The notes under the pieces: generated by a model
The model's input: only the letters and a program-made list of their open reading frames with translations
The model's database searches: none
Told to the model about the DNA's origin: nothing
Program-made: the position numbers and the translations under genes
From: a virus
Lineage: Duplodnaviria; Heunggongvirae; Uroviricota; Caudoviricetes
DNA length: 44,909 nucleotides
Strand: one strand, 5' to 3'
IMG/VR virus record: IMGVR_UViG_3300033993_001993
Shown here: positions 1-44,909 of the stretch, piece after piece
Layout of the letters: every line of letters starts with the position of its first letter
How positions within the stretch are numbered: position 1 is the stretch's first letter

Positions 1-206
1 TTCATTTTTTGTTTATGTAAGATGTAATGAACACCTCTGTTACCATACCTATACGCTATCACCGTAACGTATACCGTACTTCTTCTGTGGTTCTGAGAAT
101 CTGTACCAATGTGAACCTCAACGTATGGACATTCGTTTAAAACATCCAAGGTGTGAGATACCACATCCACTGATTCGCCCTGTACCGTTCTAAATACTCT
201 GTTCAT
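1..206 (-). CDS. RNase H-like YkuK/DUF458-family protein, runs off the left edge
   Basis: Not in ORF track. Manual translation from ATG at 206: MNRVFRTVQGESVDVVSHTLDVLNECPYVEVHIGTDSQNHRRSTVYVTVIAYRYGNRGVHYILHKQKM..., no stop before position 1. The HIGTDSQ motif is typical of this family. Confidence 0.65.
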   Translation of the reverse strand, partial: MNRVFRTVQGESVDVVSHTLDVLNECPYVEVHIGTDSQNHRRSTVYVTVIAYRYGNRGVHYILHKQKM

Positions 207-221
207 CGTTCTTATTTTTTG

Positions 222-294
222 TGGGGTTGATGGGTATCGAACCCATTCCTCTGGATTTTCAGTCCAGCGCAATCACCTGATCTGCCACAACCCC
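222..294 (-). tRNA. tRNA-Phe(GAA)
   Basis: Acceptor GGGGTTG/CAACCCC; anticodon arm CTGGA-CTGAAAA-TCCAG; T loop TTCGATA. Confidence 0.92.
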
Positions 295-792
295 TTATTT
301 AATCTCGAACGCATAATTTAACGTTCTTCTTTTCTTAACCGAATCCTCGTAATTACCGATTACAACACCATCTTTAATTGTGAAAGCGTGTCCCGTAACC
401 AACATAAAGAATGTTCCAACAGGGTTTTGTTTCACAAATGTACCAACGGTCATTTTACGTTTAACCTTTTTACCCTTCACGGTAACATCGTAATCCAACG
501 ACTTAAAGGATGAGTGATTAACGTTTTTACCGACACTTTTAATTTTTTTGTAATTAACCTGTGTTTTAGATTTTACCATCTTCTCCAACGTAATAATAGT
601 ACCATAAGTCCCACAACGATCTTTTCTCCCAAACTTTTCTTTAATGTATTTGTGAGATTTATCGTAAGATATTTCAAATGACGAAGCAAATGCTCTCACA
701 ACACAATCGTTGTTTTCACCTTTTGCAATTGCAGATTCTTCATAACCTTTGATTGCTTTTCCTGTAGTACAATATGGTAGCGCGTCTTTCAT
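295..792 (-). CDS. Hypothetical phage protein with NDCVVRA...GHA motif (possible Cys-His papain-like fold)
   Basis: Track ORF 295..885; start moved to ATG 792 (MKDALPY) because TTTG...TATCTTTA promoter-like boxes lie directly upstream. Fold is inference. Confidence 0.7.
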   Translation of the reverse strand: MKDALPYCTTGKAIKGYEESAIAKGENNDCVVRAFASSFEISYDKSHKYIKEKFGRKDRCGTYGTIITLEKMVKSKTQVNYKKIKSVGKNVNHSSFKSLDYDVTVKGKKVKRKMTVGTFVKQNPVGTFFMLVTGHAFTIKDGVVIGNYEDSVKKRRTLNYAFEIK

Positions 793-902
793 ATCGTAAA
801 GATACAATCTTTTTTTTAATCCACCAAATTTAATTTCTTCAGGGAGAACTCGGATGAGGTATCCTAACGGTTGCACCCTCATCACCTGTCTCCCGTCTTA
901 TG

Positions 903-974
903 CACGCCTACCAAGATTCGAACTCGGACCTTAGGTTTTGGAGACCTCGATGCTACCGTTAACACCATAGACGT
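903..974 (-). tRNA. tRNA-Trp(CCA)
   Basis: Acceptor ACGTCTA/TAGGCGT; loop CTCCAAA; T arm CCGAG-TTCGAAT-CTTGG. Confidence 0.9.
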
Positions 975-1040
975 GTATGATAAACTTATTTTTGCTATAA
1001 TAAACTACACAAGTTTATTGATACAATTTTTAGTTTATTG

Positions 1041-1113
1041 TACCCCCACAGAGATTCAAACTCCGATTCCTCCCTTAGAAGGGGAGTGTCCTGTTCAGTT
1101 GGACGATGGGGGC
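1041..1113 (-). tRNA. tRNA-Arg(TCT), copy 1
   Basis: Acceptor GCCCCCA/TGGGGGT; CTCCC-CTTCTAA-GGGAG; variant T loop TTTGAAT. Confidence 0.85.
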
Positions 1114-1295
1114 AAATAAAAGATGATGAATGACTTTATCAGGAATCTGGGGTTCGCATTTCTACGATGCTTCACACACCATTAGAGAGTCGGGTTGTTA
1201 CATCAATACAATTAAGATTGAATACCTATCCTTAGTGTGTACCCTTGCGACACGTCTCTCCACGTCTGTCATTCTACGCTTTGTATCATCTTTTG

Positions 1296-1367
1296 TATCC
1301 TCGGAGAGATTCGAACTCCCATCTTGTGGTCCGTAGCCACAGGTTCTCTCCATTGAACTACGGGGAT
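1296..1367 (-). tRNA. tRNA-Arg(ACG)
   Basis: Acceptor ATCCCCG/CGAGGAT; TGTGG-CTACGGA-CCACA; T loop TTCGAAT. Confidence 0.9.
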
Positions 1368-1373
1368 ATGTTG

Positions 1374-1447
1374 GGTGAATGGTGGGTTTCGATCCCACTA
1401 CCCTCGGTTCCACAAACCGACGCTCTCCCGATTGAGCTACAAACACC
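1374..1447 (-). tRNA. tRNA-His(GTG)
   Basis: TCGGT-TTGTGGA-ACCGA; encoded G-1 opposite C73; two acceptor mismatches; T loop ATCGAAA. Confidence 0.82.
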
Positions 1448-1662
1448 ATATAATTTTATTCCTCTTTGGATGATTCAATATGTTCTAACGCAATATGAAT
1501 CAATCCGTTAAGATATTGCCATTTTGGACTTGCGGTCGGATAATGTCCGAATATCTCAACTAATTTTTGTTCTTGCCATTCCCTTTCTGAAGGAATTGGC
1601 GACAACCATTGTCCGTCAATTTTGTCAAATTTAATGAAGTTTTCTAAGTTTTAAAAGTTTAG

Positions 1663-1730
1663 TCCCGTATAGTGGTATCGAACCACTCTAAAGTCGGATA
1701 TGAGCCAACTTTGATCCCTGATCATACGGG
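1663..1730 (-). tRNA. Atypical tRNA with CAT anticodon (Met or Ile2), reduced D arm
   Basis: Acceptor CCCGTAT/ATACGGG; 8-bp anticodon stem AAAGTTGG-CTCATAT-CCGACTTT; T arm AGTGG-TTCGATA-CCACT; only 68 nt. Confidence 0.6.
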
Positions 1731-1736
1731 TTGTTG

Positions 1737-1822
1737 CGGAAGACATTGGAATCGAACCAAATACCCTTACGGGTACATCTCGCTTAGCAGGCGGACCCTA
1801 TCGCCATCAAGGTTTATCTTCC
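1737..1822 (-). tRNA. tRNA-Ser(GCT)
   Basis: Loop CTGCTAA; long variable arm GTACCC-GTAA-GGGTAT; discriminator G. Confidence 0.88.
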
Positions 1823-1880
1823 ATAGAGTGTGGTACTCCTGCAGTAGTTGGGGATCCCACACAATTTATTCCCCTTTTTG

Positions 1881-1953
1881 TGTTCACGACGGGTTACGAT
1901 CCCATTACCTCCGACGTATCAGATCGGCGCTCTACCAATTGAGCTACGTGAAC
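1881..1953 (-). tRNA. tRNA-Ile(GAT)
   Basis: Acceptor GTTCACG/CGTGAAC; CCGAT-CTGATAC-GTCGG; T loop ATCGTAA. Confidence 0.9.
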
Positions 1954-2065
1954 AATTAGATACTTTAGTCGTGAGGAACCCATCTTTCACTTCTTACTAG
2001 ATTCTTGTGGTCTACTTACTATAGTTCATACCGTTACCACTGGGGACCCCAACATTGTATCTTTG

Positions 2066-2137
2066 CGGACAAGGAAGGACTCGAACCTTCAACCACTCGA
2101 TTAACAGTCGAGGGCTCTGCCATTGAGCTACTTGTCC
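2066..2137 (-). tRNA. tRNA-Asn(GTT)
   Basis: Acceptor GGACAAG/CTTGTCC; CTCGA-CTGTTAA-TCGAG; T loop TTCGAGT. Confidence 0.95.
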
Positions 2138-2164
2138 AAATAACTTGAATGTGTTACCTGATTA

Positions 2165-2240
2165 CACTAAGGGAGGACTCGAACCCCCATCACCCTGCCG
2201 GGTTGTTTTACCAATTAAACTACTGACGGATTCGAACCGA
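2165..2240 (-). pseudogene. Degenerate/fused tRNA remnants without an anticodon loop
   Basis: Minus strand: T arm TCGG-TTCGAAT-CCGT runs into D arm GTTT-AATTGGTA-AAAC, a 4-nt-loop stem ACCC-GGCA-GGGT and T arm GGGGG-TTCGAGT-CCTCC; no paired acceptor stem. Confidence 0.55.
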
Positions 2241-2253
2241 CATTTTTCACTAG

Positions 2254-2336
2254 TGGGAGAGGAGGGACTCGAACCCCCAAGGTCTCACGACGACGGATTT
2301 ACAGTCCGCTGAGCCAACCAATTGCTCAACACTCCC
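2254..2336 (-). tRNA. tRNA-Tyr(GTA)
   Basis: GCGGA-CTGTAAA-TCCGT; long variable arm; T loop TTCGAGT. Confidence 0.93.
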
Positions 2337-2343
2337 TTTTCTG

Positions 2344-2417
2344 TGCACTCTACAGGGATCGAACCTGTGACCTGTTGTATGTAAGACAACCGCTACTACC
2401 ATCTGAGCTAAGAGTGC
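2344..2417 (-). tRNA. tRNA-Val(TAC)
   Basis: Acceptor GCACTCT/AGAGTGC; GTTGT-CTTACAT-ACAAC. Confidence 0.92.
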
Positions 2418-2471
2418 TGGTGGATGGATTATTTTTTTTAAGTAGAATTCGCCAACCTCAAAACTACTATG

Positions 2472-2546
2472 TGATCCCGGTGGGGCTCGAACCCACGACT
2501 CCCTAATTAAAAGTTAGGTGCTCTAAACCAACTGAGCTACGAGATC
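2472..2546 (-). tRNA. tRNA-Lys(TTT)
   Basis: Acceptor GATCTCG/CGGGATC; CCTAA-CTTTTAA-TTAGG. Confidence 0.95.
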
Positions 2547-2574
2547 TTTCTGTTTACGACTCTTGTCGTCCTTG

Positions 2575-2763
2575 TCACTTTCCATAAGACATTAGTTTTT
2601 GTTTGTTTATGTTTATTTCTGTTTCTACTCTTTTAAGTTCTTCTGTAAGATCACCACGATAAGTTGTATCCTTACTGATTCTAACAAGGCTAAGGTAGTA
2701 ATTATTTAAACCACTTAACTTACCTTTGATAGAAATTTTTTCACATTCTTCGTTTGTTATCAT
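2575..2763 (-). CDS. Small hypothetical protein inside the tRNA array (62 aa)
   Basis: ATG-started ORF filling the Pro-Lys tRNA gap, A-rich upstream. Confidence 0.6.
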   Translation of the reverse strand: MITNEECEKISIKGKLSGLNNYYLSLVRISKDTTYRGDLTEELKRVETEININKQKLMSYGK

Positions 2764-2778
2764 TTGTTTATTTATTTG

Positions 2779-2854
2779 TCTAGGTGGCAGGATTCGAACC
2801 TGCGTGCTGATCGCCCCAAACGACCCGAGATAAACCGGACTCCTCTACACCTAG
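2779..2854 (-). tRNA. tRNA-Pro(TGG)
   Basis: Acceptor CTAGGTG/CACCTAG; GGTCG-TTTGGGG-CGATC; T arm GCAGG-TTCGAAT-CCTGC. Confidence 0.92.
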
Positions 2855-2921
2855 TTAAAAACTAACACCCTGACTCCTTTCGAACTTGTGAGGCTCGTAT
2901 CATTCATTCTGTGTTAGTTAG

Positions 2922-3005
2922 AGGAAGAAGTAGGTGTCGATCCCAATACCTTTCAGTACCGCCCGTTTTCAAGACGGGGTCACAGGCCGCTGTGATTCAT
3001 CTTCC
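2922..3005 (-). tRNA. tRNA-Ser(TGA)
   Basis: CCCGT-CTTGAAA-ACGGG; long variable arm; imperfect T arm; discriminator T. Confidence 0.8.
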
Positions 3006-3013
3006 AATTATTG

Positions 3014-3085
3014 ATCTCCCCCAAGGTCTCGAACCTTGATTCCCTGGCCCAAAACCAGGTGTCCTGCCAATTAGACGAGGGGAGA
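3014..3085 (-). tRNA. tRNA-Gln(TTG)
   Basis: Acceptor TCTCCCC/GGGGAGA; CCTGG-TTTTGGG-CCAGG. Confidence 0.92.
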
Positions 3086-3120
3086 ATTTATGGCCAATAT
3101 GTCAAAGAACTTTTCTTTTG

Positions 3121-3192
3121 AGGTCTCTATCAGGTTCGAACTGATGACTCCGGGTTACAAAGCCGGGGTATTACCAACTATACTAAAAGACC
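3121..3192 (-). tRNA. tRNA-Thr(TGT)
   Basis: Acceptor GGTCTTT/AGAGACC; loop TTTGTAA; T arm ATCAG-TTCGAAC-CTGAT. Confidence 0.88.
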
Positions 3193-3206
3193 GATTTTTT
3201 GGGTAT

Positions 3207-3237
3207 AAAAAAACCCGAACTTGTTTTGAGTTCGGGT
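3207..3237 (-). terminator. Intrinsic terminator/attenuator hairpin upstream of the main tRNA run
   Basis: ACCCGAAC-TCAAAACAA-GTTCGGGT followed by a T6 tract on the minus strand. Confidence 0.75.
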
Positions 3238-3272
3238 CTTATATTCCTTTTATATAATTAAGTCAATCTATA

Positions 3273-3383
3273 TCAACTCATAAATGAAAATGCCCTACTA
3301 CGCGACTTAAGCGTTCTATAGCTATTAAACGACCACTGAGTGCTCGGATTACAAATGACCATATGTTTTTGAGTTGTTTTCAT
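3273..3383 (-). CDS. Putative 36-aa leader peptide
   Basis: Manual: MKTTQKHMVICNPSTQWSFNSYRTLKSRSRAFSFMS*; lies between a TATATTTG box and the terminator. Confidence 0.45.
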   Translation of the reverse strand: MKTTQKHMVICNPSTQWSFNSYRTLKSRSRAFSFMS

Positions 3384-3430
3384 TTCTATTATAATTATAT
3401 CGTTTTTACTAAAAGTTTTAATTTCTCCTA

Positions 3431-3438
3431 CAAATATA
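3431..3438 (-). promoter_or_regulatory. Bacteroidota-type -7 box (TATATTTG) for leader and tRNA array
   Basis: Matches the TAnnTTTG consensus. Confidence 0.65.
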
Positions 3439-3461
3439 GGTATTTTTTTTTAATTGACAAG

Positions 3462-3566
3462 TTATTTTATTAATTTTTCTTCAAATTCGTTCATTTCTTT
3501 AATAAAATTCAGAAATTCTTCTGAATTAATAAACTCATTGTGAACATCTTCAAAGATATCTTCCAT
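3462..3566 (-). CDS. Small acidic protein (34 aa)
   Basis: Manual: MEDIFEDVHNEFINSEEFLNFIKEMNEFEEKLIK*. Confidence 0.5.
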   Translation of the reverse strand: MEDIFEDVHNEFINSEEFLNFIKEMNEFEEKLIK

Positions 3567-3580
3567 AACTTAATTTTTAG

Positions 3581-3654
3581 TGATCCGCTCAGGATTCGAA
3601 CCTGAGACCTACTGCTTAGAAGGCAGTTGCTCTATCCAGCTGAGCTAGCGGACC
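3581..3654 (-). tRNA. tRNA-Arg(TCT), copy 2
   Basis: Acceptor GGTCCGC/GCGGATC; ACTGC-CTTCTAA-GCAGT; canonical T arm. Confidence 0.95.
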
Positions 3655-3660
3655 ATACCT

Positions 3661-3837
3661 TTATACTTTTTTAATTTCGTATTTATGACCTGAATCGGAG
3701 TTGGTGTTAAAGATGTTTGCCATTTCCTGTGCCTCATCTTTATCGTCAAATTCCCAAACCTCACCTTGAGTGTCTAACATAATAACAGGTAATCTTCTGT
3801 TATTGTTTGTCTTTACGTGTTTTACTATCACATACAT
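3661..3837 (-). CDS. Hypothetical protein (58 aa)
   Basis: Manual: MYVIVKHVKTNNNRRLPVIMLDTQGEVWEFDDKDEAQEMANIFNTNSDSGHKYEIKKV*; TATATTTG at 3842-3849 just upstream. Confidence 0.7.
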   Translation of the reverse strand: MYVIVKHVKTNNNRRLPVIMLDTQGEVWEFDDKDEAQEMANIFNTNSDSGHKYEIKKV

Positions 3838-3849
3838 AATTCAAATATA

Positions 3850-4578
3850 TTAGTTATTATACAATATGTCAATAAGTTCTCTGTCGATGTCAGAGTATTC
3901 TGTAGTCGTAGTCCAACCTTGGTAGAAGATGCTGTTTTTGTATTTCCAAGAGTCGTTAACTAAACCTAAAGATTGAGTTAATTCTTCACGAAGTAAGTGT
4001 TTTTGTTCATCAATTTCGTCTGCGCGATATAAGTCAACATACATCACACCTGTACTTCCGTATAATTCAAAGTAACCCCAATTGTCCTCTAAGTATTTAG
4101 GGTAAACTAAATTATATTTTTGGTCAAACGTTTTACCATCACCGAAGTATATTACGAAATTAGATAATTCTTTAGTTGAAACGAACTTAATGTCAATTGG
4201 GTTGATGATATCGTTTAATTCCGCAACGATTCTTTTAAGTTCAGACATTAAGTATTCAGGTTTTTGTCCGTCAACATAAATCTTCATATCACTTTTCCAT
4301 TTGTATGGTGAAGAAAGTTCCCCATCAAATTCAGTCCCATAAGCAATCTCCTTAAAGTATGACATAGCTTCGTCTGAGTGAACTTTAGTTTCAACTTCTT
4401 CTTGAGACCCACCACCTCCGTTAGCGTTGTCCTCAATGATTGATTCGTCACCACCATTGAAAGTTGAGATAATGTCAAAATCTTGATCTACATTATATTC
4501 CGAATTGTTACTTTTAAGACAATAAGTGAAGAACAAAATTGTTGAGATCCCTAATACTGAAGTTATTAATTTTACCAT
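3850..4578 (-). CDS. Exported DUF2927-like (zincin-like) protein
   Basis: N-terminal hydrophobic segment; HLLREELTQSLGLVND...SIFYQ motif; TATCTTTA upstream. Confidence 0.7.
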   Translation of the reverse strand: MVKLITSVLGISTILFFTYCLKSNNSEYNVDQDFDIISTFNGGDESIIEDNANGGGGSQEEVETKVHSDEAMSYFKEIAYGTEFDGELSSPYKWKSDMKIYVDGQKPEYLMSELKRIVAELNDIINPIDIKFVSTKELSNFVIYFGDGKTFDQKYNLVYPKYLEDNWGYFELYGSTGVMYVDLYRADEIDEQKHLLREELTQSLGLVNDSWKYKNSIFYQGWTTTTEYSDIDRELIDILYNN

Positions 4579-4633
4579 TGCTTTTTTTTATAAAGATAAG
4601 ACATTTTTTTAAATAAACGATTTTATTATTCGT

Positions 4634-4798
4634 TTATTTTGATTGTGTGGGATCAGGTCCGATTGTCATTTCCTCAAATGCTTTGTCAACATCAAAGTTG
4701 TCTTCGTCGTTTTTCATAGCGTCACACACTACGTACATTACTGCTGAGAAGATTGCGATTCCTAATACTAATTTGGTAATACTGAATAGAGTTTTCAT
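4634..4798 (-). CDS. Small membrane protein (54 aa)
   Basis: Manual: MKTLFSITKLVLGIAIFSAVMYVVCDAMKNDEDNFDVDKAFEEMTIGPDPTQSK*; TATATTTG at 4822-4829. Confidence 0.7.
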   Translation of the reverse strand: MKTLFSITKLVLGIAIFSAVMYVVCDAMKNDEDNFDVDKAFEEMTIGPDPTQSK

Positions 4799-4873
4799 AG
4801 TTCTTTGTGTTTTTATTTCTACAAATATAACACTTTTTATTAAACCACAAAAATATTTTAAAAATTAATTTAA

Positions 4874-5395
4874 CTATCTAGCTATTTTTTTTAAAGGTTC
4901 TATATCTATTTTAGATGTTAAACCTTTCAGCGCCGGACACACAAATCCGTGAAGTTTCCCCGATAATCCTTTATACATATCGGTATTTGTTGCAGTCTCA
5001 ACTAAAACTTCTTTAAGTGCTGTATGCAATATGGAGTCAAACCCTGCTTGCATTCTAAATTTATCGATAAATGATTCTAATAATGTTTTAGCGAGGATAT
5101 CGGTTGTGAAATTACAATCGGTAAAAAGCCTATAATAATCTTTAAACTCAACGTTTGCAAATGCATTCGATAATACGTTACCCATAAATGATTTAGGGTC
5201 AATTCCTAATTTTGAAATAAAATAACTAAAGATTGTTTTTTTAAATGTTTGAACAATTCCTGATCCTACATTACCCTTAAGACCTCCAAGTAAGTCATAA
5301 AAACTTTCTTGAACTACTTTCTTATCGTGTCCCTCACTAATAAGTTTGTCCATTTCTTTAGACAACGCATTAATAACCTCGTTTTTATTTTTCAT
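4874..5395 (-). CDS. Hypothetical protein (173 aa)
   Basis: Long ORF, 1-nt gap to the upstream gene. Confidence 0.8.
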   Translation of the reverse strand: MKNKNEVINALSKEMDKLISEGHDKKVVQESFYDLLGGLKGNVGSGIVQTFKKTIFSYFISKLGIDPKSFMGNVLSNAFANVEFKDYYRLFTDCNFTTDILAKTLLESFIDKFRMQAGFDSILHTALKEVLVETATNTDMYKGLSGKLHGFVCPALKGLTSKIDIEPLKKIAR

Positions 5396-5396
5396 A

Positions 5397-6548
5397 TTAA
5401 GATCTAAAATTTCTTCTTTTAAATTCTTCGTTAAGGAATTTAGAAACTACACTCCCAACACTTTCCTTAATGTTTAAGTCAGGACCCTGATTATCAGAAC
5501 TTCTATCGAAACCTTTTTGACGAGCATTTCTTAATGATGCCAAACCAAACCTACTATTGTCGATTGTAAGTTGATCAAACTCATCCCCAATACCTAAAGA
5601 TCCACCAACGAAGTTTCTGTCACCACATTGTAATGCCAACATTTTGTTTTTCCAAAGGTCAGTAAGACATTCCGATGATATTGATGACGACTTAGAACAT
5701 TTATATAATAATTTAATCGCCGTTTTACACGCTCCTCTACTTGGAATAATTAACGTTCCTGGTTTAGGCCAAACTTTTGTGTTTGGTGATTTTTTTGCCA
5801 TTTCAGCTAATGCTGGATAATCTTTAGCAATATCTTTTAAGAAGAAACCTGCATTTGCTTCAGGTGAAGACGCATCTTCAGGTGCTACTCTTGTAAATCC
5901 TTGTTTTTCTAACACCTCGCTAGTTTGTTTTGCCAAATCTTGGTTAACATTCTCTAAGTTTTTACGAACAAATAAATAACCAGACCCTTTGTAATTAGGT
6001 AATACAGGTCTTCCTGAATTTGGCCAAGTTAACTCACTATATGGTACTTTTACAAATTCACCTTGATTTGCATCATCCACAAATTCATAATAATTATCTT
6101 TGTTTGACGCTAAGAATGAGTCCAAAGTTTTTCTTTGTTCTTCACTCATAGTATCTTTACCCAACTCAGATGTCTGTTGCATAAAATCACAATCTATACC
6201 CCACCCTTCGGTGTATTTTCTAGGTGACATACCAGATTTAACATTATATGTTAAAAAAGATGTTTTTGGGCTTGATGGGTCTTTTATTGCAAAAAACATA
6301 ATAATTGATCCATCAGGTTGTACTGGCGTCGATATGTAAGCCGCTTCTGTCTGACCTTTTAAACCTGGAAATTTAACTATGTCAGATGTCTCTAAACGTT
6401 TTACAACTCTATCCTTAATTTTTGCTTCAAAAGTAGGGCAGTTTAATCTACCTTTTTCTAATAGATCTCTTTGATCTTCAAAATTTAATCCTCTTACTTT
6501 TTCGTCAGCCTCTGAAATGGCTTGTCTTATCATTTTATCTATGTTCAT
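5397..6548 (-). CDS. Hypothetical protein with leader-like N-terminus (MIRQAISE)
   Basis: 383-aa ORF; leader-like IKESVGSVVSKFLNEE also near the C-terminus. Confidence 0.85.
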   Translation of the reverse strand: MNIDKMIRQAISEADEKVRGLNFEDQRDLLEKGRLNCPTFEAKIKDRVVKRLETSDIVKFPGLKGQTEAAYISTPVQPDGSIIMFFAIKDPSSPKTSFLTYNVKSGMSPRKYTEGWGIDCDFMQQTSELGKDTMSEEQRKTLDSFLASNKDNYYEFVDDANQGEFVKVPYSELTWPNSGRPVLPNYKGSGYLFVRKNLENVNQDLAKQTSEVLEKQGFTRVAPEDASSPEANAGFFLKDIAKDYPALAEMAKKSPNTKVWPKPGTLIIPSRGACKTAIKLLYKCSKSSSISSECLTDLWKNKMLALQCGDRNFVGGSLGIGDEFDQLTIDNSRFGLASLRNARQKGFDRSSDNQGPDLNIKESVGSVVSKFLNEEFKRRNFRS

Positions 6549-6650
6549 ATCTTAACTAATTAAATTTCATCGCACACTATATAAATGTGTTTATTAATGT
6601 TTCTTAAATAAATATCGGAGTTTTCGGAAAATTTTTATCCCAAAAACTAA

Positions 6651-6896
6651 TTACAATAAAGTATTACCTTTACCTCTCGTTACCTTATATAAATCTTTCC
6701 ACTTTGATTTTGGGTCTATTTGATTTGCAACACTTCTTGTTAACCCAGTTTCCCACTTAGTAACCGTAGGGTATGTTGACCCACCATCACTTGATGTCGA
6801 TGCCGCAGCGTCGTCTTGTTCACCTAACTCACCATTTTCTTCAGGTTCATTTTTGGTGTATCTCTTTAAAAGATATATTATTTCGTCTACTTCCAT
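6651..6896 (-). CDS. Hypothetical protein (81 aa)
   Basis: ORF with TATTTAT motif at 6904-6910. Confidence 0.75.
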   Translation of the reverse strand: MEVDEIIYLLKRYTKNEPEENGELGEQDDAAASTSSDGGSTYPTVTKWETGLTRSVANQIDPKSKWKDLYKVTRGKGNTLL

Positions 6897-6934
6897 TATT
6901 TTTATAAATATTCGTTGTAATTAGAAAAAAAGTG

Positions 6935-6942
6935 TATCTTTG
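6935..6942 (+). promoter_or_regulatory. Bacteroidota-type -7 box (TATCTTTG)
   Basis: Ends 17 nt upstream of ATG 6959. Confidence 0.65.
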
Positions 6943-6958
6943 TAGAAATAAAAAAATT

Positions 6959-7459
6959 ATGAAAAATATATTCTATATCCTTTTGTCTTTATTTGTTTTA
7001 ACATCTTGTGTTAAATATGGTGAACCTGTCTCATTAAGTTTGAGTGGTGAGTATGTTATCGATAAGATAACTTATGACAACAGAGACAATCAATCTCAAA
7101 ACCAAGTGTTTTACCCTGGTGACTTATATGTTAACCCAAGTGAGACAAAACCAATTGACTCCATTCAAGTAGGATTCACCAAAATGGCATTAGATTATAG
7201 TGTAATCTACTTTAATCCAACTAATAACGTTGATGGGTCAACTACTTGGAATAAAAAATTCACTTACTACGTTCAGGGTCACAATAGCCTTTATGAGTAT
7301 GGATATATTGTTTTTGATTACGATGGGACTCGTCGTGTATGGAAAATTATTGACGATGGTGTTGAGAGTTTGGTTATTAGAACTTCAGGAAGTTACGACT
7401 ACGGATCAAGTTCTAGCGGGGAATCTACAACAATGTACTTAACTCGAGTTGGTCCTTAG
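6959..7459 (+). CDS. Lipoprotein (possibly lipocalin-like beta fold)
   Basis: MKNIFYILLSLFVLTSC lipobox; start moved from 6932 to 6959. Confidence 0.8.
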   Translation: MKNIFYILLSLFVLTSCVKYGEPVSLSLSGEYVIDKITYDNRDNQSQNQVFYPGDLYVNPSETKPIDSIQVGFTKMALDYSVIYFNPTNNVDGSTTWNKKFTYYVQGHNSLYEYGYIVFDYDGTRRVWKIIDDGVESLVIRTSGSYDYGSSSSGESTTMYLTRVGP

Positions 7460-7755
7460 ATCAACTCGGGTTTAGGTAATTTATCGGGATTTATAATATA
7501 GTATTCATTGAGAAACGATAAAAGAACATCCTCATCAACCGAAGGGGACTCCAACCAATAGAATTCGTCTTCTTCCTCATCTTCTTGAAGGTTATAGTCC
7601 TCCATTAATAATTCATATCCGAAGTCGTTGGCTTCATCCAAATGGATAAAATCAGTTCTCAATTCTTCTTCAGAATCAACATTCAATCTAAACTGAACTT
7701 CTACCATACTTGTGTTTTCGTGTAAGTAGAAGAATATTAATTCTTGTATTTCCAT
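7456..7755 (-). CDS. Acidic hypothetical protein
   Basis: 99-aa ORF, 3 nt from the upstream gene. Confidence 0.75.
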   Translation of the reverse strand: MEIQELIFFYLHENTSMVEVQFRLNVDSEEELRTDFIHLDEANDFGYELLMEDYNLQEDEEEDEFYWLESPSVDEDVLLSFLNEYYIINPDKLPKPELI

Positions 7756-7758
7756 TTC

Positions 7759-8316
7759 TTAATTGTAGTTTCCGAATCTTCTGAACATATCTAACGATTC
7801 TTGTAGTTTTGATTTGAATTCAGGTAAGTCGTCTTCATCGATTTCATCATACACTTCCTCACTAAATCCTTCTCCCATTTCTTCAGAAGAATAATCTTCT
7901 AATTCATCAATATCGTATTCGTATTCATCATTATTTAATTCCATTTCACCAGCAAAATCTCTTAAAGAGTCATCCTCACTTGGTGATGGATATCTATCGT
8001 TATCAATGATTGCATCAACTTCTTCTCTATCGTTGTTAGCATCATCTAAATCCACGGTCCCATTTTCTAAGTCAGTATCACCATCAGCAATCCTATCCAA
8101 AGGAGATTCGTTGATCCCAACATTTCTATATGTCTTAACTTCACCTTTATTATTCAAGGTAATTCCGTTTTTATCGTTTGCAAGATCTTGAACATACAGA
8201 GGAGTCATATTACTTTCTTGATTATATTTTGTAACATAACCATCATAAAGATGTTTGTGTTGGTCGAGAATATTTTCTCTTTCCTCATTTGTCATTTTAA
8301 AAAAGTACGCGTTCAT
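7759..8316 (-). CDS. Acidic protein with EERxxILxQH-type leader
   Basis: MNAYFFKMTNEERENILDQH; TATTTAT at 8332-8338. Confidence 0.85.
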   Translation of the reverse strand: MNAYFFKMTNEERENILDQHKHLYDGYVTKYNQESNMTPLYVQDLANDKNGITLNNKGEVKTYRNVGINESPLDRIADGDTDLENGTVDLDDANNDREEVDAIIDNDRYPSPSEDDSLRDFAGEMELNNDEYEYDIDELEDYSSEEMGEGFSEEVYDEIDEDDLPEFKSKLQESLDMFRRFGNYN

Positions 8317-8429
8317 AAGATTTGTTTTATAATAAATATCATTTTTCTACACAAATTTTTGTAAGTAGAATATAATTTAAATATCTGTTAAATAAATTAT
8401 TATAAAATTTAAAGATATTTACTAGTAAT

Positions 8430-9050
8430 ATGGAAGTTATTATAACCAAATCTCAGTACGTTAAGTTATTAACCGAAGAGAAGAAAAATGAAATCGAAAG
8501 TACTTTTGACGACTCTAAAAGTTTTGTTAAACGAGTTGTAGGTGATATTAAAAAACAACACGGAATGGATTTTTCATTCGCATTAACGTGGGGACCTACC
8601 ATTGGTGGGTTTGTTGGTCCTATTTCGAGATACCTCGAGGGGACGTACCCAAGTTTAAGTCAATCAGATATTACGTTATTAACCTTTGGTATTATTATGA
8701 CATTTTTTTCTTCGAATAAAGAAAAAATAAACAAAGTATTAACTTTAATTAAAGAAAAAGGATTGGTTACTTTTTTTGACAGAGCTTTACGCAAATCGTT
8801 TGACCTAAAAGAATCGTTCATTGATTTTATTGAGAGTTTGAATGTAACATTCTCTAGAACTTCTAATATGTTGTCTTACACATTTTTGGTTCCGTTAGTT
8901 CCAATGTTAAAAGAGTTATCGGATATGGATTTAGATCCAAGTCAAGTGGCAATGATTGCTAAGGGTATCGCTAGTTATACCGGTACCGCAGTTAGTTCAA
9001 CAATAATATTTGAGTTAGTTAAAAAAATAATTAAAAGATTTAGATCTTAG
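8430..9050 (+). CDS. Leader-bearing hydrophobic protein (MEVIITKSQY...LLTEE)
   Basis: 206-aa ORF; TATTTAC variant at 8416-8422. Confidence 0.85.
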   Translation: MEVIITKSQYVKLLTEEKKNEIESTFDDSKSFVKRVVGDIKKQHGMDFSFALTWGPTIGGFVGPISRYLEGTYPSLSQSDITLLTFGIIMTFFSSNKEKINKVLTLIKEKGLVTFFDRALRKSFDLKESFIDFIESLNVTFSRTSNMLSYTFLVPLVPMLKELSDMDLDPSQVAMIAKGIASYTGTAVSSTIIFELVKKIIKRFRS

Positions 9051-9642
9051 ATTTAAACTCCATTATCTTACTTATAACTTCCTGTTCTTCATCATTGGTT
9101 AAATTATGAATATCTCTATGTGTTCTGAACCAATTTCTAACAACTTCCTCAAAAGGTCTTTTTGTGATTTTTGACATTCTTTTAAATCCGGCAACTTGAG
9201 CATCTAATTCGTGAGGTTGAGTGTAGTAATCTAATGGTTCCTCTGGCTCCTCAACATTAAGGTCGTAAATATTATTGTGTTTCTGATAGATATGTCGTAA
9301 TTCGTGAGCAACAAGTTCATTTAACTCGCCAACTATATTATACAACATTTGATTCTTTTTTTTTGGGTTATAAACAATCAATATTGCAATAATATGTTCG
9401 TCCCTGTAGTATTCTGCATTCATTAAAAAATCATCAACGTCCTCATTGGGTTGGATAATTAACTCAACCTCAAGGTTAAAGTTCTTAAATCTATATTCAA
9501 CTTGATTGTTAACTTCATTCGGTAAATAATATTCTCCCTCATCTTTAGATTTGAACATTGTTACAATATCTCTAACTATTGTTCTTATTTCTTCTCTAAA
9601 TGCGTTTCCCTCCAAAATTAACGATTTTCTAATAGTATTCAT
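9040..9642 (-). CDS. Putative zinc metallopeptidase (HEXXH)
   Basis: VAHELRHIYQ...YYTQPHELDA; start moved to 9642 (MNTIRKSLILE) with TATTTAT at 9647-9653. Confidence 0.75.
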   Translation of the reverse strand: MNTIRKSLILEGNAFREEIRTIVRDIVTMFKSKDEGEYYLPNEVNNQVEYRFKNFNLEVELIIQPNEDVDDFLMNAEYYRDEHIIAILIVYNPKKKNQMLYNIVGELNELVAHELRHIYQKHNNIYDLNVEEPEEPLDYYTQPHELDAQVAGFKRMSKITKRPFEEVVRNWFRTHRDIHNLTNDEEQEVISKIMEFKSKI

Positions 9643-9691
9643 ATTGATAAATATAAGATTAATTTTTATAATTATACAGAATATATAGATT

Positions 9692-10096
9692 ATGGAATTA
9701 TTGAACACTCACCCAATCAAAAAATCAGATTTGGGTTTTCACGGGAATTTATTTGGTGGAAAATTATTAGCTTGGATTGATGCCGCAGCGGCAGGATATT
9801 CAATGCAGCTATGTGATACCCCTCGTATGGTTACGGTATCGATCGATAAGTGTTTCTTTGAGAAACCAGCAAAGGAAGGTCAATTACTTAAGATCTATGG
9901 TAAACCTTCAAAGTTGGGGACAACATCTGTTACATTATATATGGAGGCAAGAGCTCATAATGTATATACCGGTAAACAAGGTATTGTATTAAAAACAAAC
10001 ATTAAATTCGTTTCAATAGATGAGGATGGTAATCCAATTCCAATTGGGGAGAAGGGTAGAATAAGATTGACAAATATTATTGAGGAAGAAAATTAA
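9692..10096 (+). CDS. Acyl-CoA thioesterase (HotDog fold, YciA-like)
   Basis: DLGFHGNLFGGKLLAWIDAAA...VTVSID...FVSIDEDGNP. Confidence 0.9.
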   Translation: MELLNTHPIKKSDLGFHGNLFGGKLLAWIDAAAAGYSMQLCDTPRMVTVSIDKCFFEKPAKEGQLLKIYGKPSKLGTTSVTLYMEARAHNVYTGKQGIVLKTNIKFVSIDEDGNPIPIGEKGRIRLTNIIEEEN

Positions 10097-10707
10097 TTTG
10101 TTTTTGGGGGTAACGGGGGATCAAGTAAGAATTTCTCGTTAAGCCAATGTCTTAATTCATTTTCAACAAAGTATTCAGGAACTTCTTGATCGTCAGGCAT
10201 TTCTGACGCTAATTCGGAGATATATCTTGCGAATTTAACTTTAAATCTGTCATCCATTAATGTTAATAGACCATCTGATATAAAGAATATTTTTGTTAAC
10301 GGGTCACTAATCCCTAATTCACCTTCAGCTAAATCAAAAGATCTCATAATAGTTTTACCCCACCACGTTTTATAGTTTGTGGTTTCTTCTAAAGTAGGTC
10401 TTAATATTTTGTTTGCTGCTCTAATAATTGATCCTGTGAATCCAGCAATTGATAATTGAGGTAAGAACCAAGGTAGTAATCTTAATATTGCCTTATACCC
10501 ACCTTCACCAATATGTTTATATAATCTTTTAGTGGTTGCCGTTTCGACTAACGCTCTTAATTGCCCAAATGTTATTTTACCTTGAGCACTACAAAACTTT
10601 TCCGCATCACAGATATTCTTAACTGCCGACTCAGAAGGTTTGATCTCGGTCTCGTTAATGTATCGCTTAAGATTTTTTCTTACTATTCTTTCAATTAATA
10701 CTGACAT
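10093..10707 (-). CDS. Leader-bearing hypothetical protein (RIVRKNLKRYINE)
   Basis: 204-aa ORF coupled to the upstream gene. Confidence 0.85.
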   Translation of the reverse strand: MSVLIERIVRKNLKRYINETEIKPSESAVKNICDAEKFCSAQGKITFGQLRALVETATTKRLYKHIGEGGYKAILRLLPWFLPQLSIAGFTGSIIRAANKILRPTLEETTNYKTWWGKTIMRSFDLAEGELGISDPLTKIFFISDGLLTLMDDRFKVKFARYISELASEMPDDQEVPEYFVENELRHWLNEKFLLDPPLPPKTN

Positions 10708-10710
10708 AAA

Positions 10711-11298
10711 TTACCAAGTTTTACAAGCCCAATATCTTGGTTTCCATCTAGGTCCTGGGTTAGCACAATTGTGTCTTGCTCTAAATGATTTTCTTCTTTT
10801 TGGGTTATTTTTCTTTATAACCATTCTTTTACCTTTAGCGGATTTCCCACCAAAACCAAAGTTTACCTTAACTACCTTTCCTTTATCGTTTTTAACGTAT
10901 ACCTTGAACTTTTTAATGTCCCCTTGCATAATCTTACCAAGTTGGACTTTTCTCCCTTGATATTCACCCTCAGATAGGTATTCGGTATCTTCCATTGGAA
11001 CCTCCAAATAGATTCGTTCCCCACTTTCTAATATAATAGATTTTCCAAGATCGGATTCAATTAATTTAATGTCATTTTCATTAATGTCTAACTTACCTTT
11101 AATAAAAAGATCTCTCACTTCATTTATTAAATTAAGATGTGATTTTGAATATGTTTTAAGGTTTGTTTCAGATAAAGGTATTTTTTTATCAAGATGATAT
11201 TTAAGAATATCGGATACTTTAGTATCCTCAATCAACTTCATTGAGTGATTAATATGTTCTTTAAGTGCCCTTCTAACTATGTTTTCTAAAATTCTCAT
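10711..11298 (-). CDS. Leader-bearing protein with basic C-terminal RRKSFRARH...YWACKTW domain
   Basis: MRILENIVRRALKE leader; I recall the C-terminal motif from other large viruses but cannot name the family. Confidence 0.85.
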   Translation of the reverse strand: MRILENIVRRALKEHINHSMKLIEDTKVSDILKYHLDKKIPLSETNLKTYSKSHLNLINEVRDLFIKGKLDINENDIKLIESDLGKSIILESGERIYLEVPMEDTEYLSEGEYQGRKVQLGKIMQGDIKKFKVYVKNDKGKVVKVNFGFGGKSAKGKRMVIKKNNPKRRKSFRARHNCANPGPRWKPRYWACKTW

Positions 11299-11307
11299 AC
11301 CTAGTGA

Positions 11308-11323
11308 TATTTATTAATAAATA
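11308..11323. promoter_or_regulatory. Palindromic pair of TATTTAT motifs between divergent genes
   Basis: TATTTATTAATAAATA is a perfect 16-bp palindrome. Confidence 0.6.
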
Positions 11324-11352
11324 CTCTTAAAAAGATTAAATAAAAAAGATAT

Positions 11353-11886
11353 ATGAAAACAATTAGATTAACCGAGTCAGATTTAGAAAGAATGATTAAA
11401 TCTATTTTATCAGAACAATCGTCTGAAGATGAAAAAACTAAAAAGAAAGATAAAAAAGCTCGTTGCGTTCCTGAAAATGTAATTTCGTTAGATGAGATTG
11501 CCGGTAGAGCGGATGAGTTCTCAAGATATACTCCAGGTATAACAAAAAGATTATCAGGTGTTAATTCTATGGTCGATACTTTAGGTATTTTGAATAACCT
11601 AAGATTGTTTAAAGATATTAAGGATGGTGGTTCTCATTTGGCTTACGAAATGATGAATAACCTTAACAGGTTTCGTAATAAAAATTATTATGATGAGACA
11701 ACAGGCGATTGTAACAAAGCGATGGATAAGATCATCGAATTATATAAGGAAAGTGAGCACGGTACTGAGTTAGTTAAAGACATTGAAAAAGTGTTGAATC
11801 TACAAACTAAAGAAGATGAGTATACTCCATCCCCAAGAGCAAAGGAGTATTTAAAACAATCACTTAACCTTGTAAAAGGATTATAA
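11353..11886 (+). CDS. Leader-bearing hypothetical protein (MKTIRLTESDLERMIKSILSEQ)
   Basis: 177-aa ORF with the canonical leader. Confidence 0.88.
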   Translation: MKTIRLTESDLERMIKSILSEQSSEDEKTKKKDKKARCVPENVISLDEIAGRADEFSRYTPGITKRLSGVNSMVDTLGILNNLRLFKDIKDGGSHLAYEMMNNLNRFRNKNYYDETTGDCNKAMDKIIELYKESEHGTELVKDIEKVLNLQTKEDEYTPSPRAKEYLKQSLNLVKGL

Positions 11887-11936
11887 TCTCAAAAACCCAT
11901 CACAAGGTAACAACACAAAATTAAATGTTGCACAAT

Positions 11937-12185
11937 ATGGAGAAATTTAAAGAATTGGTCTGTCGTTATTGGAAACCAACCCCAAAAAAGTGGAGAAAGT
12001 TTGGTGACGCTCTTTTAGCCTCATCATCAGTCATTGCAATAGGTGGTTTATGGCAATTTGACAACCTAAAAGAGGTGTTTACAACGTCAGAAATCAAAGG
12101 ATTGATAGTAACATCCATAATATTAGGTGTTTTGGGTAAATTCTTAACTAACTTCTTTAAGGAAGAAACCTCAGAAAACAACTAA
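11937..12185 (+). CDS. Small two-TM membrane protein (holin-like architecture)
   Basis: PTPKKWRKFGD followed by two hydrophobic segments; holin role is inference. Confidence 0.65.
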   Translation: MEKFKELVCRYWKPTPKKWRKFGDALLASSSVIAIGGLWQFDNLKEVFTTSEIKGLIVTSIILGVLGKFLTNFFKEETSENN

Positions 12186-12203
12186 AAAACACCTATTTAT
12201 ACC

Positions 12204-12231
12204 AAAAAAACCCCCAAAAAGGAGGTTTTTT
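12204..12231. terminator. Bidirectional intrinsic terminator
   Basis: A7-CCCCC-AAAAA-GGAGG-T6 between convergent genes. Confidence 0.65.
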
Positions 12232-12283
12232 ACTCTATATATAGACAAAAAAAGACCATTAAATGGCTAATTTTGAGGGTTTT

Positions 12284-12517
12284 TTACTTAAATTTGTCCA
12301 TATTTTTCATAAATTGACCCATTCTTTTGTTAAAATCACCTAAATTCCCCATATTCCCCATATTTTTCATAAAATTTTCGGGATTTGGCATGTTATTTAG
12401 GTTTTTCATAGTAGAAAATAGTCCTTTACCGTACTTTTTCCACCAAATTAACCCCAAAATAATCATAGATAGTATAGTAATACTAAAAACTAATAAAGAA
12501 ACTGCTAAAAATGTCAT
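12284..12517 (-). CDS. Membrane-anchored small protein with N/M/G-rich tail
   Basis: N-terminal TM segment, 77 aa. Confidence 0.7.
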   Translation of the reverse strand: MTFLAVSLLVFSITILSMIILGLIWWKKYGKGLFSTMKNLNNMPNPENFMKNMGNMGNLGDFNKRMGQFMKNMDKFK

Positions 12518-12571
12518 AATTTGTATATTTTTATAAAGAATGAGTGTTTTTTTTCATTAAATCAAGGGTTT

Positions 12572-13228
12572 TTACTTGTTTTTAGTCATAAATTCTTTAA
12601 CTAACTCTGTTGAGAGCCTTTTTAACCTATTTTCGACCCCTCTTATGGTAATTTCGGTAGATTTTTGTTCTAAATCCTTAACTGCCGCCCCAATCATAAT
12701 ACTTCTTACGTTATCCACCATTTTTAACATATTTTCGATGGATTCCTCTTGATTATCATCCAATTCACGACGCATTCTGTGTAAATCCATATATTTTTCA
12801 AGATATTCCTTAGTTACACCCATAAATTCACCTGATTGGAACATATTTACCACACCTGATCGTCTAATATTCTCCAAATACTCTAAAACATACCTTAAAT
12901 CTTCTTTTCTAAACAGGTTTAACCAATCAACCTTAGTTATTAATTGATCAATGTTATCAATTTTAGCCTCATTTAGTGGGTTTACAAGGAATTCAGGGTC
13001 ATATAACCAAGAATCGGAGTTTGGTATCATTGCCAAAGTACTAATTACCTTATTATCGTCGTCATACCACTCCATTCTGTATTGATAATTAACTCCATCA
13101 CCAAAATCAGGTGATTTTTCAATTTTAATTACCTTTCCTTTGGTTCCAGAGTCCAAATCCTCCCCTGGCATGTATACTAATATGACTCTATCCCCAATTT
13201 TTAACTCAGGATTCTTAATTTTCTTCAT
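12572..13228 (-). CDS. Hypothetical protein, SH3/KOW-like N-terminus
   Basis: LKIGDRVILV...GTKGKVIKI; internal PLNEA site; TATTTAT at 13233-13239. Confidence 0.8.
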   Translation of the reverse strand: MKKIKNPELKIGDRVILVYMPGEDLDSGTKGKVIKIEKSPDFGDGVNYQYRMEWYDDDNKVISTLAMIPNSDSWLYDPEFLVNPLNEAKIDNIDQLITKVDWLNLFRKEDLRYVLEYLENIRRSGVVNMFQSGEFMGVTKEYLEKYMDLHRMRRELDDNQEESIENMLKMVDNVRSIMIGAAVKDLEQKSTEITIRGVENRLKRLSTELVKEFMTKNK

Positions 13229-13242
13229 ATTAATAAATATGT

Positions 13243-15471
13243 CTATCTTGTAATAGTTAAATTACCTCTTATTTCTTTTTTTAGACCCGTTTTAGGGTGT
13301 CCAAACGTTAAAACCCAGTTATATGATCCATCAGGACACATTTTACCATTGTATGTCCCATCCCAAGGCGATTTATGGTCGTTACTTTCCCAAATTAACT
13401 CACCCCATCTGTTAAAAACCTTCATATTAAAGTCATATGGGTCAAAACCTGCGGTAAATCTAGGTGAAAACGTTTGATTATACTCATCACCGTTGGGTGT
13501 AAATGAATTAGGTATGTAAATTAACTCTTCAGGACACAATTCTATGTTAACATCTATTGTTTCGGGTAAAGAAACACACCCGTTATCCCATCTTACCACA
13601 TTAAAACTAAATAATCCTTCAGTATCCCAAGTAATGTTTATTGTAGGACCTTGTAATGTGTCCCCAAACACGTACCATTCGTTATATCCACCAAAAGATG
13701 AGGTTGCTTCATATAAATCGACAATACTATCACCCTCACATAGTTCGTGAAACTCATAATTAACGTTTGGTCTCCCATCAATTACCGAAATTAAAGTTGG
13801 TCTTGGGTAAACTTGTACGTTGATTGTAGTATCAAACATACATCCTGACTGAGTGTAGGAGTAAGTAACATTATCTAACCCAATAAATCCATTGTCAGGA
13901 CAATATTGTGTTCCCCAAACGTTATTACCGAATAAAATACCACCTGTAGGTGTTGTATTAATGTTAACACACCCATCATATTCACAATATGGACCAAGAG
14001 GATCGATAATTGGGAGTATGTTTAACACATCAATAGTGAAATTTTCAGTTTGACTTAAACATCCAAGGTTATTTTCAGCGTATACCGACAACATATTAGG
14101 GTAATTACCCCCATTAACACCCGTAACGTCTAAATTAACTTGAGGAGTCCCTTGTCCTGAGGTAATATTACCATTTGTTGTCGTCCAAACGTAATTTAAA
14201 TTAGGGTTTAGACTCGAGGTGGTGAACTGATTAGTAGTTGAGTTATAACATAGGATACTTGTTCCAACAATAGGGTCTACAATTATTTGTGGTGGATCCA
14301 CTAATGTAACATTCCCACTTACGGTACAACCTTGAGAGTCAGTTATTAAAAAGTTATAGACACCAGAACATAAAAAGTTGTTAGTAAAGTTATTTGGTAT
14401 CCCGTTATTCCACGAAATTGTTTGAACTCCGTTTCCACCAACAGGAACAACATTTATTGATCCGTCACAATACTGATAACACGTTGGGTTTGTTGTTGTT
14501 ATAGTGGGTTGAGGTAGATTCGGTAGACCCGGTAAAACAAATACGGTGTCAGGACCTGGTCCTGCAACTGAATTACAAGTTGACCACCCCGCATTACAGA
14601 TAGGATAGACATATCGACACGTATATTGAGCACCTATTGCGGGAGGAGTTACATTTATTGTCGGTCCAGTCCCAATTGGGTTAGGGTTACCTATTCTAAA
14701 CCAAGTTAAAACAGGATTTACCGTAGGTCCACTTGGCGTCCATCGATATGCGTCGTTATTTGCAGTCCAAGAGGTTGAGTTTCTACCAGGAACCGGTATT
14801 CCAATCGTACCTGTTGAGTTATGTATCCCTTGAACTGACGTACCATTCTGCCATTGAGAACAATCAGGTTTATCTTGGATATGATTTTCAATAATATTTG
14901 TTGTCTCATATATTACAATATGGAATGTTCCAAAATTACTATTACATTGGAACATAGGTACACCGATCCAACTGATAACTAACTTCCTACAAGGAGCAGT
15001 GCCTTGTAATTGATATCTTATCTGACCACCAATCCCTGGATGCCAATCTTGCCAAGGACCCATAATACAATTATTAGGGACTAACACATTTCCCGTTGGG
15101 ATTGATTGTGATGTAAACGTTGTTGGTTGTCCCCCACCGAATGATATCCACCCATTAGACCCAACATAAAATTGAGTATATGTTGTTCCAAAAAAACAAA
15201 AGTTAAACCCAATATTAAATGGACCCTGTTGTGAATCATCAGTCATAAATAACTGAGTCCCTGTATTAGTTTGTGAAACATACGGAATGTTAGTCACCCC
15301 ATAATTCGTAGTTTGTTTAGGGTTAGGACCTCCAGGCCCACATTGACTTAAATTAGCCGTTAGAGTTGTTGTTCCTACCCCACAAGGTAAAAATTGATCT
15401 GGACCCAAGTCAGGACAATATTGTGAATAAACAAAAAGGGGGAATAAAAATAAAAGTAATAAATGTCTCAT
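13243..15471 (-). CDS. Secreted adhesin-like protein with SprB-like repeat and T9SS type-B (gliding motility-associated) C-terminal domain
   Basis: Signal peptide MRHLLLLFLFPLFVYS; PTCYQYCDGSINV...G.YNFLITDSQGC repeat; C-terminal IYIPNSFTPNGDEYNQTF...VFNRWGELI...WDGTYNG...GNLTITR. Confidence 0.88.
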   Translation of the reverse strand: MRHLLLLFLFPLFVYSQYCPDLGPDQFLPCGVGTTTLTANLSQCGPGGPNPKQTTNYGVTNIPYVSQTNTGTQLFMTDDSQQGPFNIGFNFCFFGTTYTQFYVGSNGWISFGGGQPTTFTSQSIPTGNVLVPNNCIMGPWQDWHPGIGGQIRYQLQGTAPCRKLVISWIGVPMFQCNSNFGTFHIVIYETTNIIENHIQDKPDCSQWQNGTSVQGIHNSTGTIGIPVPGRNSTSWTANNDAYRWTPSGPTVNPVLTWFRIGNPNPIGTGPTINVTPPAIGAQYTCRYVYPICNAGWSTCNSVAGPGPDTVFVLPGLPNLPQPTITTTNPTCYQYCDGSINVVPVGGNGVQTISWNNGIPNNFTNNFLCSGVYNFLITDSQGCTVSGNVTLVDPPQIIVDPIVGTSILCYNSTTNQFTTSSLNPNLNYVWTTTNGNITSGQGTPQVNLDVTGVNGGNYPNMLSVYAENNLGCLSQTENFTIDVLNILPIIDPLGPYCEYDGCVNINTTPTGGILFGNNVWGTQYCPDNGFIGLDNVTYSYTQSGCMFDTTINVQVYPRPTLISVIDGRPNVNYEFHELCEGDSIVDLYEATSSFGGYNEWYVFGDTLQGPTINITWDTEGLFSFNVVRWDNGCVSLPETIDVNIELCPEELIYIPNSFTPNGDEYNQTFSPRFTAGFDPYDFNMKVFNRWGELIWESNDHKSPWDGTYNGKMCPDGSYNWVLTFGHPKTGLKKEIRGNLTITR

Positions 15472-15506
15472 ACTATATAAACGAATTTATGTTAATGGGG
15501 TTGTGT

Positions 15507-15701
15507 TTAATTTTTTTTAAACGAATCTTTCCATTCAAGGTAAAGGGTATGTAAAACCATTGAATTAATCAACACGCACAAACCAATTTCCATTAACCAA
15601 TGCCAAGTAACTTGAGTCACACCCATATGAATACCAAACCACATAAAGGATCCATATTTGTTCATCAAATTAATATAAAGGTATTTTAGAAAATTTTTCA
15701 T
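15507..15701 (-). CDS. Small hydrophobic protein (64 aa)
   Basis: TATTTAT at 15708-15714. Confidence 0.6.
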   Translation of the reverse strand: MKNFLKYLYINLMNKYGSFMWFGIHMGVTQVTWHWLMEIGLCVLINSMVLHTLYLEWKDSFKKN

Positions 15702-15765
15702 TTTATTATAAATATCGTTTTACATAATAGTTTTTATTTGTTAGTTTTTATAGAAATTGTATTTT

Positions 15766-16191
15766 ATGAAAAAAGTTGACGTAAACAGTACCGTGACTGT
15801 TAATTACACGGGTAAATTGGAAGATGGTAGTGTGTTTGATTCATCATTGAATGAAGGTCGTGAACCGTTATCAGCAACATTAGGACAAGGATCTTTAATC
15901 CCTGGTTTTGAAAAGGGTCTTGTTGGAATGGAAGAAGGTGAGAAAAAAACTATTAATATACCGGCAACCGAAGCGTACGGAGAGTTTAATCCTCAATTAA
16001 TTGCTGAAGTAGATAAAACTCAAGTTCCTGAAGGAGTTGCGGAAGGTCAAATGTTACAAACAATGACACCACAAGGTCCTATGAATGTTGTGGTTAAAGA
16101 AGTTACTGAAGATAAAGTTATTTTGGACGCAAATCATCCATTAGCGGGTAAGGATTTAATTTTTGATTTAGAAGTTATTTCTGTGGGATAA
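15766..16191 (+). CDS. FKBP-type peptidyl-prolyl isomerase (SlyD/FkpB-like, no His tail)
   Basis: VTVNYTGKLEDGSVFDSS...LIPGFEKGLVGM...AYGE...DANHPLAGKDLIFDLEV. Confidence 0.93.
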   Translation: MKKVDVNSTVTVNYTGKLEDGSVFDSSLNEGREPLSATLGQGSLIPGFEKGLVGMEEGEKKTINIPATEAYGEFNPQLIAEVDKTQVPEGVAEGQMLQTMTPQGPMNVVVKEVTEDKVILDANHPLAGKDLIFDLEVISVG

Positions 16192-16247
16192 TTTTTTATT
16201 TTAATTTATATTCCTATATTTGTGGGAATACTATAAAATAAGATATT

Positions 16248-16589
16248 ATGAAGGAAATGTCTAAGTCCGAAAAAGAAGCTTACGAATACAAAAATTCATC
16301 ACTTTTAAAATTAAGGTTAACTATCTTTGCGTATAAATTTTTGAGATTTTTCGGTAAAGAAGAGGTGGATTTTATCTTATCTTTAACACCATATTTTATT
16401 GTGTACGTTCTTTTTGTTAATCAGAATTTGACTACATTAATTTTGGCAATCGTAATTCATTACTTTTTATTTTGGAAATTTGTTAGGGTTAAACTTAAAT
16501 TAAAGTTAGTAACCGATGAGGAAATGGAAGAAATTAAAGAGATCATTCTTATCTTAGAAAGATTTATCAAGGAAAGAAAAAAAGTTTAG
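16248..16589 (+). CDS. Membrane protein
   Basis: Two hydrophobic stretches; TATATTTG at 16215-16222. Confidence 0.75.
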   Translation: MKEMSKSEKEAYEYKNSSLLKLRLTIFAYKFLRFFGKEEVDFILSLTPYFIVYVLFVNQNLTTLILAIVIHYFLFWKFVRVKLKLKLVTDEEMEEIKEIILILERFIKERKKV

Positions 16590-16593
16590 ACAC

Positions 16594-16624
16594 AAAAAAA
16601 CCCCATATTACTATGGGGTTTTTT
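16594..16624. terminator. Bidirectional intrinsic terminator
   Basis: A7-CCCCAT-ATTACT-ATGGGG-T6. Confidence 0.8.
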
Positions 16625-16640
16625 ATTATGTGAGTAATTA

Positions 16641-17204
16641 TTACTTACCCATTCTATTATGTCTCATTGATGTTGATTTTAACGCCAAGGCAATTCCTGC
16701 GATAATTACCAAAAGTGAAACAGGTCCACCGTAATTACCAATCCCTGCGTTCTGCATAATATCGTGAACATTTGTTAATATTTCACTTTCAGACCATCCA
16801 GCTCCGTTTGATACAAGACCTAAAAGTCCAGAAGCGGAAATACCAAGACCACTACCAATACCTAATCTCTCAAAGAAACTTCTTAATCGATCACCAATAC
16901 CCTCAGTGATAATTCCTTCTTCTAACATATCTTCTTCACCATTGTCAACCTTTTCCATTTCTCTTTCAATGTTAACGTTAGATATTCTTCTTTTTAAATT
17001 CATTTTGTCCTCATCGGATAAATCAGATAACACTTCATTCTTAAAGAAATCAGCAACACCTTTTACAGCATCGTCAAGTTTATCCCCAAAACCTCCGAAC
17101 ATACCCTCTTCAATTTCATCATTATACATTTCATTTTGAGCTTCAACCACAATTCTTTTTATAAGTGATCTAAATTCTGTCTCGGTTAATCTAATTTTTT
17201 TCAT
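16641..17204 (-). CDS. Leader-bearing protein with Gly-rich hydrophobic C-terminus
   Basis: MKKIRLTETEFRSLIKRIVVEA; internal MLEEGIITEG. Confidence 0.88.
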   Translation of the reverse strand: MKKIRLTETEFRSLIKRIVVEAQNEMYNDEIEEGMFGGFGDKLDDAVKGVADFFKNEVLSDLSDEDKMNLKRRISNVNIEREMEKVDNGEEDMLEEGIITEGIGDRLRSFFERLGIGSGLGISASGLLGLVSNGAGWSESEILTNVHDIMQNAGIGNYGGPVSLLVIIAGIALALKSTSMRHNRMGK

Positions 17205-17224
17205 ATTTTTATTTAATTAATTAT

Positions 17225-18058
17225 TTATTTAGTTACTTGTTGTCGGAACCCTTGTTTAAGTCCTTGGACGCCTCCTCTTACTGAAGATGCTACCTTACCA
17301 ACTAAAGTGTCAGCTGACATACCTAAAGCTTGTCTAATCTCTTTTTTAAGTTCTCTCGTTTTTGCATCACCCTTTCTACGATCTAAATTATCCAACGCGG
17401 CCTCTCTTTGATCTGCCGGTGTATTAAGGACGTATTGACCTGAAGGTGATTTTGACCAAGCAATAACCTCACTTGATTTTACAGGGTCTAAAGTATCTAT
17501 CTTAGGCATCAATTTTTTAGCATCACCAATTGGGTCAGCAAGTTTTGGTACACTACCACCACCACCTGATGCCGCCAATGTCTTAGATTGGTCAGCAGCA
17601 AGTTGGCCAGTAACTGCCGTTGCTGGTTTGGTTGCTAATTTCTCACTTGAGAATGGTAATTTTTTTATTGCCTCTAATGCTTTTCCTGTTGGTTCGGTCC
17701 AAGATAAAAATTTACCAGCATTTTTGTATGCCAACGCTTTAGGACTCTTAGGTTCAAACTTTAATTTGAAAAAGTATTTATCTCCTTCTTTTTTATAGTC
17801 GTAATCGTAATCACTATAAGAACTATATGTTGTTTCTCCAGTTGGTGCGGTTGCCTCAGGTGTAGTTGCCGCAGGTGCTGCCGGTGTAGTTGCCGCAGGT
17901 GCTGCCGGTGTAGTTGCCGCAGGTGCTGCCGGTGTAGTTGCCGCAGGTGCTGCCGGTGCCGCTTGTTCAGAAATATAACTTCTTTTGGTAGCTTCTTTGT
18001 GCATCCCTAAGATTCTTTCTTTTTCGGATTCACTTATTATAAATAGATTTTTTTTCAT
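17225..18058 (-). CDS. Leader-bearing protein with Pro/Ala/Thr linker
   Basis: MKKNLFIISESEKERILGMHKEA...ISEQ; TATTTAT at 18078-18084. Confidence 0.88.
   Translation of the reverse strand: MKKNLFIISESEKERILGMHKEATKRSYISEQAAPAAPAATTPAAPAATTPAAPAATTPAAPAATTPEATAPTGETTYSSYSDYDYDYKKEGDKYFFKLKFEPKSPKALAYKNAGKFLSWTEPTGKALEAIKKLPFSSEKLATKPATAVTGQLAADQSKTLAASGGGGSVPKLADPIGDAKKLMPKIDTLDPVKSSEVIAWSKSPSGQYVLNTPADQREAALDNLDRRKGDAKTRELKKEIRQALGMSADTLVGKVASSVRGGVQGLKQGFRQQVTK
17859..17954. repeat. Coding tandem repeat, 4 x 24 bp
   Basis: Four exact copies of GGTGTAGTTGCCGCAGGTGCTGCC, encoding AAPAATTP. Confidence 0.97.
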
Positions 18059-18135
18059 ATGTAATTTTTATACATTAATAAATATTTCAATAAATAAAAA
18101 AACCCCATTCTATGAGGTTTTAATTTAAATATTTT

Positions 18136-18477
18136 TTACTTACTAACAAAACAAAATGGTTTACCATCCTTCATTACGGTAATTCCTAAATCATTAGAAT
18201 GAGCGTTAGGATCAAATATGATGTCAACCCCATTCATTCTTTTTTGAACTTCGTCTTTAAGTGAGTTTTTATCAAAAGAAACCATATTATCTTTTAGGTT
18301 CATAAGAACCGAAAAACAATCCGGTATTGTAACAGGGTCGGGGATGGGTCTCTGATAATTCATCTTATCAGGTTGTACTCCCGGTAAGTTAGAAAAAACA
18401 CTTTGCTCGTTTAAAGATTGTTTTTTATTCCTTGGTGATGAATTTTTAAATTTTAATAGTTCGTCTCTTACACTCAT
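18136..18477 (-). CDS. Hypothetical protein (…KQSLNEQ site)
   Basis: Start moved to 18477 (MSVRDELL); TATTTAT at 18482-18488. Confidence 0.75.
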   Translation of the reverse strand: MSVRDELLKFKNSSPRNKKQSLNEQSVFSNLPGVQPDKMNYQRPIPDPVTIPDCFSVLMNLKDNMVSFDKNSLKDEVQKRMNGVDIIFDPNAHSNDLGITVMKDGKPFCFVSK

Positions 18478-18488
18478 AATAATAAATA

Positions 18489-18800
18489 TCACATAAGTAG
18501 TTCTTCAGTAAATTCAATGAAGTCAATACCCTTGAACAATATTTCCTTACCAAATTTTTGTTCCATCCAATATGAAAACTGTTCCTTAAAATCTTGACTA
18601 TGAAGGGGGATAAATGTTGAGAAGTCCATTTCCTTATCTCTTAACGTTTTAACATCTCTGGTGGATGGATAATAAACAATTATGGGTTTAAATGTATCTT
18701 CATCATAGAAAATAAAACATATTTTACCAAATATTTTTGATTCCAACGGACTGATAGTCCCATAAACTAAATCAAATAAATTTGAGATTGCCTTTTTCAT
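18489..18800 (-). CDS. Hypothetical protein
   Basis: Probable start MKKAISNL at 18800. Confidence 0.7.
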   Translation of the reverse strand: MKKAISNLFDLVYGTISPLESKIFGKICFIFYDEDTFKPIIVYYPSTRDVKTLRDKEMDFSTFIPLHSQDFKEQFSYWMEQKFGKEILFKGIDFIEFTEELLM

Positions 18801-18839
18801 TAAAAACAATAATAGACAGAGTAATTGACATTTTAAATA

Positions 18840-19259
18840 CTATTTATGAAATTGTTCTGGTTCAGTATTATCTATCTTCTGTTGATATTCTTCGCTTACC
18901 TTAATTTTCCCATCACTATAAACAACTCTAACGTACTCAACTCCGAAAAAATATTGTAATTCTTCTGAAATTTCACGACTTAAATAATTTAAAGTTTTAT
19001 AATCACCCAAGATATAAGGTAAGTATTTTATGAATAATGTTGTCATAGGTGATCCGTCAATTATAACAACATCCATAATTAAATAATTATAATACTCACC
19101 AACAGAAATCATATGTTTTTGACCCGAAATACTAATCTGATATTGGAATTCTCCATTGTTGTATTCTGACACAGGTCCTTTATAAGTAAAGACCATATCT
19201 TTAATGACCTTATTGATCTTTTTTATTTTTTCTTTTGATATCGCTTCCGGTTTGTCCAT
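18840..19259 (-). CDS. Hypothetical protein
   Basis: TATTTAT at 19265-19271. Confidence 0.8.
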   Translation of the reverse strand: MDKPEAISKEKIKKINKVIKDMVFTYKGPVSEYNNGEFQYQISISGQKHMISVGEYYNYLIMDVVIIDGSPMTTLFIKYLPYILGDYKTLNYLSREISEELQYFFGVEYVRVVYSDGKIKVSEEYQQKIDNTEPEQFHK

Positions 19260-19275
19260 CAATAATAAATATACG

Positions 19276-19325
19276 ATAAAACAAAAAACCCACCGATGAG
19301 GTGGGTAGTTTCATTAGAGACGAGA
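19276..19325. repeat. 50-bp direct repeat, copy 1 (includes terminator hairpin)
   Basis: ATAAAACAAAAAACCCACCGATGAGGTGGGTAGTTTCATTAGAGACGAGA, identical to 19931-19980. Confidence 0.95.
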
Positions 19326-19344
19326 TGATATATTAAACGTATTT

Positions 19345-19914
19345 TTATTTATAGTAGTCTATTAATGTTCTTATTGGGATGATCAATTGTTTTGGGAAAT
19401 AGTTGTTTAGAAAATCCATAAGTTCTTGTATTGATTTAAAATTAGAGGGGGAGTCAATACGTAAACCTAATTCTGTGTAACTATCAACGTAATCACCCGT
19501 GATTTTATTTTCAAATTCACTCCCATCAACAGGTGTTGTACAATCACCGTTCCAATAAGGGGTTGCCATTCCCACTAACCTACAATCTTTGTCCTCATAT
19601 TCAAATTCTAGATACCCACCAAAATTCGACCATTCTAACTCAATTTTCATCTGACCCCCGTTAAAGTTAAATTTTGTATTAAGTAAATTTGTCTTATAAA
19701 GTATTGGAAGTAAGTAATCGGCAAATCCGCAATCAATATTGATTTCTTTATCTTTAAGTAGGACGACCACTTGGGTTTCCTTCATACCCAATAGTTCTGA
19801 AATCTCATAAATGTCCATACCATCATTCCACATCTTATAGATGAGGTTTGAGTTCTTTTCATCTTGACTTTTAAAAAGACTATGATATTGGGATTCAGAA
19901 ATAACAATTTTCAT
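19345..19914 (-). CDS. Leader-bearing hypothetical protein (MKIVISESQY)
   Basis: 189 aa; TATTTAT at 19919-19925. Confidence 0.88.
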   Translation of the reverse strand: MKIVISESQYHSLFKSQDEKNSNLIYKMWNDGMDIYEISELLGMKETQVVVLLKDKEINIDCGFADYLLPILYKTNLLNTKFNFNGGQMKIELEWSNFGGYLEFEYEDKDCRLVGMATPYWNGDCTTPVDGSEFENKITGDYVDSYTELGLRIDSPSNFKSIQELMDFLNNYFPKQLIIPIRTLIDYYK

Positions 19915-19930
19915 ATGATATAAATACTAC

Positions 19931-19980
19931 ATAAAACAAAAAACCCACCGATGAGGTGGGTAGTTTCATTAGAGACGAGA
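19931..19980. repeat. 50-bp direct repeat, copy 2
   Basis: Contains the last codons and stop of the 19969-20148 ORF plus its terminator. Confidence 0.95.
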
Positions 19981-20148
19981 CGCTAAATTAAAAATGTAAA
20001 CCATTTTCCTTTTGATCTCCTCAACCTCTTTCAATTGATCGTTAGATAAATTGATAGATGATCCTTGTATTTCTGCCATTTTGTTCTGTAATTTGGTGTG
20101 TTCAACCATTAACTTGCCGTAAGCCACCCCTTTTTGTTCGTTCGTCAT
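19969..20148 (-). CDS. Small coiled-coil-like protein
   Basis: Probable start MTNEQKG at 20148. Confidence 0.7.
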   Translation of the reverse strand: MTNEQKGVAYGKLMVEHTKLQNKMAEIQGSSINLSNDQLKEVEEIKRKMVYIFNLASRL

Positions 20149-20211
20149 ATTATAATAATAATTTAAAAGATTCACAAATAAATAAAAAACCCACTTGTGG
20201 TGGGTTAATCA

Positions 20212-20385
20212 TTATTTAGTTTTATTTTTTGTTTCAGAAACTTCATCAACCAATGGTTTTGAATCCCCTAATTTAGATTCCAAAAGTGATTTAAATTTTG
20301 AAGTGTCTACTTTAATTCCACCTTCGTGTTGTTCTCGGATACTATTCTTCTCCTCAGAACTCATATCGTTCAATAAATGTTTCAT
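20212..20385 (-). CDS. 57-aa protein made almost entirely of leader motifs
   Basis: Manual: MKHLLNDMSSEEKNSIREQHEGGIKVDTSKFKSLLESKLGDSKPLVDEVSETKNKTK*; TATTTAT at 20397-20403. Confidence 0.8.
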   Translation of the reverse strand: MKHLLNDMSSEEKNSIREQHEGGIKVDTSKFKSLLESKLGDSKPLVDEVSETKNKTK

Positions 20386-20448
20386 AGTTTTTTACTATAA
20401 ATATATGGTAATCATCATATAATTGTGAATATATGGTAATTACCATAT

Positions 20449-20473
20449 AAAAACCCCCAATTAAGGGGGTTTT
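20449..20473 (-). terminator. Intrinsic terminator
   Basis: A5-CCCCC-AATTAA-GGGGG-T4. Confidence 0.75.
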
Positions 20474-20477
20474 AAAT

Positions 20478-20735
20478 TTAATCAAACATAATGTCTTGAT
20501 CTTCGTTTGTGATCTTATCTCTACGGATGTCCTGACTGTCCAATTCTTCTGACAGACTATCATACCACTCACCATTGACTGGTTTCATATCGTGATAATT
20601 ATCACGAATATAATCTTTCATTTCCTCTTCGGTCATTCCCTCCATTTCAGGGTAGTTGTCTGTGTCAATTTCCACAGGTTCTTTAAGAATCCAAGTGTCG
20701 TAGGATTCAGTACGATAAACATTAATTTTTGCCAT
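20478..20735 (-). CDS. Acidic hypothetical protein
   Basis: Probable start MAKINVY at 20735. Confidence 0.75.
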   Translation of the reverse strand: MAKINVYRTESYDTWILKEPVEIDTDNYPEMEGMTEEEMKDYIRDNYHDMKPVNGEWYDSLSEELDSQDIRRDKITNEDQDIMFD

Positions 20736-20755
20736 TGTTTCTGTTTTTATTTTAG

Positions 20756-21256
20756 TTAATATATTTGAAAATCGCCTTTGACGTAGGATTTTTTCCAATG
20801 TTCCACCCAACATTCAAAGTCAGGAATTTGTAACATATTAGACATCATCATAGTGGTCGACATATTTTCATCTCTTGGAGGTTCAAAGGATATTAAAAGA
20901 TGTTTATTTATTTCTGACATATAAGAATCTATTGTGTCATAAAAATCGTAAGACGATATAAACCCATCGTAACTTAACGACCTATAACTGGGGTCAAAGG
21001 TTCTTGGGTTATATATTGGTTGCCTGATTACATCATAAATGACTAAATTCATATATACCATTCCATACCAGTCCGACTTTCTTTGTTTTTTATTGCGTTC
21101 ACAAACAAAAATATCAAATTTTAATTTAGGATACATATTCTCAATAAATCTACCTAATACCTTAAGATATTTATTGTAAATGAGTCCTCTTAATTCATTA
21201 TCTTCTTTGTGTTGTTTATACGCCATATAGGAGTTATGTTCATTACTTCGTTCCAT
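20756..21256 (-). CDS. Hypothetical protein
   Basis: Probable start MERSNEH at 21256. Confidence 0.75.
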   Translation of the reverse strand: MERSNEHNSYMAYKQHKEDNELRGLIYNKYLKVLGRFIENMYPKLKFDIFVCERNKKQRKSDWYGMVYMNLVIYDVIRQPIYNPRTFDPSYRSLSYDGFISSYDFYDTIDSYMSEINKHLLISFEPPRDENMSTTMMMSNMLQIPDFECWVEHWKKSYVKGDFQIY

Positions 21257-21309
21257 AAAAAAAATATAATAAAAAAAAATCCCCCAATCAATTATGATGG
21301 AGGATTTTG

Positions 21310-21663
21310 TTATTTTTTTCTGGACCAATAATTATTCCGATCGTAATATTCTTTTAGTTCTTCGTAAAAGTGATTTTTAATGAATTGGATCATTTGATTT
21401 CTACTCGTTGTTAAATCACCGTCGTTTTTGGACTTAGTCAGTACTTCGTTTGCTACGTCCCAAGCAAGTTCTGATCTAAAATCATCAAAATTACCAACCA
21501 ATTGATTCATATTAAAAAAAAGCAAATAATCATAAACAGCATCTTTAATGTCTGAGTATCTCCTTTGAATGTGTTTTGGAATGGTGGGACCATCATTTGA
21601 TTCAATTACCATTTTAACAACGTTAATTAATTCCGACTCAGTTAATTTTATTATTTTTTTCAT
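21310..21663 (-). CDS. Leader-bearing protein (MKKIIKLTESELINVVKMVIES)
   Basis: Canonical leader followed by a QRR module. Confidence 0.88.
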   Translation of the reverse strand: MKKIIKLTESELINVVKMVIESNDGPTIPKHIQRRYSDIKDAVYDYLLFFNMNQLVGNFDDFRSELAWDVANEVLTKSKNDGDLTTSRNQMIQFIKNHFYEELKEYYDRNNYWSRKK

Positions 21664-21669
21664 TATATC

Positions 21670-22326
21670 TTAATTACACTGACCCCAAGAAAAACTTTTA
21701 ACTCGACACTTATTTTTCGTAGTTATATTTATGTTGAATGAGCACAAAATGACTTTTAATAACCAAAGTGTAACCAAACCTACAATTACCCAAGACGCGA
21801 TTGTTAAAACTAATGCTGGCATTGCAAATGATCCGATCGTAACAAGAGCCATACTTGTACCAAAGAACTCTTTAATTATTTCTTCAGAAACAACCTCATC
21901 ACCTTTTATTTTTGACTTCAGACTTTTAACCAATGATTTAAGGTCGGATAACTTTAATGATGATAAATAATCAATAAACTTACTAATGTAACCTGACATT
22001 GTTTTAATTACCTCTTGAGCTTTGTCAGGAAACATCTCCTTAATCTTTTGTCCAAATCTTCTTGAAACAAATCCCTCAACATCATCACCGATTTGACATA
22101 TCTCACTATTATCAACGCTATTTTGAGCAGCTTCAACACTACTAAAATCGAATTGAGGGTTTAATGCCTGAACATCGGGTGCAACGGAATTTAATTCTTG
22201 ATCAACAGATGACATTTTATCATCATCAATGTCGTACTCAAGCAAAACTTTTCTTCCTAAGGTTCTGTTTTCCATTAACCTATTGGATTCTTGGATGTGT
22301 CTGATTTTACTATAACTTTTGTTCAT
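21670..22326 (-). CDS. Leader-bearing protein with C-terminal TM (MNKSYSKIRHIQES)
   Basis: TATTTAT at 22331-22337; hydrophobic C-terminus. Confidence 0.85.
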   Translation of the reverse strand: MNKSYSKIRHIQESNRLMENRTLGRKVLLEYDIDDDKMSSVDQELNSVAPDVQALNPQFDFSSVEAAQNSVDNSEICQIGDDVEGFVSRRFGQKIKEMFPDKAQEVIKTMSGYISKFIDYLSSLKLSDLKSLVKSLKSKIKGDEVVSEEIIKEFFGTSMALVTIGSFAMPALVLTIASWVIVGLVTLWLLKVILCSFNINITTKNKCRVKSFSWGQCN

Positions 22327-22444
22327 ACATATAAATATATGTAGTTTTTTTATTTTACTATTTTTTTCATAGGGATTTTTCTTTATAAATAAAAAGAAAG
22401 AGTAAAAAAGGTAGACACTTTACCTGAAAGGTCAATTTGAGATT

Positions 22445-23074
22445 TTACTTATACTCAACCTTTGGCCACACATTAATTGGAATGAAAGAATTTATATCGT
22501 CAAATAATGGTTCGATTACCTTGAAGACCTCTTGGTATCTTTTCATTTGTTCTTTACCGACAACAAATGTGACCTTATACGCGTCGTCATCTCTACCAAT
22601 GTTATATCCCTTAAAATAATCAGGGAAATCATATTCGGAAATAAACTTATCGATCAGGGAAGTATAATCCTTTTCTGTGGATTCGTTTATGGATTGATCT
22701 TCAGTATAAAATACTTTAATTATATCAGAAAAATCCATACCCAATACATCAACCCCAAGTTTCTCAATAATTTCATTATCAACAAACTCAAAACCCTCCG
22801 TATCAATAAACCATTCGTACTCCCCACGATCCTGATATAAATAATCCTTACCATTCAGATTAAAAAGATACATAGGTCCCCAATTGTTTAACATACGTCT
22901 AACCAAATCAGGACTAATACCTTCATCAAATTCCGTCGGGACATCATATCGTGAGTTTACCATCTGAATATTGTCGGTTAGATCAACACCCATAGTTTTA
23001 ATTAAAAACTTTTTGTTTTTTTCTAAAGACTCCTTAATGGACTGATACTGAGATTCGGTTATAATGTATTTCAT
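22445..23074 (-). CDS. Leader-bearing two-module protein (MKYIITESQY; internal SINES)
   Basis: TATTTAT at 23081-23087. Confidence 0.88.
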   Translation of the reverse strand: MKYIITESQYQSIKESLEKNKKFLIKTMGVDLTDNIQMVNSRYDVPTEFDEGISPDLVRRMLNNWGPMYLFNLNGKDYLYQDRGEYEWFIDTEGFEFVDNEIIEKLGVDVLGMDFSDIIKVFYTEDQSINESTEKDYTSLIDKFISEYDFPDYFKGYNIGRDDDAYKVTFVVGKEQMKRYQEVFKVIEPLFDDINSFIPINVWPKVEYK

Positions 23075-23140
23075 ATTATAATAAATATATTAACAACCAC
23101 CTTTTTCTGAAGGGACTACTAAAGTAAACAACTTAATAAT

Positions 23141-23210
23141 CACAAAAAGACCCGAAGGGTTCGGTCGGTCGATTTTTTTCCGACGAAGTCGGGATCCGTT
23201 TCCGGATTCA
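23141..23210 (-). terminator. Terminator preceded by two further GC-rich hairpins
   Basis: Minus strand: ATCCG-GAAA-CGGAT, CCGAC-TTC-GTCGG, ACCC-TTCG-GGT then CTTTTT. Confidence 0.65.
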
Positions 23211-23228
23211 ATAAGAAAGGCAGAATTA

Positions 23229-23558
23229 TTAACAATCTCTTGTTTTTCTATTATAGAAACTTCTAATCTTAGCCCCGTGTTCATCCATTAATAACTTAAC
23301 GAAGGTTTCGTAACCAACACCCTCATAAATAAAATCAGATATATCATCAATACCATAATCAGGGTCATAAAGTTCTATAATGTCCCCAACTATATTACTT
23401 ATGTATTTCTGAAACGTGGGGAAATACTTACAGAAATCAAGATTACCATAAAATTCATCACCCATATCGATTAAATCAGACGCAACATTTAACATATCCC
23501 CCAATCTTCTACGTAGGGATAATTTATTATATTGATCTTCAGTGATTATTAATTTCAT
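23229..23558 (-). CDS. Leader-bearing protein (MKLIITEDQY; RRR module)
   Basis: 109-aa ORF. Confidence 0.85.
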   Translation of the reverse strand: MKLIITEDQYNKLSLRRRLGDMLNVASDLIDMGDEFYGNLDFCKYFPTFQKYISNIVGDIIELYDPDYGIDDISDFIYEGVGYETFVKLLMDEHGAKIRSFYNRKTRDC

Positions 23559-23565
23559 AGATGAG

Positions 23566-23946
23566 TTATGCTTGTTTTAGAATATAATGTGTTTGCAACC
23601 TTTCGGCATCTTGTTTATACTTCTCGTTAAACCATTTTAATATCATATCATCGTTAGGGATGAAGTCAGATATTTCATTATAAAGATCTTTAAGGATATA
23701 TAAGGTTTTCCCGACATTCCTTAATATGTACTTATCCTCAACTTCGTCCCAATAATATACGTCCCTTGGTTCGGCAACCCTAAAATAATATTCCTTACTG
23801 TCCTTATCGTAATAGATAACGTTTGATCCATACAAACGAGAACTATAATTAGATTTCCTTTTAAGGTTGTTAAGCTGGGGGATATGAGATTCAACGAACT
23901 TCCCCATAACCGACTCCCTAATAATCCTTTTAATTAATTGTTCCAT
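23566..23946 (-). CDS. Leader-bearing protein (MEQLIKRIIRES)
   Basis: TATTTAT at 23951-23957. Confidence 0.85.
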   Translation of the reverse strand: MEQLIKRIIRESVMGKFVESHIPQLNNLKRKSNYSSRLYGSNVIYYDKDSKEYYFRVAEPRDVYYWDEVEDKYILRNVGKTLYILKDLYNEISDFIPNDDMILKWFNEKYKQDAERLQTHYILKQA

Positions 23947-23957
23947 ATTAATAAATA

Positions 23958-24434
23958 TTATAACTCAAATGAATCGTATTTTTGATAAAGTCCGCTGTCT
24001 TTAAAGACCTCAACTTTTTGTCCAGATAATTCAGGAAATCTATTTATTAGTTCCCTAATGAATTCCCTTCTTACTTTTTCATAAATTTCTAAAATGTCGG
24101 AACCCAATCTAAGTTCGAGTCTCAATATAATATGATCGTTATATACCATTACCCAATTATCCCCAAATACATCTTTAGTTGTTTCCATTAATGGGAGGTG
24201 GTTATCACGTAAGATTACATTACGACCCCTTGTTATTACATTTAAATCATTAAAAGAGGAAATCAATAAGTCAACCAACTTATCATAACCAACAATGTTT
24301 AAAAGGTTTTTATACCCAACAAGTTCGGCGGTTTCAGCCCACCCGTTCTCCTCAATCTGAGATAGTAGATTCTGTTTTAATGATTCTTCATTAAGAAATA
24401 GATTTAATTGAGATTCTGTGATAATGATTTTCAT
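23958..24434 (-). CDS. Leader-bearing protein (MKIIITESQL...LNEE)
   Basis: TATTTAT at 24441-24447; carries the G..AELVG..NL module. Confidence 0.88.
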   Translation of the reverse strand: MKIIITESQLNLFLNEESLKQNLLSQIEENGWAETAELVGYKNLLNIVGYDKLVDLLISSFNDLNVITRGRNVILRDNHLPLMETTKDVFGDNWVMVYNDHIILRLELRLGSDILEIYEKVRREFIRELINRFPELSGQKVEVFKDSGLYQKYDSFEL

Positions 24435-24458
24435 ATATAAATAAATACTATGGAAAAC

Positions 24459-24487
24459 AAAAAACCCCTCCGTGGTTGAAGGGGTTT
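24459..24487 (-). terminator. Intrinsic terminator
   Basis: A6-CCCCTC-CGTGGTT-GAAGGGG-TTT. Confidence 0.65.
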
Positions 24488-24512
24488 AATTTTTATTTAC
24501 AAAAGGGGTTAC

Positions 24513-24740
24513 TTACATTTCACCTCTAAATCTCTTTCTGATGTTGTCACTCATTCTCCCACCTGATTCCATTTCGTCAGCAATGGTTCTCAAAATACTA
24601 ATAACTTCTTCTCGTCCCGAATTGGAGTTTCTGATTATTCCTTTGATGTCCTTATACAAAGTATTTTCGTCCCACTCATTGATTGTTCGTTTAACGATAT
24701 TCTCAAGATCCCTTTCAGTTAATCTAATTACTTTTTTCAT
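24513..24740 (-). CDS. Leader-bearing small protein (MKKVIRLTERDLENIVKRTINE)
   Basis: TATTTAT at 24758-24764. Confidence 0.88.
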   Translation of the reverse strand: MKKVIRLTERDLENIVKRTINEWDENTLYKDIKGIIRNSNSGREEVISILRTIADEMESGGRMSDNIRKRFRGEM

Positions 24741-24767
24741 AATGTTATTGTTTAATTATAAATACTC

Positions 24768-24966
24768 CCATTTTCCCCAATTTTTTCCAGAAATTTTTTT
24801 TCAGTATTTGGGATCCATTTGAAGAGGGGGTCGACATTACAGATTAGAAGAGTTTTACTTTACGGATTATGATTGGATTTATGTGGTGTATTCATATAGA
24901 TAAATCCAAGAATAGATGGGGGAAATAGTTTCCATTTTTCCCAAATTTTTTTCCAGAAAATTTTTT
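24768..24966. repeat. Imperfect ~33-bp pyrimidine-rich direct repeat pair (24768-24800, 24932-24966)
   Basis: CCATTTTCCCCAATTTTTTCCAGAAATTTTTTT vs CCATTTTTCCCAAATTTTTTTCCAGAAAATTTTTT. Confidence 0.8.
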
Positions 24967-25444
24967 ACGAATACGTTACACGCGGGATTGACCCCCCTAA
25001 TAGGGTGTCAAAATGTCATATATGGGGGGGATACGGAGGGGGGGAGGGGTCTATATGACAGGAGGACCCCCATGCCAAGATCAGGGGAGGTAGGTATATT
25101 GTTAATAACTTTATTTAGTAAATAACTTAGTGATCCTTTGGTGGTGTCAATTATATTCCCTATCTTTGTATGGACAATGTGAGAGAGATGTCGGGCTGGG
25201 GGAACAACACCCCTTGGAGTGTAGACTCCAACCTGCCTTATAATATATATAAGCATAAAAAAATTCCCCCACGTTTGTAAGAGATTACAGATCTTATTGT
25301 TTGTTTGTTGTGATCATCTTATCCTTTACGTACCGAAGTGACTGAACAACTAACACCCTGCGTGGGGTGAATGATCTATTATAAATATAATCATCTATTA
25401 TAAAAAACATATTGTCAATCAAAATATTATACTTATATTTACAT

Positions 25445-25567
25445 ATGATTACTATTCTCTATTTAACATTACCCCTCATTATGTACAGACTCTACTGTTC
25501 ATTGGTTGGACCTGTTAGAAGAATGTATGATTGGACCATTAACTTTTTGGAGATATATGAAAACTAA
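25445..25567 (+). CDS. Small protein (40 aa)
   Basis: Manual: MITILYLTLPLIMYRLYCSLVGPVRRMYDWTINFLEIYEN*; TATATTTA just upstream. Confidence 0.4.
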   Translation: MITILYLTLPLIMYRLYCSLVGPVRRMYDWTINFLEIYEN

Positions 25568-25691
25568 TTTACTTATCGTACTATTGTCATCCCTATTTGG
25601 ATTGGGGGTTTCATCTATGATCGTTAGAACCATCCCTTGTGTTCTACCATCTACTGAACTAAACCTTATTGAAGAAGAGGACGAAGAATGA
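25557..25691 (+). CDS. Small membrane protein with acidic tail
   Basis: MKTNLLIVLLSSLFGLGVSS...EEEDEE; ATGA overlap with the next ORF. Confidence 0.5.
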   Translation: MKTNLLIVLLSSLFGLGVSSMIVRTIPCVLPSTELNLIEEEDEE

Positions 25692-25906
25692 TTTATATCT
25701 TATACTTCCTTCTGTGTATGTTGGGGATCGCCATTCTATCCTTACCAATACTAATCAGTATTCATATAGTTAAGACACGCCCCCACACTAAGTTGGGGAT
25801 GTGGATCAGTAAACATATTATCTCTGATATAGATCTTGAACCTACTAAACCCCTTGAGAAAGGTTTACTTGAGGATGATGTTCTTGAACCCCCTATTAAG
25901 GATTGA
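25688..25906 (+). CDS. Small membrane protein (72 aa)
   Basis: N-terminal TM; coupled to the previous ORF. Confidence 0.5.
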   Translation: MIYILYFLLCMLGIAILSLPILISIHIVKTRPHTKLGMWISKHIISDIDLEPTKPLEKGLLEDDVLEPPIKD

Positions 25907-26177
25907 TCTCCTTGACCTTTGAAAGGGAATGATCTCTTAATAACTTATTAACATCTTGTAGTTTCTCTCCTGACAGAGGGGAGTTGGAATGAATGAACTC
26001 TATGACATCACCCATATCGGTGTTGACAAGAACCCACGCCTTCTGTTTAAATCGGTTATTTACTTCGATCATACTATACTCACAGAACCCTGTTAGGGGA
26101 CCATTCTCATAATTAACCATTATGGTACCGTTATTATCGGTTAGTGTTGTTGAGAACTTGTTGATTAATTCTATCAT
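25896..26177 (-). CDS. Hypothetical protein (93 aa)
   Basis: Track ORF with plausible globular composition. Confidence 0.55.
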   Translation of the reverse strand: MIELINKFSTTLTDNNGTIMVNYENGPLTGFCEYSMIEVNNRFKQKAWVLVNTDMGDVIEFIHSNSPLSGEKLQDVNKLLRDHSLSKVKEINP

Positions 26178-26890
26178 AAGGGGGACTTTTGTTAATAAAT
26201 ATATGTTAAAAAACTTGATTTTGTCAAAATGTCAGTCACGTTCGCTTCACCACACAATCCCCTCACGGGGTTTTGATCTATTACTTCCCCATTTCATTAC
26301 CACTTTCTACCACCATAATCCTTGCTGGTTGTATGACCAGCCATAAAAAATCCCCTCTGTAGGGGTCAAGAAGACCATTTTTTTTACTATATATAAATTC
26401 CAGCAAAAAATATAGTGTTAGAGTACAATGAGCGGGGACAGTCCTTTAGGACGTTAGAGTAGGACATAATGTCATATTATAATCATTCTTCAACGACCCG
26501 TAAGGGATCCATTCAACATCTGACCCCCTAATAATAGACATACTAAACATACAAGTAAAGTGGTGGTAATAAGTGGGTATCTTTTATATCACTATAGTCA
26601 GGTTTAACCTGACCTGAATGATATACTTAATAACCCTTTCATCTACATACTAAAATATACTTTCATATATTCCTTCATCTGTTCACTAATTCTTTATGTT
26701 CAGTGTAACTGAACATTCCTTTAAAATGAACACCACAATGAATACCTCATCGTATAACAAAATTGTATACCATAATGTCTGTCTTTCATTGGGGGTCTTT
26801 TATAAGTGGGGGGATTAATAACTGAAAATACTTTTTACAAATATACATTAATTTGTAAATTATATTTTACCTTATGGACCTATAATAACG

Positions 26891-26976
26891 GTAAGAGTGT
26901 AGGATAAATTTATGAGGTGAATTCCGTAGTGATAACGGAGGACTATGAACCGAATGAATTGATCGTATACTCTTAC
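26891..26976. repeat. ~85-bp element with terminal inverted repeats, copy 1
   Basis: GTAAGAGTGT...ATACTCTTAC ends; internal TCCGT-AGTGATA-ACGGA hairpin; similar to 27988-28072. Confidence 0.75.
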
Positions 26977-27719
26977 TTTTTGTACTTAATGTTTCGTTCT
27001 TTAAGTTGATTAATTAAAGAAGTTGGCGTGTTTTTATCTATTAAAACTCCACCATCAACTTTCTCTAAAGAACCAATATCTGATATCCCACTATTTCTAA
27101 TTCTAAGTCTACCTTTTATGTGTTTTACATTACCTAAAGATTTGAGTAACTTGTTTTTTACAATTAAATCTCCTCCGACATATTCTAACTCACCTAAATC
27201 ATGCACTACCCCTCTAATGTCTAACTTACCACCAACTATCTTTAAATTTCCCAAACTTTCCACGCAAGCTGTTTCATAGATTACTAAATTGCCCAATACA
27301 TTTTTTAAAGTGTCCCAAATAATAATTGTAGAATCGTGTCCCACAATAAAATCCCCGTTGTGAATTTCTAAACCTCCGAAATTAGTTAAAACTAAATCGT
27401 AAATACCAAAATTACCTGATGTAGATTGCATATTGGAAAGGTTAGTAATGTTTGTGTGGAAACATTGACCTGAGTCCCAAATAATTTTATTTATACTAGT
27501 CCAATCACCAAAATTAAAATCATTTGTTACTGTTTGTTTAACTCCGTCATAAAAAATATAATCGGGATGTCCGTTATCAGTCGCACCATAAAGATTTAAA
27601 ATTGATTCATATCCAAGAATTTTTGATACGTTTTTTAAAGACCCAAAAAAATCAACTACTTCAGAGACTGTGAGGTCTTTAATAAAATTCTTAATTGATA
27701 TCTTTTTTTCAATGTCCAT
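26973..27719 (-). CDS. Protein with leucine-rich L.SLG.L..VGG.L.I solenoid repeats
   Basis: Repeats LKNVLGNLVI / LKIVGGKLDI / LEYVGGDLIV / VKHIKGRLRI / LEKVDGGVLI; TATATTTG at 27724-27731. Confidence 0.8.
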   Translation of the reverse strand: MDIEKKISIKNFIKDLTVSEVVDFFGSLKNVSKILGYESILNLYGATDNGHPDYIFYDGVKQTVTNDFNFGDWTSINKIIWDSGQCFHTNITNLSNMQSTSGNFGIYDLVLTNFGGLEIHNGDFIVGHDSTIIIWDTLKNVLGNLVIYETACVESLGNLKIVGGKLDIRGVVHDLGELEYVGGDLIVKNKLLKSLGNVKHIKGRLRIRNSGISDIGSLEKVDGGVLIDKNTPTSLINQLKERNIKYKK

Positions 27720-27771
27720 AAAACAAATATACAAAAAATCCCCCACTTCACAATGGAGGATCTAAGTTTTT

Positions 27772-27954
27772 TTACTTACCTTGATTAACTAAATTGTAGT
27801 AATCATACAGATGTCGAATATCCCCATCCCCAACTAAATACTCCTGTAATTTACAGAAAGATTCTTTAACCTCCGACGGAGTTTCGTCTGTAGGTTGATC
27901 GTTGTTCTCATAGTGTTCGAGAACCTCATCTAAAAGTGATTTTGTATTTTCCAT
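27772..27954 (-). CDS. Small acidic protein (60 aa)
   Basis: TATATTTG at 27959-27966. Confidence 0.7.
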   Translation of the reverse strand: MENTKSLLDEVLEHYENNDQPTDETPSEVKESFCKLQEYLVGDGDIRHLYDYYNLVNQGK

Positions 27955-27987
27955 AATACAAATATATAAAAGATTCCCATTCTACAA

Positions 27988-28072
27988 AAGAGTATAGGAT
28001 AAAATTATGAATGAAGTCCGTAGTGAGTTTACGAACGGGAGGATGTAATGAATAGTTTAATCGTATACTCTT
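27988..28072. repeat. ~85-bp element with terminal inverted repeats, copy 2
   Basis: AAGAGTATA...TATACTCTT perfect 9-bp IR; shares TAGGATAAA.TTATGA, TCCGTAGTGA, GGAGGA and ATCGTATACTCTTA with copy 1. Confidence 0.75.
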
Positions 28073-28108
28073 ATTGTGTCATACATATATTATTATTATC
28101 TTTGTACT

Positions 28109-28588
28109 ATGGAAAAACCGTTTACTATATATCTTGACATTGATGGTGTACTTGTTAGTTACCTTAAACTAAAGGACCGTGATCCTGATGGTAAACATTC
28201 TTTCATCCCTAAATCTGTTGAAGTCCTTAATAGTATCATCACAATGTTTGATGCTCATATATGTATTGTATCTACTTGGGGTCGCTCTTATTGGAACGGA
28301 TCTAATGATGGTGAGGAGTTTAAGGATTTCTTGATTAGTAGAGGTATCATTGTGAATGGTCTTACCTTTGGTGATCCCGATGATCGTGCTGGGTTTGTTA
28401 TTAAACGTAAATCTGAGGGTTACACGAAGTTTCTTATTATTGATGACGAATCTCTTGAATATTATGAGAACGTGTCTGAGATCGGATATAATCGTATCTT
28501 ATTTGTTAACTCTTGGAGATGCTTGGATGACTATGATTTGGTTGGGGTTGCTAGAAACTATGAGAGATTGATCTCCGATGAGTATTAA
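28109..28588 (+). CDS. HAD-superfamily phosphatase (Swiss-Army-Knife RNA-repair-like HAD type)
   Basis: IYLDIDGVL (motif I), IVSTW (II), FLIIDD (IV); TATCTTTG at 28097-28104. Confidence 0.8.
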   Translation: MEKPFTIYLDIDGVLVSYLKLKDRDPDGKHSFIPKSVEVLNSIITMFDAHICIVSTWGRSYWNGSNDGEEFKDFLISRGIIVNGLTFGDPDDRAGFVIKRKSEGYTKFLIIDDESLEYYENVSEIGYNRILFVNSWRCLDDYDLVGVARNYERLISDEY

Positions 28589-29040
28589 TTAATCATCCCT
28601 ATATAATCATCCTTTGAGAAATGATTTACCCAATCATTAACTATAATACCGTACTTATTTTTAAACCATTTGTCTAAAAAATCTCTTGTCTTCATATTTG
28701 TATCCGTTTCTAAAAAAACCTTTAATGGTCTAAAAATTAAATCATAATTAACGTAAATCGTATTTTCATTCCATATAGTTCTTATAACAAATACGTTTTC
28801 CCCATTCTCATTTTTATATAACCTCATTAGTGGTTCTTGTTCGCTTACAACTCCTTTTAGATCTAAAAACAACTTCATAAAACCTAACGCGTTATGTATG
28901 TCAGTAACTTTTTTAAGATTATCATCACCACCTACATATGGCGAAACATTAAACCAACCATCATTCTTGATGTTGTGAATTAATTTGGTCTTTAACGTCT
29001 CTTCCTTTAGTACTCTTCTTATGTGTTCCTGTAGGTTCAT
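28585..29040 (-). CDS. Leader-bearing protein (MNLQEHIRRVLKEE)
   Basis: Carries the G...YVGG..NL module. Confidence 0.88.
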   Translation of the reverse strand: MNLQEHIRRVLKEETLKTKLIHNIKNDGWFNVSPYVGGDDNLKKVTDIHNALGFMKLFLDLKGVVSEQEPLMRLYKNENGENVFVIRTIWNENTIYVNYDLIFRPLKVFLETDTNMKTRDFLDKWFKNKYGIIVNDWVNHFSKDDYIGMIN

Positions 29041-29399
29041 ATTATATAATTATCAACTTCTTCACCTTTCATTTTTATTGAATCAATAACTTGTTGGTAT
29101 TTTTCTTCACTCCATTCATTTTGTCTATCTTGAACATATGGTATGCAATCACTAAAAGGTCTTTCTATTGCTTTTAATCTCCACGGATTTAATTCTAATT
29201 CTTCAGGTGTTAAATTCTTTAATGTAATAACACTACAATCCCCTTCCCAATTTGGTTTTGCAATTCCTCCTTGTCCATCACCTGGTTCTGTAACGAATAT
29301 AATTTCATCATCCACAAGTTTTTGTATGTCAAAAGTTAAACGAGAATTATCCATTCCCATCATTTCTCTAATTCTTTGTATGTTTTCTTGTAGGTTCAT
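29037..29399 (-). CDS. Leader-bearing protein (MNLQENIQRIREMM)
   Basis: Start moved to 29399; TATTTAT at 29404-29410. Confidence 0.85.
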   Translation of the reverse strand: MNLQENIQRIREMMGMDNSRLTFDIQKLVDDEIIFVTEPGDGQGGIAKPNWEGDCSVITLKNLTPEELELNPWRLKAIERPFSDCIPYVQDRQNEWSEEKYQQVIDSIKMKGEEVDNYII

Positions 29400-29421
29400 A
29401 TTAATAAATATACCCGTAAAC

Positions 29422-29457
29422 AAAAAATCCCCCCATTGTTATATGAGGGAATCTTTT
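29422..29457 (-). terminator. Terminator closing the tRNA-shell/ORF operon
   Basis: AAAAAATCCCCCC...GAGGGAATCTTTT. Confidence 0.6.
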
Positions 29458-29822
29458 AATATTTTATGAATGATGTTATTACCGTAAGAATATGGTGCCT
29501 TATATCTGTACCAACTTCTTAGGTTGGCTTCGGCACTGTCTGCTGGATGGTTACGATAAGATTCAGAATACTTGGACCAAAAACGGTCAAACTCCCATAG
29601 TTTAACATCTTTATATAGTGTTTCAGGTTTTCTAAACCATCTCTTTTTGGTGTACTTTAATGTTTCTATATATTGTAACAATAGTTGTTCAGCTTCACAT
29701 TTTTGTAAGTATGCCCACTCTAATGAATTATTATGGTTAGGATCCTTTCTTTGTTCCTGTAATCTTTCATACTCCGAATTAATATATTCCTTGAGTTTGT
29801 CTTTAAATTCTAATCCATTCAT
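29439..29822 (-). CDS. Hypothetical protein (127 aa) downstream of tRNA-shell 1
   Basis: ATG 15 nt after the shell 3' end. Confidence 0.8.
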   Translation of the reverse strand: MNGLEFKDKLKEYINSEYERLQEQRKDPNHNNSLEWAYLQKCEAEQLLLQYIETLKYTKKRWFRKPETLYKDVKLWEFDRFWSKYSESYRNHPADSAEANLRSWYRYKAPYSYGNNIIHKILKDSLI

Positions 29823-29837
29823 ATGTTTTTATTATTT

Positions 29838-29940
29838 GTAGTCAGGACAGGATTCGAACCTGTAATGTATTCGATACATTTTATGTTTCACCAAATCTAC
29901 ACCTGAGTGAGATACGTCTACCAATTCCGCCACCTGACTA
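29838..29940 (-). ncRNA. tRNA-shell element 1 (52-nt insert)
   Basis: AGTCAGG-TG-GCGGAATTGGTAGAC-[52 nt]-ACAGG-TTCGAAT-CCTGT-CCTGACT-A. Confidence 0.8.
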
Positions 29941-29948
29941 TGTTAATG

Positions 29949-30206
29949 TTAATTGACAGGATATAAAATCAAAGTTCTTGGTTTTGACTTTATTTCTTGC
30001 CATTGTTTATCTGACATATCAGCTTCATCTGAAGTCCATCCCATTGAATAAACATCTCCTGACCACGTATTATAAGGAATATAAACAGCATCTGAGTCAA
30101 CACCTTTAAGTGGACTATACCCGTTACCTTCACTATCTTTTTGTAAAACCACTTCCATTTCATCAGGAAGATTTGAGATTGATTCTTTTAATTGTTTAAT
30201 ATTCAT
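29949..30206 (-). CDS. Hypothetical protein (85 aa) between shells 2 and 1
   Basis: LPDEMEVVLQKDSEGNGYSPL; ATG 17 nt after the shell. Confidence 0.8.
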   Translation of the reverse strand: MNIKQLKESISNLPDEMEVVLQKDSEGNGYSPLKGVDSDAVYIPYNTWSGDVYSMGWTSDEADMSDKQWQEIKSKPRTLILYPVN

Positions 30207-30223
30207 AACATTTATTTTTAATT

Positions 30224-30347
30224 GTAGTCAGGACAGGAATCGAACCTGTAGCTAAGAGACAAGCAGTTAGCCCCTTTCAGGGTTAGGGATTATGTCTATT
30301 CCCACATTTAACACACCACTGCGTACACCACTTCCGCCACCTGACTA
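30224..30347 (-). ncRNA. tRNA-shell element 2 (73-nt insert)
   Basis: Same acceptor and T arm; GCAGT...ACTGC closes two internal hairpins. Confidence 0.8.
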
Positions 30348-30414
30348 TTTGCTGTCTTTCCAGCTGTCAACCACTTCCATAGCCGTAAACGGACGTATGT
30401 ATTTTCAGGATTTC

Positions 30415-30513
30415 GTAGTCAGGACAGGATTCGAACCTGTATGAGCTGCCACTTCCGTTCCTAGGTTTCTTGTAGTCTCAAATATCAGCGTCTACCATTC
30501 CGCCACCTGACTA
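30415..30513 (-). ncRNA. tRNA-shell element 3 (49-nt insert)
   Basis: Same conserved flanks. Confidence 0.8.
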
Positions 30514-30516
30514 TGA

Positions 30517-30750
30517 TTAATTATCTAAATTATCTTTGATGACTTCAACGGTATCTCTAAAGTCTTCACTTACCATTACACCCCAACTCATCCCGATTGG
30601 GTGTGTGTCAATTCCAATATCTCTTAGATTATTTGCAACCCAAGCCATTCTCTCACCTCTAGGTCTTTTACAAAAAACAGGGTCATTAGTTGTCGCTAAA
30701 ACCATCTCAAACATTAGATTGATCAATTTTTGTTTTTCCTCTTGTTCCAT
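30517..30750 (-). CDS. Hypothetical protein (77 aa) between shells 4 and 3
   Basis: ATG 14 nt after shell 4; stop 3 nt before shell 3. Confidence 0.75.
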   Translation of the reverse strand: MEQEEKQKLINLMFEMVLATTNDPVFCKRPRGERMAWVANNLRDIGIDTHPIGMSWGVMVSEDFRDTVEVIKDNLDN

Positions 30751-30764
30751 ATCTTTAATTTTTT

Positions 30765-30803
30765 GTAGTCAGGACTGAGTCTACCAATTCCACCACCTGA
30801 CTA
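30765..30803 (-). repeat. Empty tRNA-shell element 4 (39 nt)
   Basis: + strand GTAGTCAGGAC-TGA-GTCTACCAATTCCACCACCTGACTA; T arm and insert absent. Confidence 0.8.
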
Positions 30804-30811
30804 TTTGTTAG

Positions 30812-30928
30812 TTAACAATAAATTCCAATACACCAACCGAGTATCACACCACATATTAACATATGAATCATTGCATTTCTATGTTTTATCCACAGTCTAT
30901 CCCATTCTTTTTCTTCATCAAAGTCCAT
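30812..30928 (-). CDS. Small membrane peptide (38 aa) between shells 5 and 4
   Basis: Manual: MDFDEEKEWDRLWIKHRNAMIHMLICGVILGWCIGIYC*. Confidence 0.6.
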   Translation of the reverse strand: MDFDEEKEWDRLWIKHRNAMIHMLICGVILGWCIGIYC

Positions 30929-30949
30929 ATCTATTTGTTTTAATTTTTT

Positions 30950-31096
30950 GTAGTCAGGACAGGATTCGAACCTGTAAATCGTTAGTAATCATTCTGCACA
31001 TTATACTATTAAATCCATATCCCCTACACCTATTGCAGTAGCAAGGCTGTCTTTTGGATTTACTTGGTTAGCGTCTACCATTCCGCCACCTGACTA
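30950..31096 (-). ncRNA. tRNA-shell element 5 (97-nt insert)
   Basis: Same flanks; the insert contains a TAAATCCA...TGGATTTA stem. Confidence 0.8.
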
Positions 31097-31104
31097 ATAT
31101 TTTT

Positions 31105-31136
31105 CAAATATAATACATTATTTTTTTATTTCCAAA
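31105..31136 (-). promoter_or_regulatory. Full Bacteroidota-type promoter for the tRNA-shell operon
   Basis: TTTG (31133-31136), 20-nt spacer, TATATTTG (31105-31112), ending 9 nt before shell 5. Confidence 0.75.
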
Positions 31137-31165
31137 ACCAATTATAGGTTATGCAATCGGAATCA

Positions 31166-31327
31166 TCAATCTAATGTTACCCAGTAAGCCACTATTATCG
31201 ACACCACAAATAAAGCAACACCTAACGAACTAGTTAATGATCCACCTAACACTCCCATTGCCAACCCCGAAAACATCACCACCAATATTGTTAATGCTAT
31301 TAGATCTTCTTTTAATTCCTTTTTCAT
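31166..31327 (-). CDS. Small two-TM protein (53 aa)
   Basis: Manual: MKKELKEDLIALTILVVMFSGLAMGVLGGSLTSSLGVALFVVSIIVAYWVTLD*. Confidence 0.6.
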   Translation of the reverse strand: MKKELKEDLIALTILVVMFSGLAMGVLGGSLTSSLGVALFVVSIIVAYWVTLD

Positions 31328-31329
31328 TT

Positions 31330-31584
31330 TTAAATTTTTACTTTACACTTCATTAAAAATACATATGGGAACATATATGACATCTCACCATTTAATATAT
31401 CAATTACTCTTTTCCTATTTATCATTTTTTGATACAGGTATTTTTCATCCATCGTTTTAACGTATATTGTTAATACCACAATCCCCATTGGTTCCATTAA
31501 ACTCGTAGCCATCTTTACCTCATCGTAAGGTAATGAGTTTATTAACTCAAAGTATCTCAACATTATGTTCTCTAACTTATTCAT
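31330..31584 (-). CDS. Hypothetical protein (84 aa)
   Basis: ATGA overlap with the upstream ORF. Confidence 0.7.
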   Translation of the reverse strand: MNKLENIMLRYFELINSLPYDEVKMATSLMEPMGIVVLTIYVKTMDEKYLYQKMINRKRVIDILNGEMSYMFPYVFLMKCKVKI

Positions 31585-31982
31585 AATGGATCATATGTTA
31601 CGAATGTAGATATGTCGTTTATATTACAAGGATCTACTCTCATATTAATGTAGTCACCGATGTTTAGTGGTTGAATGTCGTCCATATCAACATACCCTGT
31701 TATTCTAATGTCATCGGGATAGGTTAATTTTACATTTATCTCCTGACCAACCACTTTGTGATCTACAACAAATAAATTTTTAGGTAAATAACCACTTAAC
31801 ATTCTTCTAACTATATCTCTACGTGACATAGCTAACATATCCACAAGAAGATATGCAGGGAAAGTTTTATCTGAAATATCTATTATGATCGTAACAACAT
31901 ACGCCCCATCTTTGAAGTTTATCTCATAGTTATCCACATTTCCCTCCACTAATGAGTCAATATATTTCGTCAGATCTTTCAT
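31581..31982 (-). CDS. Hypothetical protein (133 aa)
   Basis: Track ORF. Confidence 0.75.
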   Translation of the reverse strand: MKDLTKYIDSLVEGNVDNYEINFKDGAYVVTIIIDISDKTFPAYLLVDMLAMSRRDIVRRMLSGYLPKNLFVVDHKVVGQEINVKLTYPDDIRITGYVDMDDIQPLNIGDYINMRVDPCNINDISTFVTYDPL

Positions 31983-32055
31983 TACCGCTAATATATAAAA
32001 AATCCCCCATCTTTACAAGTGGAGGATTAAATTATTTATTTTATGTAATGTTATT

Positions 32056-32667
32056 TTACTTATAGAATATCTTTGTCTTGATTGATTCTAAACCTGTACC
32101 TTTCGCCTGTGTCCATTCAGGGTATTTAGTTTGGAACTCACCTGCAGTTCCGATGAAATAATAATCCTCACCATTTTTACAATACTTGAAAGATCTACCT
32201 GTCTGTAATTGACTTGTTTTATCTGTGTCACATATATGGTTTGATTTGGTTTCGGTGTTCGTTGGCGCAACCTTTGTTTTACATAATGGAGCTAAAGCTT
32301 TTGTTAGACCGCCGTATTGTTGGAAATACTTATCTTTAGATGCGTTTACCGTAAATTTACCCTCGGCGCAGTTGTAAGTAACTTTACCCGCGTACTCAAA
32401 TTTTAACGCATCTTTTGGTCCATAACCTAGTTTAACCCCAGTTCTACTATCAACAAATTGATACTTAGTGTTAGCGACTAACACATCACCGTTTTTAACA
32501 AACTTAGTTCCTTTAAAAATCTTTAACTCAGGTTTAGCCTCACTAGTTGCATTTTCAAAAGTTGCGTCATTTTTGACCGTATAACCCATTTCTTCTTGTT
32601 CTGAGATCAATGGTTTGGCATCGCCCATTGTTGATTCTAATAATTGTTTAAATCTATTTAATTCCAT
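32056..32667 (-). CDS. Leader-bearing protein (MELNRFKQLLESTMGDAKPLISEQ)
   Basis: TATTTAT at 32686-32692. Confidence 0.85.
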   Translation of the reverse strand: MELNRFKQLLESTMGDAKPLISEQEEMGYTVKNDATFENATSEAKPELKIFKGTKFVKNGDVLVANTKYQFVDSRTGVKLGYGPKDALKFEYAGKVTYNCAEGKFTVNASKDKYFQQYGGLTKALAPLCKTKVAPTNTETKSNHICDTDKTSQLQTGRSFKYCKNGEDYYFIGTAGEFQTKYPEWTQAKGTGLESIKTKIFYK

Positions 32668-32738
32668 AGTTGTCTACTTTAATTAATAAATATATGGAAT
32701 AACGAAAACATCTATTATTTTGTGATTTTTATTGTGAA

Positions 32739-33194
32739 TTATATGAATAATATTCTAGTTGCGTGACTATGATACTTTTCGTTTATTAAATCCAATAGAG
32801 GTGATTCCCAATTTTTAACCGATCCGAAGTAATCCTCAATTTCGCTAGCCAATTCTTCATATAAAATTATTGTATTGAAGTTTGGGTTTCTAAGGTCGGG
32901 TGTGTCATAACATACTTCAGGTAAGTCATCAATAAATTCTTCAGGGTAATCCCCATACACATCCCATTTATCTCCATCAACCAACTTGAAGGTGTAATCG
33001 TTATACTCACTTGTTTGTTTTACAAATCCTATTGCATATGGGTCACAACATACTCCCATACCACAATCATATTCTGCCCAATCATAATATAAGTCGTCTA
33101 ATCCATCAACCGCCATATCAATTAGATTTCTTAACGCAGGTTTAATGTTTGTCTCTTCCCTTAATACTTTCTTTATTTGTTCCTTAAGATTCAT
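32739..33194 (-). CDS. Leader-bearing acidic protein (MNLKEQIKKVLREE)
   Basis: TATTTAT at 33200-33206. Confidence 0.88.
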   Translation of the reverse strand: MNLKEQIKKVLREETNIKPALRNLIDMAVDGLDDLYYDWAEYDCGMGVCCDPYAIGFVKQTSEYNDYTFKLVDGDKWDVYGDYPEEFIDDLPEVCYDTPDLRNPNFNTIILYEELASEIEDYFGSVKNWESPLLDLINEKYHSHATRILFI

Positions 33195-33247
33195 ATCTAA
33201 TAAATATACTAAAATAAAAATCCCCCACCATTGTGAAGGATTTTTAT

Positions 33248-33357
33248 GTAGTCAGGACAGGATTCGAACCTGTATTTATACCACCATATAACTTACTTTT
33301 CGGGCGAGCCTGCAGAACTCTCATTATATGTACGTTACCAATTCCGCCACCTGACTA
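33248..33357 (-). ncRNA. tRNA-shell element 6 (60-nt insert)
   Basis: Same flanks; CATATAA...TTATATG stem; followed directly by terminator 33216-33245. Confidence 0.8.
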
Positions 33358-33375
33358 ATTATTGTTTTCATTAAA

Positions 33376-33981
33376 TTATAATTCTCTTAGTGATTCCTTC
33401 GTTTCCTTAACTTTAAATTGAGTTACCTGATTGGTACCACTATTACCTCGTTTACCAGTTAAGAACTTAAGTAAACCACTATTGTAGAACTTATTTGGAG
33501 TGTCAAAGGTTTCTCCGTTGAAGTGTAATATTCCTTTTGAATCTAATAGTACGTCGTAGTCGATTCCTTTGTATGTTCGGATCAACATCGTATCTTTACC
33601 AAATGAGTCGGCGATCTTCACTAATCTTTCATCACCACTTAATGAGATTTGTTCTTCTTTGAGTTGTTTCATATCCATAGTGGTAGCCCCATAGATATTC
33701 ATAAAGTTGATGAACTCACCTGTTAATGTGTCCTCATCATCTTTAAACCACTCCCCAACCAATCTTCGACTATCGAGGATGGCGTGTAATAGTTTTTCCA
33801 CCTTATCCATATCGTCTACCATATACGCAGAGATAATCTTATATCCTATTGGAGATTTTGTTCTGTTAAGTTGATACTCTCTTTGAGTTAAAGAGATTGT
33901 TTTCCCGATCTTCTTGTCGGTTGTGTCGAGTTCTCTTCCGAGAACATCATAGTATTCACCCAAATAGATATATCCTTCCAT
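33376..33981 (-). CDS. T5orf172/GIY-YIG-like nuclease domain plus possible RAMA-like C-terminal domain
   Basis: GYIY...KIGKT...REYQL...EKLLH...RLVGEWF; C-terminal YKG...GILHFNGETFDTPNKF; TATATTTG at 33986-33993. Confidence 0.72.
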   Translation of the reverse strand: MEGYIYLGEYYDVLGRELDTTDKKIGKTISLTQREYQLNRTKSPIGYKIISAYMVDDMDKVEKLLHAILDSRRLVGEWFKDDEDTLTGEFINFMNIYGATTMDMKQLKEEQISLSGDERLVKIADSFGKDTMLIRTYKGIDYDVLLDSKGILHFNGETFDTPNKFYNSGLLKFLTGKRGNSGTNQVTQFKVKETKESLREL

Positions 33982-34104
33982 ATGGCAAATATAGTAGAAA
34001 TTATTTATAATTCACCATATCCTCTTACAATATTAACTTTCTTTTTAAATAACTTTTCAAATACTTTACCCATCATTTCACTATCAATATGTAATAATAT
34101 ATTA

Positions 34105-35751
34105 TCACCAATTAATCATACCTTTAACTACCATATAAATTTCTTTATCAGTGAAGTTTGATAGTCTTTCTATAAATCCATTTATTTGCATACCATACTT
34201 ACCATACTCATTTACTTCTACCGTAACCTTATCTCCCGACAAATAAAATGAATCGGCACTTTTATCTTTATCTAATTCTATTGAAAATTCTATCGTTACA
34301 TCTCCTTTTGTCTGATGATATCCTTCCTCATTTATAAAGTCCCTAATGTATCTCTCTAATACTTCTCTTGGTAGTTCACCTGTCTTTGATATGATTTGTT
34401 GAAGAGATAGTCCTGTGTCTTGCATTACCTGAAATAAACCATTCTCTTCTATTGGTCTAAGTAATCCATACTTTTTGTTTTCCGATTCATTTAAATCGTT
34501 AATATCAGGATTAATTTCATTGAAGTAATCAAATATCATTCCTCCGTATTCCATCTTCATAAAATCATCAATCTCCTCATATGTGTCCTCATACTTTGGG
34601 TCGTATTCATTATATGGATAAAAATGTGGAATAACCCAACTTATTATGTCGGAAGCATAATCATACTCATCCGAATAATCGTTCGGGTCTGTTTCACTCA
34701 TTTCCTTTTTAATCAATCGTATGATGTTCTCCTCGTTAAATTCAGATGTTCTTCTTCTAATGTCTTTTCGATTAAAAAGTTCATTGATGTTTTGGGTAAA
34801 CAAACTATCATACCTATCTTTGATCTTATCGTAATAATATTTTGACAGGAAGTCATAAATTTCATCATAAGGTACTTTGTTTGATCTATTATCGGATAAA
34901 TCCATATAGTAAGCATCTATAAGGTGAGTTATAACTCCGTCGTTGAAATCATTAAAATTAAATTCAACATTATTAAGAATCCTTTCTAAAGAAAGACTGG
35001 TAACGATATTTAAATACTCATAGAATTCTTTGTCCATCAGGACCATATCAATTCTTCTACGAAAGAATTTTGATTCATTAATTGATTTTTTCTTATCATA
35101 CCACCACTGATGATCGTTATAATTATTTATGGTTGAGTTACCAGTTGTTACGTAATCAAATTGGTCTCCAAAATAATTTGGTATTTCTTTCTTTATTTTA
35201 TTGAAGACTGAAAATAGTTTATTAGAATCATTTTGATTAAAACTATTCTCGAATAGTCCTGTAATATGACATTCTTTACCACCATCAACAATATCAACAG
35301 CGACTCCTTTAAAATTTTCAGGTAGATCATAATCTTCCAACAACGATTCAATAAAAGTTGTAACGGCCTTTTCCAATGGAGCTCTTTTTTTAATTTTTTG
35401 TGTTTCTTCTTTTAAAACTTTTTTAATATGTTCTTTAAGGTAAATGTTTTCTTTCCCACAATCTTTTGTGGTGTTGCTATAGATGTCGACAGCAGTTTCA
35501 GTATAATCATATATGGTATGCCAAACCTCATCCATTACGTCATCATACATTTTCTGAATCCCTTGAGTAACGGGCCAAAGTTTTGTTCCTCGACCACCAA
35601 TAAATGTTATAGTAACACTTGGTGATTTAAATGGAGTTCCTCCCAAGGTATCAAATCTTTCATTTGGATCTTTAACCTCAATATCACATATTACGTGTTT
35701 GTATTCAGGTAAAATAAAATCCTGTATTATTTTATTAAGTAATTTTTTCAT
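34105..35751 (-). CDS. Multi-module protein with several internal leader-like junctions
   Basis: 548 aa; internal YLKEHIKKVLKEE, SINES, NINEL, DLNES. Confidence 0.88.
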   Translation of the reverse strand: MKKLLNKIIQDFILPEYKHVICDIEVKDPNERFDTLGGTPFKSPSVTITFIGGRGTKLWPVTQGIQKMYDDVMDEVWHTIYDYTETAVDIYSNTTKDCGKENIYLKEHIKKVLKEETQKIKKRAPLEKAVTTFIESLLEDYDLPENFKGVAVDIVDGGKECHITGLFENSFNQNDSNKLFSVFNKIKKEIPNYFGDQFDYVTTGNSTINNYNDHQWWYDKKKSINESKFFRRRIDMVLMDKEFYEYLNIVTSLSLERILNNVEFNFNDFNDGVITHLIDAYYMDLSDNRSNKVPYDEIYDFLSKYYYDKIKDRYDSLFTQNINELFNRKDIRRRTSEFNEENIIRLIKKEMSETDPNDYSDEYDYASDIISWVIPHFYPYNEYDPKYEDTYEEIDDFMKMEYGGMIFDYFNEINPDINDLNESENKKYGLLRPIEENGLFQVMQDTGLSLQQIISKTGELPREVLERYIRDFINEEGYHQTKGDVTIEFSIELDKDKSADSFYLSGDKVTVEVNEYGKYGMQINGFIERLSNFTDKEIYMVVKGMINW

Positions 35752-36197
35752 TTGACATAAAAATAACTATCCACATTTATATCTTTATATTTGTCGTCAC
35801 CACGTTCCATTTTTAAACTATCAGGTAAATCATTATATATGTCAGAAAAATTATTCACTAACTCTTTATTAATAAAAAATGGGTCATCAAATACTTTATC
35901 ATAATCCAAAGCAGAGAAAGGGTAAGGTTTTCCGTGTCCTGAGTCATAAATAAATTCGGGAGATCTTAAATATACTTTATTTGTCTCAAGTCCATAATAT
36001 TCTTTAACTTTTGGGAAATCTACAAGTAAGTTCACATAAATAGTATATGTATAATCATTTAATTCGTTAGCCAATTTCCATCCAACAATGAATGGATATT
36101 TTTTGGATAGTAATTTAACCGCAAGATTAATACCTTTAGTAATGTTTTTACTATTGTTAACCTCCTCTTTTAATATATGTCTAATTAATTCTTTCAT
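35748..36197 (-). CDS. Leader-bearing protein (MKELIRHILKEE)
   Basis: Translationally coupled tandem. Confidence 0.88.
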   Translation of the reverse strand: MKELIRHILKEEVNNSKNITKGINLAVKLLSKKYPFIVGWKLANELNDYTYTIYVNLLVDFPKVKEYYGLETNKVYLRSPEFIYDSGHGKPYPFSALDYDKVFDDPFFINKELVNNFSDIYNDLPDSLKMERGDDKYKDINVDSYFYVK

Positions 36198-37042
36198 TAC
36201 ATTACTTTATTCAAAAACATTTTAATTGTTCTAACTATTTTTTGTCTATACGGATCGTTTTCGTTAAAGTTTTCAAACGGTCTCTCGATTATATTATTTT
36301 CGATTAACATATAAAGTATCTCATTTATCTGTTTTCTTTTTGTGTCGAAACTTGTGATAACGTAGGTTTGTCCGTTAACGTCGAATTTAACTAACCTCAT
36401 CGGTAAATTATCTTCACCCCAACCCAAATCTTTATCCTCAACTTCATATCTTCTCATAAGAAAATTGATTACGTTTTTCTGTGTGTCCTCAACACTTTCG
36501 TAAAGAGATGTTTTTTTATATAACTTACTTCTTAATTGTAACATTTCATCAAATGGATCTGTAAATGGTACTATAGGGAAATCAATTTGATCAGCATTTT
36601 CACCATTTATTTCCTTAATAGTAATATAATTAGGTGTGTTGAACCTAATTTTTTCGTAATTTTTATCTAAAGAAACATTATATGGACTATCTTGTCCTTC
36701 AATAATAAAACGTTTAACCAAGTTATCTTCCTCCTCAGTTAATTCACTATTGTCATAAGTAACATTAACTATTGGCCAAAAATTAGTATTCCACTTGTTT
36801 GCCTTCATTCCAATGATATCAAAGTTGAACGGGAAATCGATTCCATCATAACCAAAGGTGACTTTACCTTTAAGAGATTCAATTCTATCAATTATTGCCT
36901 TGTTATCTTTGAATACTCTTTTAAGGTTATTTAGTCCACCGACAAGTTCAGCGGCACTAAAAATACCTTCATTTTGAATTACTTTTAATAACTTAAGTTT
37001 ATTCGATTGTTCTTTTAAGATATGTCTAATTAGTTCTCTCAC
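36197..37042 (-). CDS. Leader-bearing two-module protein (GTG start, RELIRHILKEQ)
   Basis: G..AAELVGG..NL module; internal SLYES. Confidence 0.88.
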   Translation of the reverse strand: MRELIRHILKEQSNKLKLLKVIQNEGIFSAAELVGGLNNLKRVFKDNKAIIDRIESLKGKVTFGYDGIDFPFNFDIIGMKANKWNTNFWPIVNVTYDNSELTEEEDNLVKRFIIEGQDSPYNVSLDKNYEKIRFNTPNYITIKEINGENADQIDFPIVPFTDPFDEMLQLRSKLYKKTSLYESVEDTQKNVINFLMRRYEVEDKDLGWGEDNLPMRLVKFDVNGQTYVITSFDTKRKQINEILYMLIENNIIERPFENFNENDPYRQKIVRTIKMFLNKVM

Positions 37043-37545
37043 AGGTACTCTTGTAAATCGTATTTATCTATTATTTGGTTGTATATTTGTGTTCTTGCCC
37101 TTTTACCTAATGTATTTCTTTTAGTAATAAATGAATAACCAAATCCATAATCACCTGATTGACCAACAACTCTCCATATTTTTTGACCTGAGTAAAGATC
37201 CCTTGGTATCAATTGAGCATTAAACTTATAAGTATGACCATTAGTTGTCCAACTAAACTCACCTAAATCTTTCATATCTTGACCTGAAAACCTAATTGAT
37301 GGTAAATTTAACTTTTGAACAATTAGATCATCAATATATAAATTGGGATCTATAGTTAATCTTATCGGTCGGAATCCCGTTTCTTCGTAGTATTTCATTA
37401 TATCACCATTATATAAGATCTTAATTAAATTATCGGCACCACCAATATATTCTATAGCACCTGCAAGACCTTCATCATCAATCAATTGTTTAACTTGATC
37501 CTTGACTATACTTTCATTTAATATTTTTCTTATTAGTTCTCTCAT
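37039..37545 (-). CDS. Leader-bearing protein (MRELIRKILNES)
   Basis: G...EYIGG..NL module. Confidence 0.88.
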   Translation of the reverse strand: MRELIRKILNESIVKDQVKQLIDDEGLAGAIEYIGGADNLIKILYNGDIMKYYEETGFRPIRLTIDPNLYIDDLIVQKLNLPSIRFSGQDMKDLGEFSWTTNGHTYKFNAQLIPRDLYSGQKIWRVVGQSGDYGFGYSFITKRNTLGKRARTQIYNQIIDKYDLQEYL

Positions 37546-38183
37546 TGTCCTCTTAATCTTTCCATTTCATCACCGCGAAGTTTTTCTAAATAAGTTTTTT
37601 CAATCCAACCTGGTTCTTCATTTTCATATTTTAATATATCATCTTTTTTAAAAAGTGTGGTTTTAAGAATATATTGTATCATATCCTCATCACTCACATC
37701 TTCAGGTTTTGTTACTGGTGGTACGCAAGTTTCAGCGTCTCTACCAGTAACATCAAATTCATCAATATAGATATCATTTCTACCCATAAACTTTTGAATT
37801 TCACCTAAATAAGTATCGTCAAACCATTCTTCAAAAAGGTATTTTAAATAACTTGCCCTTACAGGAATATCTAACGATAACTCTTCAAATACATTTTTTG
37901 GAACTGTTAGGTAACCTCGCTCAAGATCTCTTTCTTCGGTTTTTCTTTTATCATCATAAACACTATAATCAACATTAAAATATAAAGTAATATGTAATAT
38001 TTCTTTTCCGTGATTACAAAATTCAAAACTATGTGTTGATTCCCACGATTTGTTGTGGTACATTTGAGCACCATTAAAATAATCATTTAACCATCTATAA
38101 ACAAGTTGTTCTACCTTTGGTGTAGGTTTAGAATATTTTCGATTAACTTCTTCTTTTAATATATGTCTGATGAGTTGTTTCAT
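37542..38183 (-). CDS. Leader-bearing protein (MKQLIRHILKEE)
   Basis: First gene of a five-gene coupled run; TATTTAT at 38185-38195. Confidence 0.88.
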   Translation of the reverse strand: MKQLIRHILKEEVNRKYSKPTPKVEQLVYRWLNDYFNGAQMYHNKSWESTHSFEFCNHGKEILHITLYFNVDYSVYDDKRKTEERDLERGYLTVPKNVFEELSLDIPVRASYLKYLFEEWFDDTYLGEIQKFMGRNDIYIDEFDVTGRDAETCVPPVTKPEDVSDEDMIQYILKTTLFKKDDILKYENEEPGWIEKTYLEKLRGDEMERLRGQ

Positions 38184-38239
38184 TATAAATAAATATCCTT
38201 AAAGATAGTTATGTGTTGAATATTTTGTATCTTTATAAT

Positions 38240-38512
38240 ATGAAAAAGATATTCGCATACGTTTTGGTTAACATCTTCACTTGGAATCCTGATAAGTCGT
38301 TAGAGATTGTTAGAGAGTTTCTTGGATCTGATAATTTAAGTAAGGCGAATACAAGAAAAACTCCCTCATTGGTAACCCCACCTTTGAGATCAAAAAGTAA
38401 GAGAGAAGAAATTATTGATAGTTTGAACTACTTAAGATCTAAGACAAATAAAACTAAACAAGACAAAGAATCCATCTACTCTTTGGAGATGGTTCTAAAG
38501 AATCTTGCGTAG
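38240..38512 (+). CDS. Hypothetical protein (90 aa)
   Basis: Start moved to 38240; TATCTTTA at 38228-38235. Confidence 0.7.
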   Translation: MKKIFAYVLVNIFTWNPDKSLEIVREFLGSDNLSKANTRKTPSLVTPPLRSKSKREEIIDSLNYLRSKTNKTKQDKESIYSLEMVLKNLA

Positions 38513-38516
38513 TTTA

Positions 38517-40058
38517 TTATCTGTTGATTTTATAAGGTTTTGATTTGATTTTTGATTTGGTAATTCTAACCGATTCGTTAACATCAATCTCATACTCAGG
38601 TTCATATCTTTCGTCACCAGCTTTTGCAATCTTTTCTTTAAGAACTCTTGCAAACTCACGTTGGATCATCTTCGTAAACTTAACATATGCCGAATCTTCA
38701 GCATTTGCATCGTAACTATATTTTCCTTTTGGTGGTCTTTTTCCACGACCAAAGTAATTCAATGCCGATATGTTTGTAATACATTTGTGTCCACCACTAT
38801 TAGCATTTATTAAATCCCAAGCGCTAACTTGTATAGAATCCATTAAGTCCATTTCTTTTTCGGATAATTCCTTGAATGGTGTATCCATTGCTTTTTTGAT
38901 AACCTCTAAAGATTTTTCACTTGTTTTTGATCCATCGAATTTATCACCATAAAGTGCCATAAAATCTTTGAATGTAAATCCAACTGACTCTCCTCCGAAA
39001 TCTTTTCCTGATTCAGATACCCACTTTATTGTTGATAATGGAATCATTTTTTCTCTTAATTGAGATTCCCATTTACCTAAGACCTCATCTTTAACCTCAC
39101 CTAAGTTAACACCTTTAAGTGCTCTTTCTTTCTTAAATGGATTACAAGATGCCTGAACCATTCCCATTGGCCAAGCAATTACCAAGAAGTCAGCTTCAGG
39201 ATTATTTCTAAATGGAGTAAATCGATCATATGATCCAGGTCTCATCATATTACCACCACCATATTGAACGATTACTTTATCTTGAAGATCGACGTTTGGA
39301 TTCATTTTCTGAGACCTAACATAATCTTCTTTGTTTTTTTCTAAGTTCTCAATACTAGCATACCCTTTTGTTTTCATCTGATCTTTAATGTTTAATAACA
39401 TACTCATTAAAGATGGTTTAGCATTCATAACAATATCTCTTAAGAAATTAGGTTTGTTTTTAAATGCTAAAAGAAGTTTGTTTGTAATCAAACCTAATAG
39501 TTTTTTGTTTTGACCTACTGATTTTTCTCTATCGAACTTATACAAATAATTCATTACCTGTTCTGGTGTGATATCATTCTTTGCGTAGTCAGCCGAATCC
39601 ACCATTGAAATTAACTCAATATCATCTTTGGTGAAGATATCCTTTGGTGAAATTGTTTGAGAGATCGTCTCAACGTTTGATCTTGATGGTTTAAAGTTTG
39701 TTGAGGTTCCTTTTTCAACACCCGCTTGAGTATCGTGGTGATCTGTATGAATAACAAACATTGGTTTTCCGTGAGCAAAATCAACAAGTACTGGCATTAT
39801 ATCACCTGAAGCATCTTGTTTCTTAATCGCAAACTCTTTGTCCCCATATTGGATTATCTCAGCATCAACAACTTTGATCCCGTGTTGTTCCAAATAGTTT
39901 TTCATCGCTAAAGCCGTAGTTACTCCATCCAAATCTTGGTGAAAGTAAATTTTAGCCATTGGGTATCTCTTTGCTAATTCACGTATGTTTCTTATACCAC
40001 TTTCAGTTAAAATACCTTTAACCTCTTCCTGTAATACTTTTTTAATTAAACTTTTCAT
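38517..40058 (-). CDS. DHH-family phosphoesterase-like protein with N-terminal leader
   Basis: MKSLIKKVLQEE...ILTES leader; FHQDLDG, VLVDF, HTDHH motifs; TATTTAT at 40064-40070. Confidence 0.78.
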   Translation of the reverse strand: MKSLIKKVLQEEVKGILTESGIRNIRELAKRYPMAKIYFHQDLDGVTTALAMKNYLEQHGIKVVDAEIIQYGDKEFAIKKQDASGDIMPVLVDFAHGKPMFVIHTDHHDTQAGVEKGTSTNFKPSRSNVETISQTISPKDIFTKDDIELISMVDSADYAKNDITPEQVMNYLYKFDREKSVGQNKKLLGLITNKLLLAFKNKPNFLRDIVMNAKPSLMSMLLNIKDQMKTKGYASIENLEKNKEDYVRSQKMNPNVDLQDKVIVQYGGGNMMRPGSYDRFTPFRNNPEADFLVIAWPMGMVQASCNPFKKERALKGVNLGEVKDEVLGKWESQLREKMIPLSTIKWVSESGKDFGGESVGFTFKDFMALYGDKFDGSKTSEKSLEVIKKAMDTPFKELSEKEMDLMDSIQVSAWDLINANSGGHKCITNISALNYFGRGKRPPKGKYSYDANAEDSAYVKFTKMIQREFARVLKEKIAKAGDERYEPEYEIDVNESVRITKSKIKSKPYKINR

Positions 40059-40082
40059 CACATATAAATACTTTAATAAAAG

Positions 40083-40111
40083 AAAAATCCCCACAATTAT
40101 GTAGGGATTTT
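40083..40111 (-). terminator. Intrinsic terminator
   Basis: AAAAATCCCCAC-AATTAT-GTAGGGATTTT. Confidence 0.75.
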
Positions 40112-40138
40112 ATAGTTTTGTGTTGTACGAAAATTATA

Positions 40139-40690
40139 TTATTCCGCAGTTTCAGATTGAGGTTCTAAATTTTCTACCATTTCTAACATCTGAACATCTA
40201 AGTTTAACTTCACCTCATCACTTAATAATACTCCTCCTGTGTCAAGAGTCGCGTTCCAAGTAAGATCATAATCTGAACGATTAATTACTCCGCTAATTTC
40301 AAATCCGTGTTTTGTGTTACCCCAAGGATCCGTATTTTTACCATTGTATTCGATGTCCAACTCAATTTCTTTTGTTGTATCTTTGATTGTCATTTCACCT
40401 TTCATCTTTCCATTGTCAAGATTAACGTAAGTTGATTCAAAATACATTTTAGGGAACCTCTCCGTGTTGAAGAAATCTTCATTGTTAAGGTGTTTATCTC
40501 TATCTGTGTTACCAGTAGAAATTGATTTAACTTCAGCCTCAAATCTAACCTCAGCATCTGACATATCATCCATAGTGTATTTCATTCCACCTGAATAATC
40601 AGTTAATGTTCCTTTAACATTTGATACCATCAAGTGTTTAATTTTAAATCCCAAGTCAGAGTGAGATGGGTCAATTACTAATTGTTTCAT
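40139..40690 (-). CDS. YceI-family (polyisoprenoid-binding) protein
   Basis: IDPSHSDLGFKIKHLMVSNVKG...SISTGNTDRDKHL...FF..ERFP...DPWGNTKHGFEISGVINRSDY. Confidence 0.92.
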   Translation of the reverse strand: MKQLVIDPSHSDLGFKIKHLMVSNVKGTLTDYSGGMKYTMDDMSDAEVRFEAEVKSISTGNTDRDKHLNNEDFFNTERFPKMYFESTYVNLDNGKMKGEMTIKDTTKEIELDIEYNGKNTDPWGNTKHGFEISGVINRSDYDLTWNATLDTGGVLLSDEVKLNLDVQMLEMVENLEPQSETAE

Positions 40691-40773
40691 TTTTATATTT
40701 ATTTTGGTTTATTTTCTTACCAAAACATAATCCTTTTATCGGGACTTGTAAATTAAAAATGTCTTGATTTATG

Positions 40774-41412
40774 TTAAGATTTTAAGTTAAACCTAGTTGC
40801 GTAATATGTAGCGGTATCACTATAGTAGTCCTGTAAAAGTGGATATTCATTAATCACATCGTCTATGTTAGAGTACAAACGCTCTGACTCCCAATACGTT
40901 TCTTTCTCTTCTAAAAAATCGTAATATTTTTCCACAGCTTCACCAACATTTTCCTCTTTACCGTTAACGGATGCTCTTAATGGTTTAAATATATTTTTTA
41001 TTGAGTAATTATCAAATTCCCAATCAGTGTTAAATCCTTCAGAAACCCCATAAATCTTAACCTCACTATATTTGTCGGGATAATGAAAAGTTATAACGGA
41101 AATATTATTTAATACATTTTGTATTTTTTCGGTTACCTCTTCACTCAAATATAACCCATTATCAATGTCTTCGTTATGAATCATAGGTTTTAATTTTTGA
41201 TTTATATAATCCCCAAATTCATCCAACACACCTTCAAGTTTATAAAATAATATTGGTCTAAAATATGGCACATCGTTTGGATTTTGAGCCCTAAAATAAA
41301 CATATTCATTTTTTTCGGACACTTTTACTGGTGTGAGTATCATCCCATCAACATCAATGGTGCCACCTTCAAACTTTTTTAATAAACTTAATATTTTTTT
41401 ATCGTTCATCAT
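40774..41412 (-). CDS. Hypothetical protein (212 aa)
   Basis: TATGTTTG at 41414-41421, inside the lysozyme 3' end. Confidence 0.8.
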   Translation of the reverse strand: MMNDKKILSLLKKFEGGTIDVDGMILTPVKVSEKNEYVYFRAQNPNDVPYFRPILFYKLEGVLDEFGDYINQKLKPMIHNEDIDNGLYLSEEVTEKIQNVLNNISVITFHYPDKYSEVKIYGVSEGFNTDWEFDNYSIKNIFKPLRASVNGKEENVGEAVEKYYDFLEEKETYWESERLYSNIDDVINEYPLLQDYYSDTATYYATRFNLKS

Positions 41413-42320
41413 ACAAACATATTATATTCATTATTCCTTCTCACCTCAAGGCCAGGGAATTTATCAAACATATGTGAACTTGTCTGAAGGATCAATTCTT
41501 TGGCTCCTTCTAAATCACCTCTTTTAACCGCTTGTATGAAATCACTTTTCCTAATTCCACTACCCATATTGTATGCCATTGACACCATCGCATCATACAT
41601 ACCTTGCGTTATTTTTGTTTTAATACCTTTTTTCTCCCAATCATCTAAAATTTTATTTATGATACCTTCAGCTTCAATGATATCATTTTTAAGTAATGTT
41701 TCAGCATTTTTTTTGGTTATTGCAGTTTGACCTGGTACGATATCATTGTAGTTAGGTAAGAATTCATAACCCTCATCTTCACCTGGAAATATTGCGTGAC
41801 CATATCCTATTGTATATGCTCCGTCACCAATGTCGTATGCTGTTAAAATCGGTTCGCCTTTATGTCTAACAGACCCTTCCTCTCTTTTTAAATGGTTAAA
41901 GATCCCTTCAGAAGATTTTCGAATCCTTGGGATCTCCATAGATTTAAAAATCTTCTTCTCTGTTTTAACAACATTCTGTAATGGTGTTTCTAAGTAATTG
42001 TTGATTTGGTTTAACGATAATAACCCTAAGAAAGAATATAGAACATATTTTAATATTCTTTTTTTTAAATCACTTGGTAGGTTTTTAATCTTTTCTTTTA
42101 AGTTGGATAGATATTCTTTTGCGTCTTCTTTGGTCTTAACCCATAGTTTTGAAAGGTCTAACTCATTTTTAACTTCAGTGAAATCCCACTCCATATCGGG
42201 TTGTCTTTCTTCATCTTCAGTAAGGATGGAAAGTTTAAATACCATCTCCTCAAGTACTTGATTATAATTTAATCGAGATTGTATGATCTTATATTGTTGC
42301 TCAGTTATTGATAATTTCAT
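41409..42320 (-). CDS. GH24 phage-type lysozyme with leader and N-terminal extension
   Basis: MKLSITEQQY leader; HLKREEG...AYDIGDGAYTIGYGH...YDAMVSMAYNMG...GLEVRRNNE; TATTTAT at 42325-42331. Confidence 0.88.
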   Translation of the reverse strand: MKLSITEQQYKIIQSRLNYNQVLEEMVFKLSILTEDEERQPDMEWDFTEVKNELDLSKLWVKTKEDAKEYLSNLKEKIKNLPSDLKKRILKYVLYSFLGLLSLNQINNYLETPLQNVVKTEKKIFKSMEIPRIRKSSEGIFNHLKREEGSVRHKGEPILTAYDIGDGAYTIGYGHAIFPGEDEGYEFLPNYNDIVPGQTAITKKNAETLLKNDIIEAEGIINKILDDWEKKGIKTKITQGMYDAMVSMAYNMGSGIRKSDFIQAVKRGDLEGAKELILQTSSHMFDKFPGLEVRRNNEYNMFV

Positions 42321-42338
42321 ATTAATAAATATAATCAA

Positions 42339-42698
42339 TTACTGTTCAAAAGTAATTTTTGAAATTTGTATATCCTTAATGTTAAAATAAACTAGTTCAT
42401 TTAAAAGATCCGTTATATTTTGGTAGTTTCTAATTCGTTTATTTGCGTGGATGTTATTTCTTCTATTAAAGTAAGTGTAGTAGTATTCATTAAGTTTAAC
42501 AGTAACGTCCACCTCGTAAACACATTTATCAGAGTAATATAAGTTTTGATATTTTCGAATATTAACTACCTTGATGGTACAATCATTAGGTCTTTGGAAT
42601 CTTCCTTGGAATTCAATTCCTTTTTTCTTAATTAATTTTTTAACAAACTTAATATCCGTACATTTAATTGCTCTCCCTATTTTTAAGCTGTGTTCCAT
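42339..42698 (-). CDS. Basic hypothetical protein (119 aa)
   Basis: TATATTTG at 42703-42710. Confidence 0.75.
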   Translation of the reverse strand: MEHSLKIGRAIKCTDIKFVKKLIKKKGIEFQGRFQRPNDCTIKVVNIRKYQNLYYSDKCVYEVDVTVKLNEYYYTYFNRRNNIHANKRIRNYQNITDLLNELVYFNIKDIQISKITFEQ

Positions 42699-42729
42699 AG
42701 AACAAATATAGTTAATTTTTTAAAATCAA

Positions 42730-43689
42730 CTATCTTCTTCCATAATTTTTTTTGAGGTTTTCTAATTTGGCCTTTTTCAGGGCATTATTTAAAGTATTCG
42801 TTGTTTGGGTATTACTATTCTGATTCACCCTATTATAATCAATCACCTTAACTTCTTTTGGTTTAACTTCTTTTGGTAGGTTTTGGAAGATTGTTTCTAA
42901 TAATCGGTGCTTCTTATCTTTTAGATCTTTTATCAGATCAACTTCATTTTGTTCTATCACAGAAATTGATTCTGACCACTCAATCGTAGTATTATCCAAC
43001 ATTTGGTAGTCAGCCTTCTCTAATATCGTCAATGGACCGAAATTAGTTTTATTTTTTGACATTCTAAAATATTTACCTCGTATTTGGGAGGCATACCCCG
43101 TTTCATTACTTAATGTTAAACTTTTTGGGTGTAGTCGTCTATGAAATAATATATTACTTGTTAAATTAATTTTTCTTTTCATCCTATATAATCTACCCAT
43201 AAAATCCGAATCAGCAGCACATCTCCAACCCTCAAATCCATTCATTGCAAGAAATAAGTTCTTTCTTATTGCGAATACTCCTTCCCCGTAAAGCCCCTTT
43301 TCGTCTTTATAATCCCTACCAAAATTATTATCTCTAAAGTTTATAAATTTGGGTTTGACACATTCATATTTTAAGGTCAAACTATTTAATTCAGATAAAC
43401 AACTTTCCGTCATAACATCATCGGAATCAAAGAAAAATAAATTATCATATTTTGATATTTCAGACAAAGTATTTTTTATCTTATATGGTCCAACATTTTC
43501 CAAAAAGAAAAAAAAGAAGAAATTAGGTGGGAAGGTTTTATCTTTAATATATTCTTTTGTTTTTTCGCAATTATCAATACCTACTAAAACCTCAAAGGGG
43601 AAGTTAGCTTGATTTTTTTTAATTGAGTCGAATAGTTCATCCAAAAAATCCACATTATCATATGTAGGTATAATTACACTTAAACTCAT
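42730..43689 (-). CDS. Glycosyltransferase family 2 (GT-A fold)
   Basis: LSVIIPTY...EVLVGID...G...N...FFDSDD...ADSDF. Confidence 0.9.
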   Translation of the reverse strand: MSLSVIIPTYDNVDFLDELFDSIKKNQANFPFEVLVGIDNCEKTKEYIKDKTFPPNFFFFFFLENVGPYKIKNTLSEISKYDNLFFFDSDDVMTESCLSELNSLTLKYECVKPKFINFRDNNFGRDYKDEKGLYGEGVFAIRKNLFLAMNGFEGWRCAADSDFMGRLYRMKRKINLTSNILFHRRLHPKSLTLSNETGYASQIRGKYFRMSKNKTNFGPLTILEKADYQMLDNTTIEWSESISVIEQNEVDLIKDLKDKKHRLLETIFQNLPKEVKPKEVKVIDYNRVNQNSNTQTTNTLNNALKKAKLENLKKNYGRR

Positions 43690-44588
43690 CTACCTCTTTT
43701 TTTACCCATTATTTTACTTAACATATGGACATTACCTGAAGGTCTTGTTTGTTGGGTTTGGACGGGTTTAATCGATTTGGGCGTGGAGTGGTGTTGGTTC
43801 CCAAATATTTTGTTTACCATTTCATAATTTAAAGTTTTTTGGCTCTTTTCTATAGTTTTTTCTATTTTAGTATGAATAGGTGGTGTTTCTATTACCACGT
43901 TTACCTCCTTACTTGGGTTAAACAAATCATTTACTATTTTTGTTTGTATTGTATCTGAGTTAGAATGAGTATCAAATATCGTTGTTGTTTGTGGTTGGTA
44001 TGTCAAGAAATCTTTCTCGTGAGCAATTGATAATACTTCAATATTATTTTCAATACAATACTTACCAACCCATACGTCTGCCATATTTGGATGTTCAAAA
44101 TATGTGATTGGTATTTTCATTAAACTTGTATGAAAACACATAACACCAGTGCCTCCAAAATGTATAAACGCGTCTCTTTTTTGATGTCTAAGACAATGAT
44201 AAAATTCAATGTAAGAACTATAAAATGATTTTATTGGTTCTTTAGAAAACTTTCTTCCGTGTAGGGTTATAACCCTCTTATTTGAAAACTCTTTACACCT
44301 TGTGATCATATGGTCAACGTAGTTTGGTGGGTAAATTAAGTCGTCATCTATTGTAAGGTAATAACCGTCCGAATCAATTAATTTTGCAAACTTTAGTGCG
44401 TCCCCATACCTATTATCGGAAAAATATAAGTTTATTTTTTCATCTAAAAATTGAGGGGGAATTTCCCCTTCGTGATCATTTAAAAATATATTAATCTCAT
44501 CACACTGATCATAAATTGAATCGATTGTTTTAACCAAACTATCTATTCTTTTGTAAGACGCAACACTAACTATTCTTTTTTCACTCAT
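43686..44588 (-). CDS. Glycosyltransferase (GT-A fold)
   Basis: IVSVASYKRIDSL...YYLTIDDDLIYPPNYV...GGTGVM...MADVW. Confidence 0.82.
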   Translation of the reverse strand: MSEKRIVSVASYKRIDSLVKTIDSIYDQCDEINIFLNDHEGEIPPQFLDEKINLYFSDNRYGDALKFAKLIDSDGYYLTIDDDLIYPPNYVDHMITRCKEFSNKRVITLHGRKFSKEPIKSFYSSYIEFYHCLRHQKRDAFIHFGGTGVMCFHTSLMKIPITYFEHPNMADVWVGKYCIENNIEVLSIAHEKDFLTYQPQTTTIFDTHSNSDTIQTKIVNDLFNPSKEVNVVIETPPIHTKIEKTIEKSQKTLNYEMVNKIFGNQHHSTPKSIKPVQTQQTRPSGNVHMLSKIMGKKRGR

Positions 44589-44909
44589 ATTGTGATTAAA
44601 TTATTCTTTTTTCTTTCGTTTTTATTCATTTTGGATTCGTGAACTCCGTGATACACTAATGATTTTTTTACGTGATACAAAAATTTACCACTACTATTAA
44701 GTCTTTGGGTGATTTGATGACCAACACCAGAACTTATTAGCGGATCATTAATCCATCTTTTTTCGCTAATCGCATTAACCCTATAATCAAGTAATTCAAA
44801 GAAATTCTTCTCACATATGAAACATAGGTCATTCCATTGTGTCCGCAAAACCTCACCTAAATCTTTTGGGTTTTTATAACCCCAATGTGATTTATTAACC
44901 CTATCGTCA
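44585..44909 (-). CDS. 3' part of a probable third glycosyltransferase-cluster gene, open to the window edge
   Basis: Frame stays open beyond the track's TTG start (…DDRVNKSHWGYKNPKDLGEVLRTQWNDL…); ends SSGVGHQIT...SLVYHGVHESKMN. Confidence 0.6.
   Translation of the reverse strand, partial: DDRVNKSHWGYKNPKDLGEVLRTQWNDLCFICEKNFFELLDYRVNAISEKRWINDPLISSGVGHQITQRLNSSGKFLYHVKKSLVYHGVHESKMNKNERKKNNLITI

Follow-up and report, generated by a model that had tools for sequence, protein, structure and literature searches.

Recurring N-terminal leaders on unrelated proteins of a T4-like jumbo phage: candidate capsid-targeting propeptides

Leader-bearing genes in the window

The window, the whole 44,909-nucleotide stretch analysed here, comes from an uncultured lake-water T4-like jumbo phage. 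About 67 ORFs lie past its tRNA block, and 25 of them begin with one of five recurring classes of leader, or tag, of 7–35 residues. An earlier note had reported such leaders on dissimilar proteins, and each of the 23 start coordinates it quoted yielded an ORF with the quoted N-terminus; our count of 25 is reached by adding 29037–29399 and taking the ORF that starts at 20385 as a T3+T4 tandem. Its list of type 1 leaders stands apart from 8430, which reads IITK rather than IITE, and its type 3 leaders are real, except that their ending sits further downstream, at Y-I/L-S/V-E-Q. The features are as follows ('T4-class' names a leader, not the phage).

8430..9050, + strand: T1-short ORF, 206 aa, MEVIITKSQY, variant with K for E; next L-T-E at residues 14–16
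19345..19914, - strand: T1-short ORF, 189 aa, MKIVISESQY; TATTTAT 5 nt upstream
22445..23074, - strand: T1-short ORF, 209 aa, MKYIITESQYQSIKES
23229..23558, - strand: T1-short ORF, 109 aa, MKLIITEDQY
23958..24434, - strand: T1-short ORF, 158 aa, MKIIITESQL; TATTTAT 6 nt upstream
24441..24447, - strand: TATTTAT, example of the late-type upstream motif
41409..42320, - strand: T1-short ORF, 303 aa, MKLSITEQQY...ILTED, then a hydrophobic stretch and a Phage_lysozyme domain (residues 159–298)
11353..11886, + strand: T1-long ORF, 177 aa, MKTIRLTESDLERMIKSILSE
16641..17204, - strand: T1-long ORF, 187 aa, MKKIRLTETEFRSLIKRIVVE
21310..21663, - strand: T1-long ORF, 117 aa, MKKIIKLTESELINVVKMVIE
24513..24740, - strand: T1-long ORF, 75 aa, MKKVIRLTERDLENIVKRTINE; first row of profile A2
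10093..10707, - strand: T2-like ORF, 204 aa, MSVLIERIVRKNLKRYINE
10711..11298, - strand: T2-like ORF, 195 aa, MRILENIVRRALKE
23566..23946, - strand: T2 ORF, 126 aa, MEQLIKRIIRES; TATTTAT 4 nt upstream
35748..36197, - strand: T2 ORF, 149 aa, MKELIRHILKEE; last in a run of four overlapping T2 genes
36197..37042, - strand: T2 ORF, 281 aa, MRELIRHILKEQ
37039..37545, - strand: T2 ORF, 168 aa, MRELIRKILNES
37542..38183, - strand: T2 ORF, 213 aa, MKQLIRHILKEE; TATTTAT 5 nt upstream
38517..40058, - strand: T2 ORF, 513 aa, MKSLIKKVLQEEVKGILTES, then a DHH/DHHA1 phosphoesterase body
28585..29040, - strand: T2b ORF, 151 aa, MNLQEHIRRVLKEE
29037..29399, - strand: T2b ORF, about 120 aa, MNLQENIQRIREMMG; TATTTAT 4 nt upstream of the ATG (the ORF runs to 29423, with its true start at 29399)
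32739..33194, - strand: T2b ORF, 151 aa, MNLKEQIKKVLREE
7759..8316, - strand: T3 ORF, 185 aa, ...MTNEERENILDQH
17225..18058, - strand: T3 ORF, 277 aa, ...ISESEKERILGMHKEATKRSYISEQ
20212..20385, - strand: ORF with a T3+T4 tandem leader, 57 aa
32056..32667, - strand: T4-class ORF, 203 aa, MELNRFKQLLESTMGDAKPLISEQ
34105..35751, - strand: multi-module protein, 548 aa, with an internal T2b leader IYLKEHIKKVLKEET at residues 103–117 (nt 35401–35445) and module junctions SINES (about 222) and DLNES (about 419)

The near-complete relatives of this phage are 270–290 kb 'bS21 phages' of Flavobacteriia. The relative G001 has at least 48 tagged genes, some encoding more than 1,000 aa, and entire genome stretches of 40–80 kb are filled with tagged genes, enzymes of more than 500 aa among them. 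The copy at 20212..20385 looks truncated because its G001 orthologue has 201 aa, and the body of 22445..23074 recurs in G001 as the second module of a 313-aa protein, with SQISES just before it.

We compared the N-termini of 52 window proteins by the best ungapped 10-mer BLOSUM62 score within residues 2–17, with a threshold of 26 or more. This gave 45 similar pairs, against one or two for internal control segments; in G001 the same test gave 400 pairs, against 33–47. Strict leader motifs were confined almost wholly to residues 3–9 of the proteins. The bodies, as had been claimed, are dissimilar: all-versus-all blastp returned leader-length or weak matches only, Pfam searches were mostly empty, and the body types, which include a DHH enzyme and a lysozyme as well as a novel two-domain alpha/beta protein, differ in fold or family. 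The further claim that the bodies are mostly acidic failed to distinguish them, the median pI being 6.6 for tagged and 5.5 for untagged proteins. A transmembrane segment was found in 1/25 tagged and 9/42 untagged proteins, and we therefore regard the tagged proteins as soluble. The tags themselves are hydrophilic and resemble no known secretion signal.

That the leaders end in I/L-x-E was confirmed, with [IL]-x-E falling within the first 30 residues in 24/25 tagged and 16/42 (38%) untagged ORFs (Fisher p = 1.4e-6). Because this motif also occurs in 0.30 of random internal 30-residue windows of an AT-rich proteome, it is weak evidence when taken alone.

Peptide-level conservation and exchange of leaders

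Conserved tag residues are encoded by several synonymous codons (TTA, CTT, CTA and CTC for Leu; ACT, ACA, ACC and ACG for Thr; TCA, TCC and TCT for Ser), which argues for selection at the level of the peptide. In the 36197..37042 protein, the leader M-x-E-LIRHILKE is invariant in 13 of 13 orthologues, while the bodies are about 40% identical; for 37542..38183, all of the roughly 20 distinct orthologues among the matches listed have a leader. Within the T1-long tag, Glu 9 and Glu 22 are invariant in 159 of 159 copies, and conservation ends directly past E22.

The modularity claimed for the tags was likewise upheld, since orthologous bodies exchange leader type. Among 19 orthologues of the DHH protein the leader is T2, T1 or minimal, and in every one L-x-E-(S/G) directly precedes the body, which begins GIR; E19 is invariant. 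Related sequences also mark the joints of longer proteins: [ILVM]-x-E-[ST] occurs in the 20 residues ahead of 29% of module junctions, compared with a background of 8%, and in some metagenome proteins the tags are internal and lack the Met. AF2 models place the tags outside the predicted folds: in two proteins the tag (residues 1–9 and 1–22) has pLDDT below 50. One of these, 36197..37042, has such values at residues 1–9 and again in the conserved [LM]-x-E-S linker at residues 177–184.

We also ran a profile of the 22-residue tag MKKIIRLTESDLxRIVKRVIxE on metagenome protein clusters and on 185,579 cellular species genomes. It matched 8,386 of the clusters, almost always at residue 1, and in the cellular genomes it was found at five loci in three MAGs.

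A late-type upstream motif and the head module of relatives

An exact TATTTAT lies within 45 nt upstream of 16/25 tagged starts, often just 4–6 nt from the ATG. When only tagged genes at the head of a transcription unit were considered, the motif lay within 40 nt upstream of 10/13 in the window, 26/29 in G001 and 16/19 in G003 (Fisher p = 0.006, 4e-8 and 1e-5, respectively), against a background of 2%. The same sequence precedes the genes for tail sheath, tube, scaffold, adaptor and protease in G001, and those for sheath, tube and portal in Immuto, the closest cultured relative. The tagged genes thus look like members of the late class, judged by this promoter-like motif, which they share with the tail sheath, tube, scaffold and portal genes of relatives. 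Such a promoter would suit any gene with a late function, and numerous late genes that carry it have no tag.

Peptidase_S77, the family of the T4 gp21-type prohead protease, was found in 3/3 near-complete relatives and in 7/10 of all related contigs, and sits there in a T4-type portal–protease–scaffold–Gp23 head module that also includes a bS21 gene. The portal-adjacent protein in the position of a core protein ranks first of 205 in G001, and second in G003, for density of [IL]-x-E, with 4.1 per 100 aa where the mean is 1.4, and with Ser after half of the sites; Immuto gp073 has 4.9 per 100. The presumed scaffold of G001 showed no enrichment of [IL]-x-E. Immuto has the prohead protease and the late motif, yet just one or two weak tags; the protease therefore does not need the tag family.

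Capsid targeting and its alternatives

We consider it somewhat probable that the leaders are an expanded capsid-targeting propeptide system of the T4 kind in a T4-like jumbo phage infecting Flavobacteriia. Late in infection, the phage would make many soluble, unrelated proteins, each headed by a 7–35-residue strand/amphipathic-helix tag; the tag would bind the prohead core, so that the protein is enclosed while the shell forms. A gp21-type (Peptidase_S77) protease would then cleave after the Glu of [I/L]-x-E, both within the tag and at its end, and also at the [I/L]-x-E-S junctions that separate the modules of longer 'beads-on-a-string' proteins. The freed cargo, including the DHH/DHHA1 phosphoesterase and the lysozyme-domain protein, would remain in the head and enter the host with the DNA. 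The hydrophobic segment of the lysozyme protein also fits a role in lysis. Apart from the acidic bodies, every testable sequence-level prediction of the capsid-targeting proposal in the earlier note came out as expected.

The closest known system is the capsid-targeting sequence (CTS) of the T4 internal proteins IPI–III which, like the short propeptides of Alt and gp24, is removed by the prohead protease gp21 (Mullaney and Black, 1996; reviewed in PMC9026906, PMC3012670). The CTS is a 10-residue leader and the Alt propeptide has 7 residues, and the CTS-bearing proteins found in T-even phages are varied (PMC9026906, PMC3012670). In both systems a short N-terminal peptide ending in hydrophobic-x-Glu heads unrelated proteins with diverse, fast-evolving bodies, the genes look late, and a gp21-family protease and T4-type head module occur, here in relatives. 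The leaders of this phage nevertheless have no evident sequence similarity to the CTS; they fall into five classes of 7–35 residues rather than a single 10-mer, number dozens per genome and thousands of metagenome families, and recur internally at module junctions, and their role is a predicted one. The bodies, unlike those of the T4 internal proteins, are not basic. The implied head load is also large, the tagged genes of G001 far exceeding the handful of internal proteins in T4. Repoila and colleagues are said to have described the polymorphic internal-protein loci of T-even phages in 1994. Those of T2, T4 and T6 encode varied basic proteins with CTS-like leaders (PMC9026906), and they resemble the present family in pairing one leader with interchangeable bodies at hypervariable loci with a presumed role in the phage–host arms race. 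They hold a few small basic proteins, whereas the tagged regions here span 40–80 kb and include enzymes of more than 500 aa.

A second parallel is offered by the phiKZ-like giant phages (phiKZ, 201phi2-1, SPN3US), with their processed ejection or inner-body proteins (PMC5694885, PMC10052503). In these phages a related protease cleaves many of the proteins inside the head after a Glu, with extra cleavage sites inside the propeptides, and the SPN3US paralogues gp53 and gp54 have an identical 15-residue processed N-terminus (PMC5694885). Identical N-termini on otherwise diverged proteins recall the tag family. We did not assign the family to this class, which is defined by A/S/G-x-E (PMC5694885) and propeptides of about 100 aa or more, mostly above 100 residues; the leaders here have I/L/V-x-E and 7–35 residues. 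The phiKZ-like phages also differ in lineage and head architecture, and cleavage is proven there by mass spectrometry, whereas here it is predicted.

The tag might instead be an uncut docking helix that brings late proteins to some other common partner and plays no part in filling the head; that partner could be, for example, a chaperone, a hub in assembly or on the virion surface, or a site at the membrane or on an export route. A conserved strand-plus-amphipathic-helix peptide that is exposed, lies apart from the folds and belongs to genes that look late would suit this, as would the lysozyme with its hydrophobic segment, and the internal tags of multi-module proteins could serve as a repeated binding site. 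We nevertheless think it unlikely, because it leaves unexplained both the invariant I/L-preceded Glu exactly at the tag–body boundary across swapped leaders and the [IL]-x-E-S common to the tags and the portal-adjacent core protein; no candidate hub was found, and the hydrophilic tags are unlike known secretion signals. Descent of the leaders from one ancestral N-terminal domain, kept for folding or oligomerization by fast-evolving paralogues and having no part in targeting, seems improbable. Tandem runs of tagged genes (35748–38183) do suggest duplication, and a second small motif, xxGxxxAxELVGGxxNL, follows the leader in some T1 and T2 proteins; but the bodies belong to unrelated folds and families, blastp similarity does not extend past the tag, orthologous bodies carry different tag classes, and the tag, of low pLDDT, is not packed and its conservation ends sharply past E22.

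A constraint on translation initiation, acting on leaderless or near-leaderless late mRNAs and perhaps exerted via phage bS21, would draw on the TATTTAT placed 4–6 nt before many ATGs, which leaves no room for an mRNA leader, and on the bS21 gene in the head module of relatives; phage bS21 has been proposed to favour late phage transcripts (Chen et al., 2022; PMC9723584). We regard this as very unlikely, since synonymous codons vary freely at conserved residues, the conserved stretch is 22–35 residues long and also turns up internally, where it lacks a start codon, and numerous late genes that share the promoter are untagged. Least probable of all, in our estimation, is that a modifying enzyme recognizes the tag in the style of RiPP leaders. 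One leader shared by many unrelated proteins matches the logic of a leader-guided maturase, but a radical-SAM class of this kind would have a conserved maturase, and no Radical_SAM domain was found in four related records (G001, G002, G003 and G005), whereas 14/14 control genomes were positive. No candidate enzyme adjoins the tagged genes of the window, and the cargo consists of large folded enzymes.

More tentatively, and with considerable doubt, we suggest that this abundant freshwater T4-like jumbo lineage packs a large 'injected proteome' predictable from sequence, with dozens of effectors per virion, some of them made as polyproteins, that interchangeable tag classes address and the head protease frees at [I/L]-x-E-S junctions. 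On that reading each tag class might determine how many copies of its cargo are packed or where in the prohead core they lie, and the DHH/DHHA1 phosphoesterase would be one such effector, which could destroy signalling nucleotides on entry.

If the tags are capsid-targeting leaders, they would provide, by sequence only, a list of the proteins that a large and abundant group of uncultured lake phages carries into its hosts, and could be used directly as address labels that send foreign proteins into phage heads. The many shuffled 'beads-on-a-string' proteins in these genomes would then be accounted for by the [I/L]-x-E-S junctions. Because carried proteins would act ahead of any phage gene expression, they are prime candidates for counter-defence, and the tagged families are almost all unannotated. 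Should the injected-proteome reading be true, ejected anti-host proteins could be listed in this way over more than 8,000 protein families.

Gene content and relatives of the window

The window is AT-rich (GC about 32%) and carries, beyond a tRNA array, about 67 ORFs, most of them on the minus strand. Few of its genes are recognizable; the following are referred to here.

221–3654, minus strand: array of 14 tRNA genes (Phe, Trp, Arg x3, His, Ile, Asn, Tyr, Val, Lys, Pro, Gln, Thr)
13243–15471, minus strand: PKD/CHU_C type IX secretion cargo protein
33376–33981, minus strand: T5orf172/MUG113 (GIY-YIG-like) gene

The 742-aa product of 13243–15471 has a C-terminal CHU_C domain of the type IX secretion kind together with a signal peptide and a PKD-like domain, and shares 60% identity with a protein of the related IMG/VR contig G001; its gene appears to be a surface cargo gene of host type that the phage carries. 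The other recognizable proteins are FKBP, thioesterase, YceI, HAD and T5orf172 proteins, two GT2 glycosyltransferases, a lysozyme-domain protein and a weak DHH match. The T5orf172/MUG113 gene is 92–95% identical among related contigs, whereas the adjoining genes reach only 35–70%, which suggests that a mobile gene of the homing type has recently been spreading. Separately, tRNA-like 3′ halves (GGTTCGAATCCTGTCCTGACTAC) lie directly upstream of several genes (around 29823–29845, 30207–30230, 33207–33225 and 30290–31050); ARAGORN called no tRNA at these window elements.

DNA of the window is present in 20 lake-water metagenome DNA runs; among the runs listed for it none is of RNA. Megablast and blastn against the phage collection gave no high-identity match, the sole DNA match there being the CHU_C gene, at 70%, to an uncultured 635-kb phage; an exact 39-mer from the window had no match in viral_contigs. 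An alignment built on one tagged protein led to relatives in IMG/VR. Synteny links the window to the 200–250 kb region of G001 (291,867 bp, rated 99% complete), with protein identities of 35–64%. G001 has a head module of the phage T4 type, with Portal_T4, Peptidase_S77, a presumed scaffold and Gp23, and within it, on the opposite strand, a gene for ribosomal protein S21, which places the lineage among the ‘bS21 phages’ that infect Flavobacteriia (Chen et al., 2022; PMC9723584). By capsid protein, the nearest cultured phage is the 160-kb Flavobacterium phage vB_FspM_immuto.

Leader peptides and the proteins that carry them

An earlier note had proposed that many unrelated ORFs of the window begin with a few recurring leaders, and the N-terminus it quoted is present at every coordinate it listed. 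We recognize five leader classes, which together head 25 window ORFs; a sixth, ExIxRIKxLMxL, occurs in relatives.

Leader classes in the window
T1-short: MKIIITESQY
T1-long: MKKIIRLTESDLxRIVKRVIxE
T2: MxELIRHILKEE; variant T2b, MNLQEHIRRVLKEE
T3: SEEKxRILxxH...Y(I/L)xEQ
T4: RFKxLLESxxGDxKPLISEQ

Strong similarity pairs among N-terminal 10-mers number 45 in the window, against 1–2 for internal controls, and the strict leader motifs are located at residues 3–9. The bodies behind the leaders are indeed dissimilar, since blastp similarity does not extend past the tags. The proposed signature also holds: 24/25 tagged and 16/42 untagged proteins have [IL]-x-E among their first 30 residues (p = 1.4e-6). 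The bodies are not, as had been suggested, mostly acidic: the median pI is 6.6 for tagged and 5.5 for untagged proteins. One ORF carries two leader classes in tandem:

20212–20385, minus strand: T3 + T4 tandem-leader ORF, 57 aa, with overlapping ORFs to 20813

Its G001 orthologue has 201 aa, so the ORF in the window has apparently been truncated or frameshifted.

The tag is a modular peptide that is under selection and lies outside the fold. Its conserved residues are encoded by several synonymous codons, and conservation is therefore not at the DNA or RNA level; this codon variation rules out an explanation by nucleotide-level conservation or a recombination site. Among 13 orthologues of 36197–37042 the first eleven residues are nearly invariant and the bodies about 40% identical, and T1-long copies of the window and of related loci lose their conservation sharply past Glu22, the residues beyond being unrelated. 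The 19 orthologues of the DHH protein (38517–40058) bear T2, T1-short or minimal leaders, and all 19 have L-x-E-(S/G), with an invariant Glu, immediately before the conserved body GIRxI. In the AlphaFold2 models of two proteins the tag has pLDDT below 50, as does the conserved [LM]-x-E-S linker that joins the two domains of the 281-aa protein of 36197–37042; a fold search with this T2 protein gave no significant PDB match.

Modules that stand behind a leader in one phage are found inside longer proteins of another. The body of 22445–23074, for example, recurs as module two of a G001 protein of 313 aa, where it follows SQISES, and the 548-aa ORF at 34105–35751 contains a complete internal T2b leader as well as SINES/DLNES junctions. 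The pattern [ILVM]-x-E-[ST] lies at most 20 residues upstream of 29% of 241 module junctions, a set that takes in some truncated ORFs at locus ends, compared with 8% at random positions. Metagenome proteins also have second, internal T1-long tags that lack Met, so that gene-calling fusion errors cannot account for all such cases.

A word-indexed protein search with the leader region returned only close orthologues, and an exhaustive profile search was needed. Against 1.84 billion representative proteins, a T1-long profile (22 tags, 30 columns) had 8,386 hits at E ≤ 0.001, of which 591 reached E ≤ 1e-10; among the best 150 of the 8,386, the tag was N-terminal in 144 and an internal copy was present in 15. 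All ten tag-bearing clusters checked were metagenomic and named only ‘hypothetical protein’. A strict-pattern scan of 185,579 prokaryote species, one genome each, found the tag at five loci in only three MAGs, four on contigs < 7 kb and one at the end of a 72-kb contig. In the cultured relative vB_FspM_immuto, which encodes the prohead protease and shows the late motif, the tag family is lacking but for one or two weak tags at most. Tagged proteins and 25–26-residue leaders had no tblastn match in the phage collection, and a literature search, in which full-text queries with leader strings returned noise only, found no paper describing these tags.

Upstream motifs and expression class

Many tagged genes are separate units in which a terminator-like hairpin is followed by TATTTAT and then, 4–6 nt on, by ATG. 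TATTTAT(A/T) often occupies this position in the window (e.g. 24441–24447, 38189–38195 and 40064–40070), in G001 and in vB_FspM_immuto, and its spacing implies leaderless or near-leaderless late mRNAs. Relatives have a bS21 gene within the head module, and it has been proposed that bS21 favours late phage transcripts (PMC9723584). Within 40 nt upstream of unit-head genes, TATTTAT precedes 10/13 tagged genes in the window, 26/29 in G001 and 16/19 in the related contig G003, compared with 8/29, 54/153 and 47/151 untagged ones, against a background of about 2%. In G001 the motif also stands ahead of the genes for tail sheath, tail tube, adaptor, scaffold and protease, and in vB_FspM_immuto ahead of those for sheath, tube and portal. 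A different gene set bears the Bacteroidota host-type element TAnnTTTG, which tagged genes almost never have. From these upstream elements we infer that the tagged genes probably belong to the late, structural class.

Prohead protease, putative cargo and interpretation of the leaders

Peptidase_S77, the family of the phage T4 prohead protease gp21, was found in each of the three near-complete relatives and, counting every related contig, in 7 of 10. Black, Showe and Steven, in 1994, are said to have given (L/I)-x-E as the gp21 consensus. The gene between portal and protease, in the place of the phage T4 core genes 67/68, encodes the protein with the highest [IL]-x-E density among 205 in G001 (4.1 per 100 aa; mean 1.4, sd 0.8), with Ser after half of the sites, as at tag junctions. 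Its counterpart ranks second in G003 and has 4.9 per 100 in vB_FspM_immuto; the presumed scaffold of G001 shows no [IL]-x-E enrichment. The composition of this portal-adjacent protein gives an independent hint at the specificity of the S77 protease.

Among the putative cargo, the minus-strand gene 38517–40058 encodes a protein with intact DHH (DxD, HTDHHD) and DHHA1 (GGH) motifs, the catalytic motifs all being invariant in 13 orthologues. The model of the protein matches structures of RecJ, NrnA, PggH, GdpP and pAp phosphatase, and the protein is possibly a nuclease or a signalling-nucleotide phosphodiesterase. The 41409–42320 protein carries a Phage_lysozyme domain in addition to a double leader and a hydrophobic segment. 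In G001, two T2-tagged genes (149774–150948; L049:9774–10948) directly adjoin the major capsid gene; one has the late motif and a strongly basic product (pI 9.8), which recalls the internal proteins of phage T4.

Several other roles for the leaders can be weighed. The tag might be a docking helix that stays uncut and serves another late process, which we regard as unlikely. That the leaders are the remnant of a paralogue domain is more doubtful still, because the folds are unrelated and orthologues swap tags. A translation constraint on leaderless late mRNAs seems very improbable, given that synonymous variation is free and that internal tags exist; least probable of all is a leader for a modifying enzyme, the four related records containing no radical-SAM gene.

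The earlier note had read the leaders as a capsid-targeting sequence (CTS) of the phage T4 kind. Two observations raise doubt: [IL]-x-E is common in the window proteome, and G001 has at least 48 tagged genes, some encoding > 1,000 aa, so that the implied cargo is very large. In phage T4 a 10-residue CTS is enough to load proteins into the prohead core, its processing is governed by residues 8 and 10, the Alt propeptide has 7 residues, and related phages have varied CTS-bearing proteins (PMC9026906, PMC3012670); all characterized proteases of the gp21/S77 family cut after Glu (PMC5694885). The data fit this precedent. Because of the CTS precedent and the Glu-cutting protease family, we lean, by a modest measure, towards the reading that the tags would form a CTS-like system, expanded to several classes and with modules released by the protease.
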